From IMG/VR virus record IMGVR_UViG_3300037502_003770, positions 62,001 through 126,000 of that record: a DNA stretch of 64,000 nt; one strand, 5' to 3'. The translations under genes were made by a program, and so were the position numbers. Under the pieces are notes generated by a model. That model saw only the letters and a program-made list of their open reading frames with translations. It did not search any database and was not told the DNA's origin. Below are positions 1 through 64,000 of the stretch, piece after piece; within the stretch, counting starts at the first letter, position 1, and every line of letters begins with the position of its first letter.

Positions 1-1
1 A

Positions 2-355
2 ACCGTTTTTAATCTTTTATTAAGAATTATTTATTCAAATAAAAAATATTTAAAATCAGATAATTTTAATAATTATTATTTTATTTTGGCTAATAAACTT
101 TCTCTTGATAGTGATACAGTATGTTTATTATTAAAAAATAAAATTATTAGGTTTAATGAGACTTCAGTACATAATCGTAGAAGTTTGCTTGTTTGTAAAA
201 CTGCACTAGAATATGATTTTAACAATTTTAAATATATTCCAAATGAATTACAAAAAAATACTGAAATTTTAGCTTTATATAAATCTGAATTTTTCAGACA
301 ATCAATAAAAAAATTTAATATAAAAAATTCTAATTTTTATGAAAATAATAATTAA
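2..355 (+). CDS. 5'-truncated DUF4116-like repeat protein (paralog of 2153-4327 cluster)
   Basis: Frame is open from base 2; 'KYIPNELQKNTEILALY' matches the C-termini of the neighbouring paralogs. Confidence 0.6.
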   Translation, partial: TVFNLLLRIIYSNKKYLKSDNFNNYYFILANKLSLDSDTVCLLLKNKIIRFNETSVHNRRSLLVCKTALEYDFNNFKYIPNELQKNTEILALYKSEFFRQSIKKFNIKNSNFYENNN

Positions 356-679
356 ATTTAAATAAACTTAACAATATGAATAACATATATATTTCTAATG
401 ACTTTTTTATTTATATAGATTATGACTTGGGTTATAATTTATTTTTAATAAATTTTAAAGAAACAAATATTTTTAGCGAATATAGTCTTTATTACAAGCG
501 ACAACTTATCAAACATAAAACCAAAGATGTTTATTTTTTTTAATATTATTGAAATTATTGAAAATATAGATATTTCAGAAAAATTTTTAATTAATATAAT
601 AGAATTTTTCTATAGTAATGAATATAGTATTCATCTTGGTATTAATAATATTAAATATTTACCTAAAAAATATGTAACC

Positions 680-2052
680 GTTTATGAAAATATTATTAAA
701 TATTTCCACTTTAAACCTTTAAGAATTTAACCTCTTAACTGTCTCGGTATTACGGATAATACCTCTATCTCCTCATGTAAACAATCGGAGATTGCATTTG
801 AATACTTCTTCATTATATTATAACTACCATTTACATCAGCATTTATAACTATCCCTTTTGAAGATTTAAATAATTTTGTTGTAATCCTACTACCCAAATA
901 ACTATCTTTCTTACATAAAGACTCATTATCTAAAAAAGAACACTTACTTGTATAAGATTCCTCTTGTCTTACAAGTTTGATTCCCTTTTCAAATAACTTG
1001 TACTCTAACATAGAAAATAATTTATAATAAGGTATCATTACAAAATTTTGATTATTTTTCTTTCCATTATTAATGTCTTGTTTCCATTCTTTATTTCTAC
1101 CTACTACTAAAGTATGATAGTTTTTTGAAACTAAATGATTCACTAATAATTTACTTATTTTATGTAAATAATCTTCTATTTTGTTATTTCTTCTTAAATT
1201 TAATTTTTCTATCCTTTTAGAAGTATAAACTCCTTTATCTAACTTACTTCTAAACTCAGCTAACTTCTTATTATAATATTGATTTATATTCTTTAATGGT
1301 TTACCATTTATTATTAAAGGTTGTTTATTATCAGAAAAAGTTAATGTTAATAAATTATTAACACCTACATCCGCTGAACACACCCTTTCTTTAGAAGATG
1401 GTTTAACAAAAAGAGATGTATCTATTTTTTTAGAATAAACAACTTCTATTACATAATATCCATATTTAGGAACAATTCTTACTTGTTTAATATTAGTTTT
1501 ATTCACTATCTTACTTTCTAATAAAATAGAAGTCATACTTAACTTAATCAACCCTTTAGAAAGAAATTTCTTATCTTTAGAAATAGCACCTTTTTCATAG
1601 GTTGTGATGTATTTTCTATTTTTATCTAAATATTTAGGAATATTAACCTTTTCATTATATTTTCCTTTTAATTTAAGTTTTAATAAAGAAAAGAAAGATT
1701 TAAAGTTTTTATCTACTAATTTTAAAGTTTGTTTAGATACTTTATCAGGTAACTCTCTATAATCAAAAGAATCTCTTACTTTATAATAGAGTTGTAAATA
1801 AGAAAGATATTTTTTTGTTTCAAAGAAATGTTGTCTTACAATAAAGAGGGCATAGTTATAGAGATTTCTACTTTTAGTACAAAGAGTTTCACATTCAGAA
1901 AAGAATTTATGATTAGGAGTTATTGTATATTTTTGTACTCTATTAACTAACATTTAAAATAAGTATATTTATATATAAATAGTAAAAATAAATTATTTTT
2001 ATTAACAGAAAGGTGTATAAAATATAATATAAAAATATTAACATTTTCAAAG
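680..2052 (-). mobile_element. Non-autonomous IS200/IS605-type (tnpB-only) element
   Basis: Boundaries inferred from restoring the host reading frame. Similar GAAAAT-containing imperfect hairpins at both ends; no tnpA. Confidence 0.7.
727..1953 (-). CDS. tnpB: RNA-guided endonuclease TnpB (IS200/IS605 OrfB, IS1341-like)
   Basis: N-terminal 'SRNLYNYALF'; RuvC motifs 'ADVGVNNL', 'QEESYTSKCS', 'INADVNGSYNI'. Confidence 0.93.
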   Translation of the reverse strand: MLVNRVQKYTITPNHKFFSECETLCTKSRNLYNYALFIVRQHFFETKKYLSYLQLYYKVRDSFDYRELPDKVSKQTLKLVDKNFKSFFSLLKLKLKGKYNEKVNIPKYLDKNRKYITTYEKGAISKDKKFLSKGLIKLSMTSILLESKIVNKTNIKQVRIVPKYGYYVIEVVYSKKIDTSLFVKPSSKERVCSADVGVNNLLTLTFSDNKQPLIINGKPLKNINQYYNKKLAEFRSKLDKGVYTSKRIEKLNLRRNNKIEDYLHKISKLLVNHLVSKNYHTLVVGRNKEWKQDINNGKKNNQNFVMIPYYKLFSMLEYKLFEKGIKLVRQEESYTSKCSFLDNESLCKKDSYLGSRITTKLFKSSKGIVINADVNGSYNIMKKYSNAISDCLHEEIEVLSVIPRQLRG

Positions 2053-2152
2053 TCTGAAATTTTAACAACATATATTAAAGGATTTTTGAATTCTTCAGAA
2101 AAAAAGTATTCTTTAAATAAAAAAGACTTATTAAAAATAAAAATTGATTTTT

Positions 2153-2704
2153 ATGAAAATAACGATTTATAATAATAACTTTCTTTATATAGAGTGTTTA
2201 ACTACAGCAGTATGTTATAATTTACATATAGATAATTTTTTTGATTCATTTAGGTATAATTACATAAATTATTTTAGTCAAAATAAATACCCTATTAGTT
2301 ATGATTTTTTGTTAAGTCTTGAAAATTATAAACAATACATTTTACCTGAAAATATTTATATCTTTCTTATAAAGAAATATAAAGATAACATCAGATATAC
2401 ATCTTCTGAATTATTTAATAAATTTGGAATAATTTATTCGTCTATTACATATAATATATGTTTAGAATTAATTAAAAATTATAGTGATTTTAAATTGAGT
2501 AAAATACCATCTAAATTTAGGGACATTAATTTATGTAAAGAAGCTTTAAAAAATAATTACTTATATTTAAGTTCAGTACCTAAAAAATTAAGAAATAATA
2601 AGGAAATACTTAATGTATATTTAGAATCTTTTATTAAATATACTAAAGAAAAATACGGTATTTCTGAAGAAAATATAGCTAAATTAAAAAACTTTTCTCT
2701 TTAA
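2153..2704 (+). CDS. YxE-leader protein with DUF4116-like repeats
   Basis: MKITIYNNNFLYIE leader; IPSKFRDINLCKEAL / VPKKLRNNKEI repeats. Confidence 0.65.
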   Translation: MKITIYNNNFLYIECLTTAVCYNLHIDNFFDSFRYNYINYFSQNKYPISYDFLLSLENYKQYILPENIYIFLIKKYKDNIRYTSSELFNKFGIIYSSITYNICLELIKNYSDFKLSKIPSKFRDINLCKEALKNNYLYLSSVPKKLRNNKEILNVYLESFIKYTKEKYGISEENIAKLKNFSL

Positions 2705-2705
2705 A

Positions 2706-3275
2706 ATGGAAATAATACTTACAAATAATATTAATTTTCTTTATATAGAAAAAGATGGTTTCCCAAATATAAGTATTTATAGTTTATATTTTGGAAATAA
2801 TCTTTCTTTTTTAGAATCTTATGCTGAAAAAAATGAATTTCGTTATTTAACTAATATTACTGCTGGTTATTTTTGGGATGTTGTAAGATATCTTACAGAT
2901 ATTAAATATATTAATAAATTAGCTGAATTTTATTCTTCTATTAATGATAGTAATAATATTTCTTTTATTCATTTAAATAGAACTTTTATAAATAAAGTTA
3001 ATAAAAAATATTTAAGTACTGAATTGTTTGAAATTATTACATCTAATAAATATTATGGTAACTCACTGAGTGATATTCCTAGTGAATTTAGGTCTTTAAA
3101 AGTATGTTTAAAATTTATTAAATCTGAACCTGAACAAATATATCATGTACCAAAACATTTAAAGAATAATAAAGAAATTATTAATACTTATATATTTCAT
3201 ACAATGGAAAATGCTTGTAGAAAATATAAGTTCTCAAAAGAAATATCAGAACAATTAAAAAACCTTTCTATATAA
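2706..3275 (+). CDS. YxE-leader protein with DUF4116-like repeats
   Basis: MEIILTNNINFLYIE; IPSEFRSLKVC; C-terminal LKNLSI shared with neighbours. Confidence 0.65.
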   Translation: MEIILTNNINFLYIEKDGFPNISIYSLYFGNNLSFLESYAEKNEFRYLTNITAGYFWDVVRYLTDIKYINKLAEFYSSINDSNNISFIHLNRTFINKVNKKYLSTELFEIITSNKYYGNSLSDIPSEFRSLKVCLKFIKSEPEQIYHVPKHLKNNKEIINTYIFHTMENACRKYKFSKEISEQLKNLSI

Positions 3276-3276
3276 A

Positions 3277-3840
3277 ATGAATCAAATAATAATATATACT
3301 GAAACTAATTTTTATGTTGAAACATATAAAACTTTATTCTTAAATAAAAAAACAAACTTACATATATGGTTTCTTTGTAATATAAATAATTTTTCTGATA
3401 ATATAATTATTAGAGATAAAAAAACTGATAAAAGATATATTAATTTAGAAATTAAAAGAAGAATATACGATAGTATTGAAAATATATTCCCATTTAAACA
3501 TGAAAAAATAAGTTTATTAATAGTAAAAAACTTTTTTGATGTAATAAAACATATCAAAGCTTTTAAATCTGTGAAAAATGTTACTTATGAAATAAGTAAA
3601 TATTTTATTGAAAATAATAAATATCAAAGATTACCAAGCATAAAAAAGAAATATAGAACGCTTGAAATTTGTAAGTTAACAATAAAAAATAATTCTACTT
3701 ATATAAGTGATGTACCTGAAGAATTATTAAATAACGAAGAAATCATAAATACATATCTACAAACTTTAATTAATGAAAATATTAAACGTGCTAAATTTTC
3801 TGAAGAAACTATAACTAAATTAAAAAACCTTTCTATATAA
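3277..3840 (+). CDS. YxE-leader protein with DUF4116-like repeats
   Basis: MNQIIIYTETNFYVE; KKYRTLEICKL, VPEELLNNEEI. Confidence 0.65.
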   Translation: MNQIIIYTETNFYVETYKTLFLNKKTNLHIWFLCNINNFSDNIIIRDKKTDKRYINLEIKRRIYDSIENIFPFKHEKISLLIVKNFFDVIKHIKAFKSVKNVTYEISKYFIENNKYQRLPSIKKKYRTLEICKLTIKNNSTYISDVPEELLNNEEIINTYLQTLINENIKRAKFSEETITKLKNLSI

Positions 3841-3841
3841 A

Positions 3842-4327
3842 ATGAAAATTTATTTGAATTTTTATAATTATTTCTATTTTGAATCTTCTGTAAAAACGTA
3901 CTCTCTTTTGAAAAATACAGTTTATTTTCAATTAGCACTGGAGATTTTTTTCGATAGAAATTTTTATAATAAGATTTTTTCGCCACTTACTAAAAACTAT
4001 TATGATTATTCTATTCGTTATAATAAGAAATTTTCAGAAAAACTTAGTATTATGATTAGTAAGTACATGATAAAAGATAATTATGAAATATATCGTGATT
4101 TTTCTTATGAATTACAAACTTTAGAAAATACCTTACTTTATTTAGGTATTATAATTGAAAAGTACAATCACGTAAGTCATTATAATTTATCTGTTATTCC
4201 TAGTAAATTATTAAAAACTAAAGAAATTACACAAAAAATAGCAATGGTACGTATTAAATCTTTATCTTTTGAAGAAGAATTTAACCAAGAATATATTGAA
4301 TCAGTTTTAAAAATTTTAACATTATAA
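3842..4327 (+). CDS. YxE-leader protein (divergent paralog)
   Basis: MKIYLNFYNYFYFE; VIPSKLLKTKEI. Confidence 0.6.
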   Translation: MKIYLNFYNYFYFESSVKTYSLLKNTVYFQLALEIFFDRNFYNKIFSPLTKNYYDYSIRYNKKFSEKLSIMISKYMIKDNYEIYRDFSYELQTLENTLLYLGIIIEKYNHVSHYNLSVIPSKLLKTKEITQKIAMVRIKSLSFEEEFNQEYIESVLKILTL

Positions 4328-4345
4328 AATAAATTAAGTATTATA
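4316..4345 (+). promoter_or_regulatory. Phage-type promoter TTAACA-N16-GTATTATA
   Basis: Motif recurs about 25 times upstream of genes with a 16(17)-bp spacer. Confidence 0.7.
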
Positions 4346-4376
4346 TTTAACATTAAACAAAAACAATCAAACAATT

Positions 4377-6161
4377 ATGTTCAACAAACTAACAACAACA
4401 GGGAAAGCGTTAATTGCCCTACTTATTATTGGTTTACTTATTTGTGGTAAGTTCTTTATTTTCGATAGATTACCTCAAGAAGTTCAAGAATCTCAACATT
4501 TTGGTAAAGTAAGTTTACCAGATTCACCTGAAGCATCTTTAACAGGAAATGCTGCTATTAAATTAGAATTTCCTAAAGAAACAGATGCAAATAATGGTGG
4601 TACAAAAATCATTTGGAAAATGATGGCGTGGCAAAGTCAAAATGGAATTGTTTATTCAAATGGAGGTTCTACCACTAAAGAAAATAGTCTATTTGATAAA
4701 GCTAAATTAGATGTAACACTAGAAAGACAAGATGATTGTTTTAAAAGTTGTGCAGATTTAGTAGCTTTCACTAAACAATACAAAGAAAACCCTGAAACAC
4801 CAGCTGTTTTTATTACATTTATGGGTTCTGGAATTCCAGCCTATATTTCAGGAATTTCTAAACAAGTGGAAGATTTAGGACCTGAATATCAACCAGTAGC
4901 TTTTCTAACAACTGGAAAATCTTATGGTGAAGACCAAATTATAGGTGATAAAAAATATAAAGATAATAAACAAAATCTAAAAGGTGCTACGGTTGTAGGT
5001 GTACGAATGGATGGTGATTTAGATTTAGCTTTAAAACTTTGTGGTGATAATGGAATAAAAGTAAATGTAGATGATAAAGTTTACGACCCTGAAGCTTTAA
5101 ACTTTATGTATTCAGGAACTTTCATGGATGCAGTTGTTATGTATAATAATAATTATTCTGAAACTCGAAAAATCGCTATTAATGGTAAAACAATTGGTAG
5201 AGATACAACAATTAGTGCTGATTTAGTTGCAACATGGACACCAGGCGATGTTAAAGCAAAACAAGGTAGAGGTGGTGTAACAATTATTTCCACTAAACAA
5301 TATGCGAGTATTATGCCAAATATCACAATTACTTGTAAGAAATGGCTAAACGACCACCGAATACAAGCTCAAGAAATTACAAAAGCATGTGCTATCGCAG
5401 GAGACCAAATCAGGACATTTGACGATGTTAAGAAATATGTATCTCGTTTAAATACTGATTTTTATAATGAAAAAGATGCTTCACCTGAATATTGGTACAA
5501 ATATTATAATGGTGAACAAATTGATGAAGATACGAGGTTAGGTGGTTCAATGGTATTTAACTTAGGTGATATGGCAAATATGTTAGGTATCTTCATTGAA
5601 GGACAAACAGACCATACAGATATTTATAAATCAGTTTATAATACCTTTGGTACGCTTCAAAGCAAATATTACCCTAATGATTTACCTAAATACTTAGAAT
5701 ATACTAAGGCTTTTGATAAAACAGTTTTACAAACAGTAATTAATGAAAATCCTGAATTACTCACAGGTAAAATCAATTTAATTGATTATAGTAAAACAGA
5801 AAAAGGCGACCAAATTGGTAATAAATCTTATAATATTGAATTTGCATCAGGTTCATCAGAACTTACCGAAAGTGGCAAACGAGAATTAGATGAAATTTAT
5901 ACTAATATTGTTTCAGCTGACGGTACAAAAGTAGAATTGATTGGTCATACTGATAATCAAGGTATTTCCTCTGAAAACTTATCTCTTTCTGAAAGAAGAG
6001 CCAAATCAGCACTAGAATATCTAAAACAAAAAGGTGTGGAATCTCAAAGATTAGTATCTAAAGGTAGAGGTGATAGTGAACCAGTTGCAGATAATTCCAC
6101 AAGTGCAGGTAGAGCTAAAAATAGAAGGGTAAATATTTCACTCTTTGCTATTAAAGAATAA
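4377..6161 (+). CDS. ABC-type (NitT/TauT-like) substrate-binding protein fused to C-terminal OmpA peptidoglycan-binding domain
   Basis: N-terminal TM anchor; OmpA_C motifs 'IEFASGSSEL','GHTDNQG','NLSLSERRA','GRAKNRRV'. Confidence 0.85.
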   Translation: MFNKLTTTGKALIALLIIGLLICGKFFIFDRLPQEVQESQHFGKVSLPDSPEASLTGNAAIKLEFPKETDANNGGTKIIWKMMAWQSQNGIVYSNGGSTTKENSLFDKAKLDVTLERQDDCFKSCADLVAFTKQYKENPETPAVFITFMGSGIPAYISGISKQVEDLGPEYQPVAFLTTGKSYGEDQIIGDKKYKDNKQNLKGATVVGVRMDGDLDLALKLCGDNGIKVNVDDKVYDPEALNFMYSGTFMDAVVMYNNNYSETRKIAINGKTIGRDTTISADLVATWTPGDVKAKQGRGGVTIISTKQYASIMPNITITCKKWLNDHRIQAQEITKACAIAGDQIRTFDDVKKYVSRLNTDFYNEKDASPEYWYKYYNGEQIDEDTRLGGSMVFNLGDMANMLGIFIEGQTDHTDIYKSVYNTFGTLQSKYYPNDLPKYLEYTKAFDKTVLQTVINENPELLTGKINLIDYSKTEKGDQIGNKSYNIEFASGSSELTESGKRELDEIYTNIVSADGTKVELIGHTDNQGISSENLSLSERRAKSALEYLKQKGVESQRLVSKGRGDSEPVADNSTSAGRAKNRRVNISLFAIKE

Positions 6162-6183
6162 AATATAACCTTATTTAAAATAA

Positions 6184-6227
6184 AAAAACTCTCAATTTTA
6201 ACGATTGGGGGTTTTTTTTGTAATATA
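6184..6227 (+). terminator. Intrinsic terminator hairpin overlapping promoter TTAACG-N16-GTAATATA
   Basis: aaaactctcaat...attgggggtttt followed by a T-run; TTAACG lies in the loop. Confidence 0.65.
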
Positions 6228-6249
6228 AATAAACATAAACAACATTATA

Positions 6250-6855
6250 ATGAAACTAACTTATTCTATTTCAGAAAATAATTATATTGGAATTAGCAAT
6301 CAAATTTTCTTTTATGAGTTACTATTTGGTTTATCTATATTAAAAAATAATACAGTTTATTTTAGCATACCTTCTTCTTATAGTGAAAGGTTATCTGAAT
6401 CATTAAAAATAATTACAGGAAATATTGAATCTTTAATAAAAGTTGATAATAAAATTAAATATGTTGATGTTATATTTTCAAGTTCTATTGAGAAAGCTGA
6501 AATATCATTTTCTTCTCATCATAAATTTAGTTTAGATATAAATGATAAATTAAATATATCTTACTTAATTGAGAGAATACAAAAATTTTCTAATTTAAAA
6601 GCATTAGAAAATATCAATGTTACTGACGAAACAATGGAACTTTCAGAAGGCTCCGTTGCTTTATTAAAAACAGCTTTAGAAAAATTAGAACCTTCTATTC
6701 AAGAAGCTATTTTATTAAATGATATACCTACTTTATTGAAAATTGCTTTAGTAAATAAACTATATAGATTAGTTGATACTAATTTAGAATTTGATAATAT
6801 TCTAAAAGTAGAAGATATTGCAACAGCTTTACAATTTTTACCTAGATTAAATTAA
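6250..6855 (+). CDS. Hypothetical protein
   Basis: 201-aa ORF downstream of a promoter. Confidence 0.6.
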   Translation: MKLTYSISENNYIGISNQIFFYELLFGLSILKNNTVYFSIPSSYSERLSESLKIITGNIESLIKVDNKIKYVDVIFSSSIEKAEISFSSHHKFSLDINDKLNISYLIERIQKFSNLKALENINVTDETMELSEGSVALLKTALEKLEPSIQEAILLNDIPTLLKIALVNKLYRLVDTNLEFDNILKVEDIATALQFLPRLN

Positions 6856-6856
6856 T

Positions 6857-7791
6857 ATGAAGGATGATATTTTTTTACAAATTGATATAAATACTGGTCA
6901 CACAAAATACTTTGAACGTGACAGTAAATTTAATTTAAAACTTTCTTTAATTATTATTTATTTTACAGAAGAGACTTTTTTGAATAAAAATGGTTTGTAT
7001 CTTTTACTTATAATGAAAGATGGTAAAACCATTTTCTTTAAAGATTTTAGACATCAAAAAATAATTTATTATGTTGGAAATTAGTATATATTATAATTAT
7101 ACAACTTACAATGAAATTTTTGATATTAGCGTATTGAAATCATGTCTTAATATACAGATAAAAGAATATATAGTTTTCCATGAATATATACAATCTTTTT
7201 CTAAGTTAATTTCATATTATAATAAAAATCTTCGTAACTTAAAATATTATGTTAATAAAAATTAAACTCTCAGAACATTGTTTTTATATTGAGGATTCTT
7301 TATACTCAAGACCTTTTACAAGAAGGAACTTTGCTTTTGATTTAATTTTAAATAATTTTAATGAAATAACATATTTTTTCAATAATAATTTTTATTTAAC
7401 ATGTAATATAAATAAAAATAATATTGAATATTTTGATATTTCACTAATGACTGGTATTAAAAATTTTCTTAATTTAACGCATTATATACCAACATAAATG
7501 TTAGACATTATTTTATATATAGATTGCTTTCAATATATTGAGGCAACAATAGTGGATATCGGTTCACCAAAAAAAATCTTATTTAGATTAGATTTAAATA
7601 ATAAAAATAGAATTTTTATTGAAATAAATAGATTTTCTTTAAAGAAAGGTTATTTTTCATTAATTAACTTTATAAAAGAACGCAAAATTTTATTTAATGA
7701 TTTAGATTATATAAATATTTTAGATTTAAAATATTATTTTAAAATATCAAATTCTATCAAAGAGAAAGATTCTCACCTTGCTTTTCTCTGA
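6857..7791 (+). repeat. Four tandem small YxE-leader / LKYY-type paralogous ORFs (6857, 7071, 7249, 7498)
   Basis: Shared Y-x-E leader and YY-containing ends; overlapping or abutting start/stop. Confidence 0.7.
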
Positions 7792-9072
7792 ATTTAACTG
7801 AAAAACTTTATAAGAATGTAAACATTCTTCAATAGAAACTCTATATCTCATTTTAGAGTTTTTTATTTTAAGGTAAACTTCCTTCCAATCCTTACAATTA
7901 ATAAAAGTTTCCTTCCATTGGTCTTTTATTAACAGATTTGGATAAAAATTTCCCTTATTTCTTTTAATTATACATTCTATTCCCCTGCGTAAAATTTCTA
8001 TTGAGGCATTAACAGCATCGCTGTAATCATATTGCAAATTGCCTATAATAGATGAATACGCAGGATTTATTCTGTATAATTTAATATCTTCAATAAATAA
8101 CCTTTTTGAAAGATTTTCTATAAAAAGATTTCTTTTCCAAAGGTTATTATTTTTTCTATTATATTTTCTTCCTTGACCAGCATTTTTACTTTTAAAAGAT
8201 AAGTCTTCAATAAAAACCGCTTTACAATTATAATACTTTGCAACTAAAGAAATCTTCTTAGAGATTTCAATTACTTCATGTTTAATTTTATTCTGAAAGT
8301 ACTTTGCTTCTTGAGAATCAGTTGATAATTTTAAGGAAATAAATTTATCAGTTAGTTCTTTTAAAGAAAACTCTTGGCAATGAATAAGTTTATCATCTTC
8401 CATAATAGAAATACCTATATTATTAGGATTCATATCTATCCCTAAATATCTTTCTTTTGAAGGGAGAAATTTCTTTTCTTGAGATTTAAATTCTTCAAAA
8501 GAAATATAAATGTATTTTAAATCAAGTTTTACAGAAAATTTATAACCATTCTCAAAACAATCAATATCATTTAATTCCTCAAGTTTAAATAATTCCTTTT
8601 TAATATTTCTTCTTAAAGAAGGGAGGTATAAAGGAATATGTAAATTTCTATTTACTTTAAAAGTGATTTTATTGTTATCAATAATATCTAATTCAAAATA
8701 AGTATTTCCTTTATTAGATGTTGTTCCTTGACAAGTAATAGGTGATAATTTATTTATTTTAAATTCATCATTACTTATCTTACCTTTACATCTTTCATAA
8801 AAGTTATTCTTTCCACCAAAAATAACTTTTTGATTTTGAAATCTTGTATGAACATCTTTTCCTTCTAAAATAGCGTATTCTATTTGTTTAGAATTAAGCT
8901 TTCCAATATTATTTAAACCTTTAAGTAAAGATTTCATTTCTTTAATATCTGTTATCCCTTCAAAATATCTATTATATGAAAACCTTATTACAGAAGAGAA
9001 TTGTTTCATTAAAGAATGGATTTCTTTTAATGAATTTACATCAGTAGTATAAGGCATTTTAATAGTTTTCAA
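7747..9072 (-). CDS. tnpB: TnpB-related RNA-guided nuclease, Zn-finger-less type, copy A (TTG start)
   Basis: RuvC-I YLGIDMN, RuvC-II FIEDL, INPAYSSIIG, RuvC-III SDAVNASIEI. Confidence 0.85.
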   Translation of the reverse strand: MKTIKMPYTTDVNSLKEIHSLMKQFSSVIRFSYNRYFEGITDIKEMKSLLKGLNNIGKLNSKQIEYAILEGKDVHTRFQNQKVIFGGKNNFYERCKGKISNDEFKINKLSPITCQGTTSNKGNTYFELDIIDNNKITFKVNRNLHIPLYLPSLRRNIKKELFKLEELNDIDCFENGYKFSVKLDLKYIYISFEEFKSQEKKFLPSKERYLGIDMNPNNIGISIMEDDKLIHCQEFSLKELTDKFISLKLSTDSQEAKYFQNKIKHEVIEISKKISLVAKYYNCKAVFIEDLSFKSKNAGQGRKYNRKNNNLWKRNLFIENLSKRLFIEDIKLYRINPAYSSIIGNLQYDYSDAVNASIEILRRGIECIIKRNKGNFYPNLLIKDQWKETFINCKDWKEVYLKIKNSKMRYRVSIEECLHSYKVFQLNSEKSKVRIFLFDRI

Positions 9073-9176
9073 AAGTCTTTAATGTTTATTATAAATAGTA
9101 AAAATAAATTATTTAGTATATAATTTTATAACGAATTTAATATATAAATGTATTTATAAAATAAACTTTTCAAAAA

Positions 9177-9398
9177 ATGAAAATATTTATAGGAAATTGG
9201 TTGTTCACTTATGAAGAAATTAATTTAAAAGGTAAAATTGAAGTTTACTTTTGTATTCATTCTTTATATAACAGTCTTTTTATTTATCAACAAAAATCAA
9301 AAAAATTAACTATTTTAACTATAAATGATAATATAAAAAGAATAAGTTTTAGTCGTTATACTCTTAATGTTCATAATTTAAACTATTATATAAACTAA
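9177..9398 (+). CDS. Small YxE-leader/LKYY family protein
   Basis: MKIFIGNWLFTYEE ... NLNYYIN. Confidence 0.6.
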   Translation: MKIFIGNWLFTYEEINLKGKIEVYFCIHSLYNSLFIYQQKSKKLTILTINDNIKRISFSRYTLNVHNLNYYIN

Positions 9399-10210
9399 TG
9401 AAAAAATTATTATTACCATCTTTTATAGAAAAACCTTCTTTTAAAATAATACTTATCTCAAGTATTATTCAGTTTGTTTTAGCTATTTTATTTCTTGAAT
9501 ATAATGGTAATGAGGTATTACCTAAACCAAGTAAAGTTTTACATTCTTTGTATAGTATAGTTATTAGTAAAGATTTTATCTTTGATTTTGTTGCAACATT
9601 ATCTATGATATTTAAGAGTATGTCGATAGCTATTTTAATATCATTATTCTTTATATATTTAAGTTTAATACCTATATTTAGAAATATGGCACAATTCATT
9701 TCTAAATTAAGGTTTTTAACTTACACAGGTTTAGTATTTGTATTTACTGTTATTTTTCATAATGGTTCAGACATTAAACTATCTCTATTCTTATTTGCTA
9801 TTATTCCTTATTTTGTAACATCTTTACTTTCTTATGTAAAAGATATACCACAAAAAGAATATGAGTTAGCTTATACTTTAAAATTTAATGAATTTAAAAC
9901 ATTATATGAAGTAGTAATAAAAGGTCAATTACATACAGTATTTGAAGTAATAAGACAAAACTTTGCAATAGCATGGATGATGATTACAAGCGTTGAAGCA
10001 TACTCTATGAGTGAAGGAGGTTTAGGAACCATGATGATTAAATCAAATAAATATTTAGATATGAATAGTGTTTTTGCTGTATTAATAATAATTTTAATAC
10101 TTGGAATATTCTTTGATTATTTATTTGATGTTTTAAAAGTGTTCTTCTTTCCATATACAAATATAAAAAGGTATGAAAATTTTTGGATAAATAAACTTTT
10201 TAAGAAATGA
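9398..10210 (+). CDS. ABC transporter permease (NitT/TauT/SsuC-like)
   Basis: Multiple TM segments, 'LPKPSKV', EAA-like region, 'AWMMITSVE...GGLG'. Confidence 0.85.
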   Translation: MKKLLLPSFIEKPSFKIILISSIIQFVLAILFLEYNGNEVLPKPSKVLHSLYSIVISKDFIFDFVATLSMIFKSMSIAILISLFFIYLSLIPIFRNMAQFISKLRFLTYTGLVFVFTVIFHNGSDIKLSLFLFAIIPYFVTSLLSYVKDIPQKEYELAYTLKFNEFKTLYEVVIKGQLHTVFEVIRQNFAIAWMMITSVEAYSMSEGGLGTMMIKSNKYLDMNSVFAVLIIILILGIFFDYLFDVLKVFFFPYTNIKRYENFWINKLFKK

Positions 10211-11352
10211 TAAATATCTTTACAGAAAACTTCTTTTATTTAGAAGGTGGTGTCGAAAACCCAATACTTCATATAAGAAAATATACTACTTTCTTATATT
10301 TTAATATAAATATTGTAGATTATTTTATAGAAAAACTACGTAATTTTAAAGTTGTTTTATATCATTTTGGTGAATATAATTTCTTTAATTTAAAATATGA
10401 TGCTCAAGTAAACATATTATATTATTTACAAATTAGTATAAAAAAATCTATTCTTAATAAACTTTCTTTTCCTTTAGCTAAGTTTATCTATGATTCTGCA
10501 CAAATAGGTGGTAAACTTAGTGGTAAAATAAAAGCTAGTCATGTACCAAATAAATACCTTTTTCCAAAATGATACAAATATTTAATGAAAACTTCTTTTA
10601 TTTAGAAGGTGGTTTACAAGATAATGTATATGATAGAATACTAAGTTGTTTTATCTACTTTAATTCTTTCATTCACGATTATTTTATTAGTAAATTTGAT
10701 AAAAATAAAGTAGAACTAAATTTATATCATTTTGAGATATATAATAAGATAGAACTAAATAGAAGTTATAAAAAAATTCCTTATGAAATAACATTTACTT
10801 TAAATAAATTTTTTGTAAAAAAAGCTTCTTTTTCTTTAGTAACAAATATTTACAAATATGCAATATCTTGTGGAAATATTAAGAAAACTAACTTACCAAA
10901 GAAATTTCAAAATTTATGTTAATAAAAATAGAATTTTCAAACAACAATAATTATTTTGAAACGGAAGTAGGAAGGTTTTATTTTCATTTTACTATAACCT
11001 TTTATTATGAATGTGTTCATATTCTTGAAAGTACATTAAATTATATTTATATTAAATATAATAATGAATATTTATATAAAAATTTTCAAAATATTAATAA
11101 ACTTAATTTAAAATATTATTAGTAATTATGTATACTTATATTATAATAATAGAATTATCAAACGATATTAATTATTATGAAAGAGAGCAATTTGCGAGTT
11201 TTTATTTTCATTTTGTAATATCTTGTATTTATTATGAATGTATGCGCTTTAATGAGAGTTTAATATTAATTTATATTGAACATAACGATAAAGATTTATA
11301 TAATTATTATAAAAATATTAACAAACTTAATTTAAAATATTACTTGTTTTAA
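10207..11352 (+). repeat. Four YxE-leader ORFs (10207/10569 pair; 10916/11128 LKYY pair) between permease and ATPase
   Basis: FxENFFYLEGG shared by the first pair; NINKLNLKYY shared by the second pair. Confidence 0.7.
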
Positions 11353-11370
11353 AAAAACCATTTTCAAAAA

Positions 11371-12162
11371 ATGATTACTTACAAAAAAGAAGAACTTATT
11401 TTATCAGTAAATGACCTTTCTGTAAAGTATGGTGATAAACAAATATTAAAAGATATTTCTTTTGATATTCATAATATTACAAGACCAAATCTTACTCAAG
11501 GACAAATCATATCTATTTGTGGTAGAAGTGGTTGTGGTAAAACATCTTTATTTAAAACTATATCAGGTTTTTTAAAACCAACAACAGGAACTATAAAAAT
11601 AGGTGTTGAACAAAAAGATGTAATTATGGGTGAGGTTGGTGTTATTCAACAAGATTATCCTTTATTTAATCATAGAACTGTTTATGAAAATCTTTCTCTT
11701 AGTTTAAAAAACGTTAAGACAGATAACGAAAAGAAAGAAAAAATACATCATTATTGCGATTTATTTAATCTTTTGGAACATTTAAATAAATACCCTTCAC
11801 AACTATCAGGTGGTCAAAGACAAAGAGTATCTATATTACAACAGGTATTAACTGAAAATAAGTTTATTCTTATGGATGAACCATTTTCAGGATTAGATGT
11901 TTTAATGAAAGATAAAGTTATTGAACTTATGTTAAAGGTTTCAAATCTTGATGAAATGAATACTTTAATAATAGTTTCTCATGATATTGAATCATCTTGC
12001 GCTATTTCTGATACTGTACATATTTTAGCAAATAAAGATAATACAGGCTCTACAGTTGTTAAATCATATGACTTTCTAAAAGAAAATCTTGCTTATAGAA
12101 AAGATATTAAAGATGATTATAATTTCAAAAGAATTATTAATGAAATAAAAAGTTTAATCTAA
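11371..12162 (+). CDS. ABC transporter ATP-binding protein (NitT/TauT-like)
   Basis: Walker A GRSGCGKT, signature LSGGQRQR, Walker B ILMDEPF, H-loop SHD. Confidence 0.95.
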   Translation: MITYKKEELILSVNDLSVKYGDKQILKDISFDIHNITRPNLTQGQIISICGRSGCGKTSLFKTISGFLKPTTGTIKIGVEQKDVIMGEVGVIQQDYPLFNHRTVYENLSLSLKNVKTDNEKKEKIHHYCDLFNLLEHLNKYPSQLSGGQRQRVSILQQVLTENKFILMDEPFSGLDVLMKDKVIELMLKVSNLDEMNTLIIVSHDIESSCAISDTVHILANKDNTGSTVVKSYDFLKENLAYRKDIKDDYNFKRIINEIKSLI

Positions 12163-14254
12163 TGCAGATACTTATTTATTTAGAAAGGCATTCAAAATAT
12201 TTTGAATATTATTATGATAATTCTTTTGAAGAAAGTTTAGTATTTGAAATTAGAACATCTTTTTCGTTTGAATTTGTTAAAAATTTTATAATAGAAATAT
12301 GGGAAAAAAATAATGATTCTTGGTATTATTATAATAAATTAAAATATTACGTATGTTAAATATAGGTATTATTATTTTAAATAATGATTTTCGTTATTAT
12401 GAATATTTTATTGGTATATTTGTTTTTGAAATTGATAATTTTGTTTTTTCTGAAACTTTTGAAATTGGTTATCATATTAGACTAGAAAGTTTAAGAAAAA
12501 ACGGTAAGCGTTATTTTATTGCAAATGTTTTTAATTTAAAATATTACTTATGATAAGAATAAATTTTAATAATGGTCTTTATGAAGAATGGTTACATAAT
12601 TGTAATATATATACTTTTGTTACTTTAGTGTATTATTTTGAATGTGTAAGCTTTTTAAATTCAAGTTTTCAAATTAATGAATTAAAATTTAAAGGGAATT
12701 ATTTTTATTATAAAAATATTAATCTTCTTAATTTAAAATATTACTTATGATTCATATTTTTTCTCTTAATAAAAACATTTTTTATTCAGAAAAATTTATA
12801 TTTAATGCTGATGTATTTCTTGTTCGTTTAAATATTAATAATTATGTTGAAAGTATTATGTTTGATTATAATTTTATTCTATTAGAAATGGAATATTCGA
12901 TGTTTATAGAAATTAATAAACTTCTTAAATTAAAATATTATTTAAGTTATTACTTATGGCTGTAAATATATATTTAACAAATTCTTCTTATAGGGAAAGA
13001 CAACATGAATATTATATTAGTAATATATTTCATAATGAAAATACTATTTTCAGTTCGATATATTCTTTACAATTAGCATCTTTAATAAAAAATAAAATCT
13101 TTTATTATTCAATAGTACAAAAATATAATACTGTTTTAAAATTAAAATATTATTTATGGGAATAAAAATTTGTTTTAACAATACTACATGGAATTTTTAT
13201 ATTGAATTTTTTTCTTATAAAGAGTGTATTTTCACTATTAAAATTTTATCTAATTTAATAACATCTACATTAATTGGAAATAAATTACAAGATGTTGTTT
13301 TAAAAATAAAAAATAATACACTATTAACAACTGATTCCATTAAAAACGTTACCACTAATGTTCTTAATTTAAAATTTTATATATGATAATAAGTATTAAA
13401 ATTTCTAATAATAATTTTTCTTATGACGAAAATATTTCCAGTATTTATGATAATACTATAATAACTAACTTATGGATTTTTAAATGTTTTGAAGATAGAA
13501 TTTTTATTAACACAATAAATCAAATAATAGAAATGATTTACTATATTACAATTAATAATTTCACAGTATACAGTAATAATAAATATTATAAAACTTAAAG
13601 AACTAAAATGAGAATAAATATTAAAATAAAAACATATTTCTTTAAATATGAAGAATTTAATTTAGTAGATGAAAATATGATAACTCATCTAGACCTTTCA
13701 AATATCTTTTATTTTGAAAGAAGTTATTTTTCTTTAAATGTAGATAATTATAAAATATATGCAATTTATAAAAATAGATTTCTTTATTTTGAAAATCGTG
13801 ATGTTAATTTACTTAAATTAAAATATTATCTATGAGATTACAAATTGTTTTTAATTTTGGAGGTTATTATAGTGAACTTGATAAATATGTAATTGTTTAC
13901 ATTTATCCAAAATATTATGATATTTATTTTAATGATGTATTTTATTATATTGATTCAAATATAAAATTAATAGAAGTAAGGCATTTAAACAGCAAAAAAT
14001 ATTCTCGTGAATATAAAGATTTCATTTTAAAATACTATACATAATGAAGATAGAAATTAAATCAACATATTTTACGTATTATGAAAGACTTGGTTATGAT
14101 GTTCAAAATTATTTTTCTTTAAATTTAGATTGGATTTTTTTTAGAAGATATAGATTTATATAAAAATGAATTTATTATGAATTTTGTAGGTTTTGGTCAA
14201 AAATGTTTTTATTCAAAAAATAGTAATTTACTTAAATTAAAATATTATATATAA
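12162..14254 (+). repeat. Tandem array of ten ~65-76 aa YxE-leader/LKYY paralogs (last one frameshifted)
   Basis: ORFs at 12162,12353,12550,12747,12956,13156,13383,13608,13832,14044; period about 200-230 bp. Confidence 0.8.
14044..14254 (+). pseudogene. LKYY-family ORF with +1 frameshift in T8 tract (14135-14142)
   Basis: Removing one T gives MKIEIKSTYFTYYE...NLLKLKYYI*. Confidence 0.7.
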
Positions 14255-14258
14255 AATA

Positions 14259-15581
14259 TTAAATTCTTTCAAAGACAAAAGTTTTCACCTTGCTTTTCTC
14301 TGAACTTAACTGAAAAACTTTATAAGAATGCAAACATTCTTCAATAGAAACTCTATATTTCAATTTAGAGTTTTTTATTTTAAGAGAAATTTCTTTCCAA
14401 TCTGTACATTTAATAAAAGTTTCCTTCCAACGGTCTTTTATTAACAAATTGGGATAAAAATTTCCCTTATTTCTTTTAATTATACATTCAATTCCTCTGC
14501 GTACAATTTCTATTGAGGCATTAATAGCATCAGTATAATCATGTTGCAAATTGCCTATAATAGACGAATACGCAGGATTAATTCTGTATAATTTAATATC
14601 TTCTATGAATAACCTTTTACTTAAATTTTCAAAAAACAGATTCCTTTTCCAAAGGTCATTATTTTTTCTGTTATATGTTTTTCCCTTACCAGCGTCTTTT
14701 TGTTTAAATGATAAATCTTCAATAAAAACTGCTTTACACTTATAATATTTTGCAAGTAATGAAATCTTTTTTGAAATTTCAATTACTTCATGTTTAATTT
14801 TATTCTGAAAGTACTTTGCTTTTTCAGAATCAGTAGATAGTTTTAAAGAAATAAATTTATCAGTTAATTCCTTTAAAGAAAACTCTTGACAATGAATAAT
14901 TTTATCATCTTCCATTATAGATATACCTATATTATTGGGATTCATATCTATTCCTAGATACCTTTCTTTTGAAGGAAATTTCTTTTCTTCATATTTAAAT
15001 TCTTCAAAAGATATATAAATATATTTTAAGTCAAGTTTTACACAAAATTTATATCCTTTCTCACCAAACTTTATATCATTTAATTCTTGAAGTTTAAATA
15101 ATTCTTTTTTAATATTCTTTCTTAAAGAAGGAAGGTATAAAGGTATATGCACATATTTATTTACTTTAAATATAATTTGATTATTATCAATTATATCTAA
15201 ATTAAAATAAGAATTTCCTTTATTATTAGTTATTCCTTGACACGTAATAGGTGAAAGTTTATTTATTTTAAATTCATCTTTACTTATTTTAGCTTTACAC
15301 CTTTCATAAAAATTATTCTTTCCTCCGAAAATAACCTTTTCATTTTGAAATCTTGTATAAACATCTTTTCCTTCTAAAATAGCATACTCTATTAGTTTAG
15401 AATTAAGTTTATTTATATTATTTAAATTAGAAAGTAAAAATTTTATTTTCTTAATATCAGATATCCCTTCAAAATATCTATTATAGGAGTACCTTACTAC
15501 AGAGGAGAATTGTTTCATCAAAGAATGAATTTCTTTTAATGAAGTATCATCTGTAGTGTAAGGCATTTTAATAGTTTTCAA
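14259..15581 (-). CDS. tnpB: TnpB-related RNA-guided nuclease, copy B
   Basis: Close paralog of 7747-9072; D/E/D RuvC residues present. Confidence 0.85.
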   Translation of the reverse strand: MKTIKMPYTTDDTSLKEIHSLMKQFSSVVRYSYNRYFEGISDIKKIKFLLSNLNNINKLNSKLIEYAILEGKDVYTRFQNEKVIFGGKNNFYERCKAKISKDEFKINKLSPITCQGITNNKGNSYFNLDIIDNNQIIFKVNKYVHIPLYLPSLRKNIKKELFKLQELNDIKFGEKGYKFCVKLDLKYIYISFEEFKYEEKKFPSKERYLGIDMNPNNIGISIMEDDKIIHCQEFSLKELTDKFISLKLSTDSEKAKYFQNKIKHEVIEISKKISLLAKYYKCKAVFIEDLSFKQKDAGKGKTYNRKNNDLWKRNLFFENLSKRLFIEDIKLYRINPAYSSIIGNLQHDYTDAINASIEIVRRGIECIIKRNKGNFYPNLLIKDRWKETFIKCTDWKEISLKIKNSKLKYRVSIEECLHSYKVFQLSSEKSKVKTFVFERI

Positions 15582-15627
15582 AAGTCTTTAATGTTTATTA
15601 TAAATAGTAAAAATAAATATAATTTTT

Positions 15628-15657
15628 TTAACAAATCATTTTAAATCAAGTATTATA
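15628..15657 (+). promoter_or_regulatory. Phage-type promoter upstream of the tRNA
   Basis: TTAACA-aatcattttaaatcaa(16)-GTATTATA. Confidence 0.7.
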
Positions 15658-15671
15658 TAAACAAACACAAT

Positions 15672-15745
15672 GGACCTATAGCGCAACTGGTCAGAGCAGC
15701 TGACTCATAATCAGCAGGTTTCAGGTTCAAATCCTGATAGGTCCA
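15672..15745 (+). tRNA. tRNA with CAT anticodon, most likely tRNA-Ile2 (lysidine, reads AUA); CCA not encoded
   Basis: Cloverleaf GGACCTA/TAGGTCC, GCTGA-CTCATAA-TCAGC, TCAGG-TTCAAAT-CCTGA. G1-C72 excludes initiator; C4-G69/C5-G68 as in Ile2. Confidence 0.9.
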
Positions 15746-15763
15746 CTTTAAAATTTTATAAAA

Positions 15764-16369
15764 ATGGTGTTAATATCAAGTAAAGTTATTTCTGTAACAG
15801 AAAGTAATTGGCAAGAACTAAAACCAAAATTAGTTTTAGAATTAAAAAATATTATAACTACTTGGGAAATCAAGAGATTAATACAAGCAGACAGTTTTAA
15901 CAAATTTTTTGATGTTTTATATAGTAATTATGTACCATTAAAATTTGAATATGCAAGTATTATTGAAATTGAAAATATGAAACAATCTAAATATAAAGAA
16001 TCAGAATTTATTATTTGGTTGTTAGAAACTTATTGTTTAAAAATTGAAAATTATAGTTTATCTAAATTAAGTAGTAATAATGAACTTACTGAACAAGTAA
16101 TTAAATTACATAAAGATTTAATAGCAGGTAAATTTGATGAATTTAAATGGAAATCTCTTCGTAATAGTACTGGTTTTTGTAAAAAACCAATAAATATTGT
16201 TGAATATATTTGTTATTGCTCACTTAATACTGATGATTTTTATTTTATTAGTATAAACCATGTTATACGTCTTTTTTTCCATTATTTAGATGAAGACCGT
16301 AGTATTGGTGATAGTATTGCAGACACAATTGCACAAGAAATTACTAACAAACTAATAACCTTTTTATAA
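15764..16369 (+). CDS. Hypothetical protein
   Basis: 201-aa ORF. Confidence 0.55.
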   Translation: MVLISSKVISVTESNWQELKPKLVLELKNIITTWEIKRLIQADSFNKFFDVLYSNYVPLKFEYASIIEIENMKQSKYKESEFIIWLLETYCLKIENYSLSKLSSNNELTEQVIKLHKDLIAGKFDEFKWKSLRNSTGFCKKPINIVEYICYCSLNTDDFYFISINHVIRLFFHYLDEDRSIGDSIADTIAQEITNKLITFL

Positions 16370-16621
16370 AAAAATGAACTCTATTTTAATAAAAGGAATT
16401 TATACTGAGTATGATGATATTTTTTTAATAGAATATCATTTTAAAAAATTTAAAGTTTCATTAAAAAATGATAGTTTTCATCTAACTTTAAAACTAGGTT
16501 CATTCACTAAACTTTATATTGAAGATAGTTTTAAACAAGTACATAGATTTTTTAAATTAACAGAAAAAGAATTACGAGAACTAGTTAAAACAATAACATT
16601 AACATCTTTTAAACAAAAATA

Positions 16622-17761
16622 ATGGAAAATAGAAATCAAAAATGGGTCATTGATGATAATCAAGCTATGTGCTTTAATGGTTCTATCGTTAAGGATAGTT
16701 TACCTAAAGCGGTATATCTTTTAAAATATGAAAAGATGATAGGTATGTTTTTAGAAAAAGTATCTGATAATTTTATATTTAACCATGAATTATATAATAG
16801 TGGTTCTGATAGAATTATTAAAAGATGCGTTAATTCTTGGAATAAATCAGAAACAAACTTAGGTATTCTTTTTAATGGTCTTAAAGGTTCAGGTAAAAGC
16901 GTTACTGCAAAACTTATTTGTAATGAAATTAATTTACCTGTTATATTAATAAATAAAAATATAGGTGATATTTCTGAATATATCAATAATATACAGCAAG
17001 ATATTATTATTTTTATAGATGAATTTGAAAAGATATTTCCTTATCAAATGCACAGTAGAAATAATGAAGATGATAAAGCTAATAAAGATAGTAATATGTT
17101 ACTTTCTTTAATGGATGGTGCATTTACTTCTGAATATAAAAGATTATTTATTGCAACAACTAACACTCTTATAATAAACCCTTTTCTTTTAGAAAGACCT
17201 TCTCGTTTTAGATATACTTTTAATTTTACAAATGTTGATAATACAACATTAAATGAATTAATAGATAAATTATTAGTTAATAAAGAATTTGAAACGGATT
17301 TAATTGAAACAATTAATACATTAGAAAATTATTCAGTTGATACTGTAATTTCTATTATTAAAGAAATGAATTTATATAATGAAAAAGCTAGTGATTTTAT
17401 AGATTTCTTTAATGTTAAAAGAAAAGATAGTGAAACTTATGATATATATGAAATGAATGATGATGGTACTTATGAGTTAGCTATTAATCATACAACATCA
17501 CTTGATTATTTTTCAAAATCAAGAAACGATAATAAAAGAAAAGATATTATTTATGAAACTACTAAATTTGGTGGTTGGCTTTATGAAATTATTCATTACG
17601 AAAATGGTAATATAAAAGCTTATAAATATGAATACGATGAAGATGATAATAATAACAGAATTAAAGATAATGATGGTAAAGATATTATCTTTAAGTTAAA
17701 AGCTGTTAAAAAATCAAATTACACTCGTTATAGTGGTGATAGTAGTACAGTAGCTTTTTAA
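16622..17761 (+). CDS. AAA+ ATPase
   Basis: Walker A GLKGSGKS, Walker B IIFIDEFEK, 'LLSLMDG', sensor TTN, R-finger RPSRF. Confidence 0.9.
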   Translation: MENRNQKWVIDDNQAMCFNGSIVKDSLPKAVYLLKYEKMIGMFLEKVSDNFIFNHELYNSGSDRIIKRCVNSWNKSETNLGILFNGLKGSGKSVTAKLICNEINLPVILINKNIGDISEYINNIQQDIIIFIDEFEKIFPYQMHSRNNEDDKANKDSNMLLSLMDGAFTSEYKRLFIATTNTLIINPFLLERPSRFRYTFNFTNVDNTTLNELIDKLLVNKEFETDLIETINTLENYSVDTVISIIKEMNLYNEKASDFIDFFNVKRKDSETYDIYEMNDDGTYELAINHTTSLDYFSKSRNDNKRKDIIYETTKFGGWLYEIIHYENGNIKAYKYEYDEDDNNNRIKDNDGKDIIFKLKAVKKSNYTRYSGDSSTVAF

Positions 17762-17778
17762 ACAAAACAATTAATAAT

Positions 17779-18048
17779 ATGTTCGCAGAAGCAGGTAAAG
17801 GAAAAACTCACGATTTAGTTGAAAGTATAAATAAACTTTCTAATAAAAAAGATAAGGAATTTTTAAAAGATAATATCCTTAAAAAAGGACTTCCTTTAAA
17901 AGTAAATTATTTTTCTATTAGTTTAGAAACTATTGAAGAACTTAAAGCTTCAAAAATGAAAATTGATTCTAAACAAGAATTAGTAACTGAATGGGATGGA
18001 AAAAAACCAGTTAAAGGATTTTTAACTTATCTTATTATAAGTAAGTAA
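17779..18048 (+). CDS. Hypothetical protein
   Basis: 89-aa ORF followed by hairpin at ~18055-18086. Confidence 0.55.
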   Translation: MFAEAGKGKTHDLVESINKLSNKKDKEFLKDNILKKGLPLKVNYFSISLETIEELKASKMKIDSKQELVTEWDGKKPVKGFLTYLIISK

Positions 18049-18150
18049 AATTATAACCATAAGAATTAATTTTCTTATGGGTTTTTATTTTAACAATATA
18101 TCAAATATAATAGTATTATAATTGTTCTTAAACTTTAACATCTATAAAAA

Positions 18151-19299
18151 ATGGTTCTTTCTGAAATAACAACTTCTTTAATTAAAGAAAATTCTCTAAT
18201 TGAGAATCCTGTTTCTGTTAATAAAATTGATTTATCAAAACATAAATCAAAACAATATGAATTATATGATTCACTATTAAGTTCATTAATTGAAAATGAT
18301 ATAATCAACTTCAATATAATTGAACCAAAAAAAGGTTTATCATATTTTAATTTATTTAAAAAGACCTTAAATAAATTAAGGGAAGAAAATAGATTAAACG
18401 CTTGTATTCCAAATTTAAAGATACAATTTAAATTTCTTTCTTGCAACGTAAATGATTTATATAATCTTTTAATAGAATTTGCTGATACAAATCTTTTGGT
18501 ATCTCATCCAACATTATTAAAAGATTTCACACCTGAATTACTAAAAAAATATATTACATATTGCTTAGATAATTCTATCGTACATTCTATTGTTAGGATA
18601 TTATATGTCTTTGACAATAAATTATCTCTTGATAAAGATTATTATGAAGATGTTATTGTTAAACTTTTGGAAAGTAATTCCTTAATAAACAATTCTTCTC
18701 TTAGAGAAATACATCCTTTCTTATTAAAAAATAAATCTACATATACTAAACTATGTTATTTATTTTTAAATCAAGATAAAAATAATATTAAATATGTAAT
18801 ACCTCAATTAATATCTTCTAAAGAAGATTATCAATCATTAGTGGATAAATCTATTGAAGGAAGTTTTACTAAGTTTAATTTATCTTATGCTGATAAAAGA
18901 TTCCTTTTAAAAGAAATAGATGTTACTTTAAGTAAGAATTATTACTTTAATATAACTGTTCTAATAAATGATAAAAGGTATGTGGATAATTCATTTAATA
19001 ATGATACAGGTTTAATACCTCATTTTGATAATAAAGTAAATAAACTAATGCTTTATCTTCATGATGTAAAAGAAAATAAAGTAATTAGTTCAGTAGATAT
19101 TTTTAATACAGATGAACTCAAATCTGGGTATGACTGGTTTAAATACTTGGATGCTTCAACCTTTGTTAAATTTGATAAAGCTCAAAATGAACTTGACCAA
19201 ATGAAAAATAGAGCTTTAAAAGATAAAGAGAAAACCAAAGGGGGTATTCATGGTATTAAACGTGGTTCTAACGTTACCAAATCTAAAAAACGTAAATAA
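18151..19299 (+). CDS. Hypothetical protein with basic C-terminal tail
   Basis: 382-aa ORF with its own promoter (18090-18120) and terminator (~19315-19349). Confidence 0.6.
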   Translation: MVLSEITTSLIKENSLIENPVSVNKIDLSKHKSKQYELYDSLLSSLIENDIINFNIIEPKKGLSYFNLFKKTLNKLREENRLNACIPNLKIQFKFLSCNVNDLYNLLIEFADTNLLVSHPTLLKDFTPELLKKYITYCLDNSIVHSIVRILYVFDNKLSLDKDYYEDVIVKLLESNSLINNSSLREIHPFLLKNKSTYTKLCYLFLNQDKNNIKYVIPQLISSKEDYQSLVDKSIEGSFTKFNLSYADKRFLLKEIDVTLSKNYYFNITVLINDKRYVDNSFNNDTGLIPHFDNKVNKLMLYLHDVKENKVISSVDIFNTDELKSGYDWFKYLDASTFVKFDKAQNELDQMKNRALKDKEKTKGGIHGIKRGSNVTKSKKRK

Positions 19300-19363
19300 C
19301 TATTAACAACCTTCAAAACCGTTTTAACTTTGATTAGAACGGTTTTTTTAAAATAAAAACTTT

Positions 19364-19993
19364 ATGGTAAACAATTTTAAACAAGTTAAAAACATATTAT
19401 CTTTTGAAGATAAAAATGATTTCTATTTAGTAGAAATTATTAAAAGAAAGAAAGATAATTCTCATGATTCTTCTTTTAAAAAGAATGAAAAACATATAAA
19501 AAGGTTTTATATTAATAATTTAGAAGATTTTGATGAGAAACAAAACTCAATAATAGAAACTTGTATTAGAAATAATGCAAGGGCGTATATCAAACTTAAT
19601 AAACGCAATCATAAACATATAGCAAAAGTTATGAATGTAAAACTCGCTGAAATTTTACTTCATGATAATAACGATGAATATAAAAGACTCGAAACTTTAT
19701 ATTCAAAAGTAACAGGAAAATATTTTGTAAATAATGATAAAAAGTTTATTATAGATTTAGATGAAAAAGACCTTCATTTAAAAGAAGAAATACTTACATA
19801 TTTAAAAACTCATAATGACTTTAAATTTTCTTTACATAAAGAGGATTTAGTAATAGATACATTCCCATCAAATACTGGTCTTCATATTGTTACTAAAAAA
19901 TTTAATTTAAATATATTTAAAAAGAAATATCCAAATATCGATGTACATTCTGATAATATGGTCTTACTTTTCTTTAATAATCAACCTTTATAA
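19364..19993 (+). CDS. Conserved Bacteroidota-phage protein, possible AEP/primase-like fold
   Basis: 'DFYLVEIIKRKKDN','RAYI','IIDLD','SNTGLH' resemble the DxD / GxH motifs of AEP-like proteins. Confidence 0.45.
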   Translation: MVNNFKQVKNILSFEDKNDFYLVEIIKRKKDNSHDSSFKKNEKHIKRFYINNLEDFDEKQNSIIETCIRNNARAYIKLNKRNHKHIAKVMNVKLAEILLHDNNDEYKRLETLYSKVTGKYFVNNDKKFIIDLDEKDLHLKEEILTYLKTHNDFKFSLHKEDLVIDTFPSNTGLHIVTKKFNLNIFKKKYPNIDVHSDNMVLLFFNNQPL

Positions 19994-20068
19994 GAGATAA
20001 TTTTTTAACAAAAAAGAATCTTTCTTGTAATATAAATCAATTCAATGTTCAACTAAACAAAAAAAACA

Positions 20069-20665
20069 ATGAAAAACTTTCTAATTCTTTTAATGCTTGT
20101 ATTTACTTTCAGCATTACAACTTTTGCACAAACTCAAACTACCACAACACCTGATTATGGTTTTGCTAAAGGTCAAATTACTATTGGTGGTAATCTAATG
20201 GGTTACGCTGTTAAAACTAGTAGTCCCTCAATTACTGAATCAGCTTTTGGTGGTGGCTTAAATTTAGGTTATATGTTATCAGCTAAACATAATATTGCTT
20301 TAATGACAGATTATGTGAGTACATCTGATAATTCAAGACAAAATACTTTTGGTTTAAGTTATACTTTTTATCCACTAAATCAAAGAGTCGCACCATATTT
20401 ACAAGTTAACGCAGTAAGATTTAATAGAACAGAAAATAGTGGTCTTGTTAGTTCTATTACTTCAGAAACGGAAACCACAGTTAGAGGTTATTCAGCTTAT
20501 CTAAGTGCTGGAGTTTGTTACAGGGTACATACAGACTTTTGGATTTCAACTCAGTTTAACTTCTTACAATACCAAAGATATGATGATAGTGATTATACTG
20601 TAACTGAATTTGGTACATTACAAGCACCATTTACTTTAGGAGTACAATATTTCTTGAGTAGATAA
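20069..20665 (+). CDS. Outer-membrane beta-barrel protein (8-stranded OmpA/PorT-like)
   Basis: Signal peptide (TFA|Q), alternating beta pattern, terminal LGVQYF. Confidence 0.75.
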   Translation: MKNFLILLMLVFTFSITTFAQTQTTTTPDYGFAKGQITIGGNLMGYAVKTSSPSITESAFGGGLNLGYMLSAKHNIALMTDYVSTSDNSRQNTFGLSYTFYPLNQRVAPYLQVNAVRFNRTENSGLVSSITSETETTVRGYSAYLSAGVCYRVHTDFWISTQFNFLQYQRYDDSDYTVTEFGTLQAPFTLGVQYFLSR

Positions 20666-20742
20666 TACTTAAAAAACAATAACTTACTTAATAAAAAGTC
20701 TATTTTAAAAGAATAGGCTTTTTATTTTTAAATAAATATTTT

Positions 20743-22365
20743 ATGAAAATAGAAAACAGAATAGAAAAAGCTATTTCTTTATACGGAAATAATTCAACTG
20801 AAAATTTAAATGATTTTAATTTTTTTAATTGTAGTAGAGAAGAATTAATTTCATCAAAAAAACACTACGAATATATAAGTGGTCGTGATAATTCAATTCC
20901 AGAAAATGAAGTTGAATTATATATAAAAATATTGGGAAAAGAAAAAATAAAATCTTATATTTTAGAAGATTTAAAAAATATAGATAATTTAAATTATTAT
21001 TTCAGAAGGAATTTAGAAAATTTAGATTTTACTATTTCAGATTTAATAAACAATAGACAGTATTTACCAGAATTGTTAGATTATGATAATTCATATAGAT
21101 TTTATAGTTTATTATCTAATAGTTTAAAAGAAAATAATTTTGATGAGGTTGTTTTATTTTTATTAGAATATATATTTATTAATAATGATTATTGGCAAAC
21201 ATATTATACTTTTTATGATACTTTTTTATCTAAAAATCCAGATTTATTTAAAAGAAATAAAGATATTCTTTTAGAAAATCTAATACAATCAATAAATAGT
21301 CAAAATATTTTAAATATTTTTTCTTTAATTATATGTAATATTGAATTAGATTTATCTACTGTAAAAGAAATTTATAACTTAATAAATTTATACGATTTAA
21401 GTTTACCAAAATTTATTTACGATTCATTTGATAACTCACGTTCTTTAGAATATGATAAAAGAAATAATAACCCATTAAAAAATAACTTAACTTTATTTTA
21501 TGATTATTATCTATCATTAGATAGAGATAAAAATATTATAAAATATTCTGACCATATTTTTTATGACAATCATATTGTAAATCAAATTTTTATCGAAAAA
21601 TTAAAAGAAATTTACACAAAAGAGTATATTATTGAAAATCCTAATTCTTTAAAAAATAATAAGATTCTAAATATGTTAATTAATAATAAAATATTAAATA
21701 CTGATATTTATAATCTTTTATTAGAAAACAATATTGAAAATGTGTTTACTGTTGGATATAGTTATCGTTTTCATGATAATTATAAATTTATAAAAATAAA
21801 AATTTATGAAGTATTAGATATTTATGTCAATAATAAATATTATATAAATTCATTTAAAAGTGAAACTATGTATAGTATTTTAAATAATACATTAAATAAA
21901 TTTTCTAAAATTGAATTAGTTTCTATTTTAGAAAAATATTTTATACCAATATTTGATTATTTTACTGAGATTGAAAAGAAAGAAAGAGAAAATAGGGTTT
22001 ATTCTGATGAGCTTTTATATGATGATAGAGTTGATGTTGAGGAATATAAAAATGATTTTTACAATTCAAAAAATGATTTTATTTTTTTAGTTGAATGTTT
22101 CATAATCAATATATTGAATATTAAACAACAATATGAATTAATAACCAAATATGATTATAAATTAATTGATGTTATAAAAAAACCAAAAACAAGTTTATTT
22201 TTAAAACTTGCTTCCTTTGATAATAATTATTTTATGAGATATTTATTTCTTTTAAAACTTAACAATTATGAGAATATTTCGTATTATAGAAAGGAACAAA
22301 GAAAAACTAAAAGTAAAAGTTTAAAACATTCAGGTGATGCCATGTTGGTAGCAAAATCTTGTTAA
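20743..22365 (+). CDS. Hypothetical low-complexity (N/I/Y/K-rich) protein
   Basis: 540-aa ORF. Confidence 0.55.
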   Translation: MKIENRIEKAISLYGNNSTENLNDFNFFNCSREELISSKKHYEYISGRDNSIPENEVELYIKILGKEKIKSYILEDLKNIDNLNYYFRRNLENLDFTISDLINNRQYLPELLDYDNSYRFYSLLSNSLKENNFDEVVLFLLEYIFINNDYWQTYYTFYDTFLSKNPDLFKRNKDILLENLIQSINSQNILNIFSLIICNIELDLSTVKEIYNLINLYDLSLPKFIYDSFDNSRSLEYDKRNNNPLKNNLTLFYDYYLSLDRDKNIIKYSDHIFYDNHIVNQIFIEKLKEIYTKEYIIENPNSLKNNKILNMLINNKILNTDIYNLLLENNIENVFTVGYSYRFHDNYKFIKIKIYEVLDIYVNNKYYINSFKSETMYSILNNTLNKFSKIELVSILEKYFIPIFDYFTEIEKKERENRVYSDELLYDDRVDVEEYKNDFYNSKNDFIFLVECFIINILNIKQQYELITKYDYKLIDVIKKPKTSLFLKLASFDNNYFMRYLFLLKLNNYENISYYRKEQRKTKSKSLKHSGDAMLVAKSC

Positions 22366-22381
22366 CAATAAAAATCTTTTT

Positions 22382-22654
22382 ATGGAAAAAATAGAACTGC
22401 AAGAAGTGGAAATTATGGATGAAGATACTATTTCTTCAAAACAAATAGTCCTTTATAATGACGATTTCAATACATTTGATAATGTTATTAAATGTTTAAT
22501 GGTTTATTGTAAACATGTGTATGAACAAGCACTACAATTTGCTATGCAAGTGCATGAAAAAGGTAGATGTTCCGTTAAAGAGGGTTCATATAAAGAATTA
22601 AAACCTATTTGCGAGGCTTTACTTGAGAAAGGTTTATCAGCTCAAATAGAATAA
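22382..22654 (+). CDS. clpS: ATP-dependent Clp protease adaptor ClpS
   Basis: LYNDDFNTFDNV ... EQALQFAMQVHEKGRC; Bacteroidota-type short form. Confidence 0.92.
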   Translation: MEKIELQEVEIMDEDTISSKQIVLYNDDFNTFDNVIKCLMVYCKHVYEQALQFAMQVHEKGRCSVKEGSYKELKPICEALLEKGLSAQIE

Positions 22655-23261
22655 AAGATATATGAAACATAACATACAACAAGAAAAATTTTCTTTATTT
22701 ATTGAAAAAAATTTCATAATAGAATATGAAAAAAATACCACATCATATAGAATAGATGTTTATAATGATGTAAAAAAATATGATAAATATCTTATTGACA
22801 AATATATTAAAACGGATGATACTTTTCGAGTACTAAACTTATTTCAAAATTTAAAATTAGAATATTATAATGGTTTATTATCATTAAATTTTGAAAGAAA
22901 AGAACATATTTATATAAATTATAGTTCTCTTGAATATGGTACTCAACATAATAAAGAAAAATTCCTAAACGAAGTAATTAAATATTTACCGCAAACAGAT
23001 TTAACTAAAAAAATAGATTTTTCTAAAAGAAATATTTTTGGTAGTACAAATCATGTATTTATTAAAGACATACCTTTTTTTAATGAAAAATTTATTCCAT
23101 TAAATGTAGAACCTTATGTAAAAAATGCTATTACTAATAATAATTTTTTAATAAATTATATATAGTAAGGATATTATTCACCGTTTTAACAAAAAACATT
23201 ATTTCTTGTAGTATAAATCAGTTCAAACAAAACAACAATTAAACAAAAACAATTTTCTCTT

Positions 23262-24071
23262 ATGAAAAGATTCCTTTTCCTCTTATGTACAATCATTACT
23301 TTAGTATCGATGCAATCATGCGAAATGATTGAATCTGGATATGTTGGTATCAAAGTTAATAAAACTGGTGATAATCAAGGTGTTCAAAACATAGTAGAAG
23401 TTACTGGGTGGTGTTTCTATAATCCAATTACAAGTAGTATTTACGAGTTTCCAACACACGTTCAACACGTAGATTATGAAGCTTTTGAAGTAGGTGCTAA
23501 AGATGCTGCATTATTTACTATTAAACCATCATTAAATTATATGGTTTCACCAAGTAAAGTACCATTTATCTTTGTTAAATATAGAAAACCTTTAAATGAA
23601 ATTGAACAACAATTTATCAGAACTACATTATTTGAAGCTTATAAAATTTCAGCAAACAGGTATAGTTCAGATAGTTTACTTAAATCAAGACAAATCTTCG
23701 AGGATAATGTAAGAAAAATCTTGGTTGATTCTTTAGGAAAAGATGGTTTTATTTTAAATCAACTAACTTGTAATATCTCAATTCCAAAAAGTTTGCAAGA
23801 ATCTATTGAAAGAAAAAATAATAGCGTTCAGGCATCAATGCAAGCAGAGAATGAAGTTAAAACAGCTGAGGCTAATGCCAGAATTGCAATTGCCCAAGCC
23901 AATGGAGAAGCACAGGCTGCATTAATCGCAGCGAAAGCTGAGGCTGAAGTAAATAGACTACGTCAACAAAGTTTAACACCTTTGCTTATTCAACAGCAGT
24001 ATATTCAAAAATGGAATGGTGTTTTACCTCAATATGGACAAGTTCCTTCTTTAATGAAACAAGTTCAATAA
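23262..24071 (+). CDS. SPFH/band-7 (prohibitin-like) lipoprotein
   Basis: Lipobox MQSC, 'IESGYVGIKV', AEA-rich coiled coil, 'QYIQKWNGVLP'. Confidence 0.9.
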   Translation: MKRFLFLLCTIITLVSMQSCEMIESGYVGIKVNKTGDNQGVQNIVEVTGWCFYNPITSSIYEFPTHVQHVDYEAFEVGAKDAALFTIKPSLNYMVSPSKVPFIFVKYRKPLNEIEQQFIRTTLFEAYKISANRYSSDSLLKSRQIFEDNVRKILVDSLGKDGFILNQLTCNISIPKSLQESIERKNNSVQASMQAENEVKTAEANARIAIAQANGEAQAALIAAKAEAEVNRLRQQSLTPLLIQQQYIQKWNGVLPQYGQVPSLMKQVQ

Positions 24072-24090
24072 GAAGAAATAAAATTATATT

Positions 24091-24125
24091 AAAAGACTTC
24101 TATTTTAAAAGATAGAAGTCTTTTT
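24091..24125 (+). terminator. Intrinsic terminator
   Basis: aaaagacttctat...atagaagtcttttt. Confidence 0.75.
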
Positions 24126-24139
24126 AAATAAAGATAAAT

Positions 24140-24935
24140 ATGTTTATAAAAATAATTATAACAACAAATACATTTTTCTATTCTGAATGTATTACTAGTA
24201 TATATGGGAATGGTAGTAGTTTATTATATTGTGAATATATCAATAGTCAATACTGTTTTAATTTTGAAAAAGCTACTGAATGGAATGCTTATTTCAAAAT
24301 TAATGAAAATTTATGGATTACTTTTCAATTACCTATGTCAGATTTTCATTTAAATGATGTGTATTTATTTTTAGACTTTCGTGATAAACATTCATATAAT
24401 AATTTATCTAATTTTTTTAAAAAATTTAAACCAAATGAATATAAATATTAATACAGAACATTGTTTTTATCAAGAAATTAATTATTATTTAGAATATAAT
24501 ATTAAACCAATTTTTATTTTAATAAATAAGTTTTTTTCTGAGGAATGGTTTCTTCCTTTAATTGGTATAACTTATTTTTATAATAATTTATTTCATAATA
24601 AAACAGTTAAATCTTTAAGAAAAACTCATCTTTATGAATATATATTATTAAGTTTTTTACGTATTAGGATGAAACTTGATAAATTAAATAAAACCACAAT
24701 AAAACAAAGTGTTGATAATTTTATTCATCATACACATATAACATATTATACAGAAAATATTTGTAAAGAATTAATAAAATATTATGGTATTGAAATTATT
24801 AAATTTTTACCAAATAAATTCTTTACTAAAAAACTGTATATTTTTATGTATGATTTATTAGGCAATGAATTGCTTTCTTTACATAAAATATCAAATTCTT
24901 TCAAAGACAAAGGTTTTCACCTTGCTTTTCCTTGA
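24140..24935 (+). repeat. Two YxE-leader ORFs (24140; 24435, whose 3' end runs into tnpB copy C)
   Basis: MFIKIIITTNTFFYSE; MNININTEHCFYQE. Confidence 0.6.
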
Positions 24936-26219
24936 ATTTAACTCAAAAACTTTATAAGAATGTAAACATTCCTCAATAGAAACTCTATATTTCAATCCAG
25001 AGTTTTTTATTTTAAGGGAAACTTCCTTCCAATCCTTACATTTAATAAAAGTTTCCTTCCAACGGTCTTTTATTAATAGATTTGGATAAAAATTTCCCTT
25101 ATTTCTTTTAATTATACATTGAATTCCTCTGCGTACAATTTCTATCGAGGCATTAACAGTATCAGTATAATCATGTTGCAAATTGCCTATGATAGATGAA
25201 TACGCAGGATTTATTCTGTATAATTTAATATCTTCAATAAATAATCTCTTTGAAAGGTTCTCTACAAACAAATTTCTTTTCCAAAGGTTATTATTTTTCC
25301 TGTTATATGTTGTTCCTTTACCAGCATTTTTATCTTTAAAAGATAAATCTTCAATAAAAACAGCTTTACAATTATAATATTTTGCAATCAAAGAAATCTT
25401 TTTTGAAATTTCGATTGTTTCAAATTGTATTTTATTTTGAAAGTACTTTGCTTTATCAGAAGAAGAATCTAATTTTAAAGAAATAAATTTATCTATTAAC
25501 TCTTTTAAAGAAAATTCTTGACAATAAATAAGTTTATCATCTTCCATAATAGAAATACCTATATTATTAGGATTCATATCTATTCCTAGATATCTTTCTT
25601 TTGAAGGGAGAAATTTCTTTTCTTCATTTTTAAATTCTTCAAAAGAAATATAAATATATTTTAAATCAAGTTTAATAGAAAATTTATAACCTTTTTCAAA
25701 ATTAGGTTTTACATCATTTAATTCTTGAAGTTTATACAAATCTTTTTTAATATTTTTCCTTAAAGAAGGTAAATATAAAGGTATATGTAATTTTTTATTT
25801 ACTTTAAAAATGATTTGATTATTATCAATTATATCTAATTCAAAATAAGAATTTCCTCTATTATTGGTAACACCTTGACACGTAATAGGTGAAAGTTTAT
25901 TTATTTTAAATTCATCTTTACTTATATTTCCTTTACATCTTTCATAAAAATTATTCTTTCCACCAAAAATAACCTTTTGATTTTTAAATCTTGTGTGAAC
26001 ATCTTTTCCTTCTAAAATAGCGTATTCTATTAATTTAGAATTTAAATCTTGAATATTATTTAAACCTTTAAGTAAAGACTTTATTTTTTTAATATCAGTT
26101 ATTCCTTCAAAATACCTATTATAAGAAAACCTTACTACAGAAGAGAATTGTTTCATTAAAGAATGAATTTCTTTTAATGAATTTACATCAGTTGTATAAG
26201 GCATTTTAATAGTTTTCAA
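24891..26219 (-). CDS. tnpB: TnpB-related RNA-guided nuclease, copy C
   Basis: Close paralog of copies A and B; GIDMN / FIEDL / TDTVNAS. Confidence 0.85.
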   Translation of the reverse strand: MKTIKMPYTTDVNSLKEIHSLMKQFSSVVRFSYNRYFEGITDIKKIKSLLKGLNNIQDLNSKLIEYAILEGKDVHTRFKNQKVIFGGKNNFYERCKGNISKDEFKINKLSPITCQGVTNNRGNSYFELDIIDNNQIIFKVNKKLHIPLYLPSLRKNIKKDLYKLQELNDVKPNFEKGYKFSIKLDLKYIYISFEEFKNEEKKFLPSKERYLGIDMNPNNIGISIMEDDKLIYCQEFSLKELIDKFISLKLDSSSDKAKYFQNKIQFETIEISKKISLIAKYYNCKAVFIEDLSFKDKNAGKGTTYNRKNNNLWKRNLFVENLSKRLFIEDIKLYRINPAYSSIIGNLQHDYTDTVNASIEIVRRGIQCIIKRNKGNFYPNLLIKDRWKETFIKCKDWKEVSLKIKNSGLKYRVSIEECLHSYKVFELNSRKSKVKTFVFERI

Positions 26220-26316
26220 AAGTATTTAATGTTTATTATAAATAGTAAAAATAAATTATTCTTTTAACAAATAGAAGTCTTTTCTGTATTATAAAATAAT
26301 AAACATTTATAAAAAA

Positions 26317-27108
26317 ATGATATACTTTACATCAGACCTTCATTTCCACCACAAAAACATTATTAAATCCTTAACTAAATGGGATAAGAATACTCCTTGT
26401 TTAAGGAATTTTTCCTCTATTGAGGAAATGAATCTTACTTTAATAAATAATATTAATCAAACAATTAAAAATCCCCAAGAAGATATACTTTTTATATTAG
26501 GTGATTTTTCATTCTCTCGAAAAGAAAAAGATTTAATTGAAATAAGGAATCAAATTCTTTGTAAAAATATTTATTTTGTTGTAGGAAATCACGATTGGCA
26601 GTTTGAATCTCCTGTTATTAGGGAATTATTCACAAAGGTTTCTACCTTTAATCAATTAATTCTTTATAAAGATTATACTTTTGATTTGTATGATATACCT
26701 TGCTATTTGAAAAAACATACACAAAAGGAAGTACTTTCAAAAATAGAATTATTTCATTACCCAATAAACGTGGATATTTATAGTGAATATAAATATTTAC
26801 ATTTACATGGACACCTTCATACCACACTTTCTTTACAAGAACAACTTAATTCTAAATATAATAATGTATTGGATATTGGTGTAGATTCTCATCCTGAGTT
26901 AAAACCTTATACTATAGATGAAATCCTTTTAACTAAAAAGGAAAATTTCTATAATATGTATAAAGCAGGTAAATGTAGTATTGATGATTCTGATGATTAT
27001 GTTGATAAATGGCACAATTCAAAAGAAATTGGTATTCCATTAAATAAATTCTTAGGATTTCCTACAAATAAAGAATACGAACTTTACCTTAAAGGATTAG
27101 ATTTTTAA
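26317..27108 (+). CDS. Calcineurin-like metallophosphoesterase
   Basis: SDLHFHH, LGDFS, GNHD, HYP, HGHLH, DIGVD. Confidence 0.92.
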   Translation: MIYFTSDLHFHHKNIIKSLTKWDKNTPCLRNFSSIEEMNLTLINNINQTIKNPQEDILFILGDFSFSRKEKDLIEIRNQILCKNIYFVVGNHDWQFESPVIRELFTKVSTFNQLILYKDYTFDLYDIPCYLKKHTQKEVLSKIELFHYPINVDIYSEYKYLHLHGHLHTTLSLQEQLNSKYNNVLDIGVDSHPELKPYTIDEILLTKKENFYNMYKAGKCSIDDSDDYVDKWHNSKEIGIPLNKFLGFPTNKEYELYLKGLDF

Positions 27109-27119
27109 ATTATCTTGTT

Positions 27120-28789
27120 ATGACCATTTACATCTTTAATAATAATCTTTTTTATTTAGAGATACATAAAGTATTTACTCTTATAAATTCTAAATTCTAT
27201 GAATTTGATAAGGGTATTATACCTGCATTAAAAAGATTACTTGATATGACAGCTAATGATAGCAAGTTAAAAAATTTTAAGATGTATAAATACTTCTGTA
27301 ATTTTTTATACGAAGTATGTTTTGAGAAATCTAGGATATTAAATACTATCAAAGATAATGAAGTTTTAGTTTATATTATTGAAAAAAATAATCTAACTGA
27401 TGATTTAGAAACTTTAGAAAAATTATATTTTTCAAATAACGCACTTTCAGATGAAAAAATATTTAAACAAGTTTTAGATACTTTTAAACCGAAGTTTCAA
27501 TATTATAATTTTAATAATTTAAATAAAAAATTATTTGAATCAAAGACTGTTCGTAATTATATAGTTGATATATTTAAAAGAACATTACAGGCATCAAGTA
27601 TACCATTATTATCCATACCAAAACCTACCGAATATAATATATTAACTGAATCTGAATATATTGATATTGTTTCATATGGTTTTAAGAAATATCAAAATTC
27701 TGGTGTTTTTGAAACTGATAAATCTCGGTATTTTACACCAACAATACAACAGTTTATTGATTTCATTAATAAAGAAAGTAAAAATATTAAATCTTATCAT
27801 TCTTCTGATAGTGAGAATACAGTAATATCATATAAAAAATTATTTGAAATGAGACATAATCAAACCCATTTCTTTACTCAAGAACAAATTAATACTTTAA
27901 TTGACTTACATAAAGAATAAATGTTAAATATAATTTTAAGTTCAAATAAATTTGTTTATCAGGAAATAGGTCAGGAAGACTATGGATATACTGGTTATCT
28001 TAAATATAATCAATATATACCTGAAGCAGAATTTTTCGTAAGTTATCTTTATTGCAATAGTAATATTTTTCTACATGAGTATCAGGAATATGGTTTAAAA
28101 TATTCTTTTAAAGAAAAAATAGAAGATATTGAAATAGCAAAACGTTCAATTGGTACTAATAATAAATTTATAAACCATAAAACTCCTTTCTATATAGGTG
28201 GAAATTATTCATTAAATAACGACGTTAATTATTTTGTTACCTTATTACCTTTAAGAAAAATCTCTACTAGAAAAGAAAGGTATACTTTTAATAATGATTC
28301 TGAATATCATAAAATTACAACTTACAAAATAGATTTTTCATTACGAGAAAAACCATCTTTAATTAAAAAAATAAAAACATTTTTAAAGAAAGTATTATGT
28401 TAAATATTAATATTTCTTGTTTTCACAGTATTTACTTTGAAAGAAGTTTTCTACCTAATTTATTTAGTTTAAGTTTTGATTTTATTATTAGTTTTGCTTT
28501 AATTAATACAATTTTTAATGAATCTAATAATAAAAGAATATTTTGTACATTTTTAAATTTATCAAATGGTCTACCTCAAAAGATATTAAGAAAATATCCA
28601 CATTTTAGTAAACAAATTTATCATCTAATAATAGAACATAATATTAATCATATATCAAAAATTAATTTAAAAGATAGAACGTATGAAATGTATAAAATGG
28701 TTTATATTAGAAAATCACATGATACTTTTATAAAATACTTTCCAAAAGAAATCTTAGAACAAATAAAAAATGAAATTAAAAATAATTAA
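27120..28789 (+). repeat. Three YxE-leader ORFs with unrelated bodies (27120, 27921, 28397)
   Basis: MTIYIFNNNLFYLE; MLNIILSSNKFVYQE; MLNINISCFHSIYFE. Confidence 0.65.
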
Positions 28790-29107
28790 CTAATTAAAAA
28801 AATAATTATATTCTTATGAAAGAAGCCATAAAAATAAGTGAACTTAAAACAAACCTTGAGACAAATGTTAACCTTAACTATGACGAACATATTGAAAAGA
28901 TTAATAACCTTCTTTTAGAAGATTCACAATCACATGGACCAAGACAAACTATAACTTATGAAATTAATTATAAAGATGAATATATTTGTGATAGTGTAAC
29001 AAATTTTTTATCTGAATATTATGAAAAAGAAGGTTATTCAATAGAAATAGAATACAATTCTAAATATAGATTAGGTAATAAACTACATATTTCTTACAGT
29101 TAAAATT

Positions 29108-29242
29108 ATGAAAAAAGATAAACAAAATGTAGAATTAAAAGCTGTTAAAGGTGCGGGTTTTATGTCTTTGGTTAAAGAGTTAGATAAACAAATAGTTTGG
29201 ACCAAGGAGTTAACTAAAAAAGTTTTAAATAAAAAAAAATAA
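29108..29242 (+). CDS. 44-aa peptide similar to the N-terminal repeat of the next ORF
   Basis: KAVKGAGFMSLVKELDKQIVWTK vs KPKEGAGYKGLFNQIEKNLVWKK in 29247. Confidence 0.55.
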   Translation: MKKDKQNVELKAVKGAGFMSLVKELDKQIVWTKELTKKVLNKKK

Positions 29243-29738
29243 TACTATGAATAAACAAGAAGAGAAAGATTCACCAGGTTATAAAGCATTAGAAAGGGAT
29301 TTAGAAGCTCAATTACTAAGGTCACATATAAAACCAAAAGAAGGTGCTGGTTACAAAGGATTATTTAACCAAATAGAGAAAAATTTAGTATGGAAAAAGA
29401 ATAAAACTTTTCACATAATAAAATTTACTCAAAATAAAGTGAGTTTTGAAGTATTGGAAGATACTTTTGCTGATTACCATTCAGCATTAAAATACTTAGA
29501 TAAGTATGAAGTACTTAATTCTGAAAATGAGAATAATCTTTATTTAGTTACAGATTCATTAGGTTATTTTTTATCTACAGGTTTTTATGATAAAGAAAAA
29601 CTTATTTCTTTAAGAAAAATTACTGTACAAAAGAAAGTAACTTTTACAATAGAATGTGTACATGAAGATTTCTTACTTGAAAAAATACAATCTTTCTGTA
29701 AAGAAAATAATATCACTTATAAACTAAACTAACATTTT

Positions 29739-30506
29739 ATGAAATTAGAACTTACAAAAGAACAAATTGAAAATATAAATAACGAATTATCAAATAAATA
29801 TTATATATGGAGGGAACAAGGTATTGCGATACAACCTCAAGGTGTACCTTTACATGTAACTGAACCTGTTCTATATAATAGTTATATTACACATGGAGTA
29901 AGTGGTGGAAATTGTTGGAATAATAATAAATATCGGTTTGATAATGGTAAGGACGATAGGAAAGAATTTATTACTATAAGGTTAGTTCTTTCTGAATTAA
30001 GAATTCACCATTCAATAATTGAACAAACTTATAGGGATATTGATAGACTTTTAATTGAGAATGATGATTATTGTGATACTCATTATTATGGAAATTATGA
30101 TAATTATACAGTTGAATATATACCACTTTCAAAATTACTTAACTATTTACAAGGTTTTAGATTAGAAAATGATACTATTTCTTTTAATAAAAATAAAATT
30201 GATAATATTCTTACTGATTTAAGTATATTAAAAAAATCTTGTGTTAATATATTAAAAATATTTAATATTGAAACTAATGTGGATTTTATTAATCTAAATT
30301 TAGAACCTAATTTTACAAGTTATAATATTTATATTAATATATTAGATGATAATGGTAATGTAGAAGCTGATGATATTATTAATATTACAGATGAACAAGG
30401 TTTTTTAAGAGTATATGATACAAGTGAACAAGAGAGTCATATGATTCCAATAAGGTTTTTCTCAATGAATGAGAATGAAATAAAAAAAGAATTAAATCTT
30501 TTGTAA
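29739..30506 (+). CDS. Phage protein (GVSGGNCW domain) with C-terminal domain shared with 31490 and 31899
   Basis: C-terminal IPIRFFSMNENEIKKE matches IPFNFLTSTDEEI and IPLRFIYETDENIQKE. Confidence 0.55.
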   Translation: MKLELTKEQIENINNELSNKYYIWREQGIAIQPQGVPLHVTEPVLYNSYITHGVSGGNCWNNNKYRFDNGKDDRKEFITIRLVLSELRIHHSIIEQTYRDIDRLLIENDDYCDTHYYGNYDNYTVEYIPLSKLLNYLQGFRLENDTISFNKNKIDNILTDLSILKKSCVNILKIFNIETNVDFINLNLEPNFTSYNIYINILDDNGNVEADDIINITDEQGFLRVYDTSEQESHMIPIRFFSMNENEIKKELNLL

Positions 30507-30742
30507 TGGAAATATTAATTATCAGAGATTGTATTTTTTATTATGAAGTTAGTAAGTTCTGTTATGTATTTATACTATCAAGTGGTAATTATCTTTATAA
30601 TAAAATTGTACAAACAGCTGATATGAAATTCATAATAAATTATCCTCATGGGAATACTTTTTTCATTATAGATAAAAAATATTCACATTTTAACATAATA
30701 AATATAATCACTTTGTGCAACTACATAATCGTATGGAATTAA

Positions 30743-31483
30743 ATGAATATAGAATATAATAAAATATATAATCAAAGCTGTCTGGAAATATTAAAAGATA
30801 TTCCTGACCAAGAAATAGATTTAGTAGTAACATCACCACCTTATAATATGAATCTTCGTATTAGAGGTAATAAATATGTTAAAAGAAGTTATAAAGAAAA
30901 AGGCTTCTCTACAAAGTATGATGGTTTTAAAGATGATTTACCTATTGATGAATTTTATAATTTACATAAATCTATATTAACTGAATTATTAAGAACAAGT
31001 AAAATTATATTTTATAATATACAAATAGTTACAGGTTCTAAAAAAGCTTTTTTTAAATTAATAGGTGATTTTTCTGAACAATTAAAAGATATTATTGTTT
31101 GGGATAAAGGACATGGTCAACCGTCTATGTTGCCAGCTGTTTTGAATAGACAAAGTGAATTAATTTTAATATTTGATTCTACCAATGCAATAAGTAGACA
31201 ATTTGATAAAGTTAACTTTAAAAGAGGAGAATTATCAGATACTTGGAAAATTAATAGAGGAAAGAAAATTCTTAAAGAACATTCAGCCGTTTTTCCAGAA
31301 GAATTAGTTGAAAAAATAATATTAAATTTTAGTAATGAAAATGATTTAATATATGACCCATTCTCAGGTACAGGAACTACTTGTTATGTTGCAAAAAAAT
31401 TAAACAGAAGATTTTTAGGTACTGAAATAGTTAAAAAATATTTTGACTTCTCAAATGAAAGAATAAACCAACTTAATAAATAA
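30743..31483 (+). CDS. Orphan amino-DNA methyltransferase, beta class (N4-C/N6-A)
   Basis: DLVVTSPPY precedes HSAVFP and DPFSGTGTT; no restriction gene adjacent. Confidence 0.92.
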   Translation: MNIEYNKIYNQSCLEILKDIPDQEIDLVVTSPPYNMNLRIRGNKYVKRSYKEKGFSTKYDGFKDDLPIDEFYNLHKSILTELLRTSKIIFYNIQIVTGSKKAFFKLIGDFSEQLKDIIVWDKGHGQPSMLPAVLNRQSELILIFDSTNAISRQFDKVNFKRGELSDTWKINRGKKILKEHSAVFPEELVEKIILNFSNENDLIYDPFSGTGTTCYVAKKLNRRFLGTEIVKKYFDFSNERINQLNK

Positions 31484-32946
31484 ATAATTATGCAAGACTT
31501 AATAACAACCATACAAAATTATAATTCTTTAAGAGAAAGAATTATTCATATAAGTAAAAATCTTTTTAAAATACACAATATTAATTTAGAATATATCACA
31601 AATATTGAACATAGAAAAAGAGAGAATGATTTAGAATTACAACCTTATTCAATATCAATTTATAAATTTAATACTTCAGAATATATTCATGTTACTTTTT
31701 TAGAAGATGAATATTATGGTGAAGGTAAAACCGAATCATATTTAAATATACCATTTAATTTTCTCACCTCTACTGATGAAGAAATTCTTTCTTTTATAGA
31801 AGAGGCTAAAGAAAAAGAAAGACAAAAGGAAGAAGAATATAGAAGTAAATTTCTAAAAGAAAACGAAATTAAACATAAAGAATATATTAAATCTGAATAT
31901 GAAAAATACTTTAACAAACAATAAACTTTCTTTACAAGAAATTAAATCTTCTTTTGAAAATATATCTTTTTTAAAGAAAAGATGTTCTGAAATATTTAAA
32001 ATTTTTGGTATAGATATTAATTATAATGATTTTAATTTAAATATTGTTAATCAAGCTTCTAATGTTAAAGTAGATTTTTCATATCATTTTCGCAAAAGAA
32101 AATATTCTTTCTTTGATAAAGATGGTTTTATTGAAGCCGAATATTATGTGGATTATGAAGAATTTAATATAATTAATATTCCTTTACGATTTATATATGA
32201 AACTGATGAGAATATACAAAAAGAAATAGAATTATTTAACAAAAAATAAATCTTTTTATATTATAAGCATGTTCAATCCAAAAAAAACGTTTCAAAATGT
32301 TAAAACCTAGAAGACCAAATAATTTATCGAAATTAAATAATAGTAATCAATCTAATGGTAAATATTTTAAACCTGAATCTAAAGGGAAACGTATAAATAA
32401 CAAGTCCATACTTGATACACATCCTTTTATTCCGTTAAGAAAAGCTATATCAATATCTTTTTTTGATGTATCAACCAATTTAGGTCGTAATAATGGTATT
32501 GATGAAACTTTTGAAATTAAATCTATTAAACAAATAAAGAAAGATTATAAGGAAACTATATTAAAGTTTGTTAATATATTTCCTGAAACAAAAAATTTAC
32601 CTAAAATAGAAGATTTAGAAAAAGAAATAGATATTTGGATTTCCCAAGTAACAAAACATTCAAAAGTAACAAAAGAAACTGATAGAATGTTTATTTCTTT
32701 TCTAAAAGAAGAAATTTTAAATGAAAAATCTTTTTCTTTTGATGAGAAAGATTGTATTAAAATAATTGGTCCAGCTTATCTTATTCTAACAGAAATATTT
32801 AATCAAACATATGATTCTTTAAAAAATTTATATGCTATTAAATATTTTGAATCTATAAAAGGTTCGATTCAAAACTTTAAAGACTTACGTTAAAAAATCA
32901 TTTTCTCTTTAAAAAGAAATTATTTTAAAGGGAAGATTTAACCTTT

Positions 32947-33684
32947 ATGAAACATTTTGAATCTTATTATAATTTTGGTAAATATCATCCCAATGTCGAT
33001 GATAAACTTAATATAATCGAAAATAATTTAAATAAATGTCTTTACCATAGAGAACTATTATTTAAAGATAGTAGTATCATTTTTAATTTAAAATATGTTT
33101 TAAAAAGATATTACTGTAACCCAAATAGATATTATCATAATTTAAATCATATTATATTTATGACTTCAATGTTTTTTGATTTAAAAGAATATAAAAAAAT
33201 CAATGATAATGAAAAATATTCTATTTTACTATCTATTTTGTTTCATGATATTGTATATGATATTAAATCAAGTACAAACGAAGAAGATTCTGTTGAAATC
33301 TTTTTATTATATTATAATTCATTAAGTACTATCGTACAAAAACAAATAGATAAAGATTTAATAATAAATTTAATTTTAGTAACAAAAAATAGAACTTTAA
33401 AAAAAGGTGTTTCTTTACCTTATAAAATTATACATCGTTTAGATAATGCCATAATTAGAGAAAATAAAAATACAGATATTCTTTTAGAATATGAAACAAA
33501 TATTAAAGAAGAATATCTTCAATATTATTCTTTTGATGAATATTATTTAGGTAGAAAGAAATTCTTACTCAAAGAAATAGAAATCTCTGGAAATCAATCT
33601 CTTAATGTAATATTAGAAAATTTAAATATAAATTATATTAATGAATTAAGTCATCAAATAATTACTAAAAATTTTAAAAGTTAA
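32947..33684 (+). CDS. HD-superfamily phosphohydrolase (COG4339-like)
   Basis: RYYHNLNHI, LFHDIVYD, NEEDS, EEY...GRKKFL. Confidence 0.8.
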   Translation: MKHFESYYNFGKYHPNVDDKLNIIENNLNKCLYHRELLFKDSSIIFNLKYVLKRYYCNPNRYYHNLNHIIFMTSMFFDLKEYKKINDNEKYSILLSILFHDIVYDIKSSTNEEDSVEIFLLYYNSLSTIVQKQIDKDLIINLILVTKNRTLKKGVSLPYKIIHRLDNAIIRENKNTDILLEYETNIKEEYLQYYSFDEYYLGRKKFLLKEIEISGNQSLNVILENLNINYINELSHQIITKNFKS

Positions 33685-33890
33685 AATTATGTACGTACAA
33701 GGATGGAAGCAACCTGTTTATTCAGTTATAAATAAAAAATTAATTTGGACTAAAGACAAACGTAGAACCTATGAAAATTGGGAACGTGAGTTTTATATAA
33801 ATCAAAGATATTTAATACAACTTATTAGATTATAATTTCTTTTAACAAAAAAGAATTATTTCCTTAATATAATAAAACCCTTCTAAAAAT

Positions 33891-34943
33891 ATGAGTACTT
33901 TTAAAGTATCAAAAGAAATAATTGAAATTTTCCCACATCCAAATGCTGATAGTTTAGAAATTGGTAAAGTAGGAACTAGACAAGTGGTAGTTCAAAAAGG
34001 TTTATACCAAACAGGTAATGAGGTTATATTTGCACCAAGCAAATCAGTTTTACCTGAAGGGAGAATTAAAACTGAATTTAAAGATTATCTTGTTGGTGAT
34101 AATAAAGATAGAGTATCATCTATTCATTTAAGAAATGAACTTTCTGACGGAATTATTATCCCAAAAGAATTAATTGATTTTGATTTAGATACTGTTTCTA
34201 TTGGTGAAGATATTTCTCAGAGATTAGGAATATATAAATATGAAAAAAAGATTCCCGAAGAGCTTCTTCCTTTTGTAAAAAATATTGATTTTCCAAATTA
34301 TTACAAACACGATTGTGAACAATTTAGAATTTATTCATCTCAATTAGCAGACGATGAACAAATTTCAATAGAAGAAAAAATACATGGTACACAAGTTACA
34401 GCTTTTTATGACTTTGATGTAGAAGATGGGTTTGTTTCAAGTAAAGGTTTACTTGATGATGGATTCTGTTTTATTAAGTCTGAAGGTTTTCAATTTGATT
34501 ATATTAAGGCTGTTAATAATACTGGGATATTTGAATTAATTAAAAAACATTTTTCTACAGGACAAGTTCAAGTCTTTGGAGAAGGTATTCCAGTATTTAG
34601 TGGTTTTAATTATGGTTTAAATTCTGATACTAAAAGAGTTTTACTGTTTGATGTTTTTCATAATGGAAAAAGAATTCCTTATAATGATTTACATCAAGAT
34701 TTTAAAGATATTTGGGTTCCTGTTTTCTACATTGGAAAAATTAAATTTGATGAGGAAAGAAATCTTTCCAAAGAATTAGTAGATTTTCGTTCAGGAAAAG
34801 AAACAGTTTCAGGAAAATCTTTACATATTAAAGAAGGTATTGTGATTAGAACAATCGAATACAAAAGAGCTTTCGATAACACAAAACTTATTCTTAAATT
34901 AATAAATCCAAAGTATAAAGAAAGCGGAGAAGAAACTAACTAA
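33891..34943 (+). CDS. ATP-dependent RNA ligase (DRB0094/Rnl2-like)
   Basis: N-terminal PHPNADSLE; motif I EKIHGT, FGE, LFDV, EGIVIR, LKLINPKY. Confidence 0.9.
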   Translation: MSTFKVSKEIIEIFPHPNADSLEIGKVGTRQVVVQKGLYQTGNEVIFAPSKSVLPEGRIKTEFKDYLVGDNKDRVSSIHLRNELSDGIIIPKELIDFDLDTVSIGEDISQRLGIYKYEKKIPEELLPFVKNIDFPNYYKHDCEQFRIYSSQLADDEQISIEEKIHGTQVTAFYDFDVEDGFVSSKGLLDDGFCFIKSEGFQFDYIKAVNNTGIFELIKKHFSTGQVQVFGEGIPVFSGFNYGLNSDTKRVLLFDVFHNGKRIPYNDLHQDFKDIWVPVFYIGKIKFDEERNLSKELVDFRSGKETVSGKSLHIKEGIVIRTIEYKRAFDNTKLILKLINPKYKESGEETN

Positions 34944-34981
34944 AAAAATATTAGAAAATTTAAGCGTGAAAACTGATTTTT

Positions 34982-35044
34982 AAAACCTATTTTCTTTGAG
35001 GATAGGTTTTTCTTTTAACAAAAGTTTACTTTTAAAGTAATATT
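34982..35044 (+). promoter_or_regulatory. Terminator hairpin followed by phage promoter
   Basis: aaaacctat...ataggtttt, then TTAACA-N16-GTAATATT. Confidence 0.65.
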
Positions 35045-35069
35045 AATACAAACTAATTTTATTTCCTTT

Positions 35070-36035
35070 ATGAAAAACCCTTTCTTAGATAAACTTTCTT
35101 CTGAAAAAAATTCTTTTATATTAGATAATTTAAAATCTAAATTAAAAGAATTAAATATTTCTCATAAGGAGTTGGCTACTAGAATGGGTTACGAAAATCC
35201 TAAAAATTTATACCCTAAACTTAGAGGTGAGACTTTATTAAATGTAAAAGATATAACAGCTTTTAATATGGTTTTACCTAAAAAAGATAAACTTCTTTTA
35301 AATGAAGGTTATTCTTTAGAAAATGATTCTTTTTTTCATAATATTGAAAAGAATATATGTAAAGAAATTCAAAGATTTTTTATTTCACAGTTAAATAATC
35401 AAAATGAAATAAGTTTTTATTTTGTAAATTATCTTGATTTAAGACATTGGGATTCCACCGAAGGACCGCAACCTAATATTAAATTTATATTTAAAAATCC
35501 TAAAAATAATAAACTTTATTATATTAAAGAAAGTTATCGTGATTATAAAGATGAACCTATTCAGGTAGATGAATTTACAATTGGTTTAATTGAAAAGAAT
35601 TACGATATATTCTTTAAATATTGTAAAGATAATACAAATAAAGAAAGGTCAGCTCACTATTGGAATAGTAAAGGTGAACCAGTAGAAAAGAAATATGAAG
35701 ATAAATCAGTTGTTTCAGAATATTGTTTTGAATATTTTAAAGACAATATTGATAAAACAAGAAAGATAAATCTTTTAATAGAAGGAAATTCTTCGTATGA
35801 TTTTGAATTTTATCAGCACATACTCTTCAATACAGAAGAAGGTGAAGATTATTTTGAATCTCGAAAAAAACATGGTTATTCAACAGACTATGATGAACTA
35901 TTAAGTTGTTATTTAATTGCAAAAGATTTTGTTGATGAATTTAACCCAAGAGCAAAGAATAAAAATCTTTTCTTAAAAGAGTATGAATTTTACACAGTAA
36001 AAAACATTCTTAAAAAAGAAAAAACTTTAGAATAA
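35070..36035 (+). CDS. XRE/Cro-type HTH domain protein
   Basis: LKELNISHKELATRMGY...LYPKLRG. Confidence 0.65.
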   Translation: MKNPFLDKLSSEKNSFILDNLKSKLKELNISHKELATRMGYENPKNLYPKLRGETLLNVKDITAFNMVLPKKDKLLLNEGYSLENDSFFHNIEKNICKEIQRFFISQLNNQNEISFYFVNYLDLRHWDSTEGPQPNIKFIFKNPKNNKLYYIKESYRDYKDEPIQVDEFTIGLIEKNYDIFFKYCKDNTNKERSAHYWNSKGEPVEKKYEDKSVVSEYCFEYFKDNIDKTRKINLLIEGNSSYDFEFYQHILFNTEEGEDYFESRKKHGYSTDYDELLSCYLIAKDFVDEFNPRAKNKNLFLKEYEFYTVKNILKKEKTLE

Positions 36036-36110
36036 AAAGAATTTTTAACAAAATATATTTCTTTTAGTATTATAACCACAATTAATGTTCAACTTAAATT
36101 TCTAATAAAA

Positions 36111-36794
36111 ATGTTTCAACCTAAAACAACATCATTCCAAAAAAATTCTAATCCTTCAAAAGAAAGAATTTATTCAGTACCAGTTTCTTACCTTAAAGAA
36201 GGTAGCAACATCATTTTAAAACCTTATATGTTTGAAAGAGGTTGCGATGGTAATAATGTTACAATTGTTTGTGATGGTAATGGTAATCAAAAACCTTTGA
36301 TTCCATCAAATATTTCACCTACTGTAGAAAATGGTTTTATCAGAGCCAAAGTAGGTGTAAGACAAGGTGATTTAGTTATCAATGCTGTAATAACAGAAGA
36401 TAATGAGACTAAAATATTTATTACTAGAATTACTGATATTAATATTAGTACATTAGATTCACAACCTAAAGCTAATATTAAAACAAAATTATTAGCTAAA
36501 TGGTCTAAGAATTTTGAAACAAATAAATATTCTTGGTTTTGTTCAAAAAGAACAATTGACCCTCAATTTGCAAATGCTATTATTGCAGCAGTAGCAGCCC
36601 TAGAAGCTAACCAACTTAACGTGCCTATATTCGTTATAGATAACCAAGGTTTGATGCTCACACCATGCTCACAAGGTGTTATTACAAAAGAAACAGAAGA
36701 TAATCTATATAATAGATATATTCAACCATTTCTTTCAAAAGAAGAAGATTTTATTGAAGAAGATACAAATTCTTCAGTAATTAAAAACTATTAA
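36111..36794 (+). CDS. Hypothetical protein
   Basis: 227-aa ORF with its own promoter (36045-36074). Confidence 0.6.
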   Translation: MFQPKTTSFQKNSNPSKERIYSVPVSYLKEGSNIILKPYMFERGCDGNNVTIVCDGNGNQKPLIPSNISPTVENGFIRAKVGVRQGDLVINAVITEDNETKIFITRITDINISTLDSQPKANIKTKLLAKWSKNFETNKYSWFCSKRTIDPQFANAIIAAVAALEANQLNVPIFVIDNQGLMLTPCSQGVITKETEDNLYNRYIQPFLSKEEDFIEEDTNSSVIKNY

Positions 36795-36904
36795 TAATTA
36801 ACTTTCCTTCACAGACAAATCCCCTTTCTAAAAGAATAGTACCCTTTTTAGGGTGTTGAAATTTTCTAAAAGAATATTTATTTTTAAGGAAAGGGAATTT
36901 TTTT

Positions 36905-36946
36905 AAGACTTCTTTTTTAACAGAAAGAAGTCTTTTTTGTATTATA
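36905..36946 (+). promoter_or_regulatory. Hairpin-promoter cassette (copy 1)
   Basis: AAGACTTCTTT-TTAACA-GAAAGAAGTCTT...GTATTATA. Confidence 0.75.
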
Positions 36947-36977
36947 ATTAAACCTTTAAAAAAATCTTTTCTTTAAT

Positions 36978-37373
36978 ATGTCAGCATTTGAAATATTCTC
37001 AATCTTTACATCTATTATAATAACAAGTTGCTTTTTAGTTACTTGGAATATTATTAATTATTGTAAGAATTTTGTTGATAAATATAATAAAGATTACAAT
37101 AATCTTGTAGATGATTATAATTCTTTACTTAAAGAACATAAACAAAATATTGAAGACTATAATTTTCTTTTAAATGATGTAAATGAAAACCATATATTTA
37201 AATATAATATGATGGTTGATAAATATAATGATTTATTACTTGAAACAAAACTTCTTAAAGAAGAACCTAAAGAAGTACATTTAAATTTTTTACTTGAGAA
37301 AGTTTCTTTATTAGGAGAAGAATCTTTAACTGAAAAACAAAAATTATATTTAAAAAAGTTTTCTTTAAAATGA
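36978..37373 (+). CDS. Membrane-anchored coiled-coil protein with DUF6576-like C-terminus
   Basis: N-terminal TM; YN-x-LL heptads; LLEKVSLLGEESLTEKQKLYL. Confidence 0.5.
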   Translation: MSAFEIFSIFTSIIITSCFLVTWNIINYCKNFVDKYNKDYNNLVDDYNSLLKEHKQNIEDYNFLLNDVNENHIFKYNMMVDKYNDLLLETKLLKEEPKEVHLNFLLEKVSLLGEESLTEKQKLYLKKFSLK

Positions 37374-38741
37374 TACAAATTTTTAATAATAATTTTATTT
37401 ACTATGAAAGTAGTAATTTTAAAAAATGTTTAAATTTTTATTTAGGTAATCTTATTTTTATAGATACAGGATTATTATATAATAAAAGTTTTATTTATGA
37501 AGTATATAAACTTTTAGATTTAAAATATATATTAAAAGATTTAAACTATAAACATAAAAGTAGAATTAAGACATTTACTCAATATTGTTATAATTTTAAT
37601 AACGATAATAAACCTTATTTATGAGAATAAAAATATTTAATAATAATCTTTTTTATTTTGAATTAAATTCTAATAATAAAGATTACTACTATTCAAATAT
37701 AAAAATTATTGATATTGGTTTTCTTTTAAATAAAGAATTTTTATTTGAACTTTATCAAGTTATAAGAAGCGATTCTTCTATTCAATTAACAACTTTTAAT
37801 ATTCATTATTTATATGATAAATGTAGATTTTTTATTGATTTTAATTTAGAATATAATTTAAATGATAACCCATACCTTTATTTATGAAAATTTTTATCTT
37901 TAAAGAAAACTTGTTTTATTGTGAGTGTTATACCCCTTTTAGATTTGGTAGTCATATTATATTTTTATATATAAATTCTTATTTTATTGAAACAAATGAT
38001 TTAAATATAGTGTATCATTTTGATAATACTTTTGAATATTCAATACGTTTTAATTTAAAACCTTTTGACAAAACAAATGATAATATAAATCAGTTATTTC
38101 TTATTTTAAAATATGCTTCTAAAAGTAGAAGTGTAATTTTTTCAAAAAAAGAATCTTATTATTACAAAACGAAATGAGAATATTAATCTTTAATAACTAT
38201 ATGTATTATTTTGAATTTTTTCATACGCACAGTACATATTACAAAAATCCATTATATTTATATATAAATTCTTATTTTCTTGAGACAAGTAATATTGATA
38301 TTTATTATTATCTAGTAAAATATTTTGAATATAGTATTGTATTTTTTAGATATAAAAAATCACTTGAAAATATAAAAGATTTATTTTTAAAATTAAAATT
38401 TGAATATAATACTTTTGAATCCATACCTTTCTTTTATAAAAAACGAAATGAAAATATTAATCTTTAATAACAATTTGTTTTATTTAGAAAATGATTTTCA
38501 ATTCTATGAAACATTCTTATTGATAAATTCTAAAATAATTGAAACTAACAAGCTTATAACAATATTTTTATTTGTTAAACGAGATAATAAGAATTTACAA
38601 ACAGTATATAATTTTTGTAATATATCTTTAAATGTATTGTATGAAGTTGCAATGGAATATTACAAAATTAATGTTTTAAATAAACCTTTAACTTCAAGTG
38701 GTATAGCTTATAAACCTTTCTTTTATAAAAAACGAACATGA
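37370..38741 (+). repeat. Five tandem YxE-leader ORFs (37370,37621,37884,38174,38448)
   Basis: MxIxIFNNNxxYxE leaders; ATGA-type overlaps. Confidence 0.75.
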
Positions 38742-39277
38742 ACACTAACAAATACTTAATAGTTGGGTTGGGCAATCCTGAAGATAAACATAGATTCAAT
38801 AGACATAATATTGGATATAGAGTTGCTGATAAGTTTGCAAAACATTATCAAGGAAAAGAATTTAAACATTACAGTAAAAACTCTTTACTTTCAAAAGTAA
38901 ATTTTTCTGATAAGGAAATATATGTTTTAAAACCATTAACTTATATGAACTTATCAGGTCTTGCAGTAAAAGAAATTATTAAAGATTTTGATATTCCTTT
39001 AGAAAATGTTTTAATTATAACAGATGATATTTCTTTAGATTTTGGTAAACTAAGATTAAGAAATAAAGGAAGTGCTGGTGGTCACAATGGTTTAAAAAAC
39101 ATTGAAAAAGAATTACAAACTGATGAGTATTCTCGTCTTAAAATAGGTATTGGTTCAGACTTTAAAAAAGGTGAACTAATTGATTTTGTACTAGGTAATT
39201 TTACAATGGAAGAAGAACTTGGTTTATCTTTAATTCATCTTGAATCTTTTAAAATAATTGAAAACTTTATTAACTAA
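38738..39277 (+). CDS. pth: Peptidyl-tRNA hydrolase
   Basis: LIVGLGNP, RHNIG, KPLTYMNLSG, GSAGGHNGLK, RLKIGIG. Confidence 0.96.
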   Translation: MNTNKYLIVGLGNPEDKHRFNRHNIGYRVADKFAKHYQGKEFKHYSKNSLLSKVNFSDKEIYVLKPLTYMNLSGLAVKEIIKDFDIPLENVLIITDDISLDFGKLRLRNKGSAGGHNGLKNIEKELQTDEYSRLKIGIGSDFKKGELIDFVLGNFTMEEELGLSLIHLESFKIIENFIN

Positions 39278-40004
39278 AAATATGTATATAATCACTTCTT
39301 ATTACTTTTCAATATTATTAGTTCTATTCATAATAGTAACTGTTTTATTTAAACCTTCTTTATTTAAAAGGTTTATTATATTGTACTTTAAATTGTTTGG
39401 TATTGATTATTATGATAATTATTATGATTTTGAAAAATTTTTTATATGGATAGCTTTAGTACTTTTCATATTATTACCTTTTATTGCAATACCATTAATA
39501 TTACTTATTTTATTTATTGGAAGAATAATTAAAATATTAAAAAATTAACTTTCTTTAAGAAAAAATATATTATTAAAAGAAACTAAACTTTAAAAGAAAT
39601 GGAAAACGCTTTAAACGCTATAATTCTTGATAAACTATTAGCGAAAACAGCAAACAATGTTAGTATTAATAATAGTGTTGAAACTTTTCTTTTTAAAAGA
39701 AAGGAGTTTTTAAATAAATATCCATTAGACTGGAAAATATCTAATACAAAAGAAGAAATCGTAATGGTATCTACCTGTCCTTTTAGTAATAAAATTTTTA
39801 AAATTGAAGGTTATCGACATAAACTCGAATACATATTAAAATTATTTTTAAACGGTCAAGAAATACATAAAGATAGTAAATATATTGAATTTAAAAACAC
39901 TCGTGATAAAATAGATTTACTAAATGAATTTAATGAACAATATGAAAAAAGTAAAACTGATATACTTTCTTTAGCCGAATCTTTAAGATAAAAAATAACC
40001 TTTT

Positions 40005-42457
40005 ATGCAAATAGAAATTTTTCTTGATTATGGTTTTTATTTGGAAAAAAATTATTCTTTTCCCAAACTTAAAAAACTTTTAATTAATATAATCAATCTA
40101 AGAGATAATGAAGAAAATTTTAAATCATTAAAAGAACCTGTAGATTATTTTCTTTGTAATAGCAATTTTCAAAGAGTTGAAAGAAATTATGATGGTGAAC
40201 CAATATTTACACATGTCGTTAGATATGAGTATTTACTTAGAAATTATGATTTTCAAAAGACAAAATTTTATATACCATTTGTTTCTAAATTACTTGAAAA
40301 ACAAAGTTATTTAATTGAATATATACCAACTCATTTAATAAGTTTTCCTTTTCAAGAAAAAGCTATTTCAGTAGACCCTTTTTTAATAAGATTAATTAAA
40401 ACTAATAATGAAAACTATTATTCTTTAGTAAAAACCGCTTATTTAAAAGATAAAAATATTATTAGGTTATTACAGATTCCAAAAGAATATAAAGAACAAT
40501 TAAAAAAAGATTTTCCTAATGAAAATTAACTCTTTAAAAAAGAATCTATAATATAAAAAAAAAATAAGTTAATTCTATGATGCCTTTAGAAGAAAGAAAA
40601 GCTGCTTTAGAAAAGTGGAAAGCACATTTAGATACTTTATCTACTGAAGAAGTTGATAATTTAATGAAACCAATTTTTGATAGAGTAGAAGAATTAAAAA
40701 TGCTTGATTTTATTTTTAAAATAGCTACTTTCTTAAATGAAAATAAATTTCTTTGTTTAAAATTTGAAATTATTGATGGTAAAATTGATAATCATTTAAA
40801 TTTTAATGATAGTGAGTATATCGTTCAATATCATGATAATTATTTATTAGGTGACGATAATATTGAAATTCATGATAATATACTTTCAAAAGAAAGGGAA
40901 ATATTATTAAGACAATTTTCTCTTGAATTATTTATGTCTTTTAAAGATGAAATCAAATTATTATCGCAAAATAGTAAACATTGTATTGTCTATGTTACTG
41001 ATGATATTGACTACTTAAATTATTATGTTTATAAATCTGAAACAAAAGAATCTTTTATTGAAAAAGTTGTTTCTTTTTTAAATAAATATGATTTAAAACA
41101 AATTCAGTTTGATTTATTAGTTTATTCACCATATAGAGAATATAAAAATATTTTCTTTACAAGAAATGATGGTTATATTTTTAAAGATGATTTTTCAATG
41201 CCGAAAGAATTAAAAGAAAATGAAGACTTTATTGAATTTTTAGAATACTTTTGTTCAGATATAACTCATGAGTTTATAAATGGTATTTTTAACATGAATT
41301 TACTCGTAACAATTGATAATCAAGGTAATATAAGTGAAAGTGATTTACCAGATAATTATGAGTTAGAACCTTTAAAAAGAGCTTATAAATTTGATAATAA
41401 ATATTTTTTTAATGAGAATAGAAATTCTAACTGATTATTTTGTTTATTTGGAATCACAAAAACCAATATTTAATTTTGGTTTTGGAACAGAAATTTATAT
41501 CGACACTTTTTATTGTAATCAATATACCTACAAATTTAAGTTTAATAAAAATATTGATTATTATAGTATAGCAATGCACTTATTAAAATATAGTGTCTAT
41601 CAAAATAAAAAGTTTTATAATATGTTATGTTTATCATGTATTATGTCTAATAGATTTAATGCTTTATCATATGTACCTAAACCTTTAAGAAGTTATGAAT
41701 TATGTTTAGAATCCATTAAAATGAATCCTTTTACTATTGAATTTGTACCAATTATAACAAAAAATTATTATTCTTTAGTAAAGTACGCTTTTGAAGGGAT
41801 GAAAAAATATGTAGATAATCCGTTATTTAGATTAAAACAATATGGGGTACCAGATGAGTATGTTCATAAAATAAAAATAGATTTTTTATTATGAGAATAG
41901 GTATTTATAACAATGAATTCATTTATTTTGAAAGTTCTCAATATCATATATTTGAATCTTTTCTTTTTAATAGAAATAATAACAATTTATTAAATATTGA
42001 TAGTGAAGCAATTTTATATTACTTTAAAATCTTTAGTGAATATGAAGATTTTTATTTAACAGATTTATATTATTTTTTTACAAAAAAAGTCTTTTCTTTA
42101 AAATTTGATATGTATTTTGAAGATTTTAAAGTTGGATTTTTATTTGATTATGTAAATAAAAATATTTTAAATAAAGAATTATTGTCAGTTTTAATAAATA
42201 ATTACCCAAAACTAGTTTTTAAAATAAAATATAATCAAGTTTATAGTTATTATTCTTTATTGAAAGAAGCTTTTATTAAAGATAATACTATTATAAAACA
42301 TTATAGATTTAAAAATTTACCAAAAAAATATAAAATTCGTTTATATAAAGAATTTAAAAATATTTTAGATAATAAAGAATTTAAAGATTTTTTATATGAT
42401 AGATATTGGTTTAATATAAAGACAACATACAATTTTAAACAAATCATTCTAACATAA
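40005..42457 (+). repeat. YxE-leader DUF4116-like ORFs at 40005, 41412, 41891 (unrelated ORF 40577 between)
   Basis: Leaders plus shared NYYSLVKxA / YYSLLKEA. Confidence 0.6.
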
Positions 42458-43235
42458 AACAACTTTATTCATATATAGATAAAGAACTTGAAAATATAGA
42501 GTTTTTATAAAACCTTAAAAAATAATGAAAACAATTAAAGAATTAGAACAGGAAAGAGAAAAAATGCTAAATGAAAAAAATAGTTTCATTTTTTGTCTCA
42601 CTTTGTAAAAAAATACCAAATACGCAAAGAATCACCTTACAAAGAGATATTCTTAAACCAAATGATAAAAAATGATTGATACTATCACAGAAAAACTCTT
42701 TACTCAATTAAGTAAAGAAGATAAAATAAACTTTATATCAGAAAAAAATAAGTTTATTCAAAATTGTGGTCTTATCGGAAAAAGACATTATTTTGAATAT
42801 ATTAAAAATCTTTATAATAAATATAAAGTATTAATCTAATATGAACAATACACCACTAACTGATGCTTTAAAAAAACATAGGAAAGAAATAGGTGAAGAA
42901 GCTTTTACTAAAGAAATAAATTCTTTCTTTGGAAATAAAGAAACTTCACAAGAACAAATGAAAGTATCTGAACTGATAGATAGTTTTAAGAATCAACCTA
43001 ATGAACACATCTCAACTAATTAAATAAGTTTATGGAAAGTTTAGAAGATTACAGGAGAAGATTAACTCCAGAACAACAATTAAGTTTTGATTTACAAAGA
43101 AGTGCTTTTATGCAAGGTCATAGAGTTTCTGTTGAACGCAAAAAGCAAAAAATGATGAGAAACATGTTAGAGTATATTAATTCTAATCAAGATATCATTT
43201 TACCTTTCGATAAAAACAATAAAAAATAATTTTTT

Positions 43236-43409
43236 ATGAAACAAGAATCCGTTCAAGAAATATTATTATTTCTTTTAGTAATATTTGTTTTTCTTGTGTT
43301 TCTTTTCTGTAAGTTATTTATGGCAACAGAAATACAAAACTGGTCTTGGTGGGGTGTAACTTCTCCATTATGGATTTACTTTCTTATTAAAGGTATAAGC
43401 ATTGACTAA
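43236..43409 (+). CDS. 57-aa membrane protein (WSWWxVxSPLW motif, Tmemb_185A-like phage family)
   Basis: Not in ORF track; FVFLVFLFCKL...NWSWWGVTSPLW. Confidence 0.6.
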   Translation: MKQESVQEILLFLLVIFVFLVFLFCKLFMATEIQNWSWWGVTSPLWIYFLIKGISID

Positions 43410-46219
43410 TGAAAACAATAGAACAGTTATTTCAAGAAAGAATAAATTCTTTTATTGAAAATAAGGTTTTAAGAAGATATGAAATTCAAGCGATAAAAAA
43501 TGAGTATTTTTCTATTTATTTACCTATTTTACCAAAATTCAATATTATTAAAACGTATTTTCTACCCTTTAGAATATCAAATTATAATATTCGTTGCGTA
43601 AGTGAAGAATATCATGAATTTAATATAGATATTCCTTTCAGAAATAAGATTTATAAAATAAAATTACCAAGTTAACAAAAAAAGAAATTATGTCAAACAA
43701 AATAAGACAATATACTTCAGAAGAAGTTCAATATATGATGAACCCTTTTGTTGAATTTATAATAAAAGGTAATTTGTTATATATGATAACTAAACAGTTA
43801 GATTATAGTAGTATTTATATATATGAGGCACGTGACCAAGATATTTTAGATGAAATAAAAGATGATATAACAAATGATATTGACTATTTAGTATCTTATA
43901 TTCCTGATATAGTTGGTACACATTTAAATGAATTAAATTGTGAATTAATCTTTAACAAAGATAGTCTAACTGGAGACCCATTTACTGAATTAAAAAACAA
44001 ATATTCACTTTAAAATATGTCTCTTCCCAAAGAAATAATTCTTTCTAAAATAAAAAGTTCTTTTTTAAAAGCACGTAATAATGGTGCTTTTATATTTTAT
44101 TATACAGCTTTACTTGGTTACAGACTAGAGTTTTATTCTAAAAAAGATATTCAATATTATTTTCTACCTTTTAAAATAACCTTTCATCATTCATTTTATA
44201 ATGATGATAATGAGGTAACAATTTATTTTAAAGGTGTGGAATACACATTTAATGTTATTACAAAAAAATTAACTATATATGAAAAAAAATAATTCTTTTC
44301 TTGAAGAAAAGTTTTTGTTAAGATTTACAAATTATATTAATGAAATTGAAACTGATGGTTTAAATATAATAGAAGAAATAGAATATAATTCTTTTAGATA
44401 TTTTTTACCATTTAAAATACAATCTGAAGTTGTTTGCTTATTTGGTAATTTTTATTTTGATATTACATTTTCAAATAAGACATATAGATACGATTTTCAA
44501 ACAAGAGAAATAGAAGTTTTTGATGAATAAAACTAAAACAATAATTATTTCTAAAAAAATAAGTTATTCTTTCTTTAAAGAAAGACTGAATAAATTGGTG
44601 AATATTGATAAAAAATTTACTTCAGATGATTTTATTTATTATACTAATAAAATTTATGGTATTCAACGTCATCATATCAATATAATAAAATATTATTTAT
44701 TACCGTTTAATATATATATTTCTACTATATCAGAAGAAAATCGATTAATAGTATTTTCTTTTAGAGGTATCAAGTATACATATAATATGGAAACAAATCA
44801 CCTTAAAAAATAAACATATGGTTTATACATTAGATATTTAGATGATGAATAAAACTAAAACAATTATTATTTCTAAAAAAATAACTTATTCTTTCTTTAA
44901 GGAAAGACTGAATAAATTGGTGAATATTGATAAAAAATTTACTTTAGATGATTTAGTTTGGTTAAGTTCAAGAACAGGTGGTCATACTATCCATTCTATT
45001 CCATATCGACATATTAAAATGATAGAATATTATTTATTACCATTTAAAATATATTTATTATATATATCTGAAAATTATTTAATACAATTTTATTTTAGAG
45101 GTGTTAAATATACTTATAATATGAAAACAAATCATCTTAAAAGAAATCCTTATGTTTTATAAAAAATATTCTTTTGAAAAAGAAATCTTACTTAAATTTA
45201 ATAAATTAATTGATGAATTAAAATTTACTGGTGAGATAAATCATGTTTTTGGGTTTGATAATTTTCATTATGTTTATTATTTAAAAGATGAAGTAGTAAA
45301 AAAATTAAGAAAAGAATTATTACCATTTAAAATAAAAATTCCATTAGGTTTTAGATATACAGATTCAATATATTTTCATTTTAGAAAGAAAATATATAAA
45401 TATAATATTAAAGAAAATATTTTTAATACTTTAGATATTTAAATAATGAATAAAACGATAGAACAACTTTTTCAAAAGAAAGTAGATTCTTTTAAAGAAA
45501 AAAATGTTTTAGAAAGTACGGATGATTGGTGTAAAGAAAATCTTATTCATTTAATAATTTTACTTGATATTAAAAAAATTAAAAATTATTTTCTACCTTT
45601 TAAAATTGAAGTACTAGACTTTACAGCATATACTGACCAAGTTATAATTATTTTTAATAATAAAAGATATACTATTAAAATAAATGATGAATAAAATAGA
45701 ACAACTCTTTCAGAATAAAGTAGATTCTTTTAATAAACTTTCATTTTCTGAAAGAAGTAGTTACTTTAATAAATATTCTTTTTTTGGTGGTTATAAACGT
45801 GATTATATTATAGCTGTTAATACAGTAAATAAATTACAAAGATATTTCTTACCTTTTAAAGTAAATATAATTACAAAATATAGGTCAAGATGTAACATTA
45901 TATTATATTTTAATAATAAAGAATATAAATTAAAAACACCTAAATAATGAATAAAACAATAGAACAGTTATTTGAAGAAAGATTTTATTATTTTATTGAA
46001 AATAAAATACTCACAAATCAAGATATAAATATTTGTTTACCAGATAAAGAATATTACTTTTGTTTACCTTGCATATCTAAAATTCATATAATTGAAGAAT
46101 ATTTCATACCTTTCAGAACAACATATTTAATTAACTGTTTAGATAGAGAAAAGCATCTTTTTCGGTTAATGATTTATTTTAGAGGTACGCTTTATAGTGG
46201 AAATCTTCTTTCAGAATAA
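43409..46219 (+). repeat. Nine tandem 'YFLPF' paralogs (43409,44017,44279,44520,44842,45152,45446,45684,45947)
   Basis: Conserved (Y)(F/L)(L/I)PF(K/R/N)x and F-x-x-x-x-Y; several begin M(N)KTIEQLF. Confidence 0.8.
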
Positions 46220-46230
46220 ACATATCTTTT

Positions 46231-46294
46231 TTAACAGAAAGAATTCTTTTTTGTAATATAAATCAAACTAAACAAAAAAATTAAATTCCTTATG
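46231..46294 (+). promoter_or_regulatory. Promoter/leader direct repeat, near-identical to 46652-46715
   Basis: ttaacagaaagaa(t/g)tctttttt(t)gtaatataaatcaaactaaacaaaaaaa...ttccttATG brackets ORF 46292-46627. Confidence 0.8.
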
Positions 46295-46636
46295 TTATTG
46301 ATAACAGTTTTGCTTTTATTTGTAATAAGTTTCATTATCACTAAAAAGTTTAAATATAAAAAGGAATCATTAATATTTACAGTACTAACTGAGAATGAAG
46401 AATTATCACTAATTAATAATATTGTAAATAATTTAACACCTGAAGAATGTAGAAATGAAGATGTATTTCATTATACTGTTCGTGGAAAACTTTTTAAGAG
46501 TAGAGGTGGTGCGATAAAATACTTTCAAAGTAGTTGTATCACATCTGATAAACTGTCAAGTATATTAAAAAATTTATACGAATCACCAAAAATTCAACAA
46601 AGAGCTAAATACTCTTTATATAAATAAATACATTTT

Positions 46637-46682
46637 AAAAAGACTTCTTTTTTAACAGAAAGAAGTCTTTTTTTGTAATATA
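46637..46682 (+). promoter_or_regulatory. Hairpin-promoter cassette
   Basis: AAAAAGACTTCTTT-TTAACA-GAAAGAAGTCTTTTT-GTAATATA. Confidence 0.8.
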
Positions 46683-46712
46683 AATCAAACTAAACAAAAA
46701 AATAAATTCCTT

Positions 46713-47459
46713 ATGAAAGAAAATCCATTCCTTTTAACATTTTCATCAGATAAATTAAATTCTGATTTTAAGACAATCTTATTTAAAAGTTATAAACTTT
46801 TGAGTGTTTGTTTTATCTTTTTAGGTTTAACAATCTTTGGTTTAAATACTTTAGTACCAGAGTTAGTGCTTAGTATGTCAAATAATCTATTTGTTATTTT
46901 AGGTTTATTCATACTTCAATTACTACTTATTAAATTTATATCTTACAAACGTAATGATATTGGTGGTGAAGGTATTCTAATAAAAAACCATATTAGTAAT
47001 AAATATAAACTTTTATCATTAGGTTTATTTTGTTTAATAGATGCTTTCTTATTTGCACCTATTATATTAAAAACTTCTGCTGCTGTTTTAATTAGCACAC
47101 TAGTTTATACAATATTAACTGTAGTTATTGTAAATGTTTACGCTATATTTACAAAAAAAGATACTAGAAATTGGGTATATTTTATACTACCAGTACTATT
47201 ATTGATAATTGTTTCTATGCTTATTAATATTTTCTTTATAGAATCAACTATTTTTGGTATTTTAATTAATGTAGGTATTATCATTGTAATGAGTTTATCT
47301 TCAGTAAATACTATTAATATGATAAAACATGATTTGGAAGATGGTTATCTCTCAGTTGAAAAACCTAATGGTTATCATATTGATGTTACATTATCATTGT
47401 TTCTTGAAATTATTAATATATTTTTGAGTTATTTAAGTATAAATGAATCAAAAAAATAA
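46713..47459 (+). CDS. Bax inhibitor-1/YccA family membrane protein
   Basis: About 7 TM segments, 'YAIFTKKD', C-terminal 'LSLFLEIINIFLSYL'. Confidence 0.75.
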   Translation: MKENPFLLTFSSDKLNSDFKTILFKSYKLLSVCFIFLGLTIFGLNTLVPELVLSMSNNLFVILGLFILQLLLIKFISYKRNDIGGEGILIKNHISNKYKLLSLGLFCLIDAFLFAPIILKTSAAVLISTLVYTILTVVIVNVYAIFTKKDTRNWVYFILPVLLLIIVSMLINIFFIESTIFGILINVGIIIVMSLSSVNTINMIKHDLEDGYLSVEKPNGYHIDVTLSLFLEIINIFLSYLSINESKK

Positions 47460-47476
47460 TAAAATCATTTCCTTTC

Positions 47477-47521
47477 AAAAAGACTTCTTTTTTAACAGAA
47501 AGAAGTCTTTTTTGTAATATA
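47477..47521 (+). promoter_or_regulatory. Hairpin-promoter cassette
   Basis: Same repeat as 46637. Confidence 0.8.
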
Positions 47522-47549
47522 GATAATTCTAAATAAACAAAAACACTTT

Positions 47550-48161
47550 ATGAAAAAACTCTTATCATTAATATTATTTTCTATACTAAGTATTTCTTTT
47601 TATTCTTGCGATGACAAAGAAGATATTAAACCTCTTGTAGAAGATAAATTATTAAAAGTTTCTAATATTATTACTCTAAAACGTACCGCACCAGTTGGTC
47701 AATTTTTCAGTACTTTGAATTTTGGTGTGTATGATTATGAAACAACAAAAAAATATAACTGGGATTATGGTTTAATTTCTAATATTATTGATTTTGGCTA
47801 TTTTTATAGTTCATCATCATACCACTGTTTAGCTTCACCATCATCCTCTATATATTATAATTATATTAAAAATAAGCGAGAAACGATTTTTAAATATACA
47901 ATACAATCAACCGATAATTTATCATATTTTAATAATATAAATAAAAATAGTCAGCTTGATAGTAGTTTTATTAATCCACCTATAATTCTTAATGGTTTTA
48001 TTGATTATTCAGGTGAAGTTATTAGAAATTTAAAAAGTGGGCAAATAATTTTATTGGAAACTTCTAATAATAAAAAATCTATAATATATATTGATTCTGT
48101 TAATCATACTAACAATAGCGATAATACTTTTATTAAATTTAAAATAAAAACACAAGAATAG
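47550..48161 (+). CDS. Bacteroidota-type lipoprotein
   Basis: Lipobox FYSC followed by acidic DDKED; signal peptide similar to 50003. Confidence 0.7.
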   Translation: MKKLLSLILFSILSISFYSCDDKEDIKPLVEDKLLKVSNIITLKRTAPVGQFFSTLNFGVYDYETTKKYNWDYGLISNIIDFGYFYSSSSYHCLASPSSSIYYNYIKNKRETIFKYTIQSTDNLSYFNNINKNSQLDSSFINPPIILNGFIDYSGEVIRNLKSGQIILLETSNNKKSIIYIDSVNHTNNSDNTFIKFKIKTQE

Positions 48162-48305
48162 TTTTAAAACCGAACTTGTATATATAATAAATAAAGATTA
48201 TGAAAAATAAAAGTCCTCCTTTCTAAAGAAAGATAATAAATTATAAGAATAGGTTTTCTTATAATAAAAAATAATTTAATATAAATAAACAAAAAATAAA
48301 TTTAA

Positions 48306-48584
48306 ATGGAATATCATATTAAAAGAAAAAATAAAAATAATACAAAAACAAGTGCATTAACTGATATGTACGAAGTTTATTTAATGGAGAATATTTACCC
48401 TGAAAAGATACTATATCAATCAACAAAAGAAATTATTGAAAATTTGAAATCAGGTCATAAATATTATGTACCTAAAAATAAATTAGATAGAATTGAAGTA
48501 ATTCATGCTAATGGTGAACATATCAAAACTAAAGCCGACACAGAAACAATAAATAATTTATACAATTTAGAAAATTATAATTAA
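48306..48584 (+). CDS. DUF3892-like protein
   Basis: IIENLKSGHKYYV...IKTKADTETINNLYNL. Confidence 0.6.
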   Translation: MEYHIKRKNKNNTKTSALTDMYEVYLMENIYPEKILYQSTKEIIENLKSGHKYYVPKNKLDRIEVIHANGEHIKTKADTETINNLYNLENYN

Positions 48585-48585
48585 A

Positions 48586-48867
48586 ATGAATCAATATAAA
48601 ATAACACATCGAGATAAAAATAATCCAAACACAAACCCTTTAGATGATAAATATAAAGTAGAATATAAAAATCCCTTTAAAAATCCAACAATTATTACAA
48701 CAAAACAAATTATTGAAAATATTGAAAAAGGTGATGAATATTATATTGTTATTGATAATAACAAAACAATTGTAAAAGTTGTAAAGAAAACAACAGGTGA
48801 AAAATATATTACTACAATGTCTGATGACACTATAGATAATAACTTATTAAATTTACCTCCATATTAA
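48586..48867 (+). CDS. DUF3892-like protein
   Basis: IIENIEKGDEYYI...YITTMSDDTIDNNLLNLP. Confidence 0.65.
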   Translation: MNQYKITHRDKNNPNTNPLDDKYKVEYKNPFKNPTIITTKQIIENIEKGDEYYIVIDNNKTIVKVVKKTTGEKYITTMSDDTIDNNLLNLPPY

Positions 48868-49195
48868 AATGCAAAAATTAGTTGATACAAAAAAACTTGT
48901 TAATGTAAGAATTTTAAGTAAATCTAATTTAAATGATGGTTTTTATTTTGGTACTGCTCATCATATTACAGATGGAACTATTGGTGATATTATTATAACT
49001 TATGAGGAAATAGTTTATTTAGTGAGAAATTCTTATCCGATTTATATAAATTCCACAAATGAACGTTTAAAATATCAAAATTTTAACTTGTATTCATATG
49101 ATATTACAACATCAAGTCAAACAAATAGTTTTGAAAATTTAAGGTACGCATCTTATTATGAGGAATTATATATTAATGAATTTTTAAAATAATTA

Positions 49196-49549
49196 ATGAA
49201 TATGAAAACAGAAGTTAATGAATGGAAAGATGGTAGGTTTGCTATTTTTGATTCCGAAACAAAAAAGATTCTTGATGATGCACAAGGTTATGGTTATAAA
49301 ACCAAACAAAATGCTTTAAAAGCTATGTGGTATAAATTTAAAGGTGGTAAAGAAAAGAAAGATGAAGAAAAGGAATTATTTAATAAATGGATAAAAGAAA
49401 ATAAAAAAGTTTATAATACAATAAATGATTATTTTGAATCAGCTTTTAAAGAAATAGCAAGAGGTGAAACAACTATTAAAGAAATTTATCAAGAAATAGA
49501 AGAAGAATTTAATATTAAAATACCTGATTATGTAATTAAAAATATGTAA
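49196..49549 (+). CDS. Conserved hypothetical protein (LDDAQGYGYK motif)
   Basis: Distinctive motif; function unknown. Confidence 0.55.
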   Translation: MNMKTEVNEWKDGRFAIFDSETKKILDDAQGYGYKTKQNALKAMWYKFKGGKEKKDEEKELFNKWIKENKKVYNTINDYFESAFKEIARGETTIKEIYQEIEEEFNIKIPDYVIKNM

Positions 49550-49555
49550 CCTTTT

Positions 49556-49951
49556 ATGAATAAAATAACTATTTTTAATGAAAATTTTATTTATTTAGAA
49601 ATGATTATTTCTAATATGGAATATTTAAATATAACAAATTTATATATAAATAAATACACTTTAAAATCAATGGATAAAGAAGATGAAAATGTTGTCTCAT
49701 TTATAGCATCTATTTTATTAGATAGATTAAATTTATTTAAAGATTGGTATTTTTATTTCTATAAAATAACAGTAGAAAGTGAATTTAGATATATAAGTTT
49801 TGTATATAATACAATAATGAATCAACAAGAATATTATGATATTATATATAAGATATATTTAAAAGATAAATCTATTATTGAAAAATATAGAGAAATTTTA
49901 ACACCTAAAGTTGTCAGAAATCTTTTAGAAAATAATAAAATTATTTCTTAA
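49556..49951 (+). CDS. YxE-leader protein
   Basis: MNKITIFNENFIYLE. Confidence 0.6.
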   Translation: MNKITIFNENFIYLEMIISNMEYLNITNLYINKYTLKSMDKEDENVVSFIASILLDRLNLFKDWYFYFYKITVESEFRYISFVYNTIMNQQEYYDIIYKIYLKDKSIIEKYREILTPKVVRNLLENNKIIS

Positions 49952-50002
49952 CTAAAAAGATATATTTCTGTAATATAAATCAAACTAAACAAAAACGGCA
50001 AT

Positions 50003-50320
50003 ATGAAAAAAATCTTATTCTTAATATTATTTTCTATAATAAGTGTTTCTTTTTACTCATGTGGTAAACAAAGGAAAAGTAACACAAAAAATTATACTTT
50101 AATTTATGAAGCACCTTGTTTACCTGAGTATATTATTTTTTATGATGAAACATTAAAAGAAACGGTAACATATTCTTCACATAAAGCAAAAAATGATAAT
50201 ATAACTGAATTTACTTGTCAGTATGTTAAAATTTCATTAAAACAAAAATATTCTGAAATAATAATCAAAGATACTATTGGTTATCAAAAAATGTTTTACA
50301 CTCGTGATTTACAATATTAA
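50003..50320 (+). CDS. Lipoprotein
   Basis: Lipobox FYSC; own promoter at 49948-49977. Confidence 0.65.
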   Translation: MKKILFLILFSIISVSFYSCGKQRKSNTKNYTLIYEAPCLPEYIIFYDETLKETVTYSSHKAKNDNITEFTCQYVKISLKQKYSEIIIKDTIGYQKMFYTRDLQY

Positions 50321-50321
50321 T

Positions 50322-50421
50322 AATATGTAAGCGTAGTAAAGCTCCGTTAATGATAGGTTAAACTAAGGGTTTGGCTCTATGTGCGAGAAACCCTGAAAGA
50401 CCCGAAAAACGCTTACATATT
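50322..50421 (+). ncRNA. Candidate structured RNA, family unassigned
   Basis: Perfect 13-bp terminal stem AATATGTAAGCGT/ACGCTTACATATT, inner AGGGTTT/AAACCCT stem, GC well above background. Confidence 0.55.
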
Positions 50422-50470
50422 TTTATTTTAAATAAAATTCTTTACTTAAAAAAACTTTAAGAATATTATC

Positions 50471-51466
50471 ATGAAACTAACAAAAAAAGTAGAAGAAAAA
50501 ATAATAGCGGTTTATACTGAAAAAAATGGTTTCACCAAAGTAATGAAGGATGGAAAAATGAATCTTCTAAATAAAGAAGGTGTATTAATTTCAGATACTT
50601 GGTATGATAATATTTTTTATAATGGACTAAATAATTTTTTGATTGTAGAAGTTGAAGACAAATATAATTTTTTAAATGATGATTTTAAATTAATTTCAGA
50701 TACTTGGTATGATAATATTTCAGGTTTTAATAATAATTATTGTTTTGTTTATTCTGATACGATAGATAAACAAAATCTTATTAATAAAGAAGGTAAAATT
50801 TTATTAGATACTTGGTGTGATTATATTGAAAATCTTAGTTACCTTAACGATAAAGATTTCTTTATAAAAGTACATATTGATGGTAAAACTAATATCTTTA
50901 ATGAAAATTTAAATTTACTGTCAAATGTTTGGTATGATTCAATATATATTGTAAATGATTATAACATTAGAAAAAGTAGAAAAAATACAACACATACTAT
51001 ATTAGTAGAGCGTGATAAAAAATATAATTTTATTAATAGAGATGGTAAATTATTATCTGACACTTGGTTTGATAATGCTTTCAATTTTACATTTGAGTTT
51101 GCTAGTGTAACTCTTAATGATAAAGTTAATTTTATTAATAGAGATGGTAAATTATTATCTGACACTTGGTTTGATAATGCTTCTAATTTTCACTATAATA
51201 ATTATACTTTATCTGAAGTTGTATTAAATAATAAAGTTAATTTTATTAATAGAGACGGTAAACTAGTATCTGACACTTGGTTTGATTATGTTAACCTTCA
51301 TCCTGATAGTGAGTATGGTATTGTAAGAATTAATGATAAATTTGGTTTAATAAATAAAAAATGTTTATTGGAAACAGAAGTAATCTATGATGAAATAAAA
51401 CGAATTAGTATGTCTGATAAGTTTGAATTTCATTTAAATGGTGAAGTTTATGTTCAAGAAGAATAA
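50471..51466 (+). CDS. WG/KWG-like repeat protein
   Basis: Repeated K(Y/V)NFINRDGKLLSDTWFD units, some near-identical at DNA level. Confidence 0.75.
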   Translation: MKLTKKVEEKIIAVYTEKNGFTKVMKDGKMNLLNKEGVLISDTWYDNIFYNGLNNFLIVEVEDKYNFLNDDFKLISDTWYDNISGFNNNYCFVYSDTIDKQNLINKEGKILLDTWCDYIENLSYLNDKDFFIKVHIDGKTNIFNENLNLLSNVWYDSIYIVNDYNIRKSRKNTTHTILVERDKKYNFINRDGKLLSDTWFDNAFNFTFEFASVTLNDKVNFINRDGKLLSDTWFDNASNFHYNNYTLSEVVLNNKVNFINRDGKLVSDTWFDYVNLHPDSEYGIVRINDKFGLINKKCLLETEVIYDEIKRISMSDKFEFHLNGEVYVQEE

Positions 51467-51472
51467 AAATTC

Positions 51473-51518
51473 AAAAAGACTTCTTTTTTAACAGAAAGAG
51501 GTCTTTTTCTGTAATATA
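51473..51518 (+). promoter_or_regulatory. Hairpin-promoter cassette
   Basis: AAAAAGACTTCTTT-TTAACA-GAAAGAGGTCTTTTT. Confidence 0.75.
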
Positions 51519-51548
51519 GATAATTTTAACCTTTAAATAAATCAGTAA

Positions 51549-52163
51549 ATGACAAAATATAATGAAGTAAAGAAGTTTTTCAATAATGAAATATTTTCTC
51601 AATTACCTTCTCATCATTTTACAAGTATTGTGGGTAGAACCACTAAATTTGCTAAAGTTATAGCAAACCTTAACCCTACTTTGGTTATACCTGGAGAACA
51701 TATTGATAAATTAAAAACTTTTATTTCATATATAGTATGGTTAGACTCTTCACCAACTAAATATGACCGATTTGGTGGTATTCTTACTGTGGAATATTTA
51801 GAAGAAATAATGAGAGTTATTGTTTATGAAATAATATTTTGTAAACAAATGAAACTTGACAATTCTTTTAGGAAACCTGAAAATAATACTTACTATAGAT
51901 TTGAGATTGATAGTAATGAATCTTTAAATACAGAAGATTATATATCTATCTTAGATAGTTTACCTGATTTGGAAGCTATAAAATCTGAAGAAAATGAAAA
52001 TGTAATATTTGAAAAAATATTTTTACTATCACAAGAATTATATAACCCTCAGCATCCAATAAGAAGATTTTTATATTCTAAATTTTCTTTATATGAGATA
52101 CAAACAGTTATATCTGATATCATACTAACTAATGATTATGAGAAAATTCAATATAAATTATAA
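51549..52163 (+). CDS. Protein resembling the C-terminal region of type IIG R-M/methyltransferase enzymes
   Basis: EEIMRVIVYEIIF ... ELYNPQHPIR; recalled similarity only. Confidence 0.35.
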   Translation: MTKYNEVKKFFNNEIFSQLPSHHFTSIVGRTTKFAKVIANLNPTLVIPGEHIDKLKTFISYIVWLDSSPTKYDRFGGILTVEYLEEIMRVIVYEIIFCKQMKLDNSFRKPENNTYYRFEIDSNESLNTEDYISILDSLPDLEAIKSEENENVIFEKIFLLSQELYNPQHPIRRFLYSKFSLYEIQTVISDIILTNDYEKIQYKL

Positions 52164-53065
52164 TAATTATGACTTTAGATAACTGTTTACCTGATGGCTA
52201 CGTTCCAATTTCAAATGTATCTTTTTCTGAAAGAATGAAGATTATTAATAATATATTTATCCCAACAGAAGAAATTTATATTAGAAAAGAAACTTCTTGG
52301 GAAAGAATAACTTTTTATAAACAAGTTGTCTTTGAATATGAAATAGCTATTTCAGGTAGAGATTTTTTTGAAGTAAACAAACTTAAATAATTATCACCTT
52401 TAAAACATTTATTATGCAAAAAGTTAAACTAACATTATTTGACAATGAATTTAGATTTGGTGAACCTACTAAATTTTATGAAGTCAAAAAAGAATATTAT
52501 TTCCTATCAAATAGGAGTTCTACTGAGATAAAAGAAATTTTTGCAAAATCAAATGAATTAACAGGACTTGATTTTGAAAAACTCTTTTTAAGAAGAAATG
52601 AATATAATAGACGATATACTTTAAATAAAGATGAAATTTCAATTCTTGAAGAAAACGGTATTGATTTTTCAAAAGTTCTTAGTACTTTTTTTTATTCTCA
52701 CATGATATTTTTAGATTTAAGTCGTGATGGTGAAGGTGGTTATGTTTTTAAAGAATATGATTCAATAAAATTATTTGTTGAATATGTAAAATTATCAGAC
52801 CCCGAAATAATTTTAGAACTAGTTGATGGGTATGATAAATTATTTAAAGACAGTAATAATCAGAAAATATGGGATGAATATTCAAAATTATCCGATTCTG
52901 AAACAATAATTAGATTGATTGAACCATACTCAAATGAGTATGAAAATATTGATGTTTCTTTTATATTATGGTTAGCTAGTATTTATAATTATTCATAATT
53001 AGTACTAAATTAAAGATAAACAATATTTTATAAACAAAATTAAATAAAAATTCTTTTCTTTCAAT

Positions 53066-53107
53066 AATACTTCTTTTTTAACAGAAAGAAGTATTTTTTG
53101 TAATATA
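53066..53107 (+). promoter_or_regulatory. Hairpin-promoter cassette (AATAC/GTATT variant)
   Basis: Compensatory arm change relative to AAGAC/GTCTT copies. Confidence 0.8.
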
Positions 53108-53558
53108 GATAATCTTAAACTTTAAATCATTTATGAAAAACATACTTCTTAAAATAAGTATATTCTTAATGAATATAAATTTCTTGAAAGGAAAAATATC
53201 TTTTTCATTAAAAAGTGATATACTAAAGAAATATTTTGCACCTTATGTTTCTCGTTCTTTTGAAAAACAATCTTTTAACCCTATAATTATTTTTAAAGAA
53301 TATGATAACGCAATCATTGAATATGGTAAAATATTTAATGATGATTATAGTTCTCCTGATTTATGGTCTAGGTATAAAGGTTATCAAAAAGGTAGATATA
53401 ATTATAATAAATCCGAATATAAAGGAAATTTTATACAAAATATTTGTTTAAGAATTATTATTTTTAATGTGAAAATACCTATTTTAAGGAAAAGATTTGT
53501 ATATAAAAGTTAAACAGTTTAATAGTACTGAAATACGTCTGATAAAATTATTAATCTC

Positions 53559-53601
53559 AAAAATACTTCTTTTAACAGAAAGAAGTATATTTTGTAATAT
53601 A
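53559..53601 (+). promoter_or_regulatory. Hairpin-promoter cassette
   Basis: ATACTTCTTT-TAACA-GAAAGAAGTAT...GTAATATA. Confidence 0.75.
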
Positions 53602-53944
53602 GATAATCTTAACCTTTATCAAAATGAATAGAAAAACAGAACTTCATGAAGAATTAAAATCTTTATTTGAAAATAAACTTAAAGAAGATAGGGATTTTAA
53701 ACTATCTTTTGACGAACAAGAAGTACCATTCACATTAGAAGTAAAATATACGGGTAGTAATGAAGTAACACAATTTAAAACATATATAAAATCATTTAGT
53801 TGGTATGGATTTTTAATGTGTGATTTTTATACTTTACCTGAAGATGAAAATTTTAAAGATGGTTTTTGTCAGATAATTGTTGATTACACAGAAGAACAAT
53901 TAGAATATTTTATAAGCAAACTTAAATAAAATTCTTTTCCTTTC

Positions 53945-53989
53945 AAAAATACTTCTTTTTTAACAGAAAGAAGTATTTTTTGTAATATA
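53945..53989 (+). promoter_or_regulatory. Hairpin-promoter cassette
   Basis: AAAAATACTTCTTT-TTAACA-GAAAGAAGTATTTTT-GTAATATA. Confidence 0.8.
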
Positions 53990-55989
53990 GATAATCTTAA
54001 CCTTTAGAACATTTATGAAAAAAGATTCATTTGAAGTAATAATTACTGGTACTAATAAAGAAGGTAATAAGCAAACTTTTAATTATCATAATATTAGTAT
54101 ATCAGGTTATGGTAATTATGTTGAAAATAACTTTTCTTTTTGGAAAAAGATAATTCATTTATTATCATCTCTTTTTTTAGGGAAAATGTATTTTATTAAT
54201 TCTGATTTTAAGTTTAAATTACTGGCTCATCTAATGATGTTGGATAATGCTATTAAATTAAAAGAGTTAAGAAATATGAGTTTAAAGTTAATACCAACTG
54301 TATCAGATTTTCTTGATATAAATTTTTATTATCAAGAAATACTTGAAACTAAAGGTATAACTTATGGTGAAGTCTTTTGGATTAAAAATAAAAATAACTT
54401 TGATACATTAGCTTTATGGTTTAATTCAACTGTATCTAAAAATCTCTCAAAATAAAAATCTTTATGCAAAGAATATATCATTTTAGTTTAGTAAAATCTT
54501 TAGATGAAAGTAAAAAACCTTTCAAAAAAATAACTAGACAGTACGCAAGTATTCCTTTGTCTGATAATGATTTATTATCAAAGTTATTATCATCTTCATT
54601 TAAAAATGATAGTGAAATAAAAATTGATTCAATAAAATCATTTATTTCTTTGTTAAAGAAAGAATTAAATATAAAAGATGTTATTGAGTTTTTTGAAACT
54701 ACCGTAGAATTATTATCTTCTTCAGAAAAACTATCTCTTGAAATAAACTATTAAAAAAATGGAAAACATAAAAAGTTATAAGAATAGTTTATTACTATCT
54801 ATTTTAGATAGTTTTAATTATTTAGCTACACTTAATAGTAATTCTATTAATAGTGTATATATTTCTAATAATAAGATTTCATTACCTTGTGATTATAATA
54901 CAATTACATTATATTTAGATGATACTCAAGAAGGTAGTTTATTAGATAAGTTATATTTTTATACAAATTCATCTCTTCAAGGAAATCTTTTAGATTTACA
55001 AGTTGAAACTATTCATCAATTTAAAGATGTTTTATCTGATATGGTTTTACATAAAAAAGATTTAATCCGTAGTATTGAAATTCTTTTTAATGGTAAATCT
55101 AAAAAACTTAATACTATTCAAGAAATAGGAATTAAAGAAAATGATTTACTAATAGATTTTGATTGGGATGGTAACGTTTATCATTGTAATCGCATTATTA
55201 GTTATGGTCAATATGAAAAGAATATTTATATTGAAATATATATTGTTGATAATGGAAATAGTTATAGAGTACCATTATCAATAAGTAATTTATCGATTGA
55301 TACTTTAATTAAAGTATATCATTACTTAAACAATTTAAACATTTCCTTATAATAATCCTTTCCTTATGAAAAAACTTATTTTTACAATACTAATTTTATT
55401 CTTAGGAATAAATCTTTATGCTCAAAAAACTCATATTATAAAAGAAGATACTGCTTTTATATATGTGGATTCTAAAGCAACGTTAGCTGAACTACAAGAA
55501 GAAAATAAATCTTTAAAAGTAAATATTGTTATTTTAAATAATAATATTAAAGATTTACAAAATGAAATAAAAGAGAAAGAAAATGAACTTTATAGTATTA
55601 TAACAACAATGTTATTGATTATTATTTTAATTTTCTTTCATAAATATATTATTCAAATAATTACGCAAATCATTAATAAAATTATTTGGCATTTACCACT
55701 ATAAAATTAAACAAAACATTTCTCTAAAAAACAAAACTTAAATGAAAATAAATAAGATTTTATTAATAATACTACTTCTAATAGTAAGTATATTTCTTAT
55801 AGTAAAAGTATTTTCTTTACTATTATACATTATTTCAAGTATATTTCTTATTGCAATGTTAATTTTTATCTATGAAACAATAACAGATTTTTTTAAAGAA
55901 AAATAATCTTCTTTAACAAAAGACATTCTTTTCTGTAATATAAATCAATTATTAAAGTAAAATCATTCTTTCAAACAAAACTAATTCTT

Positions 55990-56136
55990 ATGGCTGGAAC
56001 AGTAGTAAAACAATGCAACAATTGCGGTGGAAAACATCATGAACAAGATAAAATCTATGGTAAGGGTAATCGTTTACATAATTTAACAGGCGATGGTAAA
56101 GGTTCAAAATGTACCGTTTGTGGTGCTAAAAAATAG
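55990..56136 (+). CDS. 48-aa zinc-ribbon protein
   Basis: Not in ORF track; CNNC...H...QD..YG.G.R.HN...CTVC; own promoter at 55913 and a downstream terminator. Confidence 0.75.
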   Translation: MAGTVVKQCNNCGGKHHEQDKIYGKGNRLHNLTGDGKGSKCTVCGAKK

Positions 56137-56267
56137 TATTTAGTTTGTTTCCCCTTTTGAAAAAAAAATTAGAATTTTAAAACCTATTCTTTTTAAGAAT
56201 AGGTTTTTTCTTTAACAAAATATATGTTTTTTTGTAATATAAATCAAACCTTAAAAAAAGAATCGTT

Positions 56268-57251
56268 ATGTTAACAGCTACAGAAACTTTAAAAAAAGCA
56301 TCTTTCCTTGATGTACAAAATAGTATTAATGAATCAGTAAATGAAATAAATAATTTTAATGTTTCTGAATCAATAGATTCTTTAAAAGATAGTTTTTATA
56401 AACAAGAATTTTTAGATGCTAAACCCTATATTGATTTATATAATACAAATTATGTAAATTGCAAATTTTTATTACCGCATCAAGTTCAAAAAATTTGTGT
56501 TGAATACGATTTATATCAAAGGTCTGTTACTGATTATATAGGAAAAATACCTAAGAAAAACGCTAAAGATATTAAACAATTTAAAATTAATATAAATGAT
56601 ATTGATGAAGAAATATTACTTAAATCAATAAAATATTGTCCTACGGCTGGGTATAAATTTGGAATATTGAAACATATTATAAATTTTTTTAGTACAAAAT
56701 GTATTTCCGATATTAAAAATATAAAATATTATGATAAACTATATTATGGAAGTGAAAAAGAAATAGAAGAGAGATTAAGATTATTAAATTTTAATCAACC
56801 AGAAATCTTTTCAAATTACTTAGTTAATGATAAACTGAAAACTATTATAGAAGATAGACATAGAATGTATAAATCACTTGCGCTTGGTATTCATATTAAA
56901 AATGATATTAATTTTTATATTAACTCATATTTATCTTTATTAAATAAATATGAGTTAATTCATAAGGGTTTATTATCTTTGAATAATTGGTATCGTATTT
57001 TTCTTTTTGAGTTAACAGAACCTTTATTTACCATATGTGCAACTAAAGATTGTTTCACAAATGATAGTATGATTGACCCAAATAGGTTTTTAAATTATGA
57101 TTCTGAACAAAAGAAAACCAATTTTGTTGGTAGTATTAAATATGTTCTTGATTATGACCCTATTGTACTTTTTAAAGTAAATGGTGGTTATTTAGTTATT
57201 ACAGCTTGGGGTGAAGAAAGTAAATCAGTAATTAACGAAAAATTAAACTAA
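56268..57251 (+). CDS. Phage protein with C-terminal DPIVL...YLxxTAWG domain (copy 1)
   Basis: Paralog of 57424. Confidence 0.7.
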   Translation: MLTATETLKKASFLDVQNSINESVNEINNFNVSESIDSLKDSFYKQEFLDAKPYIDLYNTNYVNCKFLLPHQVQKICVEYDLYQRSVTDYIGKIPKKNAKDIKQFKININDIDEEILLKSIKYCPTAGYKFGILKHIINFFSTKCISDIKNIKYYDKLYYGSEKEIEERLRLLNFNQPEIFSNYLVNDKLKTIIEDRHRMYKSLALGIHIKNDINFYINSYLSLLNKYELIHKGLLSLNNWYRIFLFELTEPLFTICATKDCFTNDSMIDPNRFLNYDSEQKKTNFVGSIKYVLDYDPIVLFKVNGGYLVITAWGEESKSVINEKLN

Positions 57252-57257
57252 ATAATC

Positions 57258-57330
57258 ATGTCCATTTCAGAGCATTACAAAGGCTTTGTTACAACATCAA
57301 AAGCTTTAGATAACGGTAAATTTCTTATTA
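57258..57330 (+). pseudogene. Truncated 5' remnant of a paralog of ORF 58660
   Basis: MSISEHYKGFVTTSKALDNGKFLI vs MITSQHYRGFVTTSKVLENGKFLI. Confidence 0.75.
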
Positions 57331-57423
57331 GTTTAAAACCTATTCTTTTTAAGAGTAGGTTTTTTCTTTAACAAAATATATGTTTTTTTGTAATATAAAT
57401 CAAACCTTAAAAAAAGAATCGTT

Positions 57424-58368
57424 ATGTTAACAGCTACAGAAAATACAAATACAGTAAGAAAAGTTTCTTTTACTGAAGTACATAAATCTATTATGGATTC
57501 AGCTGAACAATTAAGTAAGCTTGAATTTAATGAAAATGAGTTTATTAAGAAAGGTAATTTCTTAGAAAAAATAGGTTTTAAAAATAGTTTAGCAACATAT
57601 TCTTATAAAGAATATTCAGATGCAAAACCTTTTATTGATTTATATTCCACAAGGTATGTAAATAATAAATTCATTTTATCTTTGCAAATTCAAAGAGTTT
57701 GTGAAGACTATGATTTATATGAAAGACCTTTAGAAGATTACGTTTCTGATATTCCTATTAAAAATATTAATGATATTGAAAACTTTAAAGTTCATATCAA
57801 TGATATTGATGAGAAGTTTCTTCATATTAGCGCTAATTATAGTAAAACTTTGCTAAGAAATTTTTGTATATTTAAACATATATTGAATACTCGTTCAAAA
57901 GATTTTCAAAATCCAAATAAAACAAAATCAAATTTTTCTGAGTATGCTTTAAAAGAGTTAGGTGTTAAGTATCTTGAAGGTTCATACTATCATAGTCAAG
58001 AGATTTTTGATGAAATATTTTTAATTATTAGTAAAGATTTATCGATACAAGAGAGAAACGATAAACTAGAATATATCAATCAAGGATATTTAAAATTAGA
58101 AGATTTACCTAAATTAGGTTGGCTAAACGCCCCTTTATTAAAAATCTGTGCTACTAAAAATATGTTTAGTTTTGAAAGTATGCAAGATTCTAGTAGGTTC
58201 TTAAATTATGAAAGAAATAAAGAATCTATTAAAAGGGATGAACAATCTAAGTTTCAAGTTGAAACAGACCCTATAGTACTTTTTAAAGTAAATGGTGGTT
58301 ATTTAATTGTAACAGCTTGGGGTGATGAAGCAAATCACGATTTTGTAGTTAACAATAAATTAAACTAA
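57424..58368 (+). CDS. Phage protein with C-terminal DPIVL...YLxxTAWG domain (copy 2)
   Basis: Upstream ~110 bp near-identical to that of 56268. Confidence 0.7.
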   Translation: MLTATENTNTVRKVSFTEVHKSIMDSAEQLSKLEFNENEFIKKGNFLEKIGFKNSLATYSYKEYSDAKPFIDLYSTRYVNNKFILSLQIQRVCEDYDLYERPLEDYVSDIPIKNINDIENFKVHINDIDEKFLHISANYSKTLLRNFCIFKHILNTRSKDFQNPNKTKSNFSEYALKELGVKYLEGSYYHSQEIFDEIFLIISKDLSIQERNDKLEYINQGYLKLEDLPKLGWLNAPLLKICATKNMFSFESMQDSSRFLNYERNKESIKRDEQSKFQVETDPIVLFKVNGGYLIVTAWGDEANHDFVVNNKLN

Positions 58369-59305
58369 TATGTTTAATATCTCAGAAAATAATTTGTTAA
58401 GTACTGATGTTTTAATAAAAGAAGCATCAGTACTTACAAATTTTACTTTAATAAGTAAAGATGGTATTATTACAATTAAATTTGATAATGATATAGAATT
58501 TAATTTAAATAATTCTATTGATTTAGATAAAATTAAATTGAATCCTTCTCTTGACCTTAATATAAGTAAAATAAAAACAAATCTATTTGAATTGGATAAT
58601 AATTTATTTAATCTGATTTTCTTAGAAAAAAATAGTTTACCTAATAATAATAAATAATCATGATTACTTCACAACACTATAGAGGGTTTGTTACCACATC
58701 AAAAGTTTTAGAGAACGGTAAATTTCTTATTACTGTAATAGCTGTTTCAACAAAAGAACTTATTAAAAACTCTGTTGATTATAATAGTAAATCCGTTCTT
58801 TCAATAGATGAAAATGATAAATGGTTTTCAATTAGTATGAGAAATTTTATATTTAAATCTGATACAAGAATGAGATTTATTTTTGAAAATGATGCACCTT
58901 TTACATTAAAAAGTATTATTGATTTTGAAGAATCAACAAGGTTTAATATCTTGGATAATATCTATTCTATAAAAGGTTATCATAATGAAAACGAACCAAC
59001 TTTAATAAATATAACTTTATGAATGAAGTAGAAAAAAATCTTTATACTATGAAAATAGATGTCATACATGAAGTTTATGAACTTTATTGTTTATGTCCTG
59101 ATTTAAAAGTTTCTTATTTTTGTAATGGAGAAGATTTAGGTGAAGTAAAATTAAAAGAAATTCATCCTTTAGATTTTGGTTTCTTTAATGAAGAAACTCA
59201 ATATATTCTAATAACTGAAAAACATTTTAATATAATAAATGAATATAAGAAAAAACAAGTTTTATTAAAAGAAGAATTTATTAAACAAATGAAAGAATAA
59301 CTTTT

Positions 59306-60637
59306 ATGAAAATAGAAATTTTTAATAATAACTTTCTTTATTTAGAATTAGCTTATTTTGGTGAACAATGTTTATCTAAAGTAAAATTTTTTTATTATAA
59401 TAAAAATGTTTTTGATATAGAAAAAATGTTAAGTCATGGGAAATCTTTTTTTGCTGGCTTTAGAATTCATATTAAATATAGTACAAAACATAAAGAACAA
59501 AGAAAGAAAAATCAAAAGTTTTTTAATGAAATTAATGAAATATTAGATAATTACCATTACAGAAATTCGCTATGAGTATTGAAATTTTTAATGATAACTT
59601 TCTTTATTTGGAAATTGTTGCTTTTAAATTAAATTCTAAAACAAAAATGCAATCTTTTTATTATAATATAAATATTTTTGATATTAAAACAATGTTATCT
59701 GAAACAATGTTTTTCGTTATATTTAGATTTACTATTACAGGTAATTCATCTTATAGTAAAAAAAGATTTTATAATAAACTTATTAAAATACTAGATGATT
59801 ACGAAACTGATAATTTTTTATGAAAATAGAAATTTTTACAGATAGTTTTATTTACTTAGAAGATGAACATTTTAATCCCTTTTATTTTAATATAAATATT
59901 ATTTTTGAATTTCATCATATTACCAATCAAGTATTTTTAAGAATATTATCTAATATTAAATATATTAATTTTAGTTTTTATGATATACTAGTCAATAGAA
60001 TTATATATCTACACCCAAATACAATATTTAATGTGCATGATGACTATCCTAATTTAAAAGGTTTATTAAAAAACGTATTACTATATTCAAAATTAAATAA
60101 AGCAACAAAAAAATATATTTTTAATTACTATCAAAATATATTTGAACAAAAAGCTATAACTTTAGAAAATTTTTCTTTCTTATGAAAATTTTAATTATAA
60201 ATCAAAACTTTATTTATTGTGAAGATAGTGATTATACAAGTAAAGTTTGTTTGTATTGCAATATCTTTAGTAAAGATATTGATTCTGATATAGTTCCTAA
60301 TTATTTATTTAAAAATAATTCTTTATTAGAAAGTAATTTCATAGATAATTTTTTTACTGTTGCAATAAAAACAGACCCTATTAATATTTGTTATATTAAT
60401 ATAGATAATATAAGTATTGAATTAGCTGTTCTTGCTGTAAGTTTAAGACCTGCTAGTTTGGTTTATATATATCCATTACAATTTAATATAAATCTTTATT
60501 ATTTTTTATTTAAAACAGCATATTTAAATGATAACGATGTATTAAATAGAAACTGGTTCAACCTTTGGCAATATCGTGATGCTCCGATGGTTCAGAAATG
60601 TATTAAAGCGTTAAAAGGATACTACAACATTTCTTAA
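59306..60637 (+). repeat. Four tandem YxE-leader ORFs (59306,59572,59820,60182)
   Basis: MKIEIFNNNFLYLE and variants. Confidence 0.75.
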
Positions 60638-61000
60638 CAAAAAAGAATCTTTTCTGTAATATAAATCAAACCTTAAAACAGAAATAAAAATGGAACAAAT
60701 AGTTTTACCTTTAATTATAGGTATATCACTAGTTTTAATATTAATACTATTTCAACTACCTAATCAGTTACATAATTTACATAAAGAAGTTATTTCTTTA
60801 AAAGAAGAGATTATTTCCTTAAAAAAAGAACTATTAAACAAAAAATAATTATGTCTTTATTTAGTCTAATTTGTTTCGGTCTTGGATATATTGGACTTAT
60901 TGTTCAAGTATTCTTTATCGATAGTAATAAAATCTCTTCTCTTGAGAAAAAAGTATCTTCTTTAGAGGAAGAAATTTCTAAACTAAAAAAATAAACCGCT

Positions 61001-61279
61001 ATGAAAAACCTTTCACATGAAACAAAAGTAAATATCATAAAACTAGTTTTTATTATAATTACTTTTCTTATAATAAGCTTCTTTGCTTTTTCGTGTAGTT
61101 CATCTTGTCAAAGTTGTAAAGAATCTTATTATGAAATAAATATTTATAATGAGAGTTCTACTCAACCAATAGAAACTTATCGAGCCGAAAGAATTCAATC
61201 ATCTGATGGATATTTAGTTTTTTGGTGCGAGGGTGTTCAGTATAGAACTAACAGAAAATATCTTATAAGAAAAAAATAA
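61001..61279 (+). CDS. Putative lipoprotein, paralog of 61835-62116
   Basis: FSC lipobox; YYEI...P.E.Y.A...G..Y.TN.K.LI.KK. Confidence 0.6.
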   Translation: MKNLSHETKVNIIKLVFIIITFLIISFFAFSCSSSCQSCKESYYEINIYNESSTQPIETYRAERIQSSDGYLVFWCEGVQYRTNRKYLIRKK

Positions 61280-61834
61280 ACAAACTTATGTTACAGATAA
61301 GACTTGAAGATAATATTATTTCTACAATAAAAAGTAGGAATATTTTTAAATTATATAACTCTTTAGAAAGTATTTATTCTTCAGTAAACATTTTAAATAA
61401 GTGGACTATCAATTATTTAAAAACCGCTGAAAACGAAGATAAATATATCGCATCTAATGATACATATAAAGATTTAAAAATTATTCTTCTTAATAAAAAA
61501 TTAATTCTTCAAATAGAAGATATTGGAATGTTGATAGATTCTGAGGTACAAAAATATTTACTTGAGAATCCTAAATCTTTTAAAATATCATTATTAGTAA
61601 GCGATTATAATAATAATAATGATGATATTGAGTATAAAACATTTTCTTCTTTTAAAAGAATGTTGTTTCAAAGTTTAACAATTTTTAATGAAGAAAATTT
61701 TGAAACCCAATTAATTCATGTTTTAGAAACTGCTTTTGATTTTGAAGAATTTTTTTCTGAAAAAGAAAGAAATAAACTTTACAAAATTCAAGAAAAACTA
61801 GAAAACCAATTAACAAAACTTTTAGGTAAATAAT

Positions 61835-62116
61835 ATGGAACATACTAAACTTGCACCAAAAGGAATAATTTTTCGTTTAATATTAGTTTCTTCAATTGTA
61901 TTTGGTTGTTATAGTTGTGATAATAAAGATAATAATCAAACAGTTCAAAATAATTATTACTATGAGATAAAAGTATTTAATGATAAATTACCTACCGAAA
62001 TATATATTGCAGATGATTTTGAAACATATAATCATGGCAGCCTTTTATATTTTGAATCTAATGGTTTAAAATATTATACCAATCAAAAATTTTTAATTAC
62101 TAAAAAAAGAAAATAA
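61835..62116 (+). CDS. Putative lipoprotein, paralog of 61001-61279
   Basis: CYSC lipobox; same C-terminal pattern. Confidence 0.6.
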   Translation: MEHTKLAPKGIIFRLILVSSIVFGCYSCDNKDNNQTVQNNYYYEIKVFNDKLPTEIYIADDFETYNHGSLLYFESNGLKYYTNQKFLITKKRK

Positions 62117-62449
62117 TAATGAAATACATTTGTTCAGAAACAACTACAGTTTTAGAAAGTCTTCCTTTAATAAAAACAAGGCTTCATATTAATAATGAAA
62201 ATGTTGAACATATTTGGATTAAATATGATAAGGCAACAAATAAAATGTGGTTACAAAATAACGCTATTAATTTATATCCTTTTCATAGTTGGGGAATGGA
62301 GTTAGATTATTCTTCAAGTTTTGATTTAAACGATACTTTAAATCAAACAGAAATTAAAATTCATCCTGAAACTTTTAAATCAATGATTGTTAAAAATATT
62401 ATTGATAATGAAGGAAATCTTATTAAAGAATAAAATGATTAAACCCTTT

Positions 62450-62480
62450 AAAACTTATTTCTTTTAGAAATAAGTTTTTT
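62450..62480 (+). terminator. Intrinsic (possibly bidirectional) terminator ending the gene block
   Basis: aaaacttatttc-tttta-gaaataagttttt. Confidence 0.75.
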
Positions 62481-62850
62481 CTTTTATATAACACCTTTCC
62501 GTTTATAGGTAGGAAACCTAACTAAGTCCGTTTAAGTGGTTGGAGGCTTTGAGGTAGTCCGAAAAAAAGTTCACTTTTTTCAGGTTTTTGAATAGATTAT
62601 TCAATTTTGAAATTTTGAGTATATGAATCTAAGGTAAGGATAGTTTCATATAGAGGCTAGATTTTGGCTACATTATGTTAAGTAGAGGGTTAAAAAACCT
62701 TAAAAACAGGCTCTTTCTTTAAAAGATTAAAAATTTCTTAAAGAAAGAGGGTTTTTATTAACAAAATAGTAGTAGCAAAGGTAGTATCTATATCAATGAA
62801 ACAACGGTAGTACGGAGTTTTTCAGAGAGTAAAAAAAGTTTAAAAAAAGC

Positions 62851-62972
62851 TTGCATACCTCAAAACGATTAACTACCTTTGTAATGTTGAAACAACAAAC
62901 GGCAGACGGTCTGAAATAGCGAAAAAAATTAATAAAAAAACTTGCATACCTCAAAAACAATCACTACCTTTG
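62851..62972 (+). promoter_or_regulatory. Two tandem Bacteroidota housekeeping-sigma promoters (TTG-N20-TACCTTTG)
   Basis: Direct repeat cTTGcatacctcaaaa...acTACCTTTGta at 62851-62881 and 62942-62972; matches the -33 TTG / -7 TAnnTTTG consensus. Confidence 0.85.
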
Positions 62973-63079
62973 TATGGTAGTAATCAAAGTAAGCAAAGCT
63001 TAACCATTAATAATAATAAAGCTATTCTTATTGAAAGCTACAAACAGTATTAACCTTTATAACATTTTAAACAAGTCTT

Positions 63080-64000
63080 ATGGGACAAAACACAAACAAC
63101 ACAGTAGCAAAAGCTACAAGTAATGCAGATGAAACTATTGCTGCATTTCAAAATGAATCAACACCTACTCAAGAAGTAGAAACTACCGAAACTCAAGAGG
63201 TAGAGGAAACTGAAACCAACAGGGATGAGGTTTTAAATGAATTAAAATCTAAGGCAGTTTCTATGCAATCGCACTTAGGTATCAATGCAGAAGAGCAAGA
63301 AATTGTTTCTAACATCATTAACGAAGCTTTCCCTGACCCAACTCAATATGGTTTAAAACAATACCAAGGTGGTAGCGAAGCAGCCAAAAAAGGTGATAAA
63401 GTTGGTTCAATCGCTCTTAGAATGTTAAAAACCACAGGTGAAAATCCTAGGTTTGGTACAAAAGATGCTTATGATGTTGAAACGTTGGCAGAACAAATTT
63501 TAACAATGAAAAGGTTAACCTCACCTATTCATGTTATTGAAAACAATCCAGAAATCACTGGGATTCAAAATCCTGGTTCAAAAGCAATTTATTATATTGT
63601 ACTAGATGGTCACCGCAGAATTAGTGCAATAGAATTATTATTAGCACAAGGTAAAATTGATGCTACTAGTAGTTTAGTAATGAATGTTCCAATTGTTAAA
63701 GTTCCGTTATCGTGGACTAAAGAAAATTGGAGAGAGCGTGTAACTGAATATATGTTAAAACAAAGTGGTTCAGTAAAACCTTTACATTTTGTAGAATTTA
63801 CTAACGCTCTTTTAAAGGTCACAAGATTAGCCAATAAAACAGCTGGCGAATGGTCTAAAACTTTATTAGTACCTATTACCAAAATGAAACAATACTTAGA
63901 TTTAGTTAAGTTTGTTGATTTTACTGGCGATTCTCAAGAAGAAGCACTAGAAATTGAAAAAACTAGAAGTGCATTATTCTTAATCATTCAAGAAAAAGAA
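63080..64000 (+). CDS. ParB/Srx N-terminal domain protein with acidic N-terminal tail (3'-truncated)
   Basis: Not in ORF track; ATG at 63080; NPRF, LAEQI...PIHV, YIVLDGHRRISAI. Confidence 0.8.
   Translation, partial: MGQNTNNTVAKATSNADETIAAFQNESTPTQEVETTETQEVEETETNRDEVLNELKSKAVSMQSHLGINAEEQEIVSNIINEAFPDPTQYGLKQYQGGSEAAKKGDKVGSIALRMLKTTGENPRFGTKDAYDVETLAEQILTMKRLTSPIHVIENNPEITGIQNPGSKAIYYIVLDGHRRISAIELLLAQGKIDATSSLVMNVPIVKVPLSWTKENWRERVTEYMLKQSGSVKPLHFVEFTNALLKVTRLANKTAGEWSKTLLVPITKMKQYLDLVKFVDFTGDSQEEALEIEKTRSALFLIIQEKE

Follow-up and report, generated by a model that had tools for sequence, protein, structure and literature searches.

A lineage-specific multigene family with a shared N-terminal motif in an uncultured T4-like jumbo phage

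In a 64,000-nucleotide stretch of an IMG/VR record (hereafter the window), many ORFs with dissimilar bodies begin with the same short motif, M-x-I-x-I-(turn)-phi-phi-Y-x-E. This raises the questions of whether these ORFs constitute one family and what their common start does. The genome is represented by a single contig of 312,694 bp with 22% GC from a subsurface metagenome, and the phage is known from metagenomes only. It is an uncultured T4-like jumbo myovirus encoding Gp23 capsid protein, an S77 prohead protease, tail sheath, and DNA polymerase, and its proteome is very rich in I, N, F, Y, and K.

Distribution of the motif in the phage genome

The first-pass annotation had described the motif as a leader on a list of ORFs in the window, and all 42 start coordinates given there (42/42) translated to M-x-[ILV]-x-[ILV]-x(3-10)-phi-Y-x-E. 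The near-invariance of Y-x-E claimed there, with Asp at 376, was also found: Tyr at the would-be P3 position was present in 77/77 members, and the final residue was Glu in 75/77 and Asp in 2/77. Y-x-E ends at residue 13-19, with its Tyr at residue 11-17. Strict Met1 anchoring together with an invariant Y-x-E would also fit a recognition signal.

A strict regular expression matched 57 of the 453 genes of the whole genome, compared with a mean of 5.7 (maximum 12) in composition-matched shuffles, and 10 of 1091 internal Met positions. A 20-residue N-terminal HMM was run on all six-frame stop-to-stop segments (score ≥11.6 bits). Genome-wide, 63 of the 65 matches started at the first Met or no more than a few residues from it, and the remaining two were short frames without Met. 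The iterated HMM matched 78 of 618 ATG-ORFs; 77 are part of the non-overlapping gene set, and the remaining one, a 39-aa ORF at window position 14044, is under the 45-aa gene cut-off and was included as a member. None of the 164 other ORFs outside the gene set matched. The motif thus begins 78 ORFs genome-wide if the conservative HMM is applied and about 100 if the criteria are relaxed, and the family accounts for 17-22%, about a fifth, of the phage genes (roughly 80-100 genes). The window holds 43 of them (Table 1). Thirty-six of these pass the HMM, while seven weaker ORFs (6857, 7071, 7498, 9177, 10916, 11128, and 27921) match only a relaxed pattern, for which about 16 chance matches occur among 376 non-member genes; the C-terminal YY motif of the family is present in five of the seven. 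The leader is thus real in the window, and the family is genome-wide, with further arrays at 20-38 kb, 208-211 kb, and 254-260 kb of the genome. Most family genes are located among replication and auxiliary genes rather than in the head module.

The extreme AT-rich composition could by itself produce I-, N-, F-, Y-, and K-rich protein starts, and the proteome composition and the chance matches of the relaxed pattern are in line with such an origin. The tenfold excess of the strict pattern over the shuffles and the lack of matches among out-of-set ORFs speak against it, as does the canonical DNA pattern, which occurs in five copies in this genome compared with two in all JGI metagenome contigs and one in 596 Gb of prokaryote genomes. 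By these three controls chance was ruled out, and we regard its probability as negligible.

No family copies were found elsewhere in Pfam, PHROGs, PDB, 1.84 billion representative proteins, IMG/VR, JGI metagenomes, or GTDB genomes. When 35 short members were searched, Pfam and PDB sequence searches gave no match, and PHROGs gave one spurious match at E≤0.01 (phrog_10616, ribonucleotide reductase, E=0.0063). The family is a lineage-specific multigene family that has not been described before. Tandem neighbours are the nearest paralogs of one another, and in a related strain, family genes have been gained, lost, and replaced between flanks that are 88-100% identical.

Table 1 Family members and probable members in the window (positions count from the first nucleotide of the window).
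Position	Strand	Length (aa)	Assignment	Basis
376..543	+	55	member, Y-x-D variant	start pattern, HMM
2153..2704	+	183	member, hairpin module + DUF4116	start pattern, Pfam, HMM, AF2 model
2706..3275	+	189	member, hairpin + DUF4116	start pattern, Pfam, HMM
3277..3840	+	187	member, hairpin + DUF4116	start pattern, Pfam, HMM
3842..4327	+	161	member	start pattern, HMM
6857..7084	+	75	probable member, short class, 4-residue N-extension, C-terminal IYY	relaxed criteria only
7071..7265	+	64	probable member, short class, LKYY	relaxed pattern
7249..7497	+	82	member	start pattern, HMM
7498..7791	+	97	probable member	relaxed pattern
9177..9398	+	73	probable member, short class, NLNYY end	relaxed pattern
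10207..10572	+	121	member, tandem paralog of 10569	start pattern, HMM
10569..10922	+	117	member	start pattern, HMM
10916..11122	+	68	probable member, short class, LKYY	relaxed pattern
11128..11352	+	74	probable member, short class, LKYY	relaxed pattern
12162..12359	+	65	member, short class, opens 10-gene tandem array	start pattern, HMM
12353..12553	+	66	member, short class	start pattern, HMM
12550..12750	+	66	member, short class	start pattern, HMM
12747..12965	+	72	member, short class	start pattern, HMM
12956..13165	+	69	member, short class	start pattern, HMM
13156..13386	+	76	member, short class	start pattern, HMM
13383..13598	+	71	member, short class	start pattern, HMM
13608..13835	+	75	member, short class, three tandem hairpin units	start pattern, AF2 model
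13832..14044	+	70	member, short class	start pattern, HMM
14044..14163	+	39	truncated member, adjoins 1.38-kb repeat element	HMM
24140..24451	+	103	member	start pattern, HMM
24435..24935	+	166	member	start pattern, HMM
27120..27920	+	266	member (longest), without Pfam domain	start pattern, HMM
27921..28403	+	160	probable member	relaxed pattern
28397..28789	+	130	member, body linked to DUF4116 group	start pattern, HMM
30506..30742	+	78	member	start pattern, HMM
37370..37624	+	84	member, opens 5-gene array	start pattern, HMM
37621..37887	+	88	member	start pattern, HMM
37884..38177	+	97	member	start pattern, HMM
38174..38467	+	97	member	start pattern, HMM
38448..38741	+	97	member	start pattern, HMM
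40005..40529	+	174	member, DUF4116-group body	start pattern, HMM
41412..41894	+	160	member, hairpin + DUF4116	start pattern, Pfam, HMM
41891..42457	+	188	member	start pattern, HMM
49556..49951	+	131	member	start pattern, HMM
59306..59575	+	89	member, missing in related strain	start pattern, HMM, strain comparison
59572..59823	+	83	member, related-strain ortholog 94% identical	start pattern, HMM, strain comparison
59820..60185	+	121	member, related-strain ortholog 89% identical, dN/dS 0.11	start pattern, HMM
60182..60637	+	151	member, DUF4116-group body, unrelated ORF instead in related strain	start pattern, HMM

Conservation beyond the motif and the variable bodies

The initial view that members have only a leader of about 14 aa in common was not borne out: conservation runs past the Glu. 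A third strand, with a near-invariant Asn as its last residue, was recognized in the longer members; phi-phi-phi-N occurred within residues 17-52 in 24 of 34 long members and in 51 of 303 other proteins (p=2e-10; shuffles, mean 10). The members of roughly 65 aa form a full-length family with a conserved C-terminal KYY motif. The ending x-[YF]-Y was found in 31 of 44 short members, and of the 18 "other" small proteins ending this way, most proved to be unrecognised family members. A few internal copies of the hairpin occur in some members and are 10-20 times enriched within family bodies, and the ORF at 13608 has three hairpin units in tandem. Since the short-class HMM gave only a weak full-length alignment to longer members, a common 65-aa domain in all members is not proven.

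The alternating Ile, a turn of variable length rich in N/D/E/T, and a hydrophobic second strand are a typical beta-hairpin pattern. AF2 predicted strands at residues 2-7 and 12-17 of a short member, which was modelled as all-beta with no helix after the hairpin (low confidence), and at residues 2-6 and 10-15 plus 40-43 of the DUF4116 member at 2153, followed by confident helices. The pLDDT of the N-terminal part was low (45-75). Together with the residue pattern, these models suggest a hairpin. The M-x-I-x-V...L-E-type N-terminal hairpin, the size of about 70 aa, and the conserved C-terminal tail prompted a comparison with the ubiquitin-like beta-grasp, a beta-beta-alpha-beta-beta fold; this was not supported by the Pfam and PDB searches with 35 short members, by the low-confidence all-beta model, or by Foldseek against PDB, which gave nothing below E=2.

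The bodies behind this N-terminus are variable, as had been noted: their mutual similarity is mostly undetectable, and none of the recognisable enzymes carries the leader. The proposal that the leader is portable agrees with the existence of at least one body type that is found both with and without it. DUF4116 repeats are present in 10 leader proteins, linked by jackhmmer, and in about 15 proteins with a different N-terminal module. The ORF at 2153 scored 34.9 bits with Pfam DUF4116 (PF13475; cut-off, 24.9), and those at 2706, 3277, and 41412 scored 19.7-22.8 bits against the same cut-off; the assignment covers the bodies of this one subgroup, not the hairpin module. In a fold search, DUF4116 proteins aligned to a family member from residue 17 on.

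Interpretation of the shared N-terminus

We favour, with moderate confidence, one massively expanded lineage-specific family of accessory proteins whose structural or docking N-terminal module is retained on the mature protein. In this view a small beta-sheet module makes up the N-terminus, and the shared leader would be its first beta-hairpin, with M-x-I-x-I as strand 1, an Asn/Asp-rich turn, and phi-phi-Y-x-E as strand 2. In longer members, the Asn-terminated third strand would come next; in minimal members of roughly 65 aa, two further hairpin-like units and then the C-terminal KYY strand. The family probably grew by tandem duplication and fast divergence, the module being fused to further elements, DUF4116 helical repeats among them. 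Rather than being cut off, the module would remain and most likely act both as a common folding nucleus and as a shared interaction or oligomerisation surface, while the variable parts may do different jobs, probably in host takeover or counter-defence.

The first-pass annotation had drawn an analogy with the capsid-targeting sequences of T4 internal proteins. On that reading, the ~14 residues attach to the prohead core, the cargo is taken into the head, the S77 protease cuts after the Glu, and a variable arsenal is injected. Part of the analogy stood: a T4-type S77 prohead protease is encoded (PF03420, 96.8 bits, genome 199979-200467) alongside Gp23, and the segment is N-terminally restricted, 11-17 residues long, and ends in a near-invariant Glu on unrelated bodies that turn over between strains. 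The prohead proteases of T4-like and giant phages all cleave on the C-terminal side of Glu, and the targeting sequences of T4 have 10-20 residues (PMC5694885, PMC3012670). The presence of this Glu-cleaving protease counts against an uncleaved module. However, known cleavage motifs are L/I-x-E in T4 and A/S/G-x-E in phiKZ-like phages (PMC5694885), and P3 here is an invariant Tyr. At the places where T4 gp23 is processed, the phage's own capsid protein reads L-F-E and L-N-E; this protein and the scaffold contain no Y-x-E, the scaffold has 19 L/I-x-E sites, and no head protein carries the motif. Similarity does not stop at the would-be cleavage site, and internal Y-x-E hairpins would mean that members are cut into pieces. 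About 80-100 different cargo genes have no precedent, and most lie outside the head module. A cleaved targeting propeptide is thus unlikely.

We also consider it improbable that the motif is a degron or docking signal for a single non-capsid hub, such as host Clp/Lon, a phage AAA ATPase, or a ClpS adaptor, through which early proteins could be removed at a set time or captured host targets delivered for degradation. Strict Met1 anchoring in a fixed register fits such a tag, and genes for a ClpS homolog (PF02617, 62.9 bits) and for a classic-clade AAA ATPase lie in the window itself. The M-basic-phi-x-phi start is loosely like published N-terminal ClpX recognition motifs. On the other hand, the N-terminal residues recognised by ClpS are F, L, W, and Y, not Met, and the second residues (K, R, E, N, I) would leave Met in place; the extended conservation and internal repeats favour a folded element.

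That the motif is the by-product of a nucleotide-level element, a translation initiation signal or a recombination site for cassette exchange, appears very improbable. Ile3 is ATA in 47/55 and Ile5 is ATT in 42/58, unlike the genome average, an upstream Shine-Dalgarno signal is absent, and breakpoints of strain differences fall on gene boundaries. However, the information content is nil upstream and within the motif tracks the codon positions of conserved residues; many different codons are used at x positions, and the I-to-Y spacing differs by up to 6 codons. Since non-member genes share the preference for ATA at codon 3 (28/45), the bias is partly a general effect near the start codon. The varying x-position codons, the tolerated changes in turn length, and the ortholog dN/dS point to selection at the protein level.

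Significance and comparison with known systems

Some 1.8 billion representative proteins hold no detectable relative of a family that takes 17-22% of one phage's genes. Expansion on this scale is usually a sign of genes at the forefront of the conflict between virus and host. Docking of family members on one hub protein is possible. In a bolder and rather doubtful form, the hairpin would act as a portable docking domain through which about 100 fast-changing effector bodies all connect to a single hub; this hub could be the prohead core, the phage AAA/ClpS machinery, or a host protease or chaperone. Phages would then possess a counterpart of the F-box- or MIX-type adaptors, with an arsenal for host takeover or counter-defence whose parts could be swapped. 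Were the module a common docking or addressing device, it would give phages a novel means of arranging a variable effector set, and a short portable tag of this kind might find practical application. Should it be a folding nucleus only, the family would be a clean natural case of new small proteins that arise, in an extremely AT-rich genome, through the duplication and fusion of hairpins.

The family resembles the T4 internal proteins IPI, IPII, and IPIII with their CTS in having a short Glu-ending N-terminal segment on unrelated, fast-changing small proteins, in a phage with the same type of protease and capsid protein. It differs in the Tyr in place of Leu/Ile, the internally repeated hairpin, the conservation beyond Glu, the gene number (about 80-100 compared with 3-5), and the location mostly outside the head module, and the T4 CTS has no sequence similarity to the motif. 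With DUF4116 proteins it shares the helical repeats in the bodies of ten members; public DUF4116 proteins and the phage's other 15 are without the hairpin module, and DUF4116 is just one among several body types of the family.

MIX and RIX of type VI secretion and MuF of phage-head polymorphic toxins are N-terminal marker domains of polymorphic effectors, in which a conserved N-terminal part likewise addresses many different C-terminal parts to one machine. Unlike the hairpin, these domains measure at least 100 aa and belong to toxins that have immunity genes; for the present family there was no sequence match and no likeness to toxin/immunity pairs. Large DNA viruses have comparable multigene families, for example the MGF families of ASFV and the poxvirus ankyrin proteins with their PRANC/F-box-like end, which also combine a short conserved terminal module with a variable remainder. 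Like the present family, they consist of diverging tandem paralogs that occupy a large share of the genome and are gained and lost between strains, but they belong to eukaryotic viruses and have partners such as Skp1, whereas here the host is bacterial and the module is an orphan beta-hairpin.

Source phage and extent of the hairpin family

The window spans bases 62,001–126,000 of a single contig of 312,694 bp (Ga0310151_0000017 of JGI metagenome 3300037502, a subsurface sample) with 22% GC and the standard genetic code, on which ORFs are densely packed and mostly lie on the plus strand. The phage is identified from sequence as a T4-like jumbo myovirus by its genes for a major capsid protein of the T4 type (PF07068, 197.8 bits), a prohead protease of family S77 (PF03420, 96.8 bits; genome 199874–200542), a tail sheath protein, a DNA polymerase, and a nuclease resembling SbcC. 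Many of its small proteins carry lipoprotein-like signal peptides. Across the genome, the 20 nucleotides before start codons showed no Shine-Dalgarno signal in any gene class, only mild A-richness at positions −17 to −12. We take this to fit a host that initiates without Shine-Dalgarno pairing, such as one of the Bacteroidota, which is our guess.

Each of the ORFs listed in the first-pass annotation opened with M-x-[ILV]-x-[ILV]-(3–10 residues)-phi-Y-x-E. Genome-wide, 57 of the 453 genes matched the strict regular expression, compared with a mean of 5.7 and a maximum of 12 in composition-preserving shuffles, and the motif's canonical DNA form occurred in five copies in the phage genome versus two in 241 million JGI metagenome records (one of them in an unrelated metallo-beta-lactamase-fold protein) and one in 596 Gb of prokaryote genomes (GTDB). 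With this excess and the near absence elsewhere, it is unlikely that base or residue composition produces the motif. The proposed N-terminal restriction was borne out: the motif followed just 10 of the 1091 internal methionines, and when an HMM built from the first 20 residues was scanned against all six-frame stop-to-stop segments, 63 of the 65 matches of at least 11.6 bits began at the frame's first Met or no more than a few residues from it, the remaining two being in short frames devoid of Met.

The iterated HMM retrieved 78 ORFs (36 in the window), of which 77 belong to the non-overlapping gene set. The 78th, 39 aa in length at window 14044, is under the 45-aa gene cut-off and was counted as a truncated member; of the ORFs excluded from the gene set, the 164 others gave no match to this HMM. 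A relaxed pattern added 29 candidates versus ca. 16 by chance; ca. 22 of them were inside arrays, with the C-terminal family motif (below) on most, and five of the seven weaker first-pass calls also carried that motif. The relaxed candidates therefore bring the count to ca. 100, and the family comprises about 80–100 genes, 43 of them within the window. More arrays are found outside it, at 20–38, 208–211, and 254–260 kb of the genome.

A conserved module on variable bodies

Members had been thought to share only a leader of ca. 14 aa, yet conservation extends beyond it. The residue pattern of the leader is that of a beta-hairpin: Ile at every other position, then a turn in which Asn, Asp, Glu, and Thr abound, then a wholly hydrophobic second strand. 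AlphaFold2 with family alignments predicted strands at residues 2–7 and 12–17 of a short member (pLDDT 45–75, low confidence) and at residues 2–6 and 10–15, with a third at 40–43, of a DUF4116 member (pLDDT of the hairpin part 45–75, likewise low). Among the 34 members of more than 84 aa, 24 have a phi-phi-phi-N element 5–35 residues past the Glu, as compared with 51 of the 303 proteins outside the family (Fisher p = 2e-10); shuffling the sequences of the same proteins gave ca. 10. In the short class (55–84 aa, at least 44 genes), 31 of 44 members end in x-[YF]-Y, typically L-K-Y-Y, and nearly all "other" small proteins with this end proved to be previously unrecognised members. Weaker internal hairpin copies were 10–20 times commoner per residue in family bodies (the remainder after the hairpin) than in other proteins, and the protein at window 13608 has three tandem hairpins followed by LKLKYYL. 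Taken with this third-strand element, the C-terminal motif, and the internal hairpins, the leader appears to belong to a small beta module, as the pair of strands that is conserved best, rather than to be a free-standing peptide. A ubiquitin-like fold was considered and rejected: 35 short members had no Pfam or PDB match, the AlphaFold2 model (low confidence) was all-beta without a helix after the hairpin, and Foldseek of the short-member model against PDB returned nothing below E = 2.

After removal of the hairpin, BLAST and jackhmmer joined the bodies only into small groups of tandem neighbours. The largest group consists of 10 proteins with DUF4116 helical repeats, which also occur in ca. 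15 other phage proteins (40 matches genome-wide). Thirteen of the latter open with a different N-terminal module of ca. 35 aa (consensus ..KIDLxSLNxFLLEKGD..), and most of these are scattered among the head and tail genes of the 156–198 kb region; thus, one body type is combined with two alternative N-terminal modules. The idea of a portable module holds in that DUF4116 bodies occur with or without the hairpin, but not in the sense of a free-standing peptide. The second module often has L-L-E, a T4-type L-x-E site, in which Glu is replaced by D, S, or R in some proteins.

The motif acts at the protein level. Information content upstream of the family ATG was nil, the Shine-Dalgarno signal being absent as in other genes. 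Within the motif, information follows the codons of the conserved residues, many different codons are used at the variable positions, and the Met-to-Tyr distance varies from 11 to 17 residues. Given the lack of upstream information and the codon diversity, an RNA- or DNA-level element is unlikely to underlie the motif. Members encode Ile3 by ATA in 47 of 55 cases (genome average, 41%) and Ile5 by ATT in 42 of 58 (genome average, 54%). Since codon 3 of non-member genes also favours ATA (28 of 45), a general ATA preference near start codons explains part, though only part, of this bias. For one ortholog pair between strains, dN/dS was 0.11.

Relatives, neighbouring elements, and strain turnover

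Scans of the members with Pfam, PHROGs, and NCBIfam found DUF4116 in some bodies only and left the hairpin unmatched, and a PDB sequence profile search gave no match to the module. Foldseek of the DUF4116 member against AFDB clusters returned DUF4116 matches only, nearly all of which began no earlier than residue 16. An ESM Atlas look-alike search gave scores below 0.9 (Atlas model pLDDT 0.42); the GT4 and GNAT leads it offered were discarded, as they probably reflect the 'MKIxIF' start only. In word-indexed searches of 5.8 billion proteins, every match was a protein of the phage itself or of a close strain variant. When 1.84 billion representatives were searched exhaustively with a 44-position profile, which tops out at ca. 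37 bits and could let distant relatives escape, two proteins of this phage were the only matches. A DNA pattern scan of IMG/VR gave 44 single matches, all spurious. The hairpin was not found in ten related IMG/VR records (tail sheath identity only 38–43%; one of 287 kb, 86% complete), nor was DUF4116 in the five of them checked. The family is thus real, previously undescribed, and lineage-specific, and what defines it would be a predicted N-terminal beta-hairpin module fused to, or diverged into, many bodies.

Features of the window and of the second N-terminal module
Feature	Position	Strand	Description
ClpS adaptor homolog	window 22382-22654	+	PF02617, 62.9 bits; NCBIfam ClpS models
1.38-kb element, three copies	window 7740-9113, 14237-15618, 24884-26260	-	88-89% nucleotide identity
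tRNA-Met (CAU)	window 15672-15746	+	directly beside one 1.38-kb copy
IS605-type TnpB	window 727-1953	-	OrfB_IS605 and Cas12f1-like TNB domains
Second tandem paralog family, ~82-107 aa	window 43409-46219	+	MNKTIEQLFQ-like N-terminal start, internal YFLPFK motif
Cellular-type genes between arrays	window 9398-10210, 11371-12162, 38738-39277	+	ABC-transporter permease (PF00528), ABC ATPase (PF00005), peptidyl-tRNA hydrolase (PF01195, 185 bits)
Carriers of second N-terminal module (13 proteins, 173-1659 aa)	genome 156837-198659, also 7915(-), 10001(+)		DUF4116 bodies

Each copy of the 1.38-kb element contains one minus-strand ORF of 435–437 aa (MPYTTD...) without Pfam or PHROG match, borders a hairpin-family array, and breaks the plus-strand gene flow; the repeat is probably an undescribed mobile element. 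The truncated member (14044–14163) adjoins one copy. The TnpB is unrelated to these ORFs, and ORFs N-terminally similar to it lie at genome 195915–197117 and 216501–217736. No family match was obtained for the 540-aa ORF upstream of the ClpS homolog (window 20743–22365), and no Pfam match for two members of the second paralog family.

Runs from three other studies hold near-identical or related DNA. A 5-kb strain contig (Logan SRR30952577) is collinear with window 57400–62120, and its flanking proteins are 88–100% identical. The members starting at 59572 and 59820 have orthologs in it (94% and 89% identical, respectively); the member at 59306 is missing, and the one at 60182–60637 is replaced by a 124-aa ORF that is unrelated to it. 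In a contig from a third study, 59024–59571 is deleted, so that the stretch with 59306 is missing, and 1.1 kb is inserted at 60630–60664. Family orthologs and neighbour genes diverged at about equal rates between these strains; the change is mainly whole-gene gain, loss, and replacement.

Possible roles of the hairpin

In our working model, the hairpin would stay on the proteins as a module for folding and docking, the proteins themselves being accessory factors that interact with the host. The window's genes for ClpS and for an AAA ATPase (window 16622–17761) hint at another reading, in which a hub other than the capsid (a protease, an unfoldase, or ClpS) recognizes the hairpin as a tag; we consider this quite unlikely.

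The first-pass annotation had likened the leader to the capsid-targeting propeptides of T4. The segment is indeed N-terminal, is about as long as a T4 targeting sequence, and ends in Glu, and the phage has the S77 prohead protease. In T4-like and giant phages, every prohead protease characterised cleaves after Glu (PMC5694885; PMC3012670), but the known P3 residues of such cleavage motifs are Leu/Ile or Ala/Ser/Gly (PMC5694885), whereas the would-be P3 here is an invariant Tyr. Nineteen L/I-x-E sites occur in the scaffold-like protein (genome 201760–203208), and Y-x-E is absent from both this protein and the capsid protein. The capsid protein has L-F-E50 and L-N-E60, which would lie just upstream of the block aligning with mature T4 gp23, a placement we assume from a by-eye alignment to gp23. 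Moreover, conservation runs past the Glu, Y-x-E hairpins recur within some members, and most arrays lie away from head genes, in the company of genes for replication and auxiliary functions (RNA ligase, DNA methylase, peptidyl-tRNA hydrolase, ClpS, AAA ATPase, and ABC-transporter parts). The analogy is thus unsupported, and a T4-like capsid tag seems improbable for the hairpin, which we prefer to see as a putative docking module. If virion proteins are addressed by a propeptide in this phage, the ..KIDLxSLNxFLLEKGD.. module may be a better candidate for it than the hairpin motif.

What the first reader, a model, noticed from the sequence alone, without database searches (positions are those of the whole stretch)
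1974..26293. Two unrelated TnpB lineages share an identical 20-bp upstream motif and back-to-back promoter layout
Seen: TATAAATAGTAAAAATAAAT occurs at 1974, 9090, 15599 and 26237, 17-20 bp upstream of each tnpB start (sense strand ATTTATTTTTACTATTTATA). The 408-aa and 440-aa proteins are otherwise very different. Each motif is followed by a + strand TAAC-N16-(G/A)TA.. promoter (2002, ~9128, 15628, 26264). These four are the only minus-strand genes. Inference: a shared second promoter class (possibly late) or a shared element end that captured different nucleases, implying co-regulated or domesticated RNA-guided nucleases.
Basis: partly seen in the sequence, partly recalled or inferred. Interest (0 to 1): 0.7.

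Follow-up and report, generated by a model that had tools for sequence, protein, structure and literature searches.

The report
Late promoter module on phage TnpB genes
The repeated 20-bp motif is this huge T4-type phage's structural-gene ("late") promoter, in an extended version found only in front of its nine transposon-derived TnpB nuclease genes, so these selfish nucleases appear wired to be made late in infection.

Summary
TATAAATAGTAAAAATAAAT occurs exactly four times, each 17-20 nt upstream of one of the window's only four minus-strand genes.

The window lies in a 312.7-kb, 22% GC phage genome with a T4-type (Gp23) capsid. On the gene's sense strand the motif contains TACTATTTAWA, the most enriched upstream word genome-wide. 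It sits 5-45 nt before 62 of 441 predicted genes, including portal, major head, tail sheath and baseplate genes, so it is a late or structural promoter class. No transcript data exist.

All nine TnpB-type genes in the genome carry it (three lineages; Fisher p = 1e-8). Inside the window no other gene does.

The 14 nt upstream of the core (ATAATTTATTTTTA) are not part of the general consensus. They are shared almost only by TnpB genes.

A 97%-identical relative of the 408-aa TnpB sits in an intact IS607, with a serine-recombinase tnpA behind the same promoter type. The window's copy is a tnpA-less derivative, and its motif lies inside the left end, not at its tip. The 441-aa proteins are divergent TnpBs without a zinc finger.

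Three of the four neighbouring plus-strand promoters fit the genome's sigma70-like early class.

Mobile selfish elements fit better than domesticated genes.

The parts
676..2052 (-). A1 element: tnpA-less IS607 derivative, made of right end, tnpB and a left end of about 100 nt
   Evidence: Homology at 95.9% to the IS607 of L038 runs from 1 nt before the ATG to genome 62676 (window 676), where both end in ...AAACGG|TT. Upstream, 76 nt align without gaps to the left end of C1, and the tip motif GAAAATGTTAAT resembles GG|TT(T)AGAAACTGTTAAT of C1 and L038.
727..1953 (-). tnpB A1 (408 aa), a canonical TnpB
   Evidence: Pfam OrfB_IS605 3e-18 and Cas12f1-like_TNB 1e-11; NCBIfam guided_TnpB 1.8e-48, over the cut-off.
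676..860 (-). Possible omegaRNA scaffold (3' end of tnpB plus right end)
   Evidence: MFE -39.6 kcal/mol, z = -3.3 against shuffles. No Rfam match. Inferred only.
1974..1993 (-). Motif copy 1: late-class promoter core (sense CTATTTA = window 1976-1982) plus the TnpB-specific upstream extension
2002..2030 (+). TTAACA-N17-TAATAT, matches the early-class consensus but lies inside the A1 left end, about 150 nt from the next + gene
7740..9113 (-). B1 unit: promoter plus a 441-aa divergent TnpB (CDS 7747-9072), ending 7 nt after the stop (TATTTTA)
   Evidence: Homology among 7 copies (B1-3, L020 x2, L022, L023) starts at (A)ATTTATTTTTAC and ends at ATATTTTA.
9090..9109 (-). Motif copy 2 (core 9092-9098), 19 nt from core to TTG start
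14252..15618 (-). B2 unit (CDS 14259-15581)
15599..15618 (-). Motif copy 3
15628..15656 (+). Early-class promoter TTAACA-N17-TATTAT, placed to drive tRNA-Met (15672-15746)
24884..26260 (-). B3 unit (CDS 24891-26219). Its 3' end overlaps the convergent ORF 24381-24935
   Evidence: The same insertion is present in the related contigs L020 and L022.
26237..26256 (-). Motif copy 4
26264..26292 (+). Early-class promoter TTAACA-N17-TATTAT before the metallophosphoesterase gene 26317-27108
23155..23240 (+). Empty site: the early promoter of the Band_7 gene. In the relatives L020 and L022 it carries an extra B copy flanked by a duplication of about 62 bp of this promoter region

Best explanation
The 20-mer is a promoter, read on the minus strand towards tnpB.

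Its core, TACTATTTAWA, is the phage's single-element promoter class for structural and other late genes. Its distal 10-14 nt (ATAATTTATTTTTA) form an extension that in this genome occurs almost only in front of TnpB-type genes.

The genes behind it are tnpA-less descendants of IS607-family elements, in three TnpB lineages. The intact element in a close relative already carries the same promoter type in its left end, in front of tnpA-tnpB.

Inferred steps:
- The elements have adapted to the phage's own late transcription machinery, so the nucleases are made late, when many replicated genome copies are present. This timing suits cut-and-repair homing, as for T4 homing endonucleases (PMC2988022).
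- Antisense placement inside early operons keeps them out of early transcripts.
- The near-identity of the extended module across lineages is best explained by common descent from an IS607 left end, plus ectopic recombination or gene conversion between promoter modules within one genome.
- The back-to-back layout arises because the units sit directly against the -35 box of sigma70-like early promoters, or carry such a box in their left end (A1).

Shown: motif class, its positions, its association with structural and TnpB genes, IS607 ancestry, unit boundaries.

Inferred: late timing, transcription start, homing, gene conversion.
For: Promoter class:
- ACTATTTA is the top upstream 8-mer: 46 genes, 12-fold enrichment.
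- 63 of 132 cores lie within 45 nt upstream of a same-strand start, against 4.3 expected (binomial p = 5.5e-57).
- Portal, major head (Gp23), tail sheath and baseplate wedge genes all have it.
- Late cores cluster at 140-240 kb and early-class promoters at 80-140 kb.
- Divergent gene pairs carry two inverted cores, so the element is directional.

Association with TnpB:
- 9 of 9 TnpB-type genes have the core, against 62 of 441 genes overall (p = 1.3e-8).
- One TnpB (C3) was found because of its promoter.
- Matches to the 14-nt extension: TnpB genes 6-14 of 14, other late promoters mean 6.0 and at most 11 (Mann-Whitney p = 1e-5, or 4e-4 when B counts once and A1, the reference, is left out).

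IS607 ancestry:
- L038 carries left end, TTTACTATTTATAAAT, a 190-aa Resolvase-domain tnpA and a tnpB 97% identical to A1.
- A1 and C1 align over 76 nt upstream.
- Relatives of the B family have a resolvase-like or HTH remnant upstream.
- No tnpA is present in this genome.

Mobility: extra or differently placed copies occur in close relatives.
Against: - No transcript data exist: no RNA run was listed, so neither the start site nor the timing is measured.
- The core differs from T4's TATAAATA in the sense orientation, and no gp55-like factor was identified. The only lead is a 150-aa ORF with a sub-threshold Sigma70_r2 match.
- A few non-structural genes (for example PhoH) also carry the core, so 'late' may be 'middle plus late'.
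- The extension could be functional (an operator or UP-like element) rather than a relic of descent.
- omegaRNAs are not demonstrated.
- The insertions seen in relatives carry duplications of about 62 and about 290 bp, which do not fit canonical IS607 or IS605 insertion.
Confidence: 0.65

Rival explanations
1. The motif is a transposon end: a shared terminal sequence recognised by one transposase, which has captured different nuclease genes.
For: Homology among all seven copies of the B unit begins exactly at the motif. A1 and C1, from different TnpB lineages, share a left end.
Against: In A1, C1 and the intact IS607 of L038, the element tip (GG|TTTAGAAACTGTTAAT) lies about 60-70 nt further out, so the motif is internal. 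C2 and C3 share only the promoter. The core is shared with 53 non-TnpB genes. No transposase gene is present in the genome.
Confidence: 0.1
2. The nucleases are domesticated phage genes, co-regulated with late genes to serve the phage, for example by cutting host or competitor DNA under RNA guidance.
For: Nine intact genes, all without tnpA and all behind one promoter type. The catalytic D-E-D is invariant in the B family. Phage TnpB relatives have been recruited as CRISPR effectors elsewhere (bioRxiv 10.64898/2026.04.20.719267).
Against: Copy number and location vary among very close relatives: an extra B copy in L020/L022, another site in L023, and an intact IS607 at a different place in L038. 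No CRISPR-like array lies next to any copy. The guide positions are simply flanking DNA and differ in every copy.
Confidence: 0.15
3. The functional reading is on the + strand: TATAAATA is the T4 late-promoter consensus and drives the downstream + strand genes, not tnpB.
For: The + strand of the motif begins with TATAAATA, and the phage has a T4-type capsid.
Against: Genome-wide the conserved word is (T)ACTATTTA in the sense orientation of the downstream gene. 25 of 63 sites read CTATTTAA, which removes TATAAATA. In long one-directional late gene blocks the core always points with the genes. Divergent pairs need two cores.
Confidence: 0.05
4. Chance similarity of AT-rich, low-complexity sequence.
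For: The genome is 22% GC. The same 20-mer occurs by chance in 14 unrelated IMG/VR contigs, and a 21-mer version in at least 120 metagenome contigs, none next to a TnpB.
Against: No exact match is expected in shuffles of the window. Position and orientation relative to gene starts are highly non-random.
Confidence: 0.01

Closest known systems
IS607-family insertion sequences (serine-recombinase TnpA plus TnpB); ISCaje4 of Campylobacter phage CP220 is a phage-borne example
   Same: TnpB with OrfB_IS605 and TNB domains. A 97% relative sits behind a Resolvase-domain tnpA. Ends carry GG|TT junctions. The 3' end is structured where an omegaRNA would lie.
   Different: No tnpA anywhere in this genome. 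The left end carries the phage's own late-class promoter. The B units are cut down to promoter plus ORF. Insertions in relatives come with duplications of about 62 and about 290 bp.
T4 homing endonuclease genes (I-TevI/II/III, seg, mob) and their regulation (PMC2988022)
   Same: Selfish nuclease genes embedded in early or middle units but driven by their own middle or late promoters. segD is likewise antisense to its neighbours. I-TevI has an operator overlapping its late promoter.
   Different: Here the nucleases are TnpB-type (presumably RNA-guided), not GIY-YIG or HNH. All nine share one extended promoter module. Regulation is untested. The genome's T5orf172/GIY-YIG gene also has the late core.
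T4-type late promoters (TATAAATA, gp55-dependent)
   Same: A single short AT-rich element 12-35 nt before the starts of structural genes, in a phage with a Gp23 capsid.
   Different: The sense-strand consensus is TACTATTTAWA, with an invariant C. gp55 and gp33 homologues were not identified.
PeSL promoter/stem-loop cassettes that shuffle genes in T4-type phages (PMC2839356, PMC4122927)
   Same: Sigma70-like early promoters with a hairpin are repeated through the early region. One B insertion in a relative is flanked by a direct repeat of such a promoter region, and its junction lies in the -35 box.
   Different: No mini-circles or recombination products were observed. The shared module on the TnpB genes is a late-type promoter, not an early one.

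Membership tests
TnpB (OMEGA RuvC nuclease of IS200/IS605/IS607), 408-aa protein | Matches to the curated family models over their cut-offs | tested here: met
   NF040570 165.7 bits (cut-off 100); PF01385 66.5 bits; PF07282 44.8 bits.
TnpB, 441-aa proteins (B family) | RuvC fold with a D-E-D triad and TnpB/Cas12f-like architecture | tested here: inconclusive
   D207, E283 and D346 are invariant in 40 homologues. Foldseek probability 1.0 to Cas12f, ISFba1/ISDra2 TnpB and Fanzor2, but the model is poor (pLDDT 58, TM 0.2-0.3). TIGR01766 and TIGR01765 score below their cut-offs. The profile comparison with the A family is not significant. Relatives carry PF27229 (SSO2105_N), and a 38% relative is annotated ISCaje4 TnpB.
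TnpB, 441-aa proteins (B family) | Zinc-finger TNB domain between RuvC-II and RuvC-III | tested here: not met
   No PF07282 match. There is no conserved CxxC pair, and only one Cys is invariant.
TnpB (both lineages) | omegaRNA encoded at the 3' end, with its guide taken from the flank | tested here: inconclusive
   The 3' regions fold better than shuffles (z = -3.3 and -2.2) and the 3' third of the B gene is the best conserved part, but there is no Rfam match and no RNA data.
IS607 element (A1 copy in the window) | Serine-recombinase tnpA upstream of tnpB | tested here: not met
   Absent from the window and from the whole genome. Present in the 97% relative L038. A1 is therefore a derivative, not an autonomous element.
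IS607 element (A1 copy in the window) | Left and right ends homologous to those of an intact element | tested here: met
   The right end is identical in position (...AAACGG|TT). The left end aligns to that of C1, and C1's aligns to L038's.
Phage late promoter class | Conserved element at a fixed short distance before structural genes, with a direction | tested here: met
Phage late promoter class | Transcripts that start just downstream, late in infection | not testable with these tools
   The phage is uncultured and no RNA run was listed.
T4-type gp55-dependent late promoter | TATAAATA consensus on the sense strand and a gp55-like sigma factor | tested here: not met
   The sense consensus is TACTATTTAWA. 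The only lead is a weak Sigma70_r2-like ORF with no PHROG match.
PeSL-type mobile regulatory cassette | Gene flanked by repeated promoter/stem-loop units, with circular excision products | tested here: inconclusive
   One relative shows a direct repeat of about 62 bp of an early promoter around a B copy. Circles cannot be tested. The laid contigs were uninformative.

The most novel reading that the evidence does not exclude
A portable 'late-expression module' of about 30 nt (TTAATAAAAATAATTTATTTTTACTATTTATA) is exchanged among three deeply divergent TnpB lineages in a huge T4-type phage. It serves both as their promoter and as the short homology through which tnpA-less nuclease genes spread to new sites next to phage promoters. 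This would be transposase-independent, promoter-mediated mobility of RNA-guided nucleases.
Probability: 0.2. Interest if true: 0.7.

Novelty: new variant of a known kind. Interest (0 to 1): 0.5.

Why it matters
TnpB genes are abundant in huge phages, but how they are expressed and kept there without a transposase is not known.

Here every TnpB gene of one phage, from three lineages, carries the phage's own structural-gene promoter in a TnpB-specific extended form. An intact IS607 in a sister phage has the same promoter type in its left end.

This suggests that these transposons have adapted to phage late transcription, the solution T4's protein-only homing endonucleases use. It gives a concrete, testable handle on timing, self-restraint and spread of RNA-guided nucleases in phage genomes.

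The analysis also gives a first two-class promoter map (early and late) for an uncultured 313-kb phage.

Tried and rejected
- Exact-motif scans of IMG/VR (14 loci) and of JGI metagenomes (at least 120 loci, 80 read) gave only chance hits in AT-rich DNA. None lay next to a TnpB or resembled this genome.
- Laying contigs of four DNA runs on window 22500-28000 showed only assembly-graph breaks at the repeats and no clear empty or filled alleles.
- No RNA run was listed.
- Rfam found no omegaRNA or RAGATH family in window 1-30000, only the tRNA.
- The generic sigma70 scan is not enriched over shuffles in this DNA and cannot support the + strand promoters. The genome-specific consensus can.
- The idea that the distal half of the motif is a general UP-like part of early promoters was rejected. 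Early promoters have T-rich or hairpin sequence there, not AAAAATAAAT.
- A CRISPR-like array downstream of B2 was looked for. The 2-kb 'non-coding' stretch is a tandem array of small ORFs.
- Canonical TAM|LE...RE|target logic was tried on the two empty/filled pairs and does not fit: the flanks are duplicated rather than contiguous.
- No multisubunit RNA polymerase and no clear late sigma factor were found.
- TnpB homologues at 54% identity in other phage-like contigs are also lone antisense genes, but with a different conserved upstream region and no CTATTTA.
Full report
**1. The observation**

TATAAATAGTAAAAATAAAT occurs exactly at window 1974, 9090, 15599 and 26237. No exact match occurs in 100 dinucleotide-preserving shuffles.

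Each copy lies 17-20 nt upstream, on the minus strand, of an ORF: 727-1953 (408 aa), 7747-9072, 14259-15581 and 24891-26219 (440-442 aa). These are the window's only minus-strand genes. The TTG starts of the longer genes are supported by the family's consensus N-terminus MKTIKLPYKT.

The three longer genes are paralogues (about 86% identity), and their upstream 56 nt are almost identical. The independent coincidence is therefore one: the 408-aa gene against this family.

**2. Context**

The window is bases 62,001-126,000 of a 312,694-bp IMG/VR virus record. It has 22% GC, CheckV rates it 96% complete, and it comes from a subsurface metagenome. Its major head protein is Gp23-type (PF07068, 1.5e-67), with thousands of T4-like relatives. 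It is thus a huge T4-superfamily phage.

**3. What the motif is**

In sense-oriented upstream regions of 441 predicted genes, the most enriched 8-mers are ACTATTTA, CTATTTAT and CTATTTAA (46 genes, 12-fold). TTTTAACA words form a second class.

Of the 132 CTATTTA cores in the genome, 63 lie within 45 nt upstream of a same-strand start, where 4.3 are expected. Typical distances are 12-34 nt.

The consensus is tA-CTATTTA-W-A-W-n-AAA, and positions further upstream carry almost no information. Divergent gene pairs have two inverted cores 10-17 nt apart, so the element has a direction.

Genes behind the core include the portal, the major head protein, the tail sheath and a baseplate wedge protein. 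The cores cluster at 140-240 kb.

The second class, ttttTTAACA(a/g)aa-N-tgTAATAT, has a leader of about 50 nt and often a hairpin around the -35 box. It clusters at 80-140 kb.

I read these as a late (structural) class and an early (sigma70-like) class. The timing is inferred from gene content, not measured.

**4. Link to TnpB**

The genome holds six canonical TnpB genes:
- A1, in the window
- A2, genome 195915-197117 (-)
- A3, genome 22209-23447 (+)
- C1, genome 216501-217736 (+)
- C2, genome 299232-300485 (+)
- C3, genome 142228-143403 (+)

It also holds the three B genes. All nine have the late core 14-41 nt upstream, against 62 of 441 genes overall (Fisher p = 1.3e-8). C3 was recognised as a TnpB only after its promoter drew attention. 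Within 60-140 kb the only late cores are the four in front of the window's TnpB genes.

**5. The extension**

The identity between A1 and B1/B3 runs 15-16 nt upstream of the core. The 99th percentile of 1953 promoter pairs is 7 nt.

Scored against ATAATTTATTTTTA, the seven best of all 132 cores are TnpB genes: A1, B1 and B3 at 14/14, C1 and C3 at 12, and B2 and C2 at 11. The other 54 late promoters average 6.0 and reach at most 11.

**6. Ancestry**

The closest relative of A1 (97% identity) lies on a 2.2-kb contig, L038, whose flanks match this genome at 97-100%. There it is the second gene of an intact IS607, laid out as follows:
- junction ...GG|TTTAGAAACTGTTAATTATTTTATAT...
- TTTCTTTACTATTTATAAATAAATA
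- a 190-aa Resolvase-domain tnpA
- tnpB
- ...AAACGG|TT

The element itself thus carries a late-type promoter in its left end.

In the window, homology to L038 starts 1 nt before the tnpB ATG and ends at window 676. tnpA is gone. The 76 nt upstream align without gaps to the left end of C1, which shares its tip with L038. The motif is therefore about 60 nt inside the A1 left end, and the TTAACA-N17-TAATAT at 2002 is also inside it.

No serine-recombinase gene exists in the genome.

**7. The B family**

No curated model reaches its cut-off, and profile comparison with the A family is not significant. Several lines nevertheless point to TnpB:
- D207, E283 and D346 are invariant.
- A low-confidence model matches Cas12f, TnpB and Fanzor2 at Foldseek probability 1.0.
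- Relatives are annotated IS605 OrfB or ISCaje4 TnpB.
- Relatives sit behind a resolvase-like fragment (CP220) or a MerR-like HTH fragment (LR756500).

The zinc-finger TNB domain is missing. The B family is a divergent, IS607-associated TnpB lineage.

Its unit in this phage group is minimal. It runs from (A)ATTTATTTTTACTATTTATA to ATATTTTA, 7 nt after the stop.

**8. Mobility**

Contigs L020 and L022 are about 90% identical to window 18-28 kb. They carry B3 at the same place, plus an extra copy in front of the Band_7 gene. This genome has the empty site at window 23155-23240.

The extra copy is flanked by a direct repeat of about 62 bp of the Band_7 early-promoter region. Its left junction lies in the -35 box: TTTTTTGTTAAAA|GAATAATTT, the same junction as at B3.

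In L023 a B copy lies between a full and a truncated copy of a T5orf172/GIY-YIG gene that is single in this genome.

These patterns indicate ongoing movement. They do not indicate canonical IS607 or IS605 insertion. Recombination through promoter homology, as described for PeSL cassettes in T4-type phages (PMC2839356), is a possible route but is not shown.

**9. The + strand promoters**

The sites at 15628 and 26264 fit the early consensus. They are placed to drive tRNA-Met and the metallophosphoesterase gene. The site at 2002 fits the consensus but lies in the A1 left end. The site near 9128 does not fit.

**10. Mechanism proposed**

Element-borne late promoters time TnpB synthesis to late infection, and antisense placement avoids early read-through. 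This parallels T4, where intron endonucleases are driven by their own middle or late promoters inside earlier units and segD is antisense (PMC2988022).

The near-identical module in three lineages is best explained by descent from an IS607 left end with homogenisation by ectopic recombination. A specific function of the extension, as an operator or an UP-like element, cannot be excluded.

**11. Verdict**

'Shared element end' is only partly supported, and 'domesticated' is not supported.

This is a new variant of known themes: IS607/TnpB elements in phages, and late-promoter control of selfish nucleases. Interest is moderate.

Noticed in passing
window 12162-14163 (+): About ten tandem small paralogous ORFs (65-76 aa, period about 200 bp) with a conserved junction TTAAnTTAAAATATTAnTTATG fill the apparent 2-kb gap downstream of B2. 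It is the lowest-GC part of the window (17%).
   Followed up: partly
window 36917, 46231, 46652, 47492, 51488, 53078, 53572, 53960 (+): Near-identical early promoter cassettes in which the -35 hexamer sits in the loop of a hairpin (AGACTTCTTTTTTAACAGAAAGAAGTCT ... TGTAATAT). They resemble the PeSL promoter/stem-loop cassettes of T4-type phages.
   Followed up: partly
L020:7310-8800 and L022:6573-8062, against window 23155-23240: Related phage contigs carry an extra B copy in front of the Band_7 gene, flanked by a diverged direct repeat of about 62 bp of the early promoter region. This genome has the empty site.
   Followed up: yes
L023:6215-8193, against genome 309484-309816: A B copy lies between a complete and a 3'-truncated copy of a T5orf172/MUG113 (GIY-YIG-like) gene, and both copies have late cores. 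In both empty alleles examined, the sequence that follows the B right end is preceded by CTTTT(C)A, similar to the unit's own end TATTTTA.
   Followed up: partly
L038, against genome 216106-216210 and 213122-213249: The two flanks of the intact IS607 in the relative match places 2.86 kb apart in this genome. That variant therefore lacks most of a 437-aa gene and part of a 906-aa gene, through an adjacent deletion or a chimeric contig.
   Followed up: no
window 15672-15746 and genome 299118-299192 (L018:18118-18192): Two tRNA-Met(CAT) genes each lie directly next to a TnpB unit. B2 is divergent to one, and C2 follows about 20 nt downstream of the other.
   Followed up: partly
genome 49196-49648 (L009:9196-9648, +): A 150-aa ORF between the primase and PhoH genes has sub-threshold Sigma70_r2 (E = 0.01-0.07) and C-terminal HTH matches. 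It is a weak candidate for the late-promoter specificity factor.
   Followed up: partly
genome 10504, 158320, 158926, 170224, 177989, 195067, 198029, 198635, 199851: A second subtype of the late promoter, TTAAAAGAATACTATTTAAAAGAAAA, overlaps the 3' ends of the upstream genes and is conserved over about 35 nt between unrelated loci.
   Followed up: no
L042:6001-7200 and L045:6001-7179: TnpB homologues at 54% identity in other phage-like contigs (31-35% GC) are also single genes antisense to long one-directional arrays of small genes. They have their own conserved upstream region of about 130 nt and no CTATTTA.
   Followed up: partly
window 24891-24935: The 3' end of B3 overlaps the convergent ORF 24381-24935 by 45 nt, so late tnpB transcripts would be antisense to the end of that early gene.
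   Followed up: no

What the first reader, a model, noticed from the sequence alone, without database searches (positions are those of the whole stretch)
6857..14254. Array of ~70-aa mini-proteins with conserved ends (YxE ... LxLKYY) and scrambled interiors
Seen: about 17 ORFs, ten strictly consecutive (12162-14254) with a ~200-230 bp period. Only the termini are conserved, and synonymous or conservative changes (tac/tat, LKFY, LNYY) point to protein-level selection. Inference: each gene may encode one beta-rich unit whose terminal strands pair with neighbours, giving combinatorial hetero-oligomers, or a panel of variable binders on a fixed scaffold.
Basis: partly seen in the sequence, partly recalled or inferred. 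Interest (0 to 1): 0.7.

Follow-up and report, generated by a model that had tools for sequence, protein, structure and literature searches.

The report
Shuffling mini-gene cassette array in jumbo phage
An uncultivated T4-like giant phage carries about 17 tiny, tightly packed genes of one orphan family, alike only at their two ends and swapped as whole units between strains; they are real genes, but what their proteins do is unknown.

Summary
The window is part of a 313-kb, 22% GC, T4-superfamily phage genome from groundwater and freshwater metagenomes. Between and after the three genes of a phage-borne ABC transporter lie 16 intact and one broken ORF of 64-97 aa. Two 117/121-aa ORFs may be extended members.

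The ORFs are real coding genes:
- The run of open frames is far beyond chance.
- Codon usage is gene-like in the annotated frame.
- Orthologue pN/pS is 0.37, against 0.01-0.12 for the transporter genes.

Between paralogues only the ends are conserved: M-x-I-x-I ... [F/Y]-Y-x-E at the start and N-x-L-N-L-K-Y-Y at the finish. Interiors cannot be aligned, yet each interior is conserved between strains as well as the ends are.

The family has no relative among 1.84 billion representative proteins, and more distant phage relatives have the transporter genes contiguous. Strains differ by whole cassettes, with breakpoints at gene junctions. Two TnpB-type IS copies have replaced eight cassettes and one cassette.

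Best reading: a lineage-specific hyperplastic cassette array that evolves by recombination at its conserved coding junctions. Its function is unknown; I infer a host-interaction repertoire. One AlphaFold model (pLDDT 80) shows a six-strand beta meander; a second member failed (pLDDT 43). Hetero-oligomerisation is unsupported.

The parts
4377..6161 (+). Context: ABC-transporter substrate-binding protein fused to an OmpA domain (594 aa). It is the first gene of the invaded operon.
   Evidence: Pfam OmpA at E 3.5e-21. The orthologue lies directly upstream of the permease in L001. pN/pS 0.12.
6250..6855 (+). 201-aa orphan gene that precedes the first mini-gene block. It is absent from the operon of the distant relative L001.
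   Evidence: pN/pS 0.17.
6857..7084 (+). Mini-gene, 75 aa. C-terminal end is the degenerate form ...KIIYYVGN.
   Evidence: HMM E 1.6e-13. Orthologue in L013 is 97% identical.
7071..7265 (+). Mini-gene, 64 aa. It overlaps the previous gene by 14 nt.
   Evidence: HMM E 5.7e-6. The L013 orthologue is only 64% identical with pS 0.40. An X3 contig shows this interval replaced.
7249..7497 (+). Mini-gene, 82 aa.
   Evidence: HMM E 4.9e-15. Orthologue P0015.
7498..7791 (+). Mini-gene, 97 aa. The residues after ...LDLKYYF are read from the inserted IS; the native end in relatives is DKTLIP.
   Evidence: The X3 empty-site contig continues past 7740 with the native end.
7741..9108 (-). IS copy 1: a TnpB-type (IS605 OrfB family, PF27229) element with a 441-aa ORF at 7747-9072. 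It takes the place of eight mini-gene cassettes present in L013.
   Evidence: Three copies at 86-89% nucleotide identity. More than 1000 homologues named IS605 OrfB. Boundary and deletion shown.
9177..9398 (+). Mini-gene, 73 aa. Its stop overlaps the permease start by 1 nt.
   Evidence: HMM E 1.2e-11. Orthologue P0009.
9398..10210 (+). Context: ABC-transporter permease.
   Evidence: Pfam BPD_transp_1. pN/pS 0.01.
10207..10922 (+). Two paralogous ORFs of 121 and 117 aa (10207-10572 and 10569-10922). They have a mini-gene-like start (MINIFTENFFYLE) and an internal FFNLKY. They may be extended family members, but this is not statistically supported.
   Evidence: They are paralogues of each other by BLAST. 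The HMM aligns end to end, but the score is not significant. pN/pS 0.43 and 0.45.
10916..11122 (+). Mini-gene, 68 aa.
   Evidence: HMM E 7.1e-16. The positional counterpart in L013 is only 47% identical.
11128..11352 (+). Mini-gene, 74 aa.
   Evidence: HMM E 4.8e-16. Orthologue P0005.
11371..12162 (+). Context: ABC-transporter ATPase.
   Evidence: Pfam ABC_tran at E 7.7e-29. pN/pS 0.05.
12162..14044 (+). Nine consecutive intact mini-genes: 12162-12359, 12353-12553, 12550-12750, 12747-12965, 12956-13165, 13156-13386, 13383-13598, 13608-13835 and 13832-14044. Seven of the junctions overlap by 1-10 nt.
14045..14254 (+). Broken tenth copy. It has a premature stop near 14162, and its LKLKYYI end lies in another frame.
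   Evidence: The intact 69-aa orthologue is at L013 17439-17648.
14254..15618 (-). IS copy 2 (440-aa ORF at 14259-15581). It takes the place of exactly one cassette, L013 17645-17878.

Best explanation
This is a lineage-specific, tandemly expanded family of genuine small protein genes. It forms a hyperplastic cassette array inside and behind a phage-borne ABC-transporter operon of a T4-superfamily jumbo phage.

Shown:
- The ORFs are coding and under moderate purifying selection.
- They are packed with 1-17-nt stop/start overlaps on one strand.
- Paralogues share only an N-terminal segment (M-x-I-x-I ... [F/Y]-Y-x-E) and a C-terminal segment (N-x-L-N-L-K-Y-Y).
- Each cassette's interior is nevertheless conserved between strains.
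- Strains differ by whole cassettes that are gained, lost, duplicated or replaced, with breakpoints at gene junctions.

Inferred:
- The genes are co-transcribed and translationally coupled with the transporter genes.
- The near-identical junction DNA (C-terminal codons, stop/start overlap, N-terminal codons) is the substrate for homologous or unequal recombination that expands and shuffles the array. This would work as PeSL motifs do in T4-type hyperplastic regions, but embedded in coding sequence.
- The last codons are doubly constrained, because they are also the G-poor, A-rich initiation region of the next gene.

Most speculative: the products are a diversified repertoire of small beta-rich cytoplasmic proteins. 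The shared ends would form a common structural or docking element and the divergent cores would give different host targets (takeover or anti-defence).
For: Phage context:
- Virus record of 312,694 bp, 96% complete.
- T4 gp21-type protease at E 1.7e-28 and Gp23 capsid protein at E 2.2e-59.

Coding:
- ORF run against shuffles.
- Coding log-likelihood of +0.30 to +0.71 bits per codon in frame for all 16, and negative out of frame.
- Pooled pS 0.150 and pN 0.055, ratio 0.37. Termini give 0.34 and interiors 0.40. Controls give 0.01-0.12.
- In-frame 18-bp and 3-bp indels in L009.

Orphan status:
- An exhaustive profile search of 1.84e9 proteins gave 14 hits, all from this phage or its near relatives.
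- Nothing in Pfam or PHROGs.

Invasion of the operon: L001 has the binding protein, permease and ATPase contiguous. None of L001-L008 has a mini-gene.

Cassette dynamics:
- L013 has 13, 3 and 12 mini-genes where the window has 5, 2 and 10.
- The ATPase stop is joined directly to the w12550 start in X2 and in a 4215-bp X4 contig. X2 also shows a tandem duplication of one unit, and the interval 10200-11367 is replaced in X4.
- A cassette is replaced between 7084 and 7376 in X3.
- Two positional pairs are only 34% and 47% identical.
- pS differs between cassettes (chi-square 39.7, df 13, p 1.6e-4).

Junction DNA: position-specific codons (TTA in 15 of 17, AAA in 14 of 17, CTT in 8 of 17 against 16% genome usage). 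The phage has no Shine-Dalgarno motif and its upstream regions are A-rich and G-poor.

Published parallels: PeSL-mediated modular shuffling in T4-type phages (PMC2839356) and T-even internal proteins that share only a targeting sequence (PMC3012670).
Against: - No expression evidence: no RNA run was listed.
- The fold is uncertain: pLDDT 80 for one member, 43 for another, and 0.38 by ESMFold.
- Structural searches gave only generic beta-meander matches.
- The host-interaction function is pure inference from size, orphan status and turnover.
- pN/pS of 0.37 is weak constraint. The composition is driven strongly to AT-only codons: I, Y, N, L, F and K make up 64% of residues. The proteins could therefore be marginally functional.
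- Many short-sided joints may be conserved-motif cross-matches rather than true recombinants.
- Synonymous divergence is higher at the termini (0.20) than in interiors (0.115). This argues against simple DNA-level purifying selection on the junctions, although ectopic conversion would produce it.
Confidence: 0.55

Rival explanations
1. Each gene makes one beta unit whose conserved N- and C-terminal strands pair with those of neighbouring products, giving combinatorial hetero-oligomers or a closed multi-subunit beta assembly.
For: - Both conserved ends have the alternating hydrophobic pattern of beta strands.
- The C-terminal LKLKYYL tail is not packed in the monomer model (pLDDT about 51), as expected for a strand that needs a partner.
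- The genes are co-located and probably co-translated.
Against: - The homodimer prediction gave no answer (score 0.00, fold pLDDT 30-48). That is neither support nor refutation.
- Strains vary freely in cassette number and identity. This is hard to square with a defined stoichiometric assembly.
- One copy is broken without visible compensation.
Confidence: 0.12
2. Internal-protein analogy. The conserved N-terminus is a capsid-targeting propeptide that ends in a prohead-protease site (Y-x-E). The variable remainder would be packed in the head and ejected into the host as anti-defence proteins, like T-even IPI-III.
For: - The phage encodes a T4 gp21-type protease and a Gp23 capsid protein.
- T-even internal proteins are a highly diverse set that share only the targeting sequence (PMC3012670).
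- Giant-phage head paralogues share N-terminal propeptides of about 15 residues ending in x-X-E (PMC5694885).
- [F/Y]-x-E lies at residues 7-24 in 43 of 44 family members.
Against: - The phage's own presumptive protease substrates use [L/I]-x-E. The scaffold protein has 19 such motifs and no Y-x-E, and the capsid protein has no Y-x-E.
- The N-terminal 18 residues form two strands of the predicted sheet rather than a detachable tag.
- The equally conserved C-terminal motif is left unexplained.
- The genes sit in an operon with transporter genes, not with head genes.
Confidence: 0.1
3. Junction-centred element. What is selected is the repeated junction, acting as a recombination, initiation or coupling signal. 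The ORFs between junctions are passengers kept open only so that ribosomes reach the downstream transporter genes, and the proteins have no function of their own.
For: - Only the junction-proximal parts are conserved among paralogues.
- The C-terminal motif uses position-specific codons, and a C at position -18 is kept even when the amino acid differs.
- Stop/start overlaps are kept even in cassette-deletion variants; the joined form keeps an ATGA overlap.
- Composition is extremely AT-driven.
Against: - Interiors are under the same purifying selection as the termini between strains (0.40 against 0.34).
- The ten copies downstream of the last transporter gene have nothing to couple to.
- There is no conserved RNA structure at the junctions (mean z about 0).
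- Loop lengths in the N-terminal motif vary by whole codons, which fits protein-level rather than DNA-level conservation.
Confidence: 0.12
4. Programmed -1 frameshifting. The conserved T_TTA_AAA heptamer in the C-terminal motif lets ribosomes slip into the next ORF, which lies in the -1 frame, producing beads-on-a-string fusion proteins.
For: - AAT TTA AAA is a formal X_XXY_YYZ site. It is never written with synonymous codons in the 14 L-K cases.
- In the second and third blocks the next ORF is always in the -1 frame, with overlaps of 1, 4, 7 or 10 nt. No stop intervenes.
Against: - In the first block the next ORF is in the +1 frame, with overlaps of 8-17 nt.
- Six of 17 motifs read AAA TTA AAA, which breaks the heptamer.
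- There is no downstream stimulatory structure.
- TTA and AAA are the dominant codons anyway.
- ATGA-type overlaps put the next gene in the -1 frame trivially.
Confidence: 0.03

Closest known systems
Hyperplastic regions of T4-type phages with PeSL (promoter-early stem-loop) cassettes (Arbiol et al. 2010, PMC2839356; Comeau et al. 2014, PMC4122927)
   Same: Both occur in T4-superfamily phages. Both are runs of small non-essential ORFans that differ between close strains by insertion, deletion and replacement of whole genes. In both, the exchange points lie at short conserved sequences that flank each gene.
   Different: Here the conserved flanks are the genes' own first and last codons, not intergenic promoter-terminator modules. 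There are no intergenic spacers and no stem-loops. All cassettes belong to one protein family.
T-even internal proteins IPI, IPII and IPIII and their polymorphic loci (Rao and Black 2010, PMC3012670)
   Same: Both are small phage proteins that share only a short conserved terminal segment and are otherwise highly diverse. Both occur in a phage with a gp21-type prohead protease.
   Different: The motif is Y-x-E rather than [L/I]-x-E. A second conserved segment exists at the C-terminus. There are 17-30 tandem copies. No evidence of packaging exists.
Gene 'accordions' and multigene families of large DNA viruses, such as poxvirus K3L amplification (recalled from my own knowledge, not checked here)
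   Same: Both show tandem copy-number change by unequal recombination followed by divergence, in genes thought to face host defences.
   Different: Copies here are anciently diverged (about 25% identity), and no selective agent is known.
Integron gene-cassette arrays
   Same: Both are unidirectional arrays of small, mostly orphan genes that vary cassette by cassette between strains.
   Different: This array has no attC sites and no intergenic DNA. No tyrosine integrase is present in the genome.

Membership tests
T-even internal proteins (capsid-targeted, gp21-processed) | A short conserved N-terminal targeting sequence shared by otherwise unrelated proteins | tested here: met
   The N-terminal M-x-I-x-I ... 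[F/Y]-Y-x-E segment is conserved while interiors cannot be aligned.
T-even internal proteins (capsid-targeted, gp21-processed) | A cleavage site of the phage's prohead protease ([L/I]-x-E for gp21-type) at the end of the targeting sequence | tested here: inconclusive
   A gp21-type protease is present. However, the motif has Y at P3. The scaffold protein has 19 [L/I]-x-E and no Y-x-E, and the capsid protein has no Y-x-E.
T-even internal proteins (capsid-targeted, gp21-processed) | Presence in the virion and ejection into the host | not testable with these tools
   This needs virion proteomics.
PeSL regulatory cassettes of T4-type hyperplastic regions | An intergenic sigma70-like early promoter followed by a stem-loop terminator | tested here: not met
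   The genes overlap or abut, so there is no intergenic spacer. Junction folds are no more stable than shuffles (mean z -0.03).
PeSL regulatory cassettes of T4-type hyperplastic regions | Insertions, deletions and replacements between close strains, bounded by the repeated motif | tested here: met
   Whole-cassette differences with junction breakpoints.
Integron cassette array | attC recombination sites and an IntI tyrosine integrase | tested here: not met
   No Phage_integrase match in the 313-kb genome. There is no intergenic DNA or conserved hairpin.
Any described protein family (Pfam, PHROGs, PDB, AFDB, BFVD) | Significant sequence or fold similarity | tested here: not met
   - Pfam: none.
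- PHROGs: best E 0.026 for single members.
- Foldseek against PDB, AFDB and BFVD: E at least 0.08.
- VIA-align: best Z 6.3, below the noise level of 7-8.

The most novel reading that the evidence does not exclude
The array may be a self-shuffling library. The conserved coding termini would act at once as a protein 'handle', as the translation-coupling signal, and as the recombination site. The phage population could then duplicate, swap and diversify small effector cassettes in frame. These effectors could be ejected, internal-protein-like anti-defence proteins. On this reading the array is a coding-embedded counterpart of PeSL or integron cassettes.
Probability: 0.2. Interest if true: 0.7.

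Novelty: new variant of a known kind. Interest (0 to 1): 0.45.

Why it matters
Hyperplastic regions are where large phages keep fast-evolving, mostly unknown host-interaction genes. This array gives an unusually clean natural example. It is a single orphan family with 17-30 copies, its unit boundaries are precise, and its variation can be tracked in environmental strains. It also shows that the exchange points can lie inside coding sequence.

If the products prove functional, they would form a new family of small phage proteins. They would also be a tractable system for studying how new phage genes are born, diversified and lost.

Tried and rejected
- Homodimer prediction of w13608: no answer. 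The score was 0.00 with a poorly folded chain, so it is evidence neither for nor against binding.
- Second AlphaFold job, on w13156 with 24 sequences: pLDDT 43. A common fold could not be established.
- Fold searches against PDB, AFDB clusters, BFVD and VIA-wide: only generic beta-meander matches. ESM Atlas gave no usable hit.
- Searches for the relative's DNA in metagenome contigs and viral contigs with P0003: nothing. blastn against phage GenBank records: no match. DNA was finally obtained through the look-up of encoding contigs (L009 and L013).
- Alternative genetic code rejected. Successive ORFs are in different frames, so reading through TGA would not fuse them. Conserved genes are intact under table 11.
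- T4 late-promoter motif TATAAATA: not enriched (152 and 129 observed against about 177 expected).
- Host inference from the ATPase: only generic ABC hits at 24-34% identity in cellular genomes.
- RNA evidence: no RNA run was listed.
- Extra family copies elsewhere in the genome: none.
- The idea that the TnpB-type IS targets the LKYY motif was not pursued. Two of three copies abut the motif on their right-end side, but the third does not. In this IS family the target is expected on the other flank; that point rests on my own knowledge.

Full report
**Context.**
The window is bases 62,001-126,000 of a single 312,694-bp virus record. CheckV puts it at 96% complete. It is 22% GC, has six tRNAs and no rRNA. 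It encodes a T4 gp21-type prohead protease (Peptidase_S77, E 1.7e-28) and a Gp23-type major capsid protein (E 2.2e-59). It is therefore a T4-superfamily jumbo phage. Its DNA is held by subsurface, freshwater and aquatic metagenomes. Gene starts have no Shine-Dalgarno motif; the upstream regions are A-rich and G-poor. Nearly all genes in the window are on the + strand.

**The observation.**
Sixteen intact ORFs of 64-97 aa lie at the stated coordinates. A seventeenth copy, at 14045-14254, is broken by a stop near 14162. In the run 12162-14254 the starts are 191-227 bp apart and neighbours overlap by 1, 4, 7 or 10 nt.

- Nine ORFs of at least 60 aa cover 92% of that stretch. Shuffles of the stretch give 0.08 such ORFs on average and never more than two.
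- An HMM of the 16 scores every member at E 4e-19 to 6e-6. The next ORF in the genome scores E 0.008, so the family is confined to this region.
- The alignment shows M-x-I-x-I-x-(hydrophobic), a turn, [F/Y]-Y-x-E, and at the far end N-x-L-N-L-K-Y-Y.
- Interiors are truly unrelated by sequence. Leave-one-out HMMs built from interiors alone fail for 13 of 16 members. Interior DNA cannot be aligned except within the subgroup w10916/w11128/w12550.

**Are they genes?**
Yes, on four lines of evidence.

- All 16 have gene-like codon usage in the annotated frame (+0.30 to +0.71 bits per codon, against 0.61 +/- 0.22 for 100-199-aa ORFs). The score is strongly negative in the other frames.
- L013 is a 29-kb contig of a close relative that carries the whole region without IS elements. 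It allowed codon-level comparison of 14 orthologue pairs. Pooled pS is 0.150 and pN 0.055, a ratio of 0.37.
- In the same comparison the permease gives 0.01, the ATPase 0.05, an AAA ATPase 0.08 and the binding protein 0.12. The mini-genes are thus constrained, but much less than the neighbouring enzymes.
- Termini (0.34) and interiors (0.40) are equally constrained between strains. Each cassette's divergent interior is therefore itself maintained. Indels between strains are in frame.

**Origin and distribution.**
An exhaustive profile search of 1.84 billion representative proteins found 14 hits, all from this phage or its near relatives. Pfam and PHROGs give nothing.

Eight more distant jumbo phages carry the same ABC transporter (permease 34-63% identical, 34-50% GC, 190-480 kb) but have no mini-genes. 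In L001 the binding protein, permease and ATPase are contiguous and the last two overlap by ATGA. The mini-genes, the 201-aa gene and the 121/117-aa pair are thus insertions into a formerly compact operon, specific to the 22% GC lineage.

**Dynamics.**
L013 has 13 mini-genes before the permease (the window has 4, then an IS, then 1). It has 3 between permease and ATPase (the window has 2) and 12 after the ATPase (the window has 9 plus 1 broken).

Contigs from other metagenomes show further variants:
- The ATPase stop is joined directly to the start of the w12550 cassette, which preserves a stop/start overlap. This is seen in X2 and in a 4215-bp X4 contig.
- X2 shows a tandem duplication of one unit.
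- The permease-ATPase interval is replaced in X4.
- The interval 7084-7376 is replaced in X3.

Two positional counterparts are only 47% and 34% identical. Synonymous divergence varies from 0 to 0.40 between adjacent cassettes (chi-square 39.7, df 13, p 1.6e-4). These results point to mosaic, cassette-wise histories.

Decayed cassettes occur in both strains (window 14045-14254; L013 16561-16896). Many short-sided joints may only be cross-matches of the conserved motif, so I rely on the long-sided ones.

**The junction.**
The C-terminal motif is written almost identically in every copy: AAT nTT CTT AA[T/A] TTA AAA TAT TA[T/C]. TTA occurs in 15 of 17 copies, AAA in 14 of 17, and CTT in 8 of 17 against a 16% genome usage of that Leu codon. 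A C at position -18 is kept even when the residue is Q, R or H. These codons lie 3-15 nt upstream of the next start, in the zone where this phage avoids G, so dual coding explains part of the pattern.

The N-terminal motif shows whole-codon loop-length variation and mixed ATA/ATT codons, which indicates protein-level conservation. Junctions have no RNA structure beyond shuffles. I infer that these near-identical stretches of 20-40 nt are the recombination substrates behind the cassette turnover. That is how PeSL motifs act in T4-type hyperplastic regions (PMC2839356). Higher pS at termini than in interiors (0.20 against 0.115) would fit ectopic conversion between paralogous ends.

**IS elements.**
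Three copies of a 1.37-kb element are present at 86-89% nucleotide identity. Each encodes a 440-aa protein of a large family annotated as IS605 OrfB (PF27229, more than 1000 homologues). Copy 1 starts right after ...TATTATTTT at 7740 and replaces eight cassettes. Copy 2 starts after ...TATTATATAT at 14253 and replaces exactly one cassette. An X3 contig shows the empty site for copy 1. The genome has no Y1 transposase and no tyrosine integrase.

**Structure and function.**
AlphaFold2 with the 16-sequence alignment gives w13608 a six-strand up-and-down beta sheet (pLDDT 80, pTM 0.63) with the C-terminal motif poorly placed. A second member reached only pLDDT 43, and ESMFold gives 0.38. Fold searches return only generic beta meanders. 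The homodimer job gave no verdict.

The proteins have no signal peptide or membrane segment. They are very rich in I, Y, N, L, F and K (64% of residues) and their pI ranges from 5 to 9.5. Function therefore remains inferred. Given their small size, orphan status, rapid turnover and accessory-region position in a T4-like phage, a diversified host-interaction repertoire is the most likely role.

The internal-protein analogy is attractive: T-even internal proteins share only a capsid-targeting sequence (PMC3012670), and giant-phage paralogues share propeptides ending in x-X-E (PMC5694885). It is weakened because this phage's scaffold and capsid proteins carry [L/I]-x-E and never Y-x-E. The analogy also does not explain the C-terminal motif.

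**Verdict.**
The feature is real and correctly described. It is a new orphan family arranged as a cassette array that behaves like a T4-type hyperplastic region, with coding-embedded exchange points. Interest is moderate. The biology of the products is open, and proteomics would resolve most of it.

Noticed in passing
window 7741-9108, 14254-15618, 24884-26260 (all - strand): Three copies of a 1.37-kb mobile element at 86-89% nucleotide identity. Each encodes a 440-aa protein with no hit in the local Pfam copy, but with more than 1000 homologues tagged PF27229 or 'IS605 OrfB family transposase'. The genome has no TnpA. Two copies abut the LKYY end of a mini-gene and have replaced cassettes. 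The left-end flanks of copies 2 and 3 share TTTTAACAAAT.
   Followed up: partly
window 727-1953 (-); paralogues at genome 22209-23447 (+) and 195915-197117 (-): A canonical TnpB (OrfB_IS605 plus the Cas12f1-like TNB domain) is present in three copies. It is unrelated by BLAST to the 440-aa element protein.
   Followed up: partly
window 2144-3840, 40005-42457 and 14 further sites genome-wide: A 22-member paralogue family. The one member scanned against Pfam (window 2144-2704) carries DUF4116 repeats. It is the largest BLAST-linked family in the phage.
   Followed up: no
window 4377-6161, 9398-10210, 11371-12162; L001-L008: A phage-borne ABC transporter whose substrate-binding protein is fused to an OmpA domain. 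The permease is conserved across at least eight other jumbo-phage contigs (40 kb fragments to 482 kb, 34-50% GC). The full three-gene operon was checked only in L001.
   Followed up: partly
window 37370-38467, 43409-46219, 48306-48867, 59306-59823, 61001-62116: Several other small tandem paralogue pairs and quartets of 80-110-aa ORFs. Local duplication of small genes is a general habit of this genome region.
   Followed up: no
whole genome (235 gene starts): No Shine-Dalgarno motif (GGAG in 0 of 235). A peaks at positions -14 and -13, and G falls to 3-6% upstream of starts. This suggests a host with SD-independent initiation, such as Bacteroidota. That host assignment is an inference.
   Followed up: partly
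L013 10704-10964: One cassette of the relative's array (86 aa) carries a signal-peptide-like hydrophobic segment (MSKLLIKTILLFFLFTNLSFA) between a family-like start and a YIYGN end. It may be a secreted variant or captured cargo.
   Followed up: no
window 15672-15746; L013 17936-18010: A tRNA-Met (CAT) lies immediately downstream of the array in both strains. In the window it lies about 50 nt from the left end of IS copy 2.
   Followed up: partly
window 16622-17761, 22382-22654, 23262-24071, 33891-34943: Accessory genes downstream of the array: an AAA ATPase, a ClpS adaptor homologue, an SPFH/Band 7 protein and an RNA ligase.
   Followed up: no
window 12162-14254, C-terminal motifs: The conserved codons AAT TTA AAA form a formal -1 slippery heptamer (T_TTA_AAA), and the next ORF lies in the -1 frame. 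This is probably a coincidence of codon bias and ATGA-type overlaps, but it was not tested.
   Followed up: partly

What the first reader, a model, noticed from the sequence alone, without database searches (positions are those of the whole stretch)
7740..26256. Three Zn-finger-less TnpB paralogs whose homology ends 7 bp past the stop; two abut the LKYY motif
Seen: RuvC D/E/D residues are present, there is no CxxC finger, and a ~75-aa extension follows RuvC-III. Shared sequence ends at TAAAATAT (7740, 14252, 24884). All three sit at 3' ends of YxE-leader genes, and copies A and B lie directly after TTAAAATATTAT. The flank of copy B shares TAATTTACTTAAATTAAAATATTAT with the end of ORF 13608. 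Established: the TnpB omega-RNA overlaps the gene's 3' end and the guide comes from the flank. Inference: the scaffold lies almost wholly in coding sequence, and the guides could recognise several array members, which might drive homing or recombination in the array. AT-richness makes chance matches plausible.
Basis: partly seen in the sequence, partly recalled or inferred. Interest (0 to 1): 0.65.

Follow-up and report, generated by a model that had tools for sequence, protein, structure and literature searches.

The report
Zinc-finger-less TnpB elements in huge phage
Three intact copies of a small mobile element in a 313-kb phage each encode a TnpB-type nuclease lacking the usual zinc finger, and their probable guide-RNA scaffold lies almost wholly inside the gene's last 210 bases; this is a poorly described branch of a known family, not a new kind of system.

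Summary
Three minus-strand units (7740-9109, 14252-15618, 24884-26256) are 88-90% identical. Each holds one intact ORF of 440-442 aa with a TTG start.

Homology stops 7 nt past the stop codon, at ...GAATTTGATATTTTA. That end is the conserved right-end motif of a large, mostly phage-borne family. The family includes ISCaje4 of Campylobacter phage CP220 and copies in Lak megaphages.

The protein folds like TnpB/Cas12f (Z 15-17). It keeps the RuvC D/E/D triad and lacks the zinc finger, as do all 120 family representatives examined. It also has a roughly 70-aa C-terminal domain of its own.

The last ~220 nt form a conserved RNA structure. Across 17 relatives, 42 pairs are 96% paired and 17 show compensatory changes; the two helices that align across 31 relatives give 13 of 17 pairs. 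The closing helix joins codons FQ(L/Q)NS to the terminal motif. Synonymous change falls two- to three-fold in this stretch. So the omega-RNA scaffold very probably lies in coding sequence.

Relatives carry an IS607-type serine recombinase upstream. The window copies have none.

The idea that the guides drive homing or recombination in the gene array is not supported. Copy B's flank resembles other array junctions only because it sits in the array, and no TAM could be shown.

The parts
7740..9109 (-). Element copy A (1370 bp): left end ATTTATTTTTAC... at 9109, right end ...GATATTTTA at 7740
   Evidence: Three-way alignment with flanks; probe matches
7747..9072 (-). Copy A tnpB-like ORF, 441 aa, TTG start; RuvC D208/E284/D347 (numbered from MPY...)
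7740..7957 (-). Copy A predicted omega-RNA scaffold. Long stem-loop 7957-7869; hairpin 7861-7836; closing helix 7798-7790 paired with 7754-7746; 3' tail AUUUUA ending at 7740
   Evidence: RNAalifold and pair counts; synonymous suppression; single-sequence fold z -3.2
7720..7739 (-). Copy A flank that would serve as guide (AAATAATATTTTAAATCTAA); it contains the reverse complement of the LKYY motif
   Evidence: Position directly after the scaffold end; guide role is inferred by analogy with TnpB
14252..15618 (-). Element copy B (1367 bp)
14259..15581 (-). Copy B tnpB-like ORF, 440 aa, TTG start
14252..14469 (-). Copy B predicted omega-RNA scaffold
14232..14251 (-). Copy B flank / putative guide (TATATAATATTTTAATTTAA); matches other array junctions with 1-3 mismatches
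24884..26256 (-). Element copy C (1373 bp); a related phage contig (L080) carries a copy at the same place
24891..26219 (-). Copy C tnpB-like ORF, 442 aa, TTG start
24884..25101 (-). Copy C predicted omega-RNA scaffold
24864..24883 (-). Copy C flank / putative guide (TGTAAAGAAAGCAATTCATT); unique in the window
23165..23262 (.). Empty site: a related phage (L083) carries a fourth copy of this element here, between the Band_7 gene and its upstream neighbour

Best explanation
Identity: the three units are non-autonomous, TnpB-only descendants of an IS607-type insertion sequence. They belong to a large, mostly phage-borne clade that includes ISCaje4 of Campylobacter phage CP220.

Protein: each unit encodes an intact TnpB-type RuvC nuclease under purifying selection. 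This nuclease has lost the zinc-finger (TNB) insert and gained a C-terminal domain of about 70 aa.

RNA: its own mRNA 3' end folds into an omega-RNA scaffold of about 220 nt. All but the last 7 nt of that scaffold is coding sequence. The scaffold ends at the element's right terminus (...AUAUUUUA), so the 16-20 nt of phage DNA beyond it would serve as the guide.

What is shown: identity, fold, catalytic triad, exact ends, conserved RNA structure, presence/absence polymorphism between related phages, and loss of the recombinase.

What is inferred by analogy with studied IS605/IS607 TnpB: the RNP cuts DNA that matches the flank next to a TAM. In a phage this would most plausibly act as a homing or retention nuclease against co-infecting relatives that lack the insertion.
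For: Homologues:
- tblastn and protein searches find ISCaje4 TnpB (36-38% identity), Lak megaphages (35-38%, several copies per genome) and a 462-kb uncultured phage (53%).
- The family has 1370 clusters at 50% identity.

Protein:
- The AF2 model has pLDDT 93.9. It matches Cas12f at Z 17.2, Cas12k at Z 16.8, ISDra2 TnpB at Z 14.9, ISFba1 TnpB at Z 14.2 and Fanzor2 at Z 12.7, over model residues 1 to about 370.
- The D/E/D triad is conserved and the zinc finger is absent in 120 of 120 representatives.
- dN/dS is 0.12-0.26 between copies.

Ends:
- The right end falls at a conserved TATTTTA motif in all paralog comparisons.

RNA structure:
- Across 31 sequences, 17 pairs are 95% paired and 13 show compensatory changes. 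No shuffle out of 500 reached this, and slid controls gave 25-51%.
- Across 17 sequences, 42 pairs are 95.7% paired and 17 show compensatory changes.
- Synonymous differences fall from 0.2-0.35 to 0.08-0.10 in codons 391-420 in two independent groups. dS roughly halves in the last 80 codons.

Transposase and mobility:
- A full serine-recombinase TnpA (Pfam Resolvase, E 3e-21) lies directly upstream in 7 relatives. Remnants remain in others, including CP220. None is present in the window.
- A related phage has an extra copy where the window is empty. Another related phage lacks copies A and B.
Against: - There is no expression, RNA-end or cleavage data, so the guide and TAM are inferred.
- Pfam TnpB models do not hit the protein, and NCBIfam TIGR01766 scores only E 1e-3, below its cut-off.
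- The zinc finger/TNB domain that helps load substrate in studied TnpB/Cas12 enzymes is missing, so activity could differ.
- No clear TAM emerges. The (A)ATA or TA before the left end could equally be part of the element.
- The copies differ at dS 0.3-0.45, so there is no sign of recent movement within this genome.
- The one clean filled/empty pair is not a simple insertion. About 75 bp of target is duplicated on both sides, which standard IS607 transposition does not produce.
- The covariation comes from related coding sequences, so some of the signal reflects codon constraints.
Confidence: 0.75

Rival explanations
1. Domesticated nuclease. The copies no longer move at all. The phage keeps them as RNA-guided weapons against competing phages or host DNA, or as regulators. 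Being antisense to neighbouring genes, their 3' RNA could also act on the convergent mRNAs.
For: There is no transposase in the window. The copies are old (dS 0.3-0.45) yet under purifying selection. Eight of nine close copies lie antisense to their neighbours, and neighbouring ORFs run 45 nt into the right end.
Against: The ends are sharp and conserved. Related phages differ in presence or absence at several sites. Relatives still carry TnpA. The catalytic triad is kept, unlike known nuclease-dead TnpB-derived regulators.
Confidence: 0.15
2. Guides derived from the LKYY junctions let copies A and B cut other members of the small-gene array. This would drive homing into, or recombination among, array members.
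For: A and B both sit 2-3 nt after the same 12-mer, which occurs only 8 times in 64 kb. Two of three copies landing there by chance is very unlikely. B's 20-nt flank matches 10 other sites with up to 3 mismatches against 3.2 expected, and 8 of them are array junctions.
Against: The match follows trivially from B lying inside the array. A's flank is not enriched. The two insertion points differ by 1 nt relative to the motif. No other array junction is occupied. The candidate TAM is absent 5' of all array matches. There is no homology on the left-end side to support copying by recombination.
Confidence: 0.08
3. Not RNA-guided. Having lost the zinc finger, the protein is a structure-specific RuvC-like nuclease or resolvase. 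The conserved 3' structure would then be an mRNA stability or translation element.
For: PHROGs gives weak Holliday-junction-resolvase hits. RuvC resolvases match the core at Z 11-12.
Against: The whole 370-residue WED-REC-RuvC architecture matches TnpB/Cas12f, not only the RuvC core. The RNA's closing helix uses the exact element terminus, as in known omega-RNAs. The family is associated with IS607 TnpA.
Confidence: 0.05

Closest known systems
ISCaje4 (Campylobacter phage CP220; filed in 2010 under IS200/IS605, PMC2853527)
   Same: Same protein clade: 36% identity over the full length, with the same missing zinc finger and the same C-terminal domain. It is phage-borne and has a related right-end motif, TTTATATCTTA.
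   Different: ISCaje4 keeps an 81-aa remnant of the resolvase-like TnpA upstream, while the window copies have none. Its motif lies 24 nt past the stop codon, against 7 nt here.
IS607-family TnpB with omega-RNA (for example the Clostridium botulinum IStron, bioRxiv 10.1101/2023.11.20.567912)
   Same: Relatives have a serine-recombinase TnpA upstream. The omega-RNA comes from the tnpB 3' end and stops at the right end. The same dinucleotide appears to precede the left end and close the right end, here TA in 11 of 14 sites.
   Different: The core and ends are AT-rich rather than GG with a TGGG TAM. There is no zinc finger. The scaffold is almost entirely coding. No group I intron is present, and no Rfam family matches.
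ISDra2 and ISFba1 TnpB, and Cas12f (solved structures)
   Same: The overall fold matches (Z 14-17 over about 300 aligned residues) and the RuvC triad is shared.
   Different: Sequence identity is only 10-14%. The TNB zinc-finger insert is absent. There is an extra C-terminal domain of about 70 aa that does not align with these structures.
Zinc-finger-less TnpB branches in the TnpB/Cas12 survey (PMC10691335), such as RIIIr-4
   Same: That survey reports that the C4 zinc finger is lost in some large TnpB branches, and that RIIIr-4 lacks it and is enriched in viruses.
   Different: RIIIr-4 has His in place of the RuvC-III Asp. Here the Asp is kept in 118 of 120 sequences. I could not determine which named branch this clade belongs to.

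Membership tests
TnpB (OMEGA RNA-guided nuclease) | Split RuvC domain with a conserved D/E/D triad | tested here: met
   D208 and E284 are present in 120 of 120 sequences and D347 in 118 of 120
TnpB (OMEGA RNA-guided nuclease) | WED-REC-RuvC fold like solved TnpB/Cas12f structures | tested here: met
   The AF2 model has pLDDT 93.9. It matches Cas12f at Z 17.2, ISDra2 TnpB at Z 14.9 and ISFba1 TnpB at Z 14.2
TnpB (OMEGA RNA-guided nuclease) | C4 zinc finger (TNB) between RuvC-II and RuvC-III | tested here: not met
   None of 120 sequences has two CxxC motifs. The gap is only 14-17 aa in all but two sequences. The literature says this feature is lost in some branches, so it is typical rather than strictly defining.
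TnpB (OMEGA RNA-guided nuclease) | Match to curated family models (Pfam OrfB_IS605 / TNB, TIGR01766) | tested here: not met
   There is no Pfam hit. TIGR01766 scores 19 bits against a cut-off of 32. The fourth, canonical TnpB in the window does match these models.
TnpB (OMEGA RNA-guided nuclease) | Structured RNA overlapping the gene's 3' end and stopping at the right end | tested here: met
   Shown by covariation, slid and shuffled controls, synonymous suppression and exact end positions. This is computational only.
TnpB (OMEGA RNA-guided nuclease) | Guide- and TAM-dependent DNA cleavage | not testable with these tools
   Requires an experiment
IS607 family | Serine-recombinase TnpA upstream of tnpB | tested here: not met
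   None is present in the window. Seven relatives have a full copy and others have remnants. The window copies are therefore derived and non-autonomous.
IS607 family | No inverted repeats or target duplication; the same core dinucleotide at both junctions (usually GG) | tested here: inconclusive
   TA precedes the left end in 11 of 14 sites and closes the right end, but the boundary was chosen after the fact. Two relatives have long flanking duplications.
RIIIr-4 TnpB branch (PMC10691335) | RuvC-III Asp replaced by His | tested here: not met
   Asp is kept in 118 of 120 sequences
CRISPR-Cas12 | Adjacent CRISPR array | tested here: not met
   No repeat-spacer array is present in 5000-29000

The most novel reading that the evidence does not exclude
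This phage-borne, zinc-finger-less TnpB clade may spread between and within large phage genomes by RNA-guided cutting followed by recombination with the donor, not by classical IS607 transposition. Such a route would leave long direct duplications of the target that begin exactly at the right end. These are seen at about 75 bp in one relative and 250-300 bp in another. It would favour sites between a gene's stop codon and the -35 box of the next promoter. It could also explain why two window copies sit at equivalent junctions of a repeated gene array.
Probability: 0.15. Interest if true: 0.7.

Novelty: new member of a known kind. Interest (0 to 1): 0.42.

Why it matters
It places three unannotated phage genes that no Pfam model detects into TnpB, and gives exact element ends. 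It also gives a testable scaffold and guide boundary for a large clade (1370 clusters at 50% identity) of compact nucleases, about 436 aa, that work without the zinc finger.

The clade is a clear case of one stretch of DNA serving two roles. Roughly 70 codons also encode RNA helices, and amino-acid choices co-vary to keep the base pairs. In the conserved hairpin, Ser/Leu is paired with Arg codons, and Asn/Met with Val/His.

If the RNP proves active, it could be a candidate compact genome editor and a model for how phages carry RNA-guided homing nucleases.

Tried and rejected
- A sequence search of the PDB with one protein found nothing. A profile search gave only weak Cas12j RuvC hits.
- The first AF2 run, using 30 close sequences, was poor (pLDDT 56). 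It was replaced by a run with 120 sequences.
- Rfam gave no family at gathering threshold and only noise at E up to 10.
- An exact scan of metagenome contigs for the left-end 28-mer found nothing.
- A scan of viral contigs used a mis-specified left-end pattern. It returned 112 unrelated AT-rich matches plus the fourth TnpB, and was discarded.
- A search for orphan scaffolds or solo ends in the window found only the three copies, plus a 25-nt left-end-like block at 1974-1998.
- A search for flanking direct repeats around A, B and C found nothing significant.
- The attempt to define a TAM was ambiguous. (A)ATA or TA before the left end could belong to the element. The related contig L201 lacks copies A and B, but is too diverged (about 80%) to give exact empty sites.
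- The TTGTTAAAA block next to several left ends is the native -35 box of the downstream promoter, not part of the element.
- No CRISPR-like array and no terminator after the right end were found.
Full report
**Context.** The window is about 21% G+C, and nearly all of its genes are on the + strand. It is bases 62001-126000 of IMG/VR contig UViG_3300037502_003770, a 312,694-bp phage contig. Only four sizeable ORFs lie on the minus strand. Three of them are the finding.

**The observation.** The ORFs 7747..9072, 14259..15581 and 24891..26219 encode proteins of 441, 440 and 442 aa.
- Aligned with 350-450 nt of flank on each side, the copies share one sharp unit of about 1.37 kb at 88-90% identity.
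- The unit starts at ATTTATTTTTACTATTTATAATAAAC, 37 nt before the TTG start, at 9109, 15618 and 26256.
- It ends at ...AGAATTTGATATTTTA, 7 nt past the stop codon, at 7740, 14252 and 24884.
- The TTG start gives MKTIKMPY, which matches the family N-terminus MKTIKLPY.
- TTAAAATATTAT ends 2 nt before copy A and 3 nt before copy B. It occurs 8 times in the window against 1.5 expected.
- The 25-nt identity with the end of ORF 13608 is real.

**The protein.**
- Pfam finds nothing. NCBIfam gives a sub-threshold TnpB hit.
- tblastn against phage records finds a 462-kb uncultured phage (53% identity), Lak megaphages (35-38%, up to five places per genome) and the annotated ISCaje4 TnpB of Campylobacter phage CP220 (38%).
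- The large protein collection holds more than 870 relatives, mostly 432 aa, often named IS605 OrfB by JGI. A profile search finds 1370 clusters at 50% identity with E of 1e-3 or better.
- In 120 diverse representatives, D208 and E284 are invariant and D347 is present in 118. None has two CxxC motifs.
- Only 14-17 residues in all but two sequences separate the Y of YSSxxGN from D347. A tail of 79-105 residues follows D347.
- Cas12j has about 30 residues where this family has 8.
- With the 120-sequence alignment, AlphaFold2 gives pLDDT 93.9.
- Foldseek and VIA-align return Cas12f (Z 17.2), Cas12k (Z 16.8), ISDra2 TnpB (Z 14.9), ISFba1 TnpB (Z 14.2) and Fanzor2 (Z 12.7). These cover model residues 1 to about 366-376. 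The last 60-70 residues are confidently folded but mostly unaligned.
- dN/dS between copies is 0.12-0.26.

**The right end.**
- In the subgroup at 55% identity, the stop codon is followed by 29 conserved nt, ttatttaatttattgaattttgtatttta. After that the flanks are unrelated.
- More distant members end in ...TTTGTATTTTA...TTTATATTTTA or ...GATATTTA, 17-53 nt after the stop.
- The window copies have the same motif, GAATTTGATATTTTA, fused onto the stop codon.
- Paralog pairs in eight contigs lose homology at this point, within 0-4 nt in most pairs. So do nine close copies from other samples.

**The RNA.**
- The last 261 nt fold better than shuffles. The z-score is -3.2 for copy A and -7.3 for a relative.
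- On 31 sequences down to about 33% protein identity, RNAalifold finds two helices. One is an 8-bp hairpin inside the codons KNSKxxYRVS. The other is a 9-bp long-range helix pairing the codons of FQ(Q/L)NS with the terminal motif.
- That long-range helix is GUUAAAUUC with GAAUUUGAU in the window and GCAAAAUUC with GAAUUUUGU in the 55% group.
- Overall, 95% of cells are paired and 13 of 17 pairs have changes on both sides. No shuffle out of 500 reaches this, and sliding the partner by 1-3 columns gives 25-51%.
- On 17 better-aligned sequences, a further long stem-loop appears. This gives 42 pairs, 95.7% paired, with 17 compensatory.
- Amino acids follow the pairing: UCU/AGA changes to UUG/CGA, and AAC..GUU changes to AUG..CAU.
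- Synonymous differences among identical residues drop from 0.2-0.35 to 0.08-0.10 in codons 391-420 in both groups. dS roughly halves in the last 80 codons.
- In copy A the scaffold spans about 7957 to 7740, and only 7 nt of it is non-coding.
- No Rfam family matches. No orphan scaffold exists in the window. No terminator follows the end.

**The transposase.**
- ISCaje4 has an 81-aa resolvase-like remnant upstream.
- Seven relatives have a full 195-aa serine recombinase (Pfam Resolvase, E 3e-21) overlapping the tnpB start. Others keep N- or C-terminal remnants. The window has none.
- The clade is therefore IS607-derived, with repeated loss of TnpA.
- TA precedes the left end in 11 of 14 independent sites and closes the right end. 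This recalls the shared core dinucleotide of IS607 (GG, with TAM TGGG and scaffold end UCGG; bioRxiv 10.1101/2023.11.20.567912). The boundary was chosen after the fact, however.

**Mobility.**
- A related phage (about 90% identical; loci L080-L083) has a copy at the position of copy C. It also has an extra copy next to the Band_7 gene, where the window (23165-23262) is empty.
- A more distant relative (L201) lacks copies A and B.
- The copies in the window differ from each other as much as from copies in other phages (dS 0.3-0.6). There is therefore no sign of a recent burst.

**Insertion sites.**
- Several left ends lie 6-9 nt upstream of the -35 box (TTAACA) of a sigma-70-like promoter for the next + strand gene. 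For copy B this is the tRNA-Met promoter.
- L201 shows that this promoter is native. The preference may reflect tolerated positions rather than mechanism.

**The array hypothesis.**
- Copy B's 20-nt flank matches 10 other sites with up to 3 mismatches against 3.2 expected, and 8 of them are array junctions. Copy A's flank is not enriched. Copy C's flank is unique.
- No array match has the candidate (A)ATA on its 5' side.
- Two of three copies lying within 3 nt of a 12-mer present 8 times in 64 kb is very unlikely by chance. Some site preference is therefore likely, but its cause is open.

**Unexplained.** Two relatives carry long direct duplications of the target, starting exactly at the right end. 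One is about 75 bp at 94% identity (L083). The other is about 250-300 bp at 89% identity (L082). IS607 and IS605 transposition do not produce such duplications.

**Comparison with the literature.**
- ISCaje4 was catalogued in 2010 (PMC2853527).
- The TnpB/Cas12 survey notes that the zinc finger is lost in some large branches. It also notes that RIIIr-4 lacks it and is virus-enriched. RIIIr-4, however, has His for the RuvC-III Asp, unlike this clade (PMC10691335).

**Verdict.** These are new members of a known but poorly described TnpB branch. The coding-embedded scaffold is the most useful new detail.

Noticed in passing
window 727-1953 (-), with 1965-2011: A fourth TnpB gene (408 aa) of the canonical kind, matching Pfam OrfB_IS605 and the Cas12f1-like TNB zinc finger. 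Its upstream region shares a 25-nt identical block (AAATAATTTATTTTTACTATTTATA) with the left end of the zinc-finger-less elements. This could be a shared promoter or a shared recombinase site.
   Followed up: partly
window 10916-14250, also 7249-7791 and about 9170-9390: A tandem array of at least 12 small, very diverged paralogous genes (65-97 aa). Most end in LKYY(L), with the stop overlapping the next start (TTATGA). Their function is unknown and they have no Pfam hit. The member next to copy B appears split by a stop.
   Followed up: partly
L082 2651-2948 with 4316-4597; L083 2872-2948 with 4319-4395: Long direct duplications of target DNA flank two related insertions. They are about 250-300 bp at 89% identity and about 75 bp at 94% identity, and both begin exactly at the right end. 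In L082 the duplicated piece is part of a GIY-YIG/T5orf172 gene. Standard IS607/IS605 insertion does not explain this.
   Followed up: partly
window 15622-15746: A tRNA-Met gene (15672-15746) has a TTAACA-N17-TATTAT promoter. The left end of copy B lies 9 nt upstream of the -35 box. Similar promoter-like blocks recur in many intergenic regions of the window.
   Followed up: partly
window 9398-10210 and 11371-12162: The phage carries an ABC-transporter permease (NitT/TauT type, best relatives 60-65% identical) and an ABC ATPase, interleaved with the small-gene array. This may be an auxiliary metabolic module.
   Followed up: no
L201 5806-7080: A related phage has a canonical TnpB inserted between two genes whose window counterparts (17779-18048 and 18151-19299) have nothing between them. 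Both TnpB types are therefore polymorphic among these phages.
   Followed up: no
L051 2787 onward: In a distant relative, the right end abuts what reads like the start of a tRNA gene (not checked with a tRNA finder). That relative also has many in-frame TAG codons, which suggests a recoded phage.
   Followed up: no
window 7740-7791 and 24884-24935 (+): The + strand genes next to copies A and C read 45-50 nt into the element's right end. Their last 15-17 residues (KISNS(F/I)K...) are therefore supplied by the antisense strand of the tnpB 3' end.
   Followed up: no

What the first reader, a model, noticed from the sequence alone, without database searches (positions are those of the whole stretch)
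36905..53989. Covarying hairpin-promoter cassettes with the upstream promoter box in the loop
Seen: seven copies (36905, 46637, 47477, 51473, 53066, 53559, 53945) of AA(G/T)ACTTCTTT-TTAACA-GAAAGAAGT(C/A)TT-Tn-GTA(A/T)TATA. The G/C to T/A change is compensatory, so pairing is selected. A different hairpin at 6184 has the same geometry. Near-identical repeats at 46231 and 46652 bracket a single gene. Established: stem-loop promoter repeats (PeSLs) mediate module shuffling in T4-type phages. Inference: fused terminator+promoter units that make one-gene cassettes exchangeable by recombination; cruciform-dependent promoter control is also possible.
Basis: partly seen in the sequence, partly recalled or inferred. 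Interest (0 to 1): 0.65.

Follow-up and report, generated by a model that had tools for sequence, protein, structure and literature searches.

The report
Phage terminator-promoter cassettes (PeSL type)
In the early-gene region of an uncultured 313-kb T4-related giant phage, about thirty repeated promoters are fused to transcription-terminator hairpins, often with the upstream promoter box at the hairpin tip; these units lie at junctions where related phages differ in gene content, as described for the PeSL cassettes of T4-type phages.

Summary
All seven copies sit at the stated coordinates (0.01 expected by chance). The G:C to T:A change keeps the pair, and the hairpin at 6184 has the same layout.

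The copies are a subset of about 30 promoters, TTAACA-17 nt-TA(A/T)TAT with TG in front. All lie on the + strand, 22-35 nt before start codons, in the small-gene region of a 312,694-bp, 22% GC phage. That phage has T4-type capsid, portal and sheath genes.

About 11 promoters have the -35 box at the tip of a 10-16 bp hairpin followed by a T-run. At least three of those stems are unrelated in sequence. About 8 others have a separate covarying terminator hairpin just upstream.

Wobble pairs and fold energies favour the + strand RNA. This points to intrinsic terminators rather than a cruciform or a protein operator.

Two partly assembled relatives (83-97% identical) differ in gene content here. 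Several junctions lie at cassette edges: the hairpin foot, the -10/leader, and the start codon.

This matches PeSL cassettes, whose published subclasses include a stem-loop overlapping the -35 box. It is a new member of a known kind. Termination, promoter use and recombination are inferred, not measured. The sigma factor and the host are unresolved.

The parts
6182..6227 (+). Class L cassette with an unrelated stem. The 16-bp hairpin (6182-6218) has 3 G.U pairs and TTAACG in its loop. A T-run follows, then TGTAATATA at 6219-6227. The next ATG is at 6250.
   Evidence: -14.6 kcal/mol as + strand RNA against -5.8 for the opposite strand
24091..24124 (+). Terminator-only variant of the family hairpin. 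The loop reads TTAAAA and no -10 box follows. It lies 20 nt after the stop of gene 23262-24071. It carries the second compensatory pair.
26264..26293 (+). Family promoter that keeps only the 3' arm of the 24093-type hairpin (half cassette). It lies 11 nt from the end of a TnpB-like mobile ORF.
34982..35044 (+). Class U cassette: a covarying terminator hairpin (34982-35010) plus T-run, then the -35 box at 35015 and the -10 box.
36905..36946 (+). Class L cassette HP36917. The hairpin is 36905-34, the -35 box 36917-22, and TGTATTATA 36938-46. The next ATG is at 36978.
   Evidence: It is 100% conserved in relatives L100 and L101. Relative L102 diverges exactly at its 5' foot.
46231..46260 (+). Family promoter with a degraded 5' arm. 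From the -35 box to the ATG it is nearly identical to the 46652 copy. With that copy it brackets gene 46292-46627.
46637..46682 (+). Class L cassette HP46652: a 16-bp hairpin (46637-72), the -35 box at 46652-57, and the -10 box at 46674-82. The next gene, 46713-47459, encodes a Bax1-I family protein.
47477..47521 (+). Class L cassette HP47492. It shares its 5' flank with the 53066 and 53945 copies.
49948..49977 (+). Family promoter without a hairpin (TTAACT). It is conserved in relatives L095, L096 and L097.
51473..51518 (+). Class L cassette HP51488, with an A-to-G change that gives a G.U wobble. Together with the upstream gene 50471-51466, it is absent from relative L095.
53066..53107 (+). 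Class L cassette HP53078 (T:A stem variant). It is absent from relative L096, whose homology resumes at the ATG at 53133.
53558..53601 (+). Class L cassette HP53572 (T:A variant, 5' arm two T shorter).
53945..53989 (+). Class L cassette HP53960 (T:A variant).
   Evidence: In run X2 a 46-nt contig over it has depth 133, against 33 for single-copy flanks.
56179..56241 (+). Class U cassette: terminator hairpin 56179-56207, T-run, -35 box at 56212, -10 box. It is part of a tandem duplication with the 57335 unit.
57335..57397 (+). Class U cassette, paralogous to the 56179 unit.
20005..20034 (+). Family promoter with only a weak, imperfect hairpin. Further members of this kind are at 23186, 55913 and 60634.

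Best explanation
These are composite terminator-promoter cassettes of the PeSL kind, in the early, hyperplastic region of a distant T4-type jumbo phage.

Each cassette carries a strong two-box promoter: TTAACA, a 17-nt spacer ending in TG, then TA(A/T)TAT. It fires 22-35 nt before the next start codon.

The tip of that hairpin is the -35 box, and the U-run behind it is the promoter spacer. Upstream transcripts should therefore end inside the promoter, so each gene or short gene group is expressed from its own promoter only. A second class reaches the same result with a separate hairpin whose T-run abuts the -35 box.

The cassettes are 55-120 nt direct repeats in front of unrelated genes. They probably also serve as patches of homology where the phage's recombination system deletes, duplicates or swaps the genes between them.

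Shown here: the sequence anatomy, the covariation, the strand bias, the position relative to genes, and the gene-content differences and junction positions in relatives.

Inferred: promoter activity, termination, which sigma factor reads the promoters, and that recombination at the cassettes caused the indels.
For: Family and position:
- About 30 members share one consensus. All are on the + strand at genome 82-140 kb, intergenic, 22-35 nt before an ATG.

Hairpin not due to chance:
- 9 of 23 close family promoters reach -10 kcal/mol or better, against 0.03 in flank shuffles.
- Three unrelated strong stems share the geometry: the main family, window 6182, and L004:8060-8090. Two weaker ones are at L004:5598 and L004:13477.

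Pairing is selected:
- The family has two compensatory pairs.
- The upstream-hairpin class has 4 compensatory pairs, with no broken pair in 5 copies.

The level of action is RNA:
- 14 G.U pairs occur in the + sense against 1 in the opposite sense.
- The + strand fold is the more stable in 10 of 12 class L hairpins and 6 of 7 class U hairpins.

The hairpin works without the promoter:
- The copy at 24091-24124 keeps stem and T-run after a stop codon but has no -10 box.

Conservation:
- HP36917 is identical over 41 nt in L100, which is 91% identical overall.

Exchange:
- Genes behind the cassettes are not paralogues.
- Flank, stem variant and leader type occur in mixed combinations.
- L095 lacks gene 50471-51466 plus HP51488, with a mosaic crossover in the -10/leader.
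- L102 diverges at the 5' foot of HP36917 and ends in another cassette's 5' arm.
- L096 replaces 50324-53131 and resumes at the ATG behind HP53078.
- L095 begins in a cassette leader and jumps from 52396 to 54450.

T4-type phage with recombination genes:
- gp23, gp20 and gp18 homologues, a RecA/UvsX-like gene and an SbcC/gp46-like gene.

Published PeSLs:
- They include stem-loops overlapping the -35 box, act as terminators and promoters, and recombine in or next to the loop (PMC2839356; PMC4122927).
Against: - No RNA data exist for this phage, so no transcription start or 3' end has been seen.
- The stems are AT-rich (3 G:C pairs), so termination could be partial.
- The seven main copies are repeats, so they count as one or two independent cases. 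Each compensatory change may be a single event.
- The promoter consensus itself (T-run, AACA, A-run) supplies 5-6 of the pairs.
- Several indel junctions in the relatives lie at start codons or inside genes rather than in cassettes (49551, 49617, 52396/54450). Only 5-6 events could be mapped, from short contigs.
- The genome has no Shine-Dalgarno sites and holds four promoters of the Bacteroidota type. The host may therefore be one whose main sigma factor does not read TTGACA/TATAAT-like boxes.
- No sigma factor with a -35-reading region was found in the phage.
Confidence: 0.72

Rival explanations
1. The inverted repeat is the DNA operator of a dimeric regulator (phage or host) that sits over the -35 box and switches this subset of promoters on or off.
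For: The arms are 11-12 bp, with centres about two helical turns apart, centred on the -35 box. Seven promoters share the same arms.
Against: Three unrelated stems occupy the same position. The changes are compensatory rather than conserving a recognition sequence. G.U wobbles occur only in the + sense. The 24093 copy keeps the stem without a promoter. An uninterrupted T-run always follows the stem.
Confidence: 0.06
2. The repeat extrudes as a DNA cruciform under negative supercoiling. This places the -35 box in a single-stranded loop, making the promoter supercoil-sensitive or creating a recombination hot spot.
For: Most family copies are perfect 13-16 bp AT-rich inverted repeats with a 4-nt loop, a form that can extrude. 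The PeSL authors mapped crossovers to the loop.
Against: The wobble positions in the 6182, 51473 and class U hairpins become A.C mismatches on the other strand. For 6182 this cuts the opposite-strand fold to -5.8 from -14.6 kcal/mol. Strict + orientation and placement after stop codons are not needed for a cruciform. Nothing here tests DNA structure.
Confidence: 0.05
3. The hairpin copies are a selfish palindromic repeat (REP or MITE-like) spread by a transposase, and they land next to promoters only by target preference.
For: Near-identical copies stand in front of unrelated genes. The genome carries TnpB-type mobile ORFs, one of which is inserted at a promoter edge in a relative.
Against: No Y1 (TnpA/RAYT) transposase is present. 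All 9 copies lie in one orientation and one register with the promoter boxes, and only at genome 86-132 kb. Similarity fades gradually and in mosaic fashion rather than ending at fixed termini with target duplications.
Confidence: 0.05
4. The hairpin has no function of its own. It is a by-product of the T-run/A-run flanks of the -35 box, and one chance palindromic promoter was multiplied by duplication.
For: The consensus supplies 5-6 pairs. Seven copies are clearly related by copying.
Against: There are independent stems of unrelated sequence, compensatory changes, 100% conservation in a 91%-identical relative, and a parallel covarying upstream-hairpin class.
Confidence: 0.08

Closest known systems
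PeSLs (promoter-early stem-loops) of coliphages RB49 and phi1 (Arbiol et al. 2010, PMC2839356)
   Same: Both are repeated intergenic units that combine a sigma-70-like early promoter with a stem-loop terminator. Both lie in regions of small orphan genes in a T4-type phage, flank single genes, and are associated with indels between close relatives. One of the five published subclasses has the stem-loop overlapping the -35 box.
   Different: - The stems here are AT-rich (GACTTC/GAAGTC) rather than polyG/polyC.
- The commonest published positions are between the boxes or over the -10 box. Here the two used positions are -35 at the loop tip and immediately upstream.
- The phage is a 313-kb, 22% GC uncultured relative with only about 30-40% identity in core proteins.
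- Promoter and terminator activity and mini-circles were shown experimentally for RB49/phi1, not here.
PeSLs and PmSLs of T4/PST and KVP40/nt-1 (Comeau et al. 2014, PMC4122927)
   Same: The promoter consensus is close (TTTACW-N17-TAYWAT in T4/PST). The stem-loop lies just upstream of the promoter, as in the class U cassettes here. 'Half' or degraded cassettes occur next to indels, like 46231, 26264 and the L095 junction.
   Different: Those stem-loops are upstream of the promoter, not wrapped around the -35 box. No MotA-box (middle-mode) version was seen here.
Stem-loop and early-promoter repeats of the T4 internal-protein loci (Repoila et al. 1994, as discussed in PMC2839356)
   Same: Both are AT-rich stem-loops joined to early promoters, bounding shuffled small genes.
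   Different: Known to me only through the discussion. No sequence comparison was made.
REP/BIME palindromic repeats and their RAYT transposases (from general knowledge)
   Same: Both are short, repeated, extragenic palindromes at gene ends that can act as terminators or RNA stabilisers.
   Different: REPs occur in both orientations and depend on a Y1 transposase. Here there is one orientation, a fixed register with promoter boxes, and no Y1 gene.

Membership tests
PeSL (promoter-early stem-loop) cassettes of T4-type phages | Sigma-70-like promoter with -35 and -10 boxes at about 17 nt spacing, just upstream of a gene | tested here: met
   TTAACA, 17 nt (the last two being TG), then TA(A/T)TAT, 22-35 nt before an ATG, in about 30 places. 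Activity was not measured.
PeSL (promoter-early stem-loop) cassettes of T4-type phages | Stable stem-loop within or next to the promoter | tested here: met
   About 11 promoters have the -35 box inside a hairpin (-6 to -16 kcal/mol). About 8 have a hairpin 0-9 nt upstream (-11 to -16 kcal/mol). Both classes covary.
PeSL (promoter-early stem-loop) cassettes of T4-type phages | The stem-loop terminates or attenuates upstream transcription | not testable with these tools
   No RNA run holds this phage. The T-run, the position after stop codons and the + strand bias are indirect support.
PeSL (promoter-early stem-loop) cassettes of T4-type phages | Many near-identical copies, clustered in hyperplastic regions of small orphan genes | tested here: met
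   All copies lie at genome 82-140 kb among genes averaging 120-250 aa, most without a family match.
PeSL (promoter-early stem-loop) cassettes of T4-type phages | Indels and replacements between close relatives lie at or next to the cassettes | tested here: inconclusive
   Three junctions lie at cassette edges: 36905 (+/-3), about 51513-51529, and 53132. Two contig ends lie inside cassettes. Three to four other junctions are elsewhere. The contigs are short.
PeSL (promoter-early stem-loop) cassettes of T4-type phages | Recombination between neighbouring cassettes gives deletions or mini-circles | not testable with these tools
   Only contigs were available. The one back-joint seen in X1 is explained by a repeat.
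PeSL (promoter-early stem-loop) cassettes of T4-type phages | Host genome is a T4-type myovirus | tested here: met
   Gp23 capsid family E 2e-59. T4 portal family E 3e-66. gp18-like sheath. The relation is distant.
REP/RAYT-type mobile palindromes | Y1 (TnpA/RAYT) transposase in the genome and copies in both orientations | tested here: not met
   No PF01797 match. All copies are on the + strand.

The most novel reading that the evidence does not exclude
The strict placement of the -35 box at the hairpin tip, with the terminator's U-run serving as the promoter spacer, may be more than compaction. RNA polymerase that terminates there would be released on top of a promoter and could be re-used at once. 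This would be a hand-over from termination to initiation, tying each gene's firing to transcription of the gene before it. A related open possibility: these sigma-70-like promoters are read by a non-standard factor in a host that lacks Shine-Dalgarno sites and whose own promoters are of the Bacteroidota type.
Probability: 0.08. Interest if true: 0.75.

Novelty: new member of a known kind. Interest (0 to 1): 0.4.

Why it matters
PeSL cassettes have so far been described in only three pairs of cultured T4-type phages. Finding the same design in a very distant, uncultured 313-kb relative from groundwater and aquatic samples suggests it is a general way for large phages to do two things. First, it insulates many small accessory genes transcriptionally. 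Second, it keeps them easy to gain, lose and swap. A family-level relative (G001) has its own repeated promoter cassettes of another promoter type, some preceded by terminator-like hairpins.

For annotation, the cassettes give ready-made transcription-unit boundaries in a genome where most genes have no known function.

The compact version, with about 45 nt holding both a terminator and a promoter, is also a natural part that could be tested as an insulator in synthetic constructs.

Tried and rejected
- Near-identical DNA in the phage collection: none.
- Exact hairpin and promoter patterns in IMG/VR: none.
- Promoter pattern in JGI metagenome contigs: two chance hits in unrelated 31-37% GC contigs without a hairpin.
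- Family-level relatives found through the sheath protein (about 40% identity): they do not share the promoter consensus, so they cannot be used for cassette-by-cassette comparison.
- The generic promoter/terminator scan does not discriminate in this AT-rich DNA: 240 hits against 201 in shuffles.
- Exact-protein look-ups with proteins of L095 and L096 gave no further contigs.
The one back-joint in the source run comes from a contig starting in the HP47492 repeat.
- Host identification via the Bax1-I and ribonucleotide reductase genes in genome contigs failed: no hits, or only chance archaeal hits.
- A single-sequence fold of the 438-aa mobile ORF was unusable (pLDDT 31). It has no relative by sequence in the PDB.
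- Rfam finds nothing for the structured element at 50326-50420.
- A typed coordinate error made one search fail; it was not repeated.
- No alternative genetic code was used or needed. ORFs under table 11 cover 93% of the genome.


Full report
**1. What the window is**

The window is bases 62,001-126,000 of a single 312,694-bp virus contig with 22% GC, estimated 96% complete. It encodes:
- a T4-type major capsid protein (Gp23 family, E 2e-59);
- a T4-type portal protein that contains an intein;
- a gp18-like tail sheath;
- a RecA/UvsX-like protein;
- an SbcC/gp46-like protein.

No cultured phage is close. The nearest sheath proteins, in IMG/VR, are about 40% identical. It is therefore a distant T4-type jumbo myovirus. 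The best holder, and possible source, is a subsurface metagenome run.

From genome 60 kb to 160 kb almost every gene is on the + strand, and most are small.

**2. The observation**

With the A-run that also pairs included, the hairpins start at 36905, 46637, 47477, 51473, 53066, 53558 and 53945.
- The stems are 11-16 bp, the loop is 4 nt, and the fold energy is -10.6 to -16 kcal/mol.
- Four copies have G:C at the third stem position, and the three neighbouring copies at 53-54 kb have T:A.
- The 51473 copy has one further change, which gives a G.U wobble.

The hairpin at 6182-6218 has an unrelated stem, with TTAACG in the loop and the same -10 box behind a T-run.

The repeats at 46231 and 46652 are nearly identical from the -35 box to the ATG, and they bracket one 111-aa gene. 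The 46231 copy has a different 5' arm and cannot fold.

**3. The copies belong to a larger family**

Repeat finding and a pattern scan of the whole genome show about 30 sites with the same layout: T-run, TTAACA, 15-16 nt, TGTA(A/T)TATA. Read as a promoter, this is TTAACA, a 17-nt spacer ending in TG, then TA(A/T)TAT.

Every close match (at most 1 mismatch) in the 60-141 kb region, 23 in all, is on the + strand and intergenic, with the ATG 22-35 nt downstream in most. Looser matches on the minus strand or inside genes look like chance.

I sorted 32 intergenic members by structure:
- **Class L, about 11.** The -35 box is enclosed by a hairpin.
- **Class U, about 8.** A separate hairpin ends 0-9 nt upstream, with its T-run running into the -35 box.
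- **No strong hairpin, about 13.**

Besides the main family, class L has three further members beyond the window's end:
- an unrelated strong stem (AAAATCCCTTT/AAAGGGATTTT, -15 kcal/mol) at L004:8060-8090;
- a weaker unrelated stem at L004:13477;
- a diverged family copy at L004:5598.

Class U includes a family of its own, AACCTAYTYYY/RRRRRTAGGTT. Across five copies it has four compensatory pairs and no broken pair.

**4. Is the pairing selected, and at what level?**

- *Against chance.* Nine of 23 close family promoters have a hairpin of -10 kcal/mol or better around the -35 box. Shuffling the upstream flank gives 0.03, and 1.3% of random windows from the same region reach that energy. Counting the repeated family once still leaves three independent strong stems among about 17 independent promoters.
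- *Covariation.* The family shows two compensatory pairs: G:C to U:A, and U:A to A:U in the 24093 copy. In that alignment two rows are shifted by indels, so some pairs listed as broken are alignment artefacts.
- *Independence from the promoter.* The 24093 copy is telling. It sits 20 nt after a stop codon and keeps stem and T-run. Its loop reads TTAAAA and no -10 box follows, so the hairpin is maintained where there is no promoter.
- *Strand.* G.U wobble pairs occur 14 times in the + sense and once in the opposite sense. The + strand fold is the more stable in 10 of 12 class L hairpins and 6 of 7 class U hairpins. For the 6182 hairpin the values are -14.6 against -5.8 kcal/mol.

A DNA cruciform or a symmetric protein site would not show this strand bias. 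An RNA hairpin in transcripts coming from the upstream gene would. Hairpin copies also have uninterrupted T-runs more often than the others; I read this by eye, and the copies are not independent.

Taken together, the hairpins are best read as intrinsic terminators.

**5. Mechanism**

- *Shown.* The anatomy places a terminator-like hairpin so that its tip is the -35 box and its U-run is the promoter spacer.
- *Inferred.* Upstream transcripts end inside the promoter. The promoter then starts a fresh transcript that does not contain the hairpin. Each gene or short group is thereby insulated. The units between successive promoters hold 1, 1, 7, 2, 3, 1 and 1 genes from 46231 to 53960.
- *A plausible origin.* The promoter consensus already supplies a T-run and an A-run around AACA, giving 5-6 pairs. 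Adding a few specific bases outside these makes a stable stem.

**6. Exchange of genes**

Within the genome:
- The genes behind the seven cassettes are unrelated to each other.
- The cassettes are mosaics. The 5' flank type TTTCCTTTCAAAAA occurs with both stem variants, and so do the other flanks. The AATCAAAC leader occurs with and without the hairpin.
- These combinations need recombination or gene conversion between copies.

Two relatives could be recovered in pieces through 90%-identity protein clusters.

*Relative A* comes from an aquatic metagenome of another study (loci L095 and L102).
- It shares 49551-50454 and 51526-52396 with the window at 83-90% identity.
- It lacks 50455-51525, which is the WG-repeat gene plus HP51488. 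The crossover is a mosaic inside the -10/leader.
- After 52396 it continues directly into the homologue of the gene at 54464. This skips four genes and three cassettes, but rests on only 37 nt.
- Upstream of 49551 it has a methyltransferase-to-helicase block in place of the window's small genes. The contig begins in a cassette leader.
- L102 matches the window up to the T-run just before HP36917 and diverges within 3 nt of the hairpin's 5' foot. It then carries two genes absent from this genome and ends in the flank and 5' arm of another cassette.
- In the same run, a 46-nt contig over the hairpin has about four times the depth of the single-copy contig, so the repeat is multi-copy there too.

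*Relative B* comes from JGI and ENA samples (loci L096, L097, L100 and L101).
- It keeps HP36917 unchanged over 41 nt, although L100 is only 91% identical overall.
- It replaces 50324-53131 with an unrelated 80-aa gene and resumes at the ATG behind HP53078.

Gene content between the repeats therefore varies, and three mapped junctions plus two contig ends lie at cassette edges. Other junctions lie at start codons or inside genes. With so few events and such short contigs, the enrichment cannot be tested properly.

**7. Comparison with what is known**

PeSLs were defined in RB49/phi1 as strong sigma-70-like early promoters joined to stem-loops that act as terminators.
- They have five subclasses by stem-loop position, including overlap with the -35 box.
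- They cluster in hyperplastic regions, flank orphan genes, and recombine in or beside the loop to give deletions and mini-circles (PMC2839356).
- T4/PST and KVP40/nt-1 have their own versions with the stem-loop just upstream of the promoter, as well as half cassettes at indels (PMC4122927).

The elements here meet every sequence-level criterion. The functional criteria (termination, promoter activity, circles) could not be tested. I file them as a new member of a known kind. Three things are particular to this case: the AT-rich stems, the consistent -35-at-the-tip geometry reached by at least three unrelated stems, and the distance of the phage from all earlier examples.

**8. Caveat on who reads the promoters**

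- The genome has no Shine-Dalgarno sites: GGAG occurs before 0 of 446 starts.
- It holds four copies of a different promoter-like unit, TTTG-N20-TAnnTTTG, at L005:2166, 3808, 7485 and 9855. From my own knowledge, this is the Bacteroidota consensus.
- The 287-kb relative G001 has about 47 such sites on one strand, against about 6 in shuffles, concentrated in its own small-gene region. Some are preceded by terminator-like hairpins.
- The phage encodes only a weak match to sigma region 2, which I take as possibly gp55-like, and no region 4.
- Host identification failed.

The label 'sigma-70-like' therefore describes the sequence. The factor that uses it is unknown.

**9. Verdict**

The mechanism is well supported at sequence level and untested experimentally. 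Interest is moderate.

Noticed in passing
window 7698-9105, 14249-15614 and 24884-26252 (all minus strand); 727-1953 (minus strand); L100:957-2396; L101:772-2211: A 1.4-kb mobile unit encodes a 435-441 aa protein of a large, mostly viral family that JGI names 'IS605 OrfB family transposase' (PF27229 on many members). The window has three copies, 86-92% identical, plus one canonical TnpB (OrfB_IS605 with the Cas12f-like TNB domain). In relative B a fourth copy is inserted just after ATTTTTA, at the -35 edge of promoter P36045; that site is empty in the window (36020-36050). Two window copies end 11-13 nt from family promoters. The 3' untranslated end is conserved, as for a guide-RNA scaffold.
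   Followed up: partly
window 50326-50420: A GC-richer, roughly 100-nt element lies between genes 50003-50320 and 50471-51466. A 13-bp closing stem is followed by a U-run. Fold energy is -26.6 kcal/mol (z -2.4). It is single-copy, conserved in relative A (L095) and absent from relative B (L096). No Rfam family matches. It may be a small RNA or a large terminator.
   Followed up: partly
whole genome; leaders such as window 53108-53132: Shine-Dalgarno sites are absent: GGAG occurs before 0 of 446 start codons. Leaders are instead enriched 3.5-5.5-fold in TTAAAC, TAAACT and AACCTT. This suggests a host that does not use Shine-Dalgarno pairing.
   Followed up: partly
L005:2166, 3808, 7485, 9855 (genome 148166, 149808, 153485, 155855); G001 142-166 kb (L117-L118): A second repeated promoter-like family has the form TTTGG-N20-TA..(C/T)TTTG, which is the Bacteroidota consensus as far as I know. 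This phage has four copies in front of larger genes. The 30% GC relative G001 has about 47 on one strand, usually preceded by one or two TTTAACA boxes.
   Followed up: partly
L007:9610-12015 (minus strand): The T4-type portal protein (gp20 family) is interrupted by an intein splicing domain at residues 367-596.
   Followed up: no
window 10190-10613, 27118, 37353-38495, 49545, 59292-60222: Many small genes begin with the same roughly 50-nt stretch, which encodes an N-terminus of the form M..I.IFN.N.FYLE. This is a multi-copy family of small proteins scattered through the early region (families D12 and D15-D18).
   Followed up: no
window 56169-57454: A tandem duplication covers a whole unit: upstream terminator hairpin, promoter, and a gene of about 320 aa (56268-57251 and 57424-58368). 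The regulatory part is 93% identical and the coding part 72%.
   Followed up: no
window 50550-51301: The gene that is present here but absent from relative A encodes six internal repeats of about 35 aa, of the WG beta-repeat kind.
   Followed up: no
window 2153-3840 and 40005-42457, and about 16 further genes elsewhere in the genome: BLASTP links a 22-member paralogue group that includes the 1659-aa protein at L006:1237-6216. Its function is unknown.
   Followed up: no
L012:18301-18374 (= L013:3301-3374); window 15672-15746: Near the right end of the genome there is a tRNA cluster (Asn, Met, Glu, Asp), plus one tRNA-like gene with an odd anticodon loop that ARAGORN could not assign. A further tRNA-Met lies in the window, beside a TnpB-like element.
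   Followed up: no
window 36820-36904: Just upstream of HP36917 there is a long-range hairpin (AAATCCCCTTTC...GGAAAGGGGATTT plus a T-run). In this genome and in relative B, its loop has received a 38-nt insert flanked by a 12-nt direct repeat and carrying its own small hairpin. Relative A has the uninterrupted form.
   Followed up: partly
window 62440-63080: This is a GC-richer stretch with no ORF of 60 aa or more and no Rfam match at the gathering score. It was not examined further.
   Followed up: no
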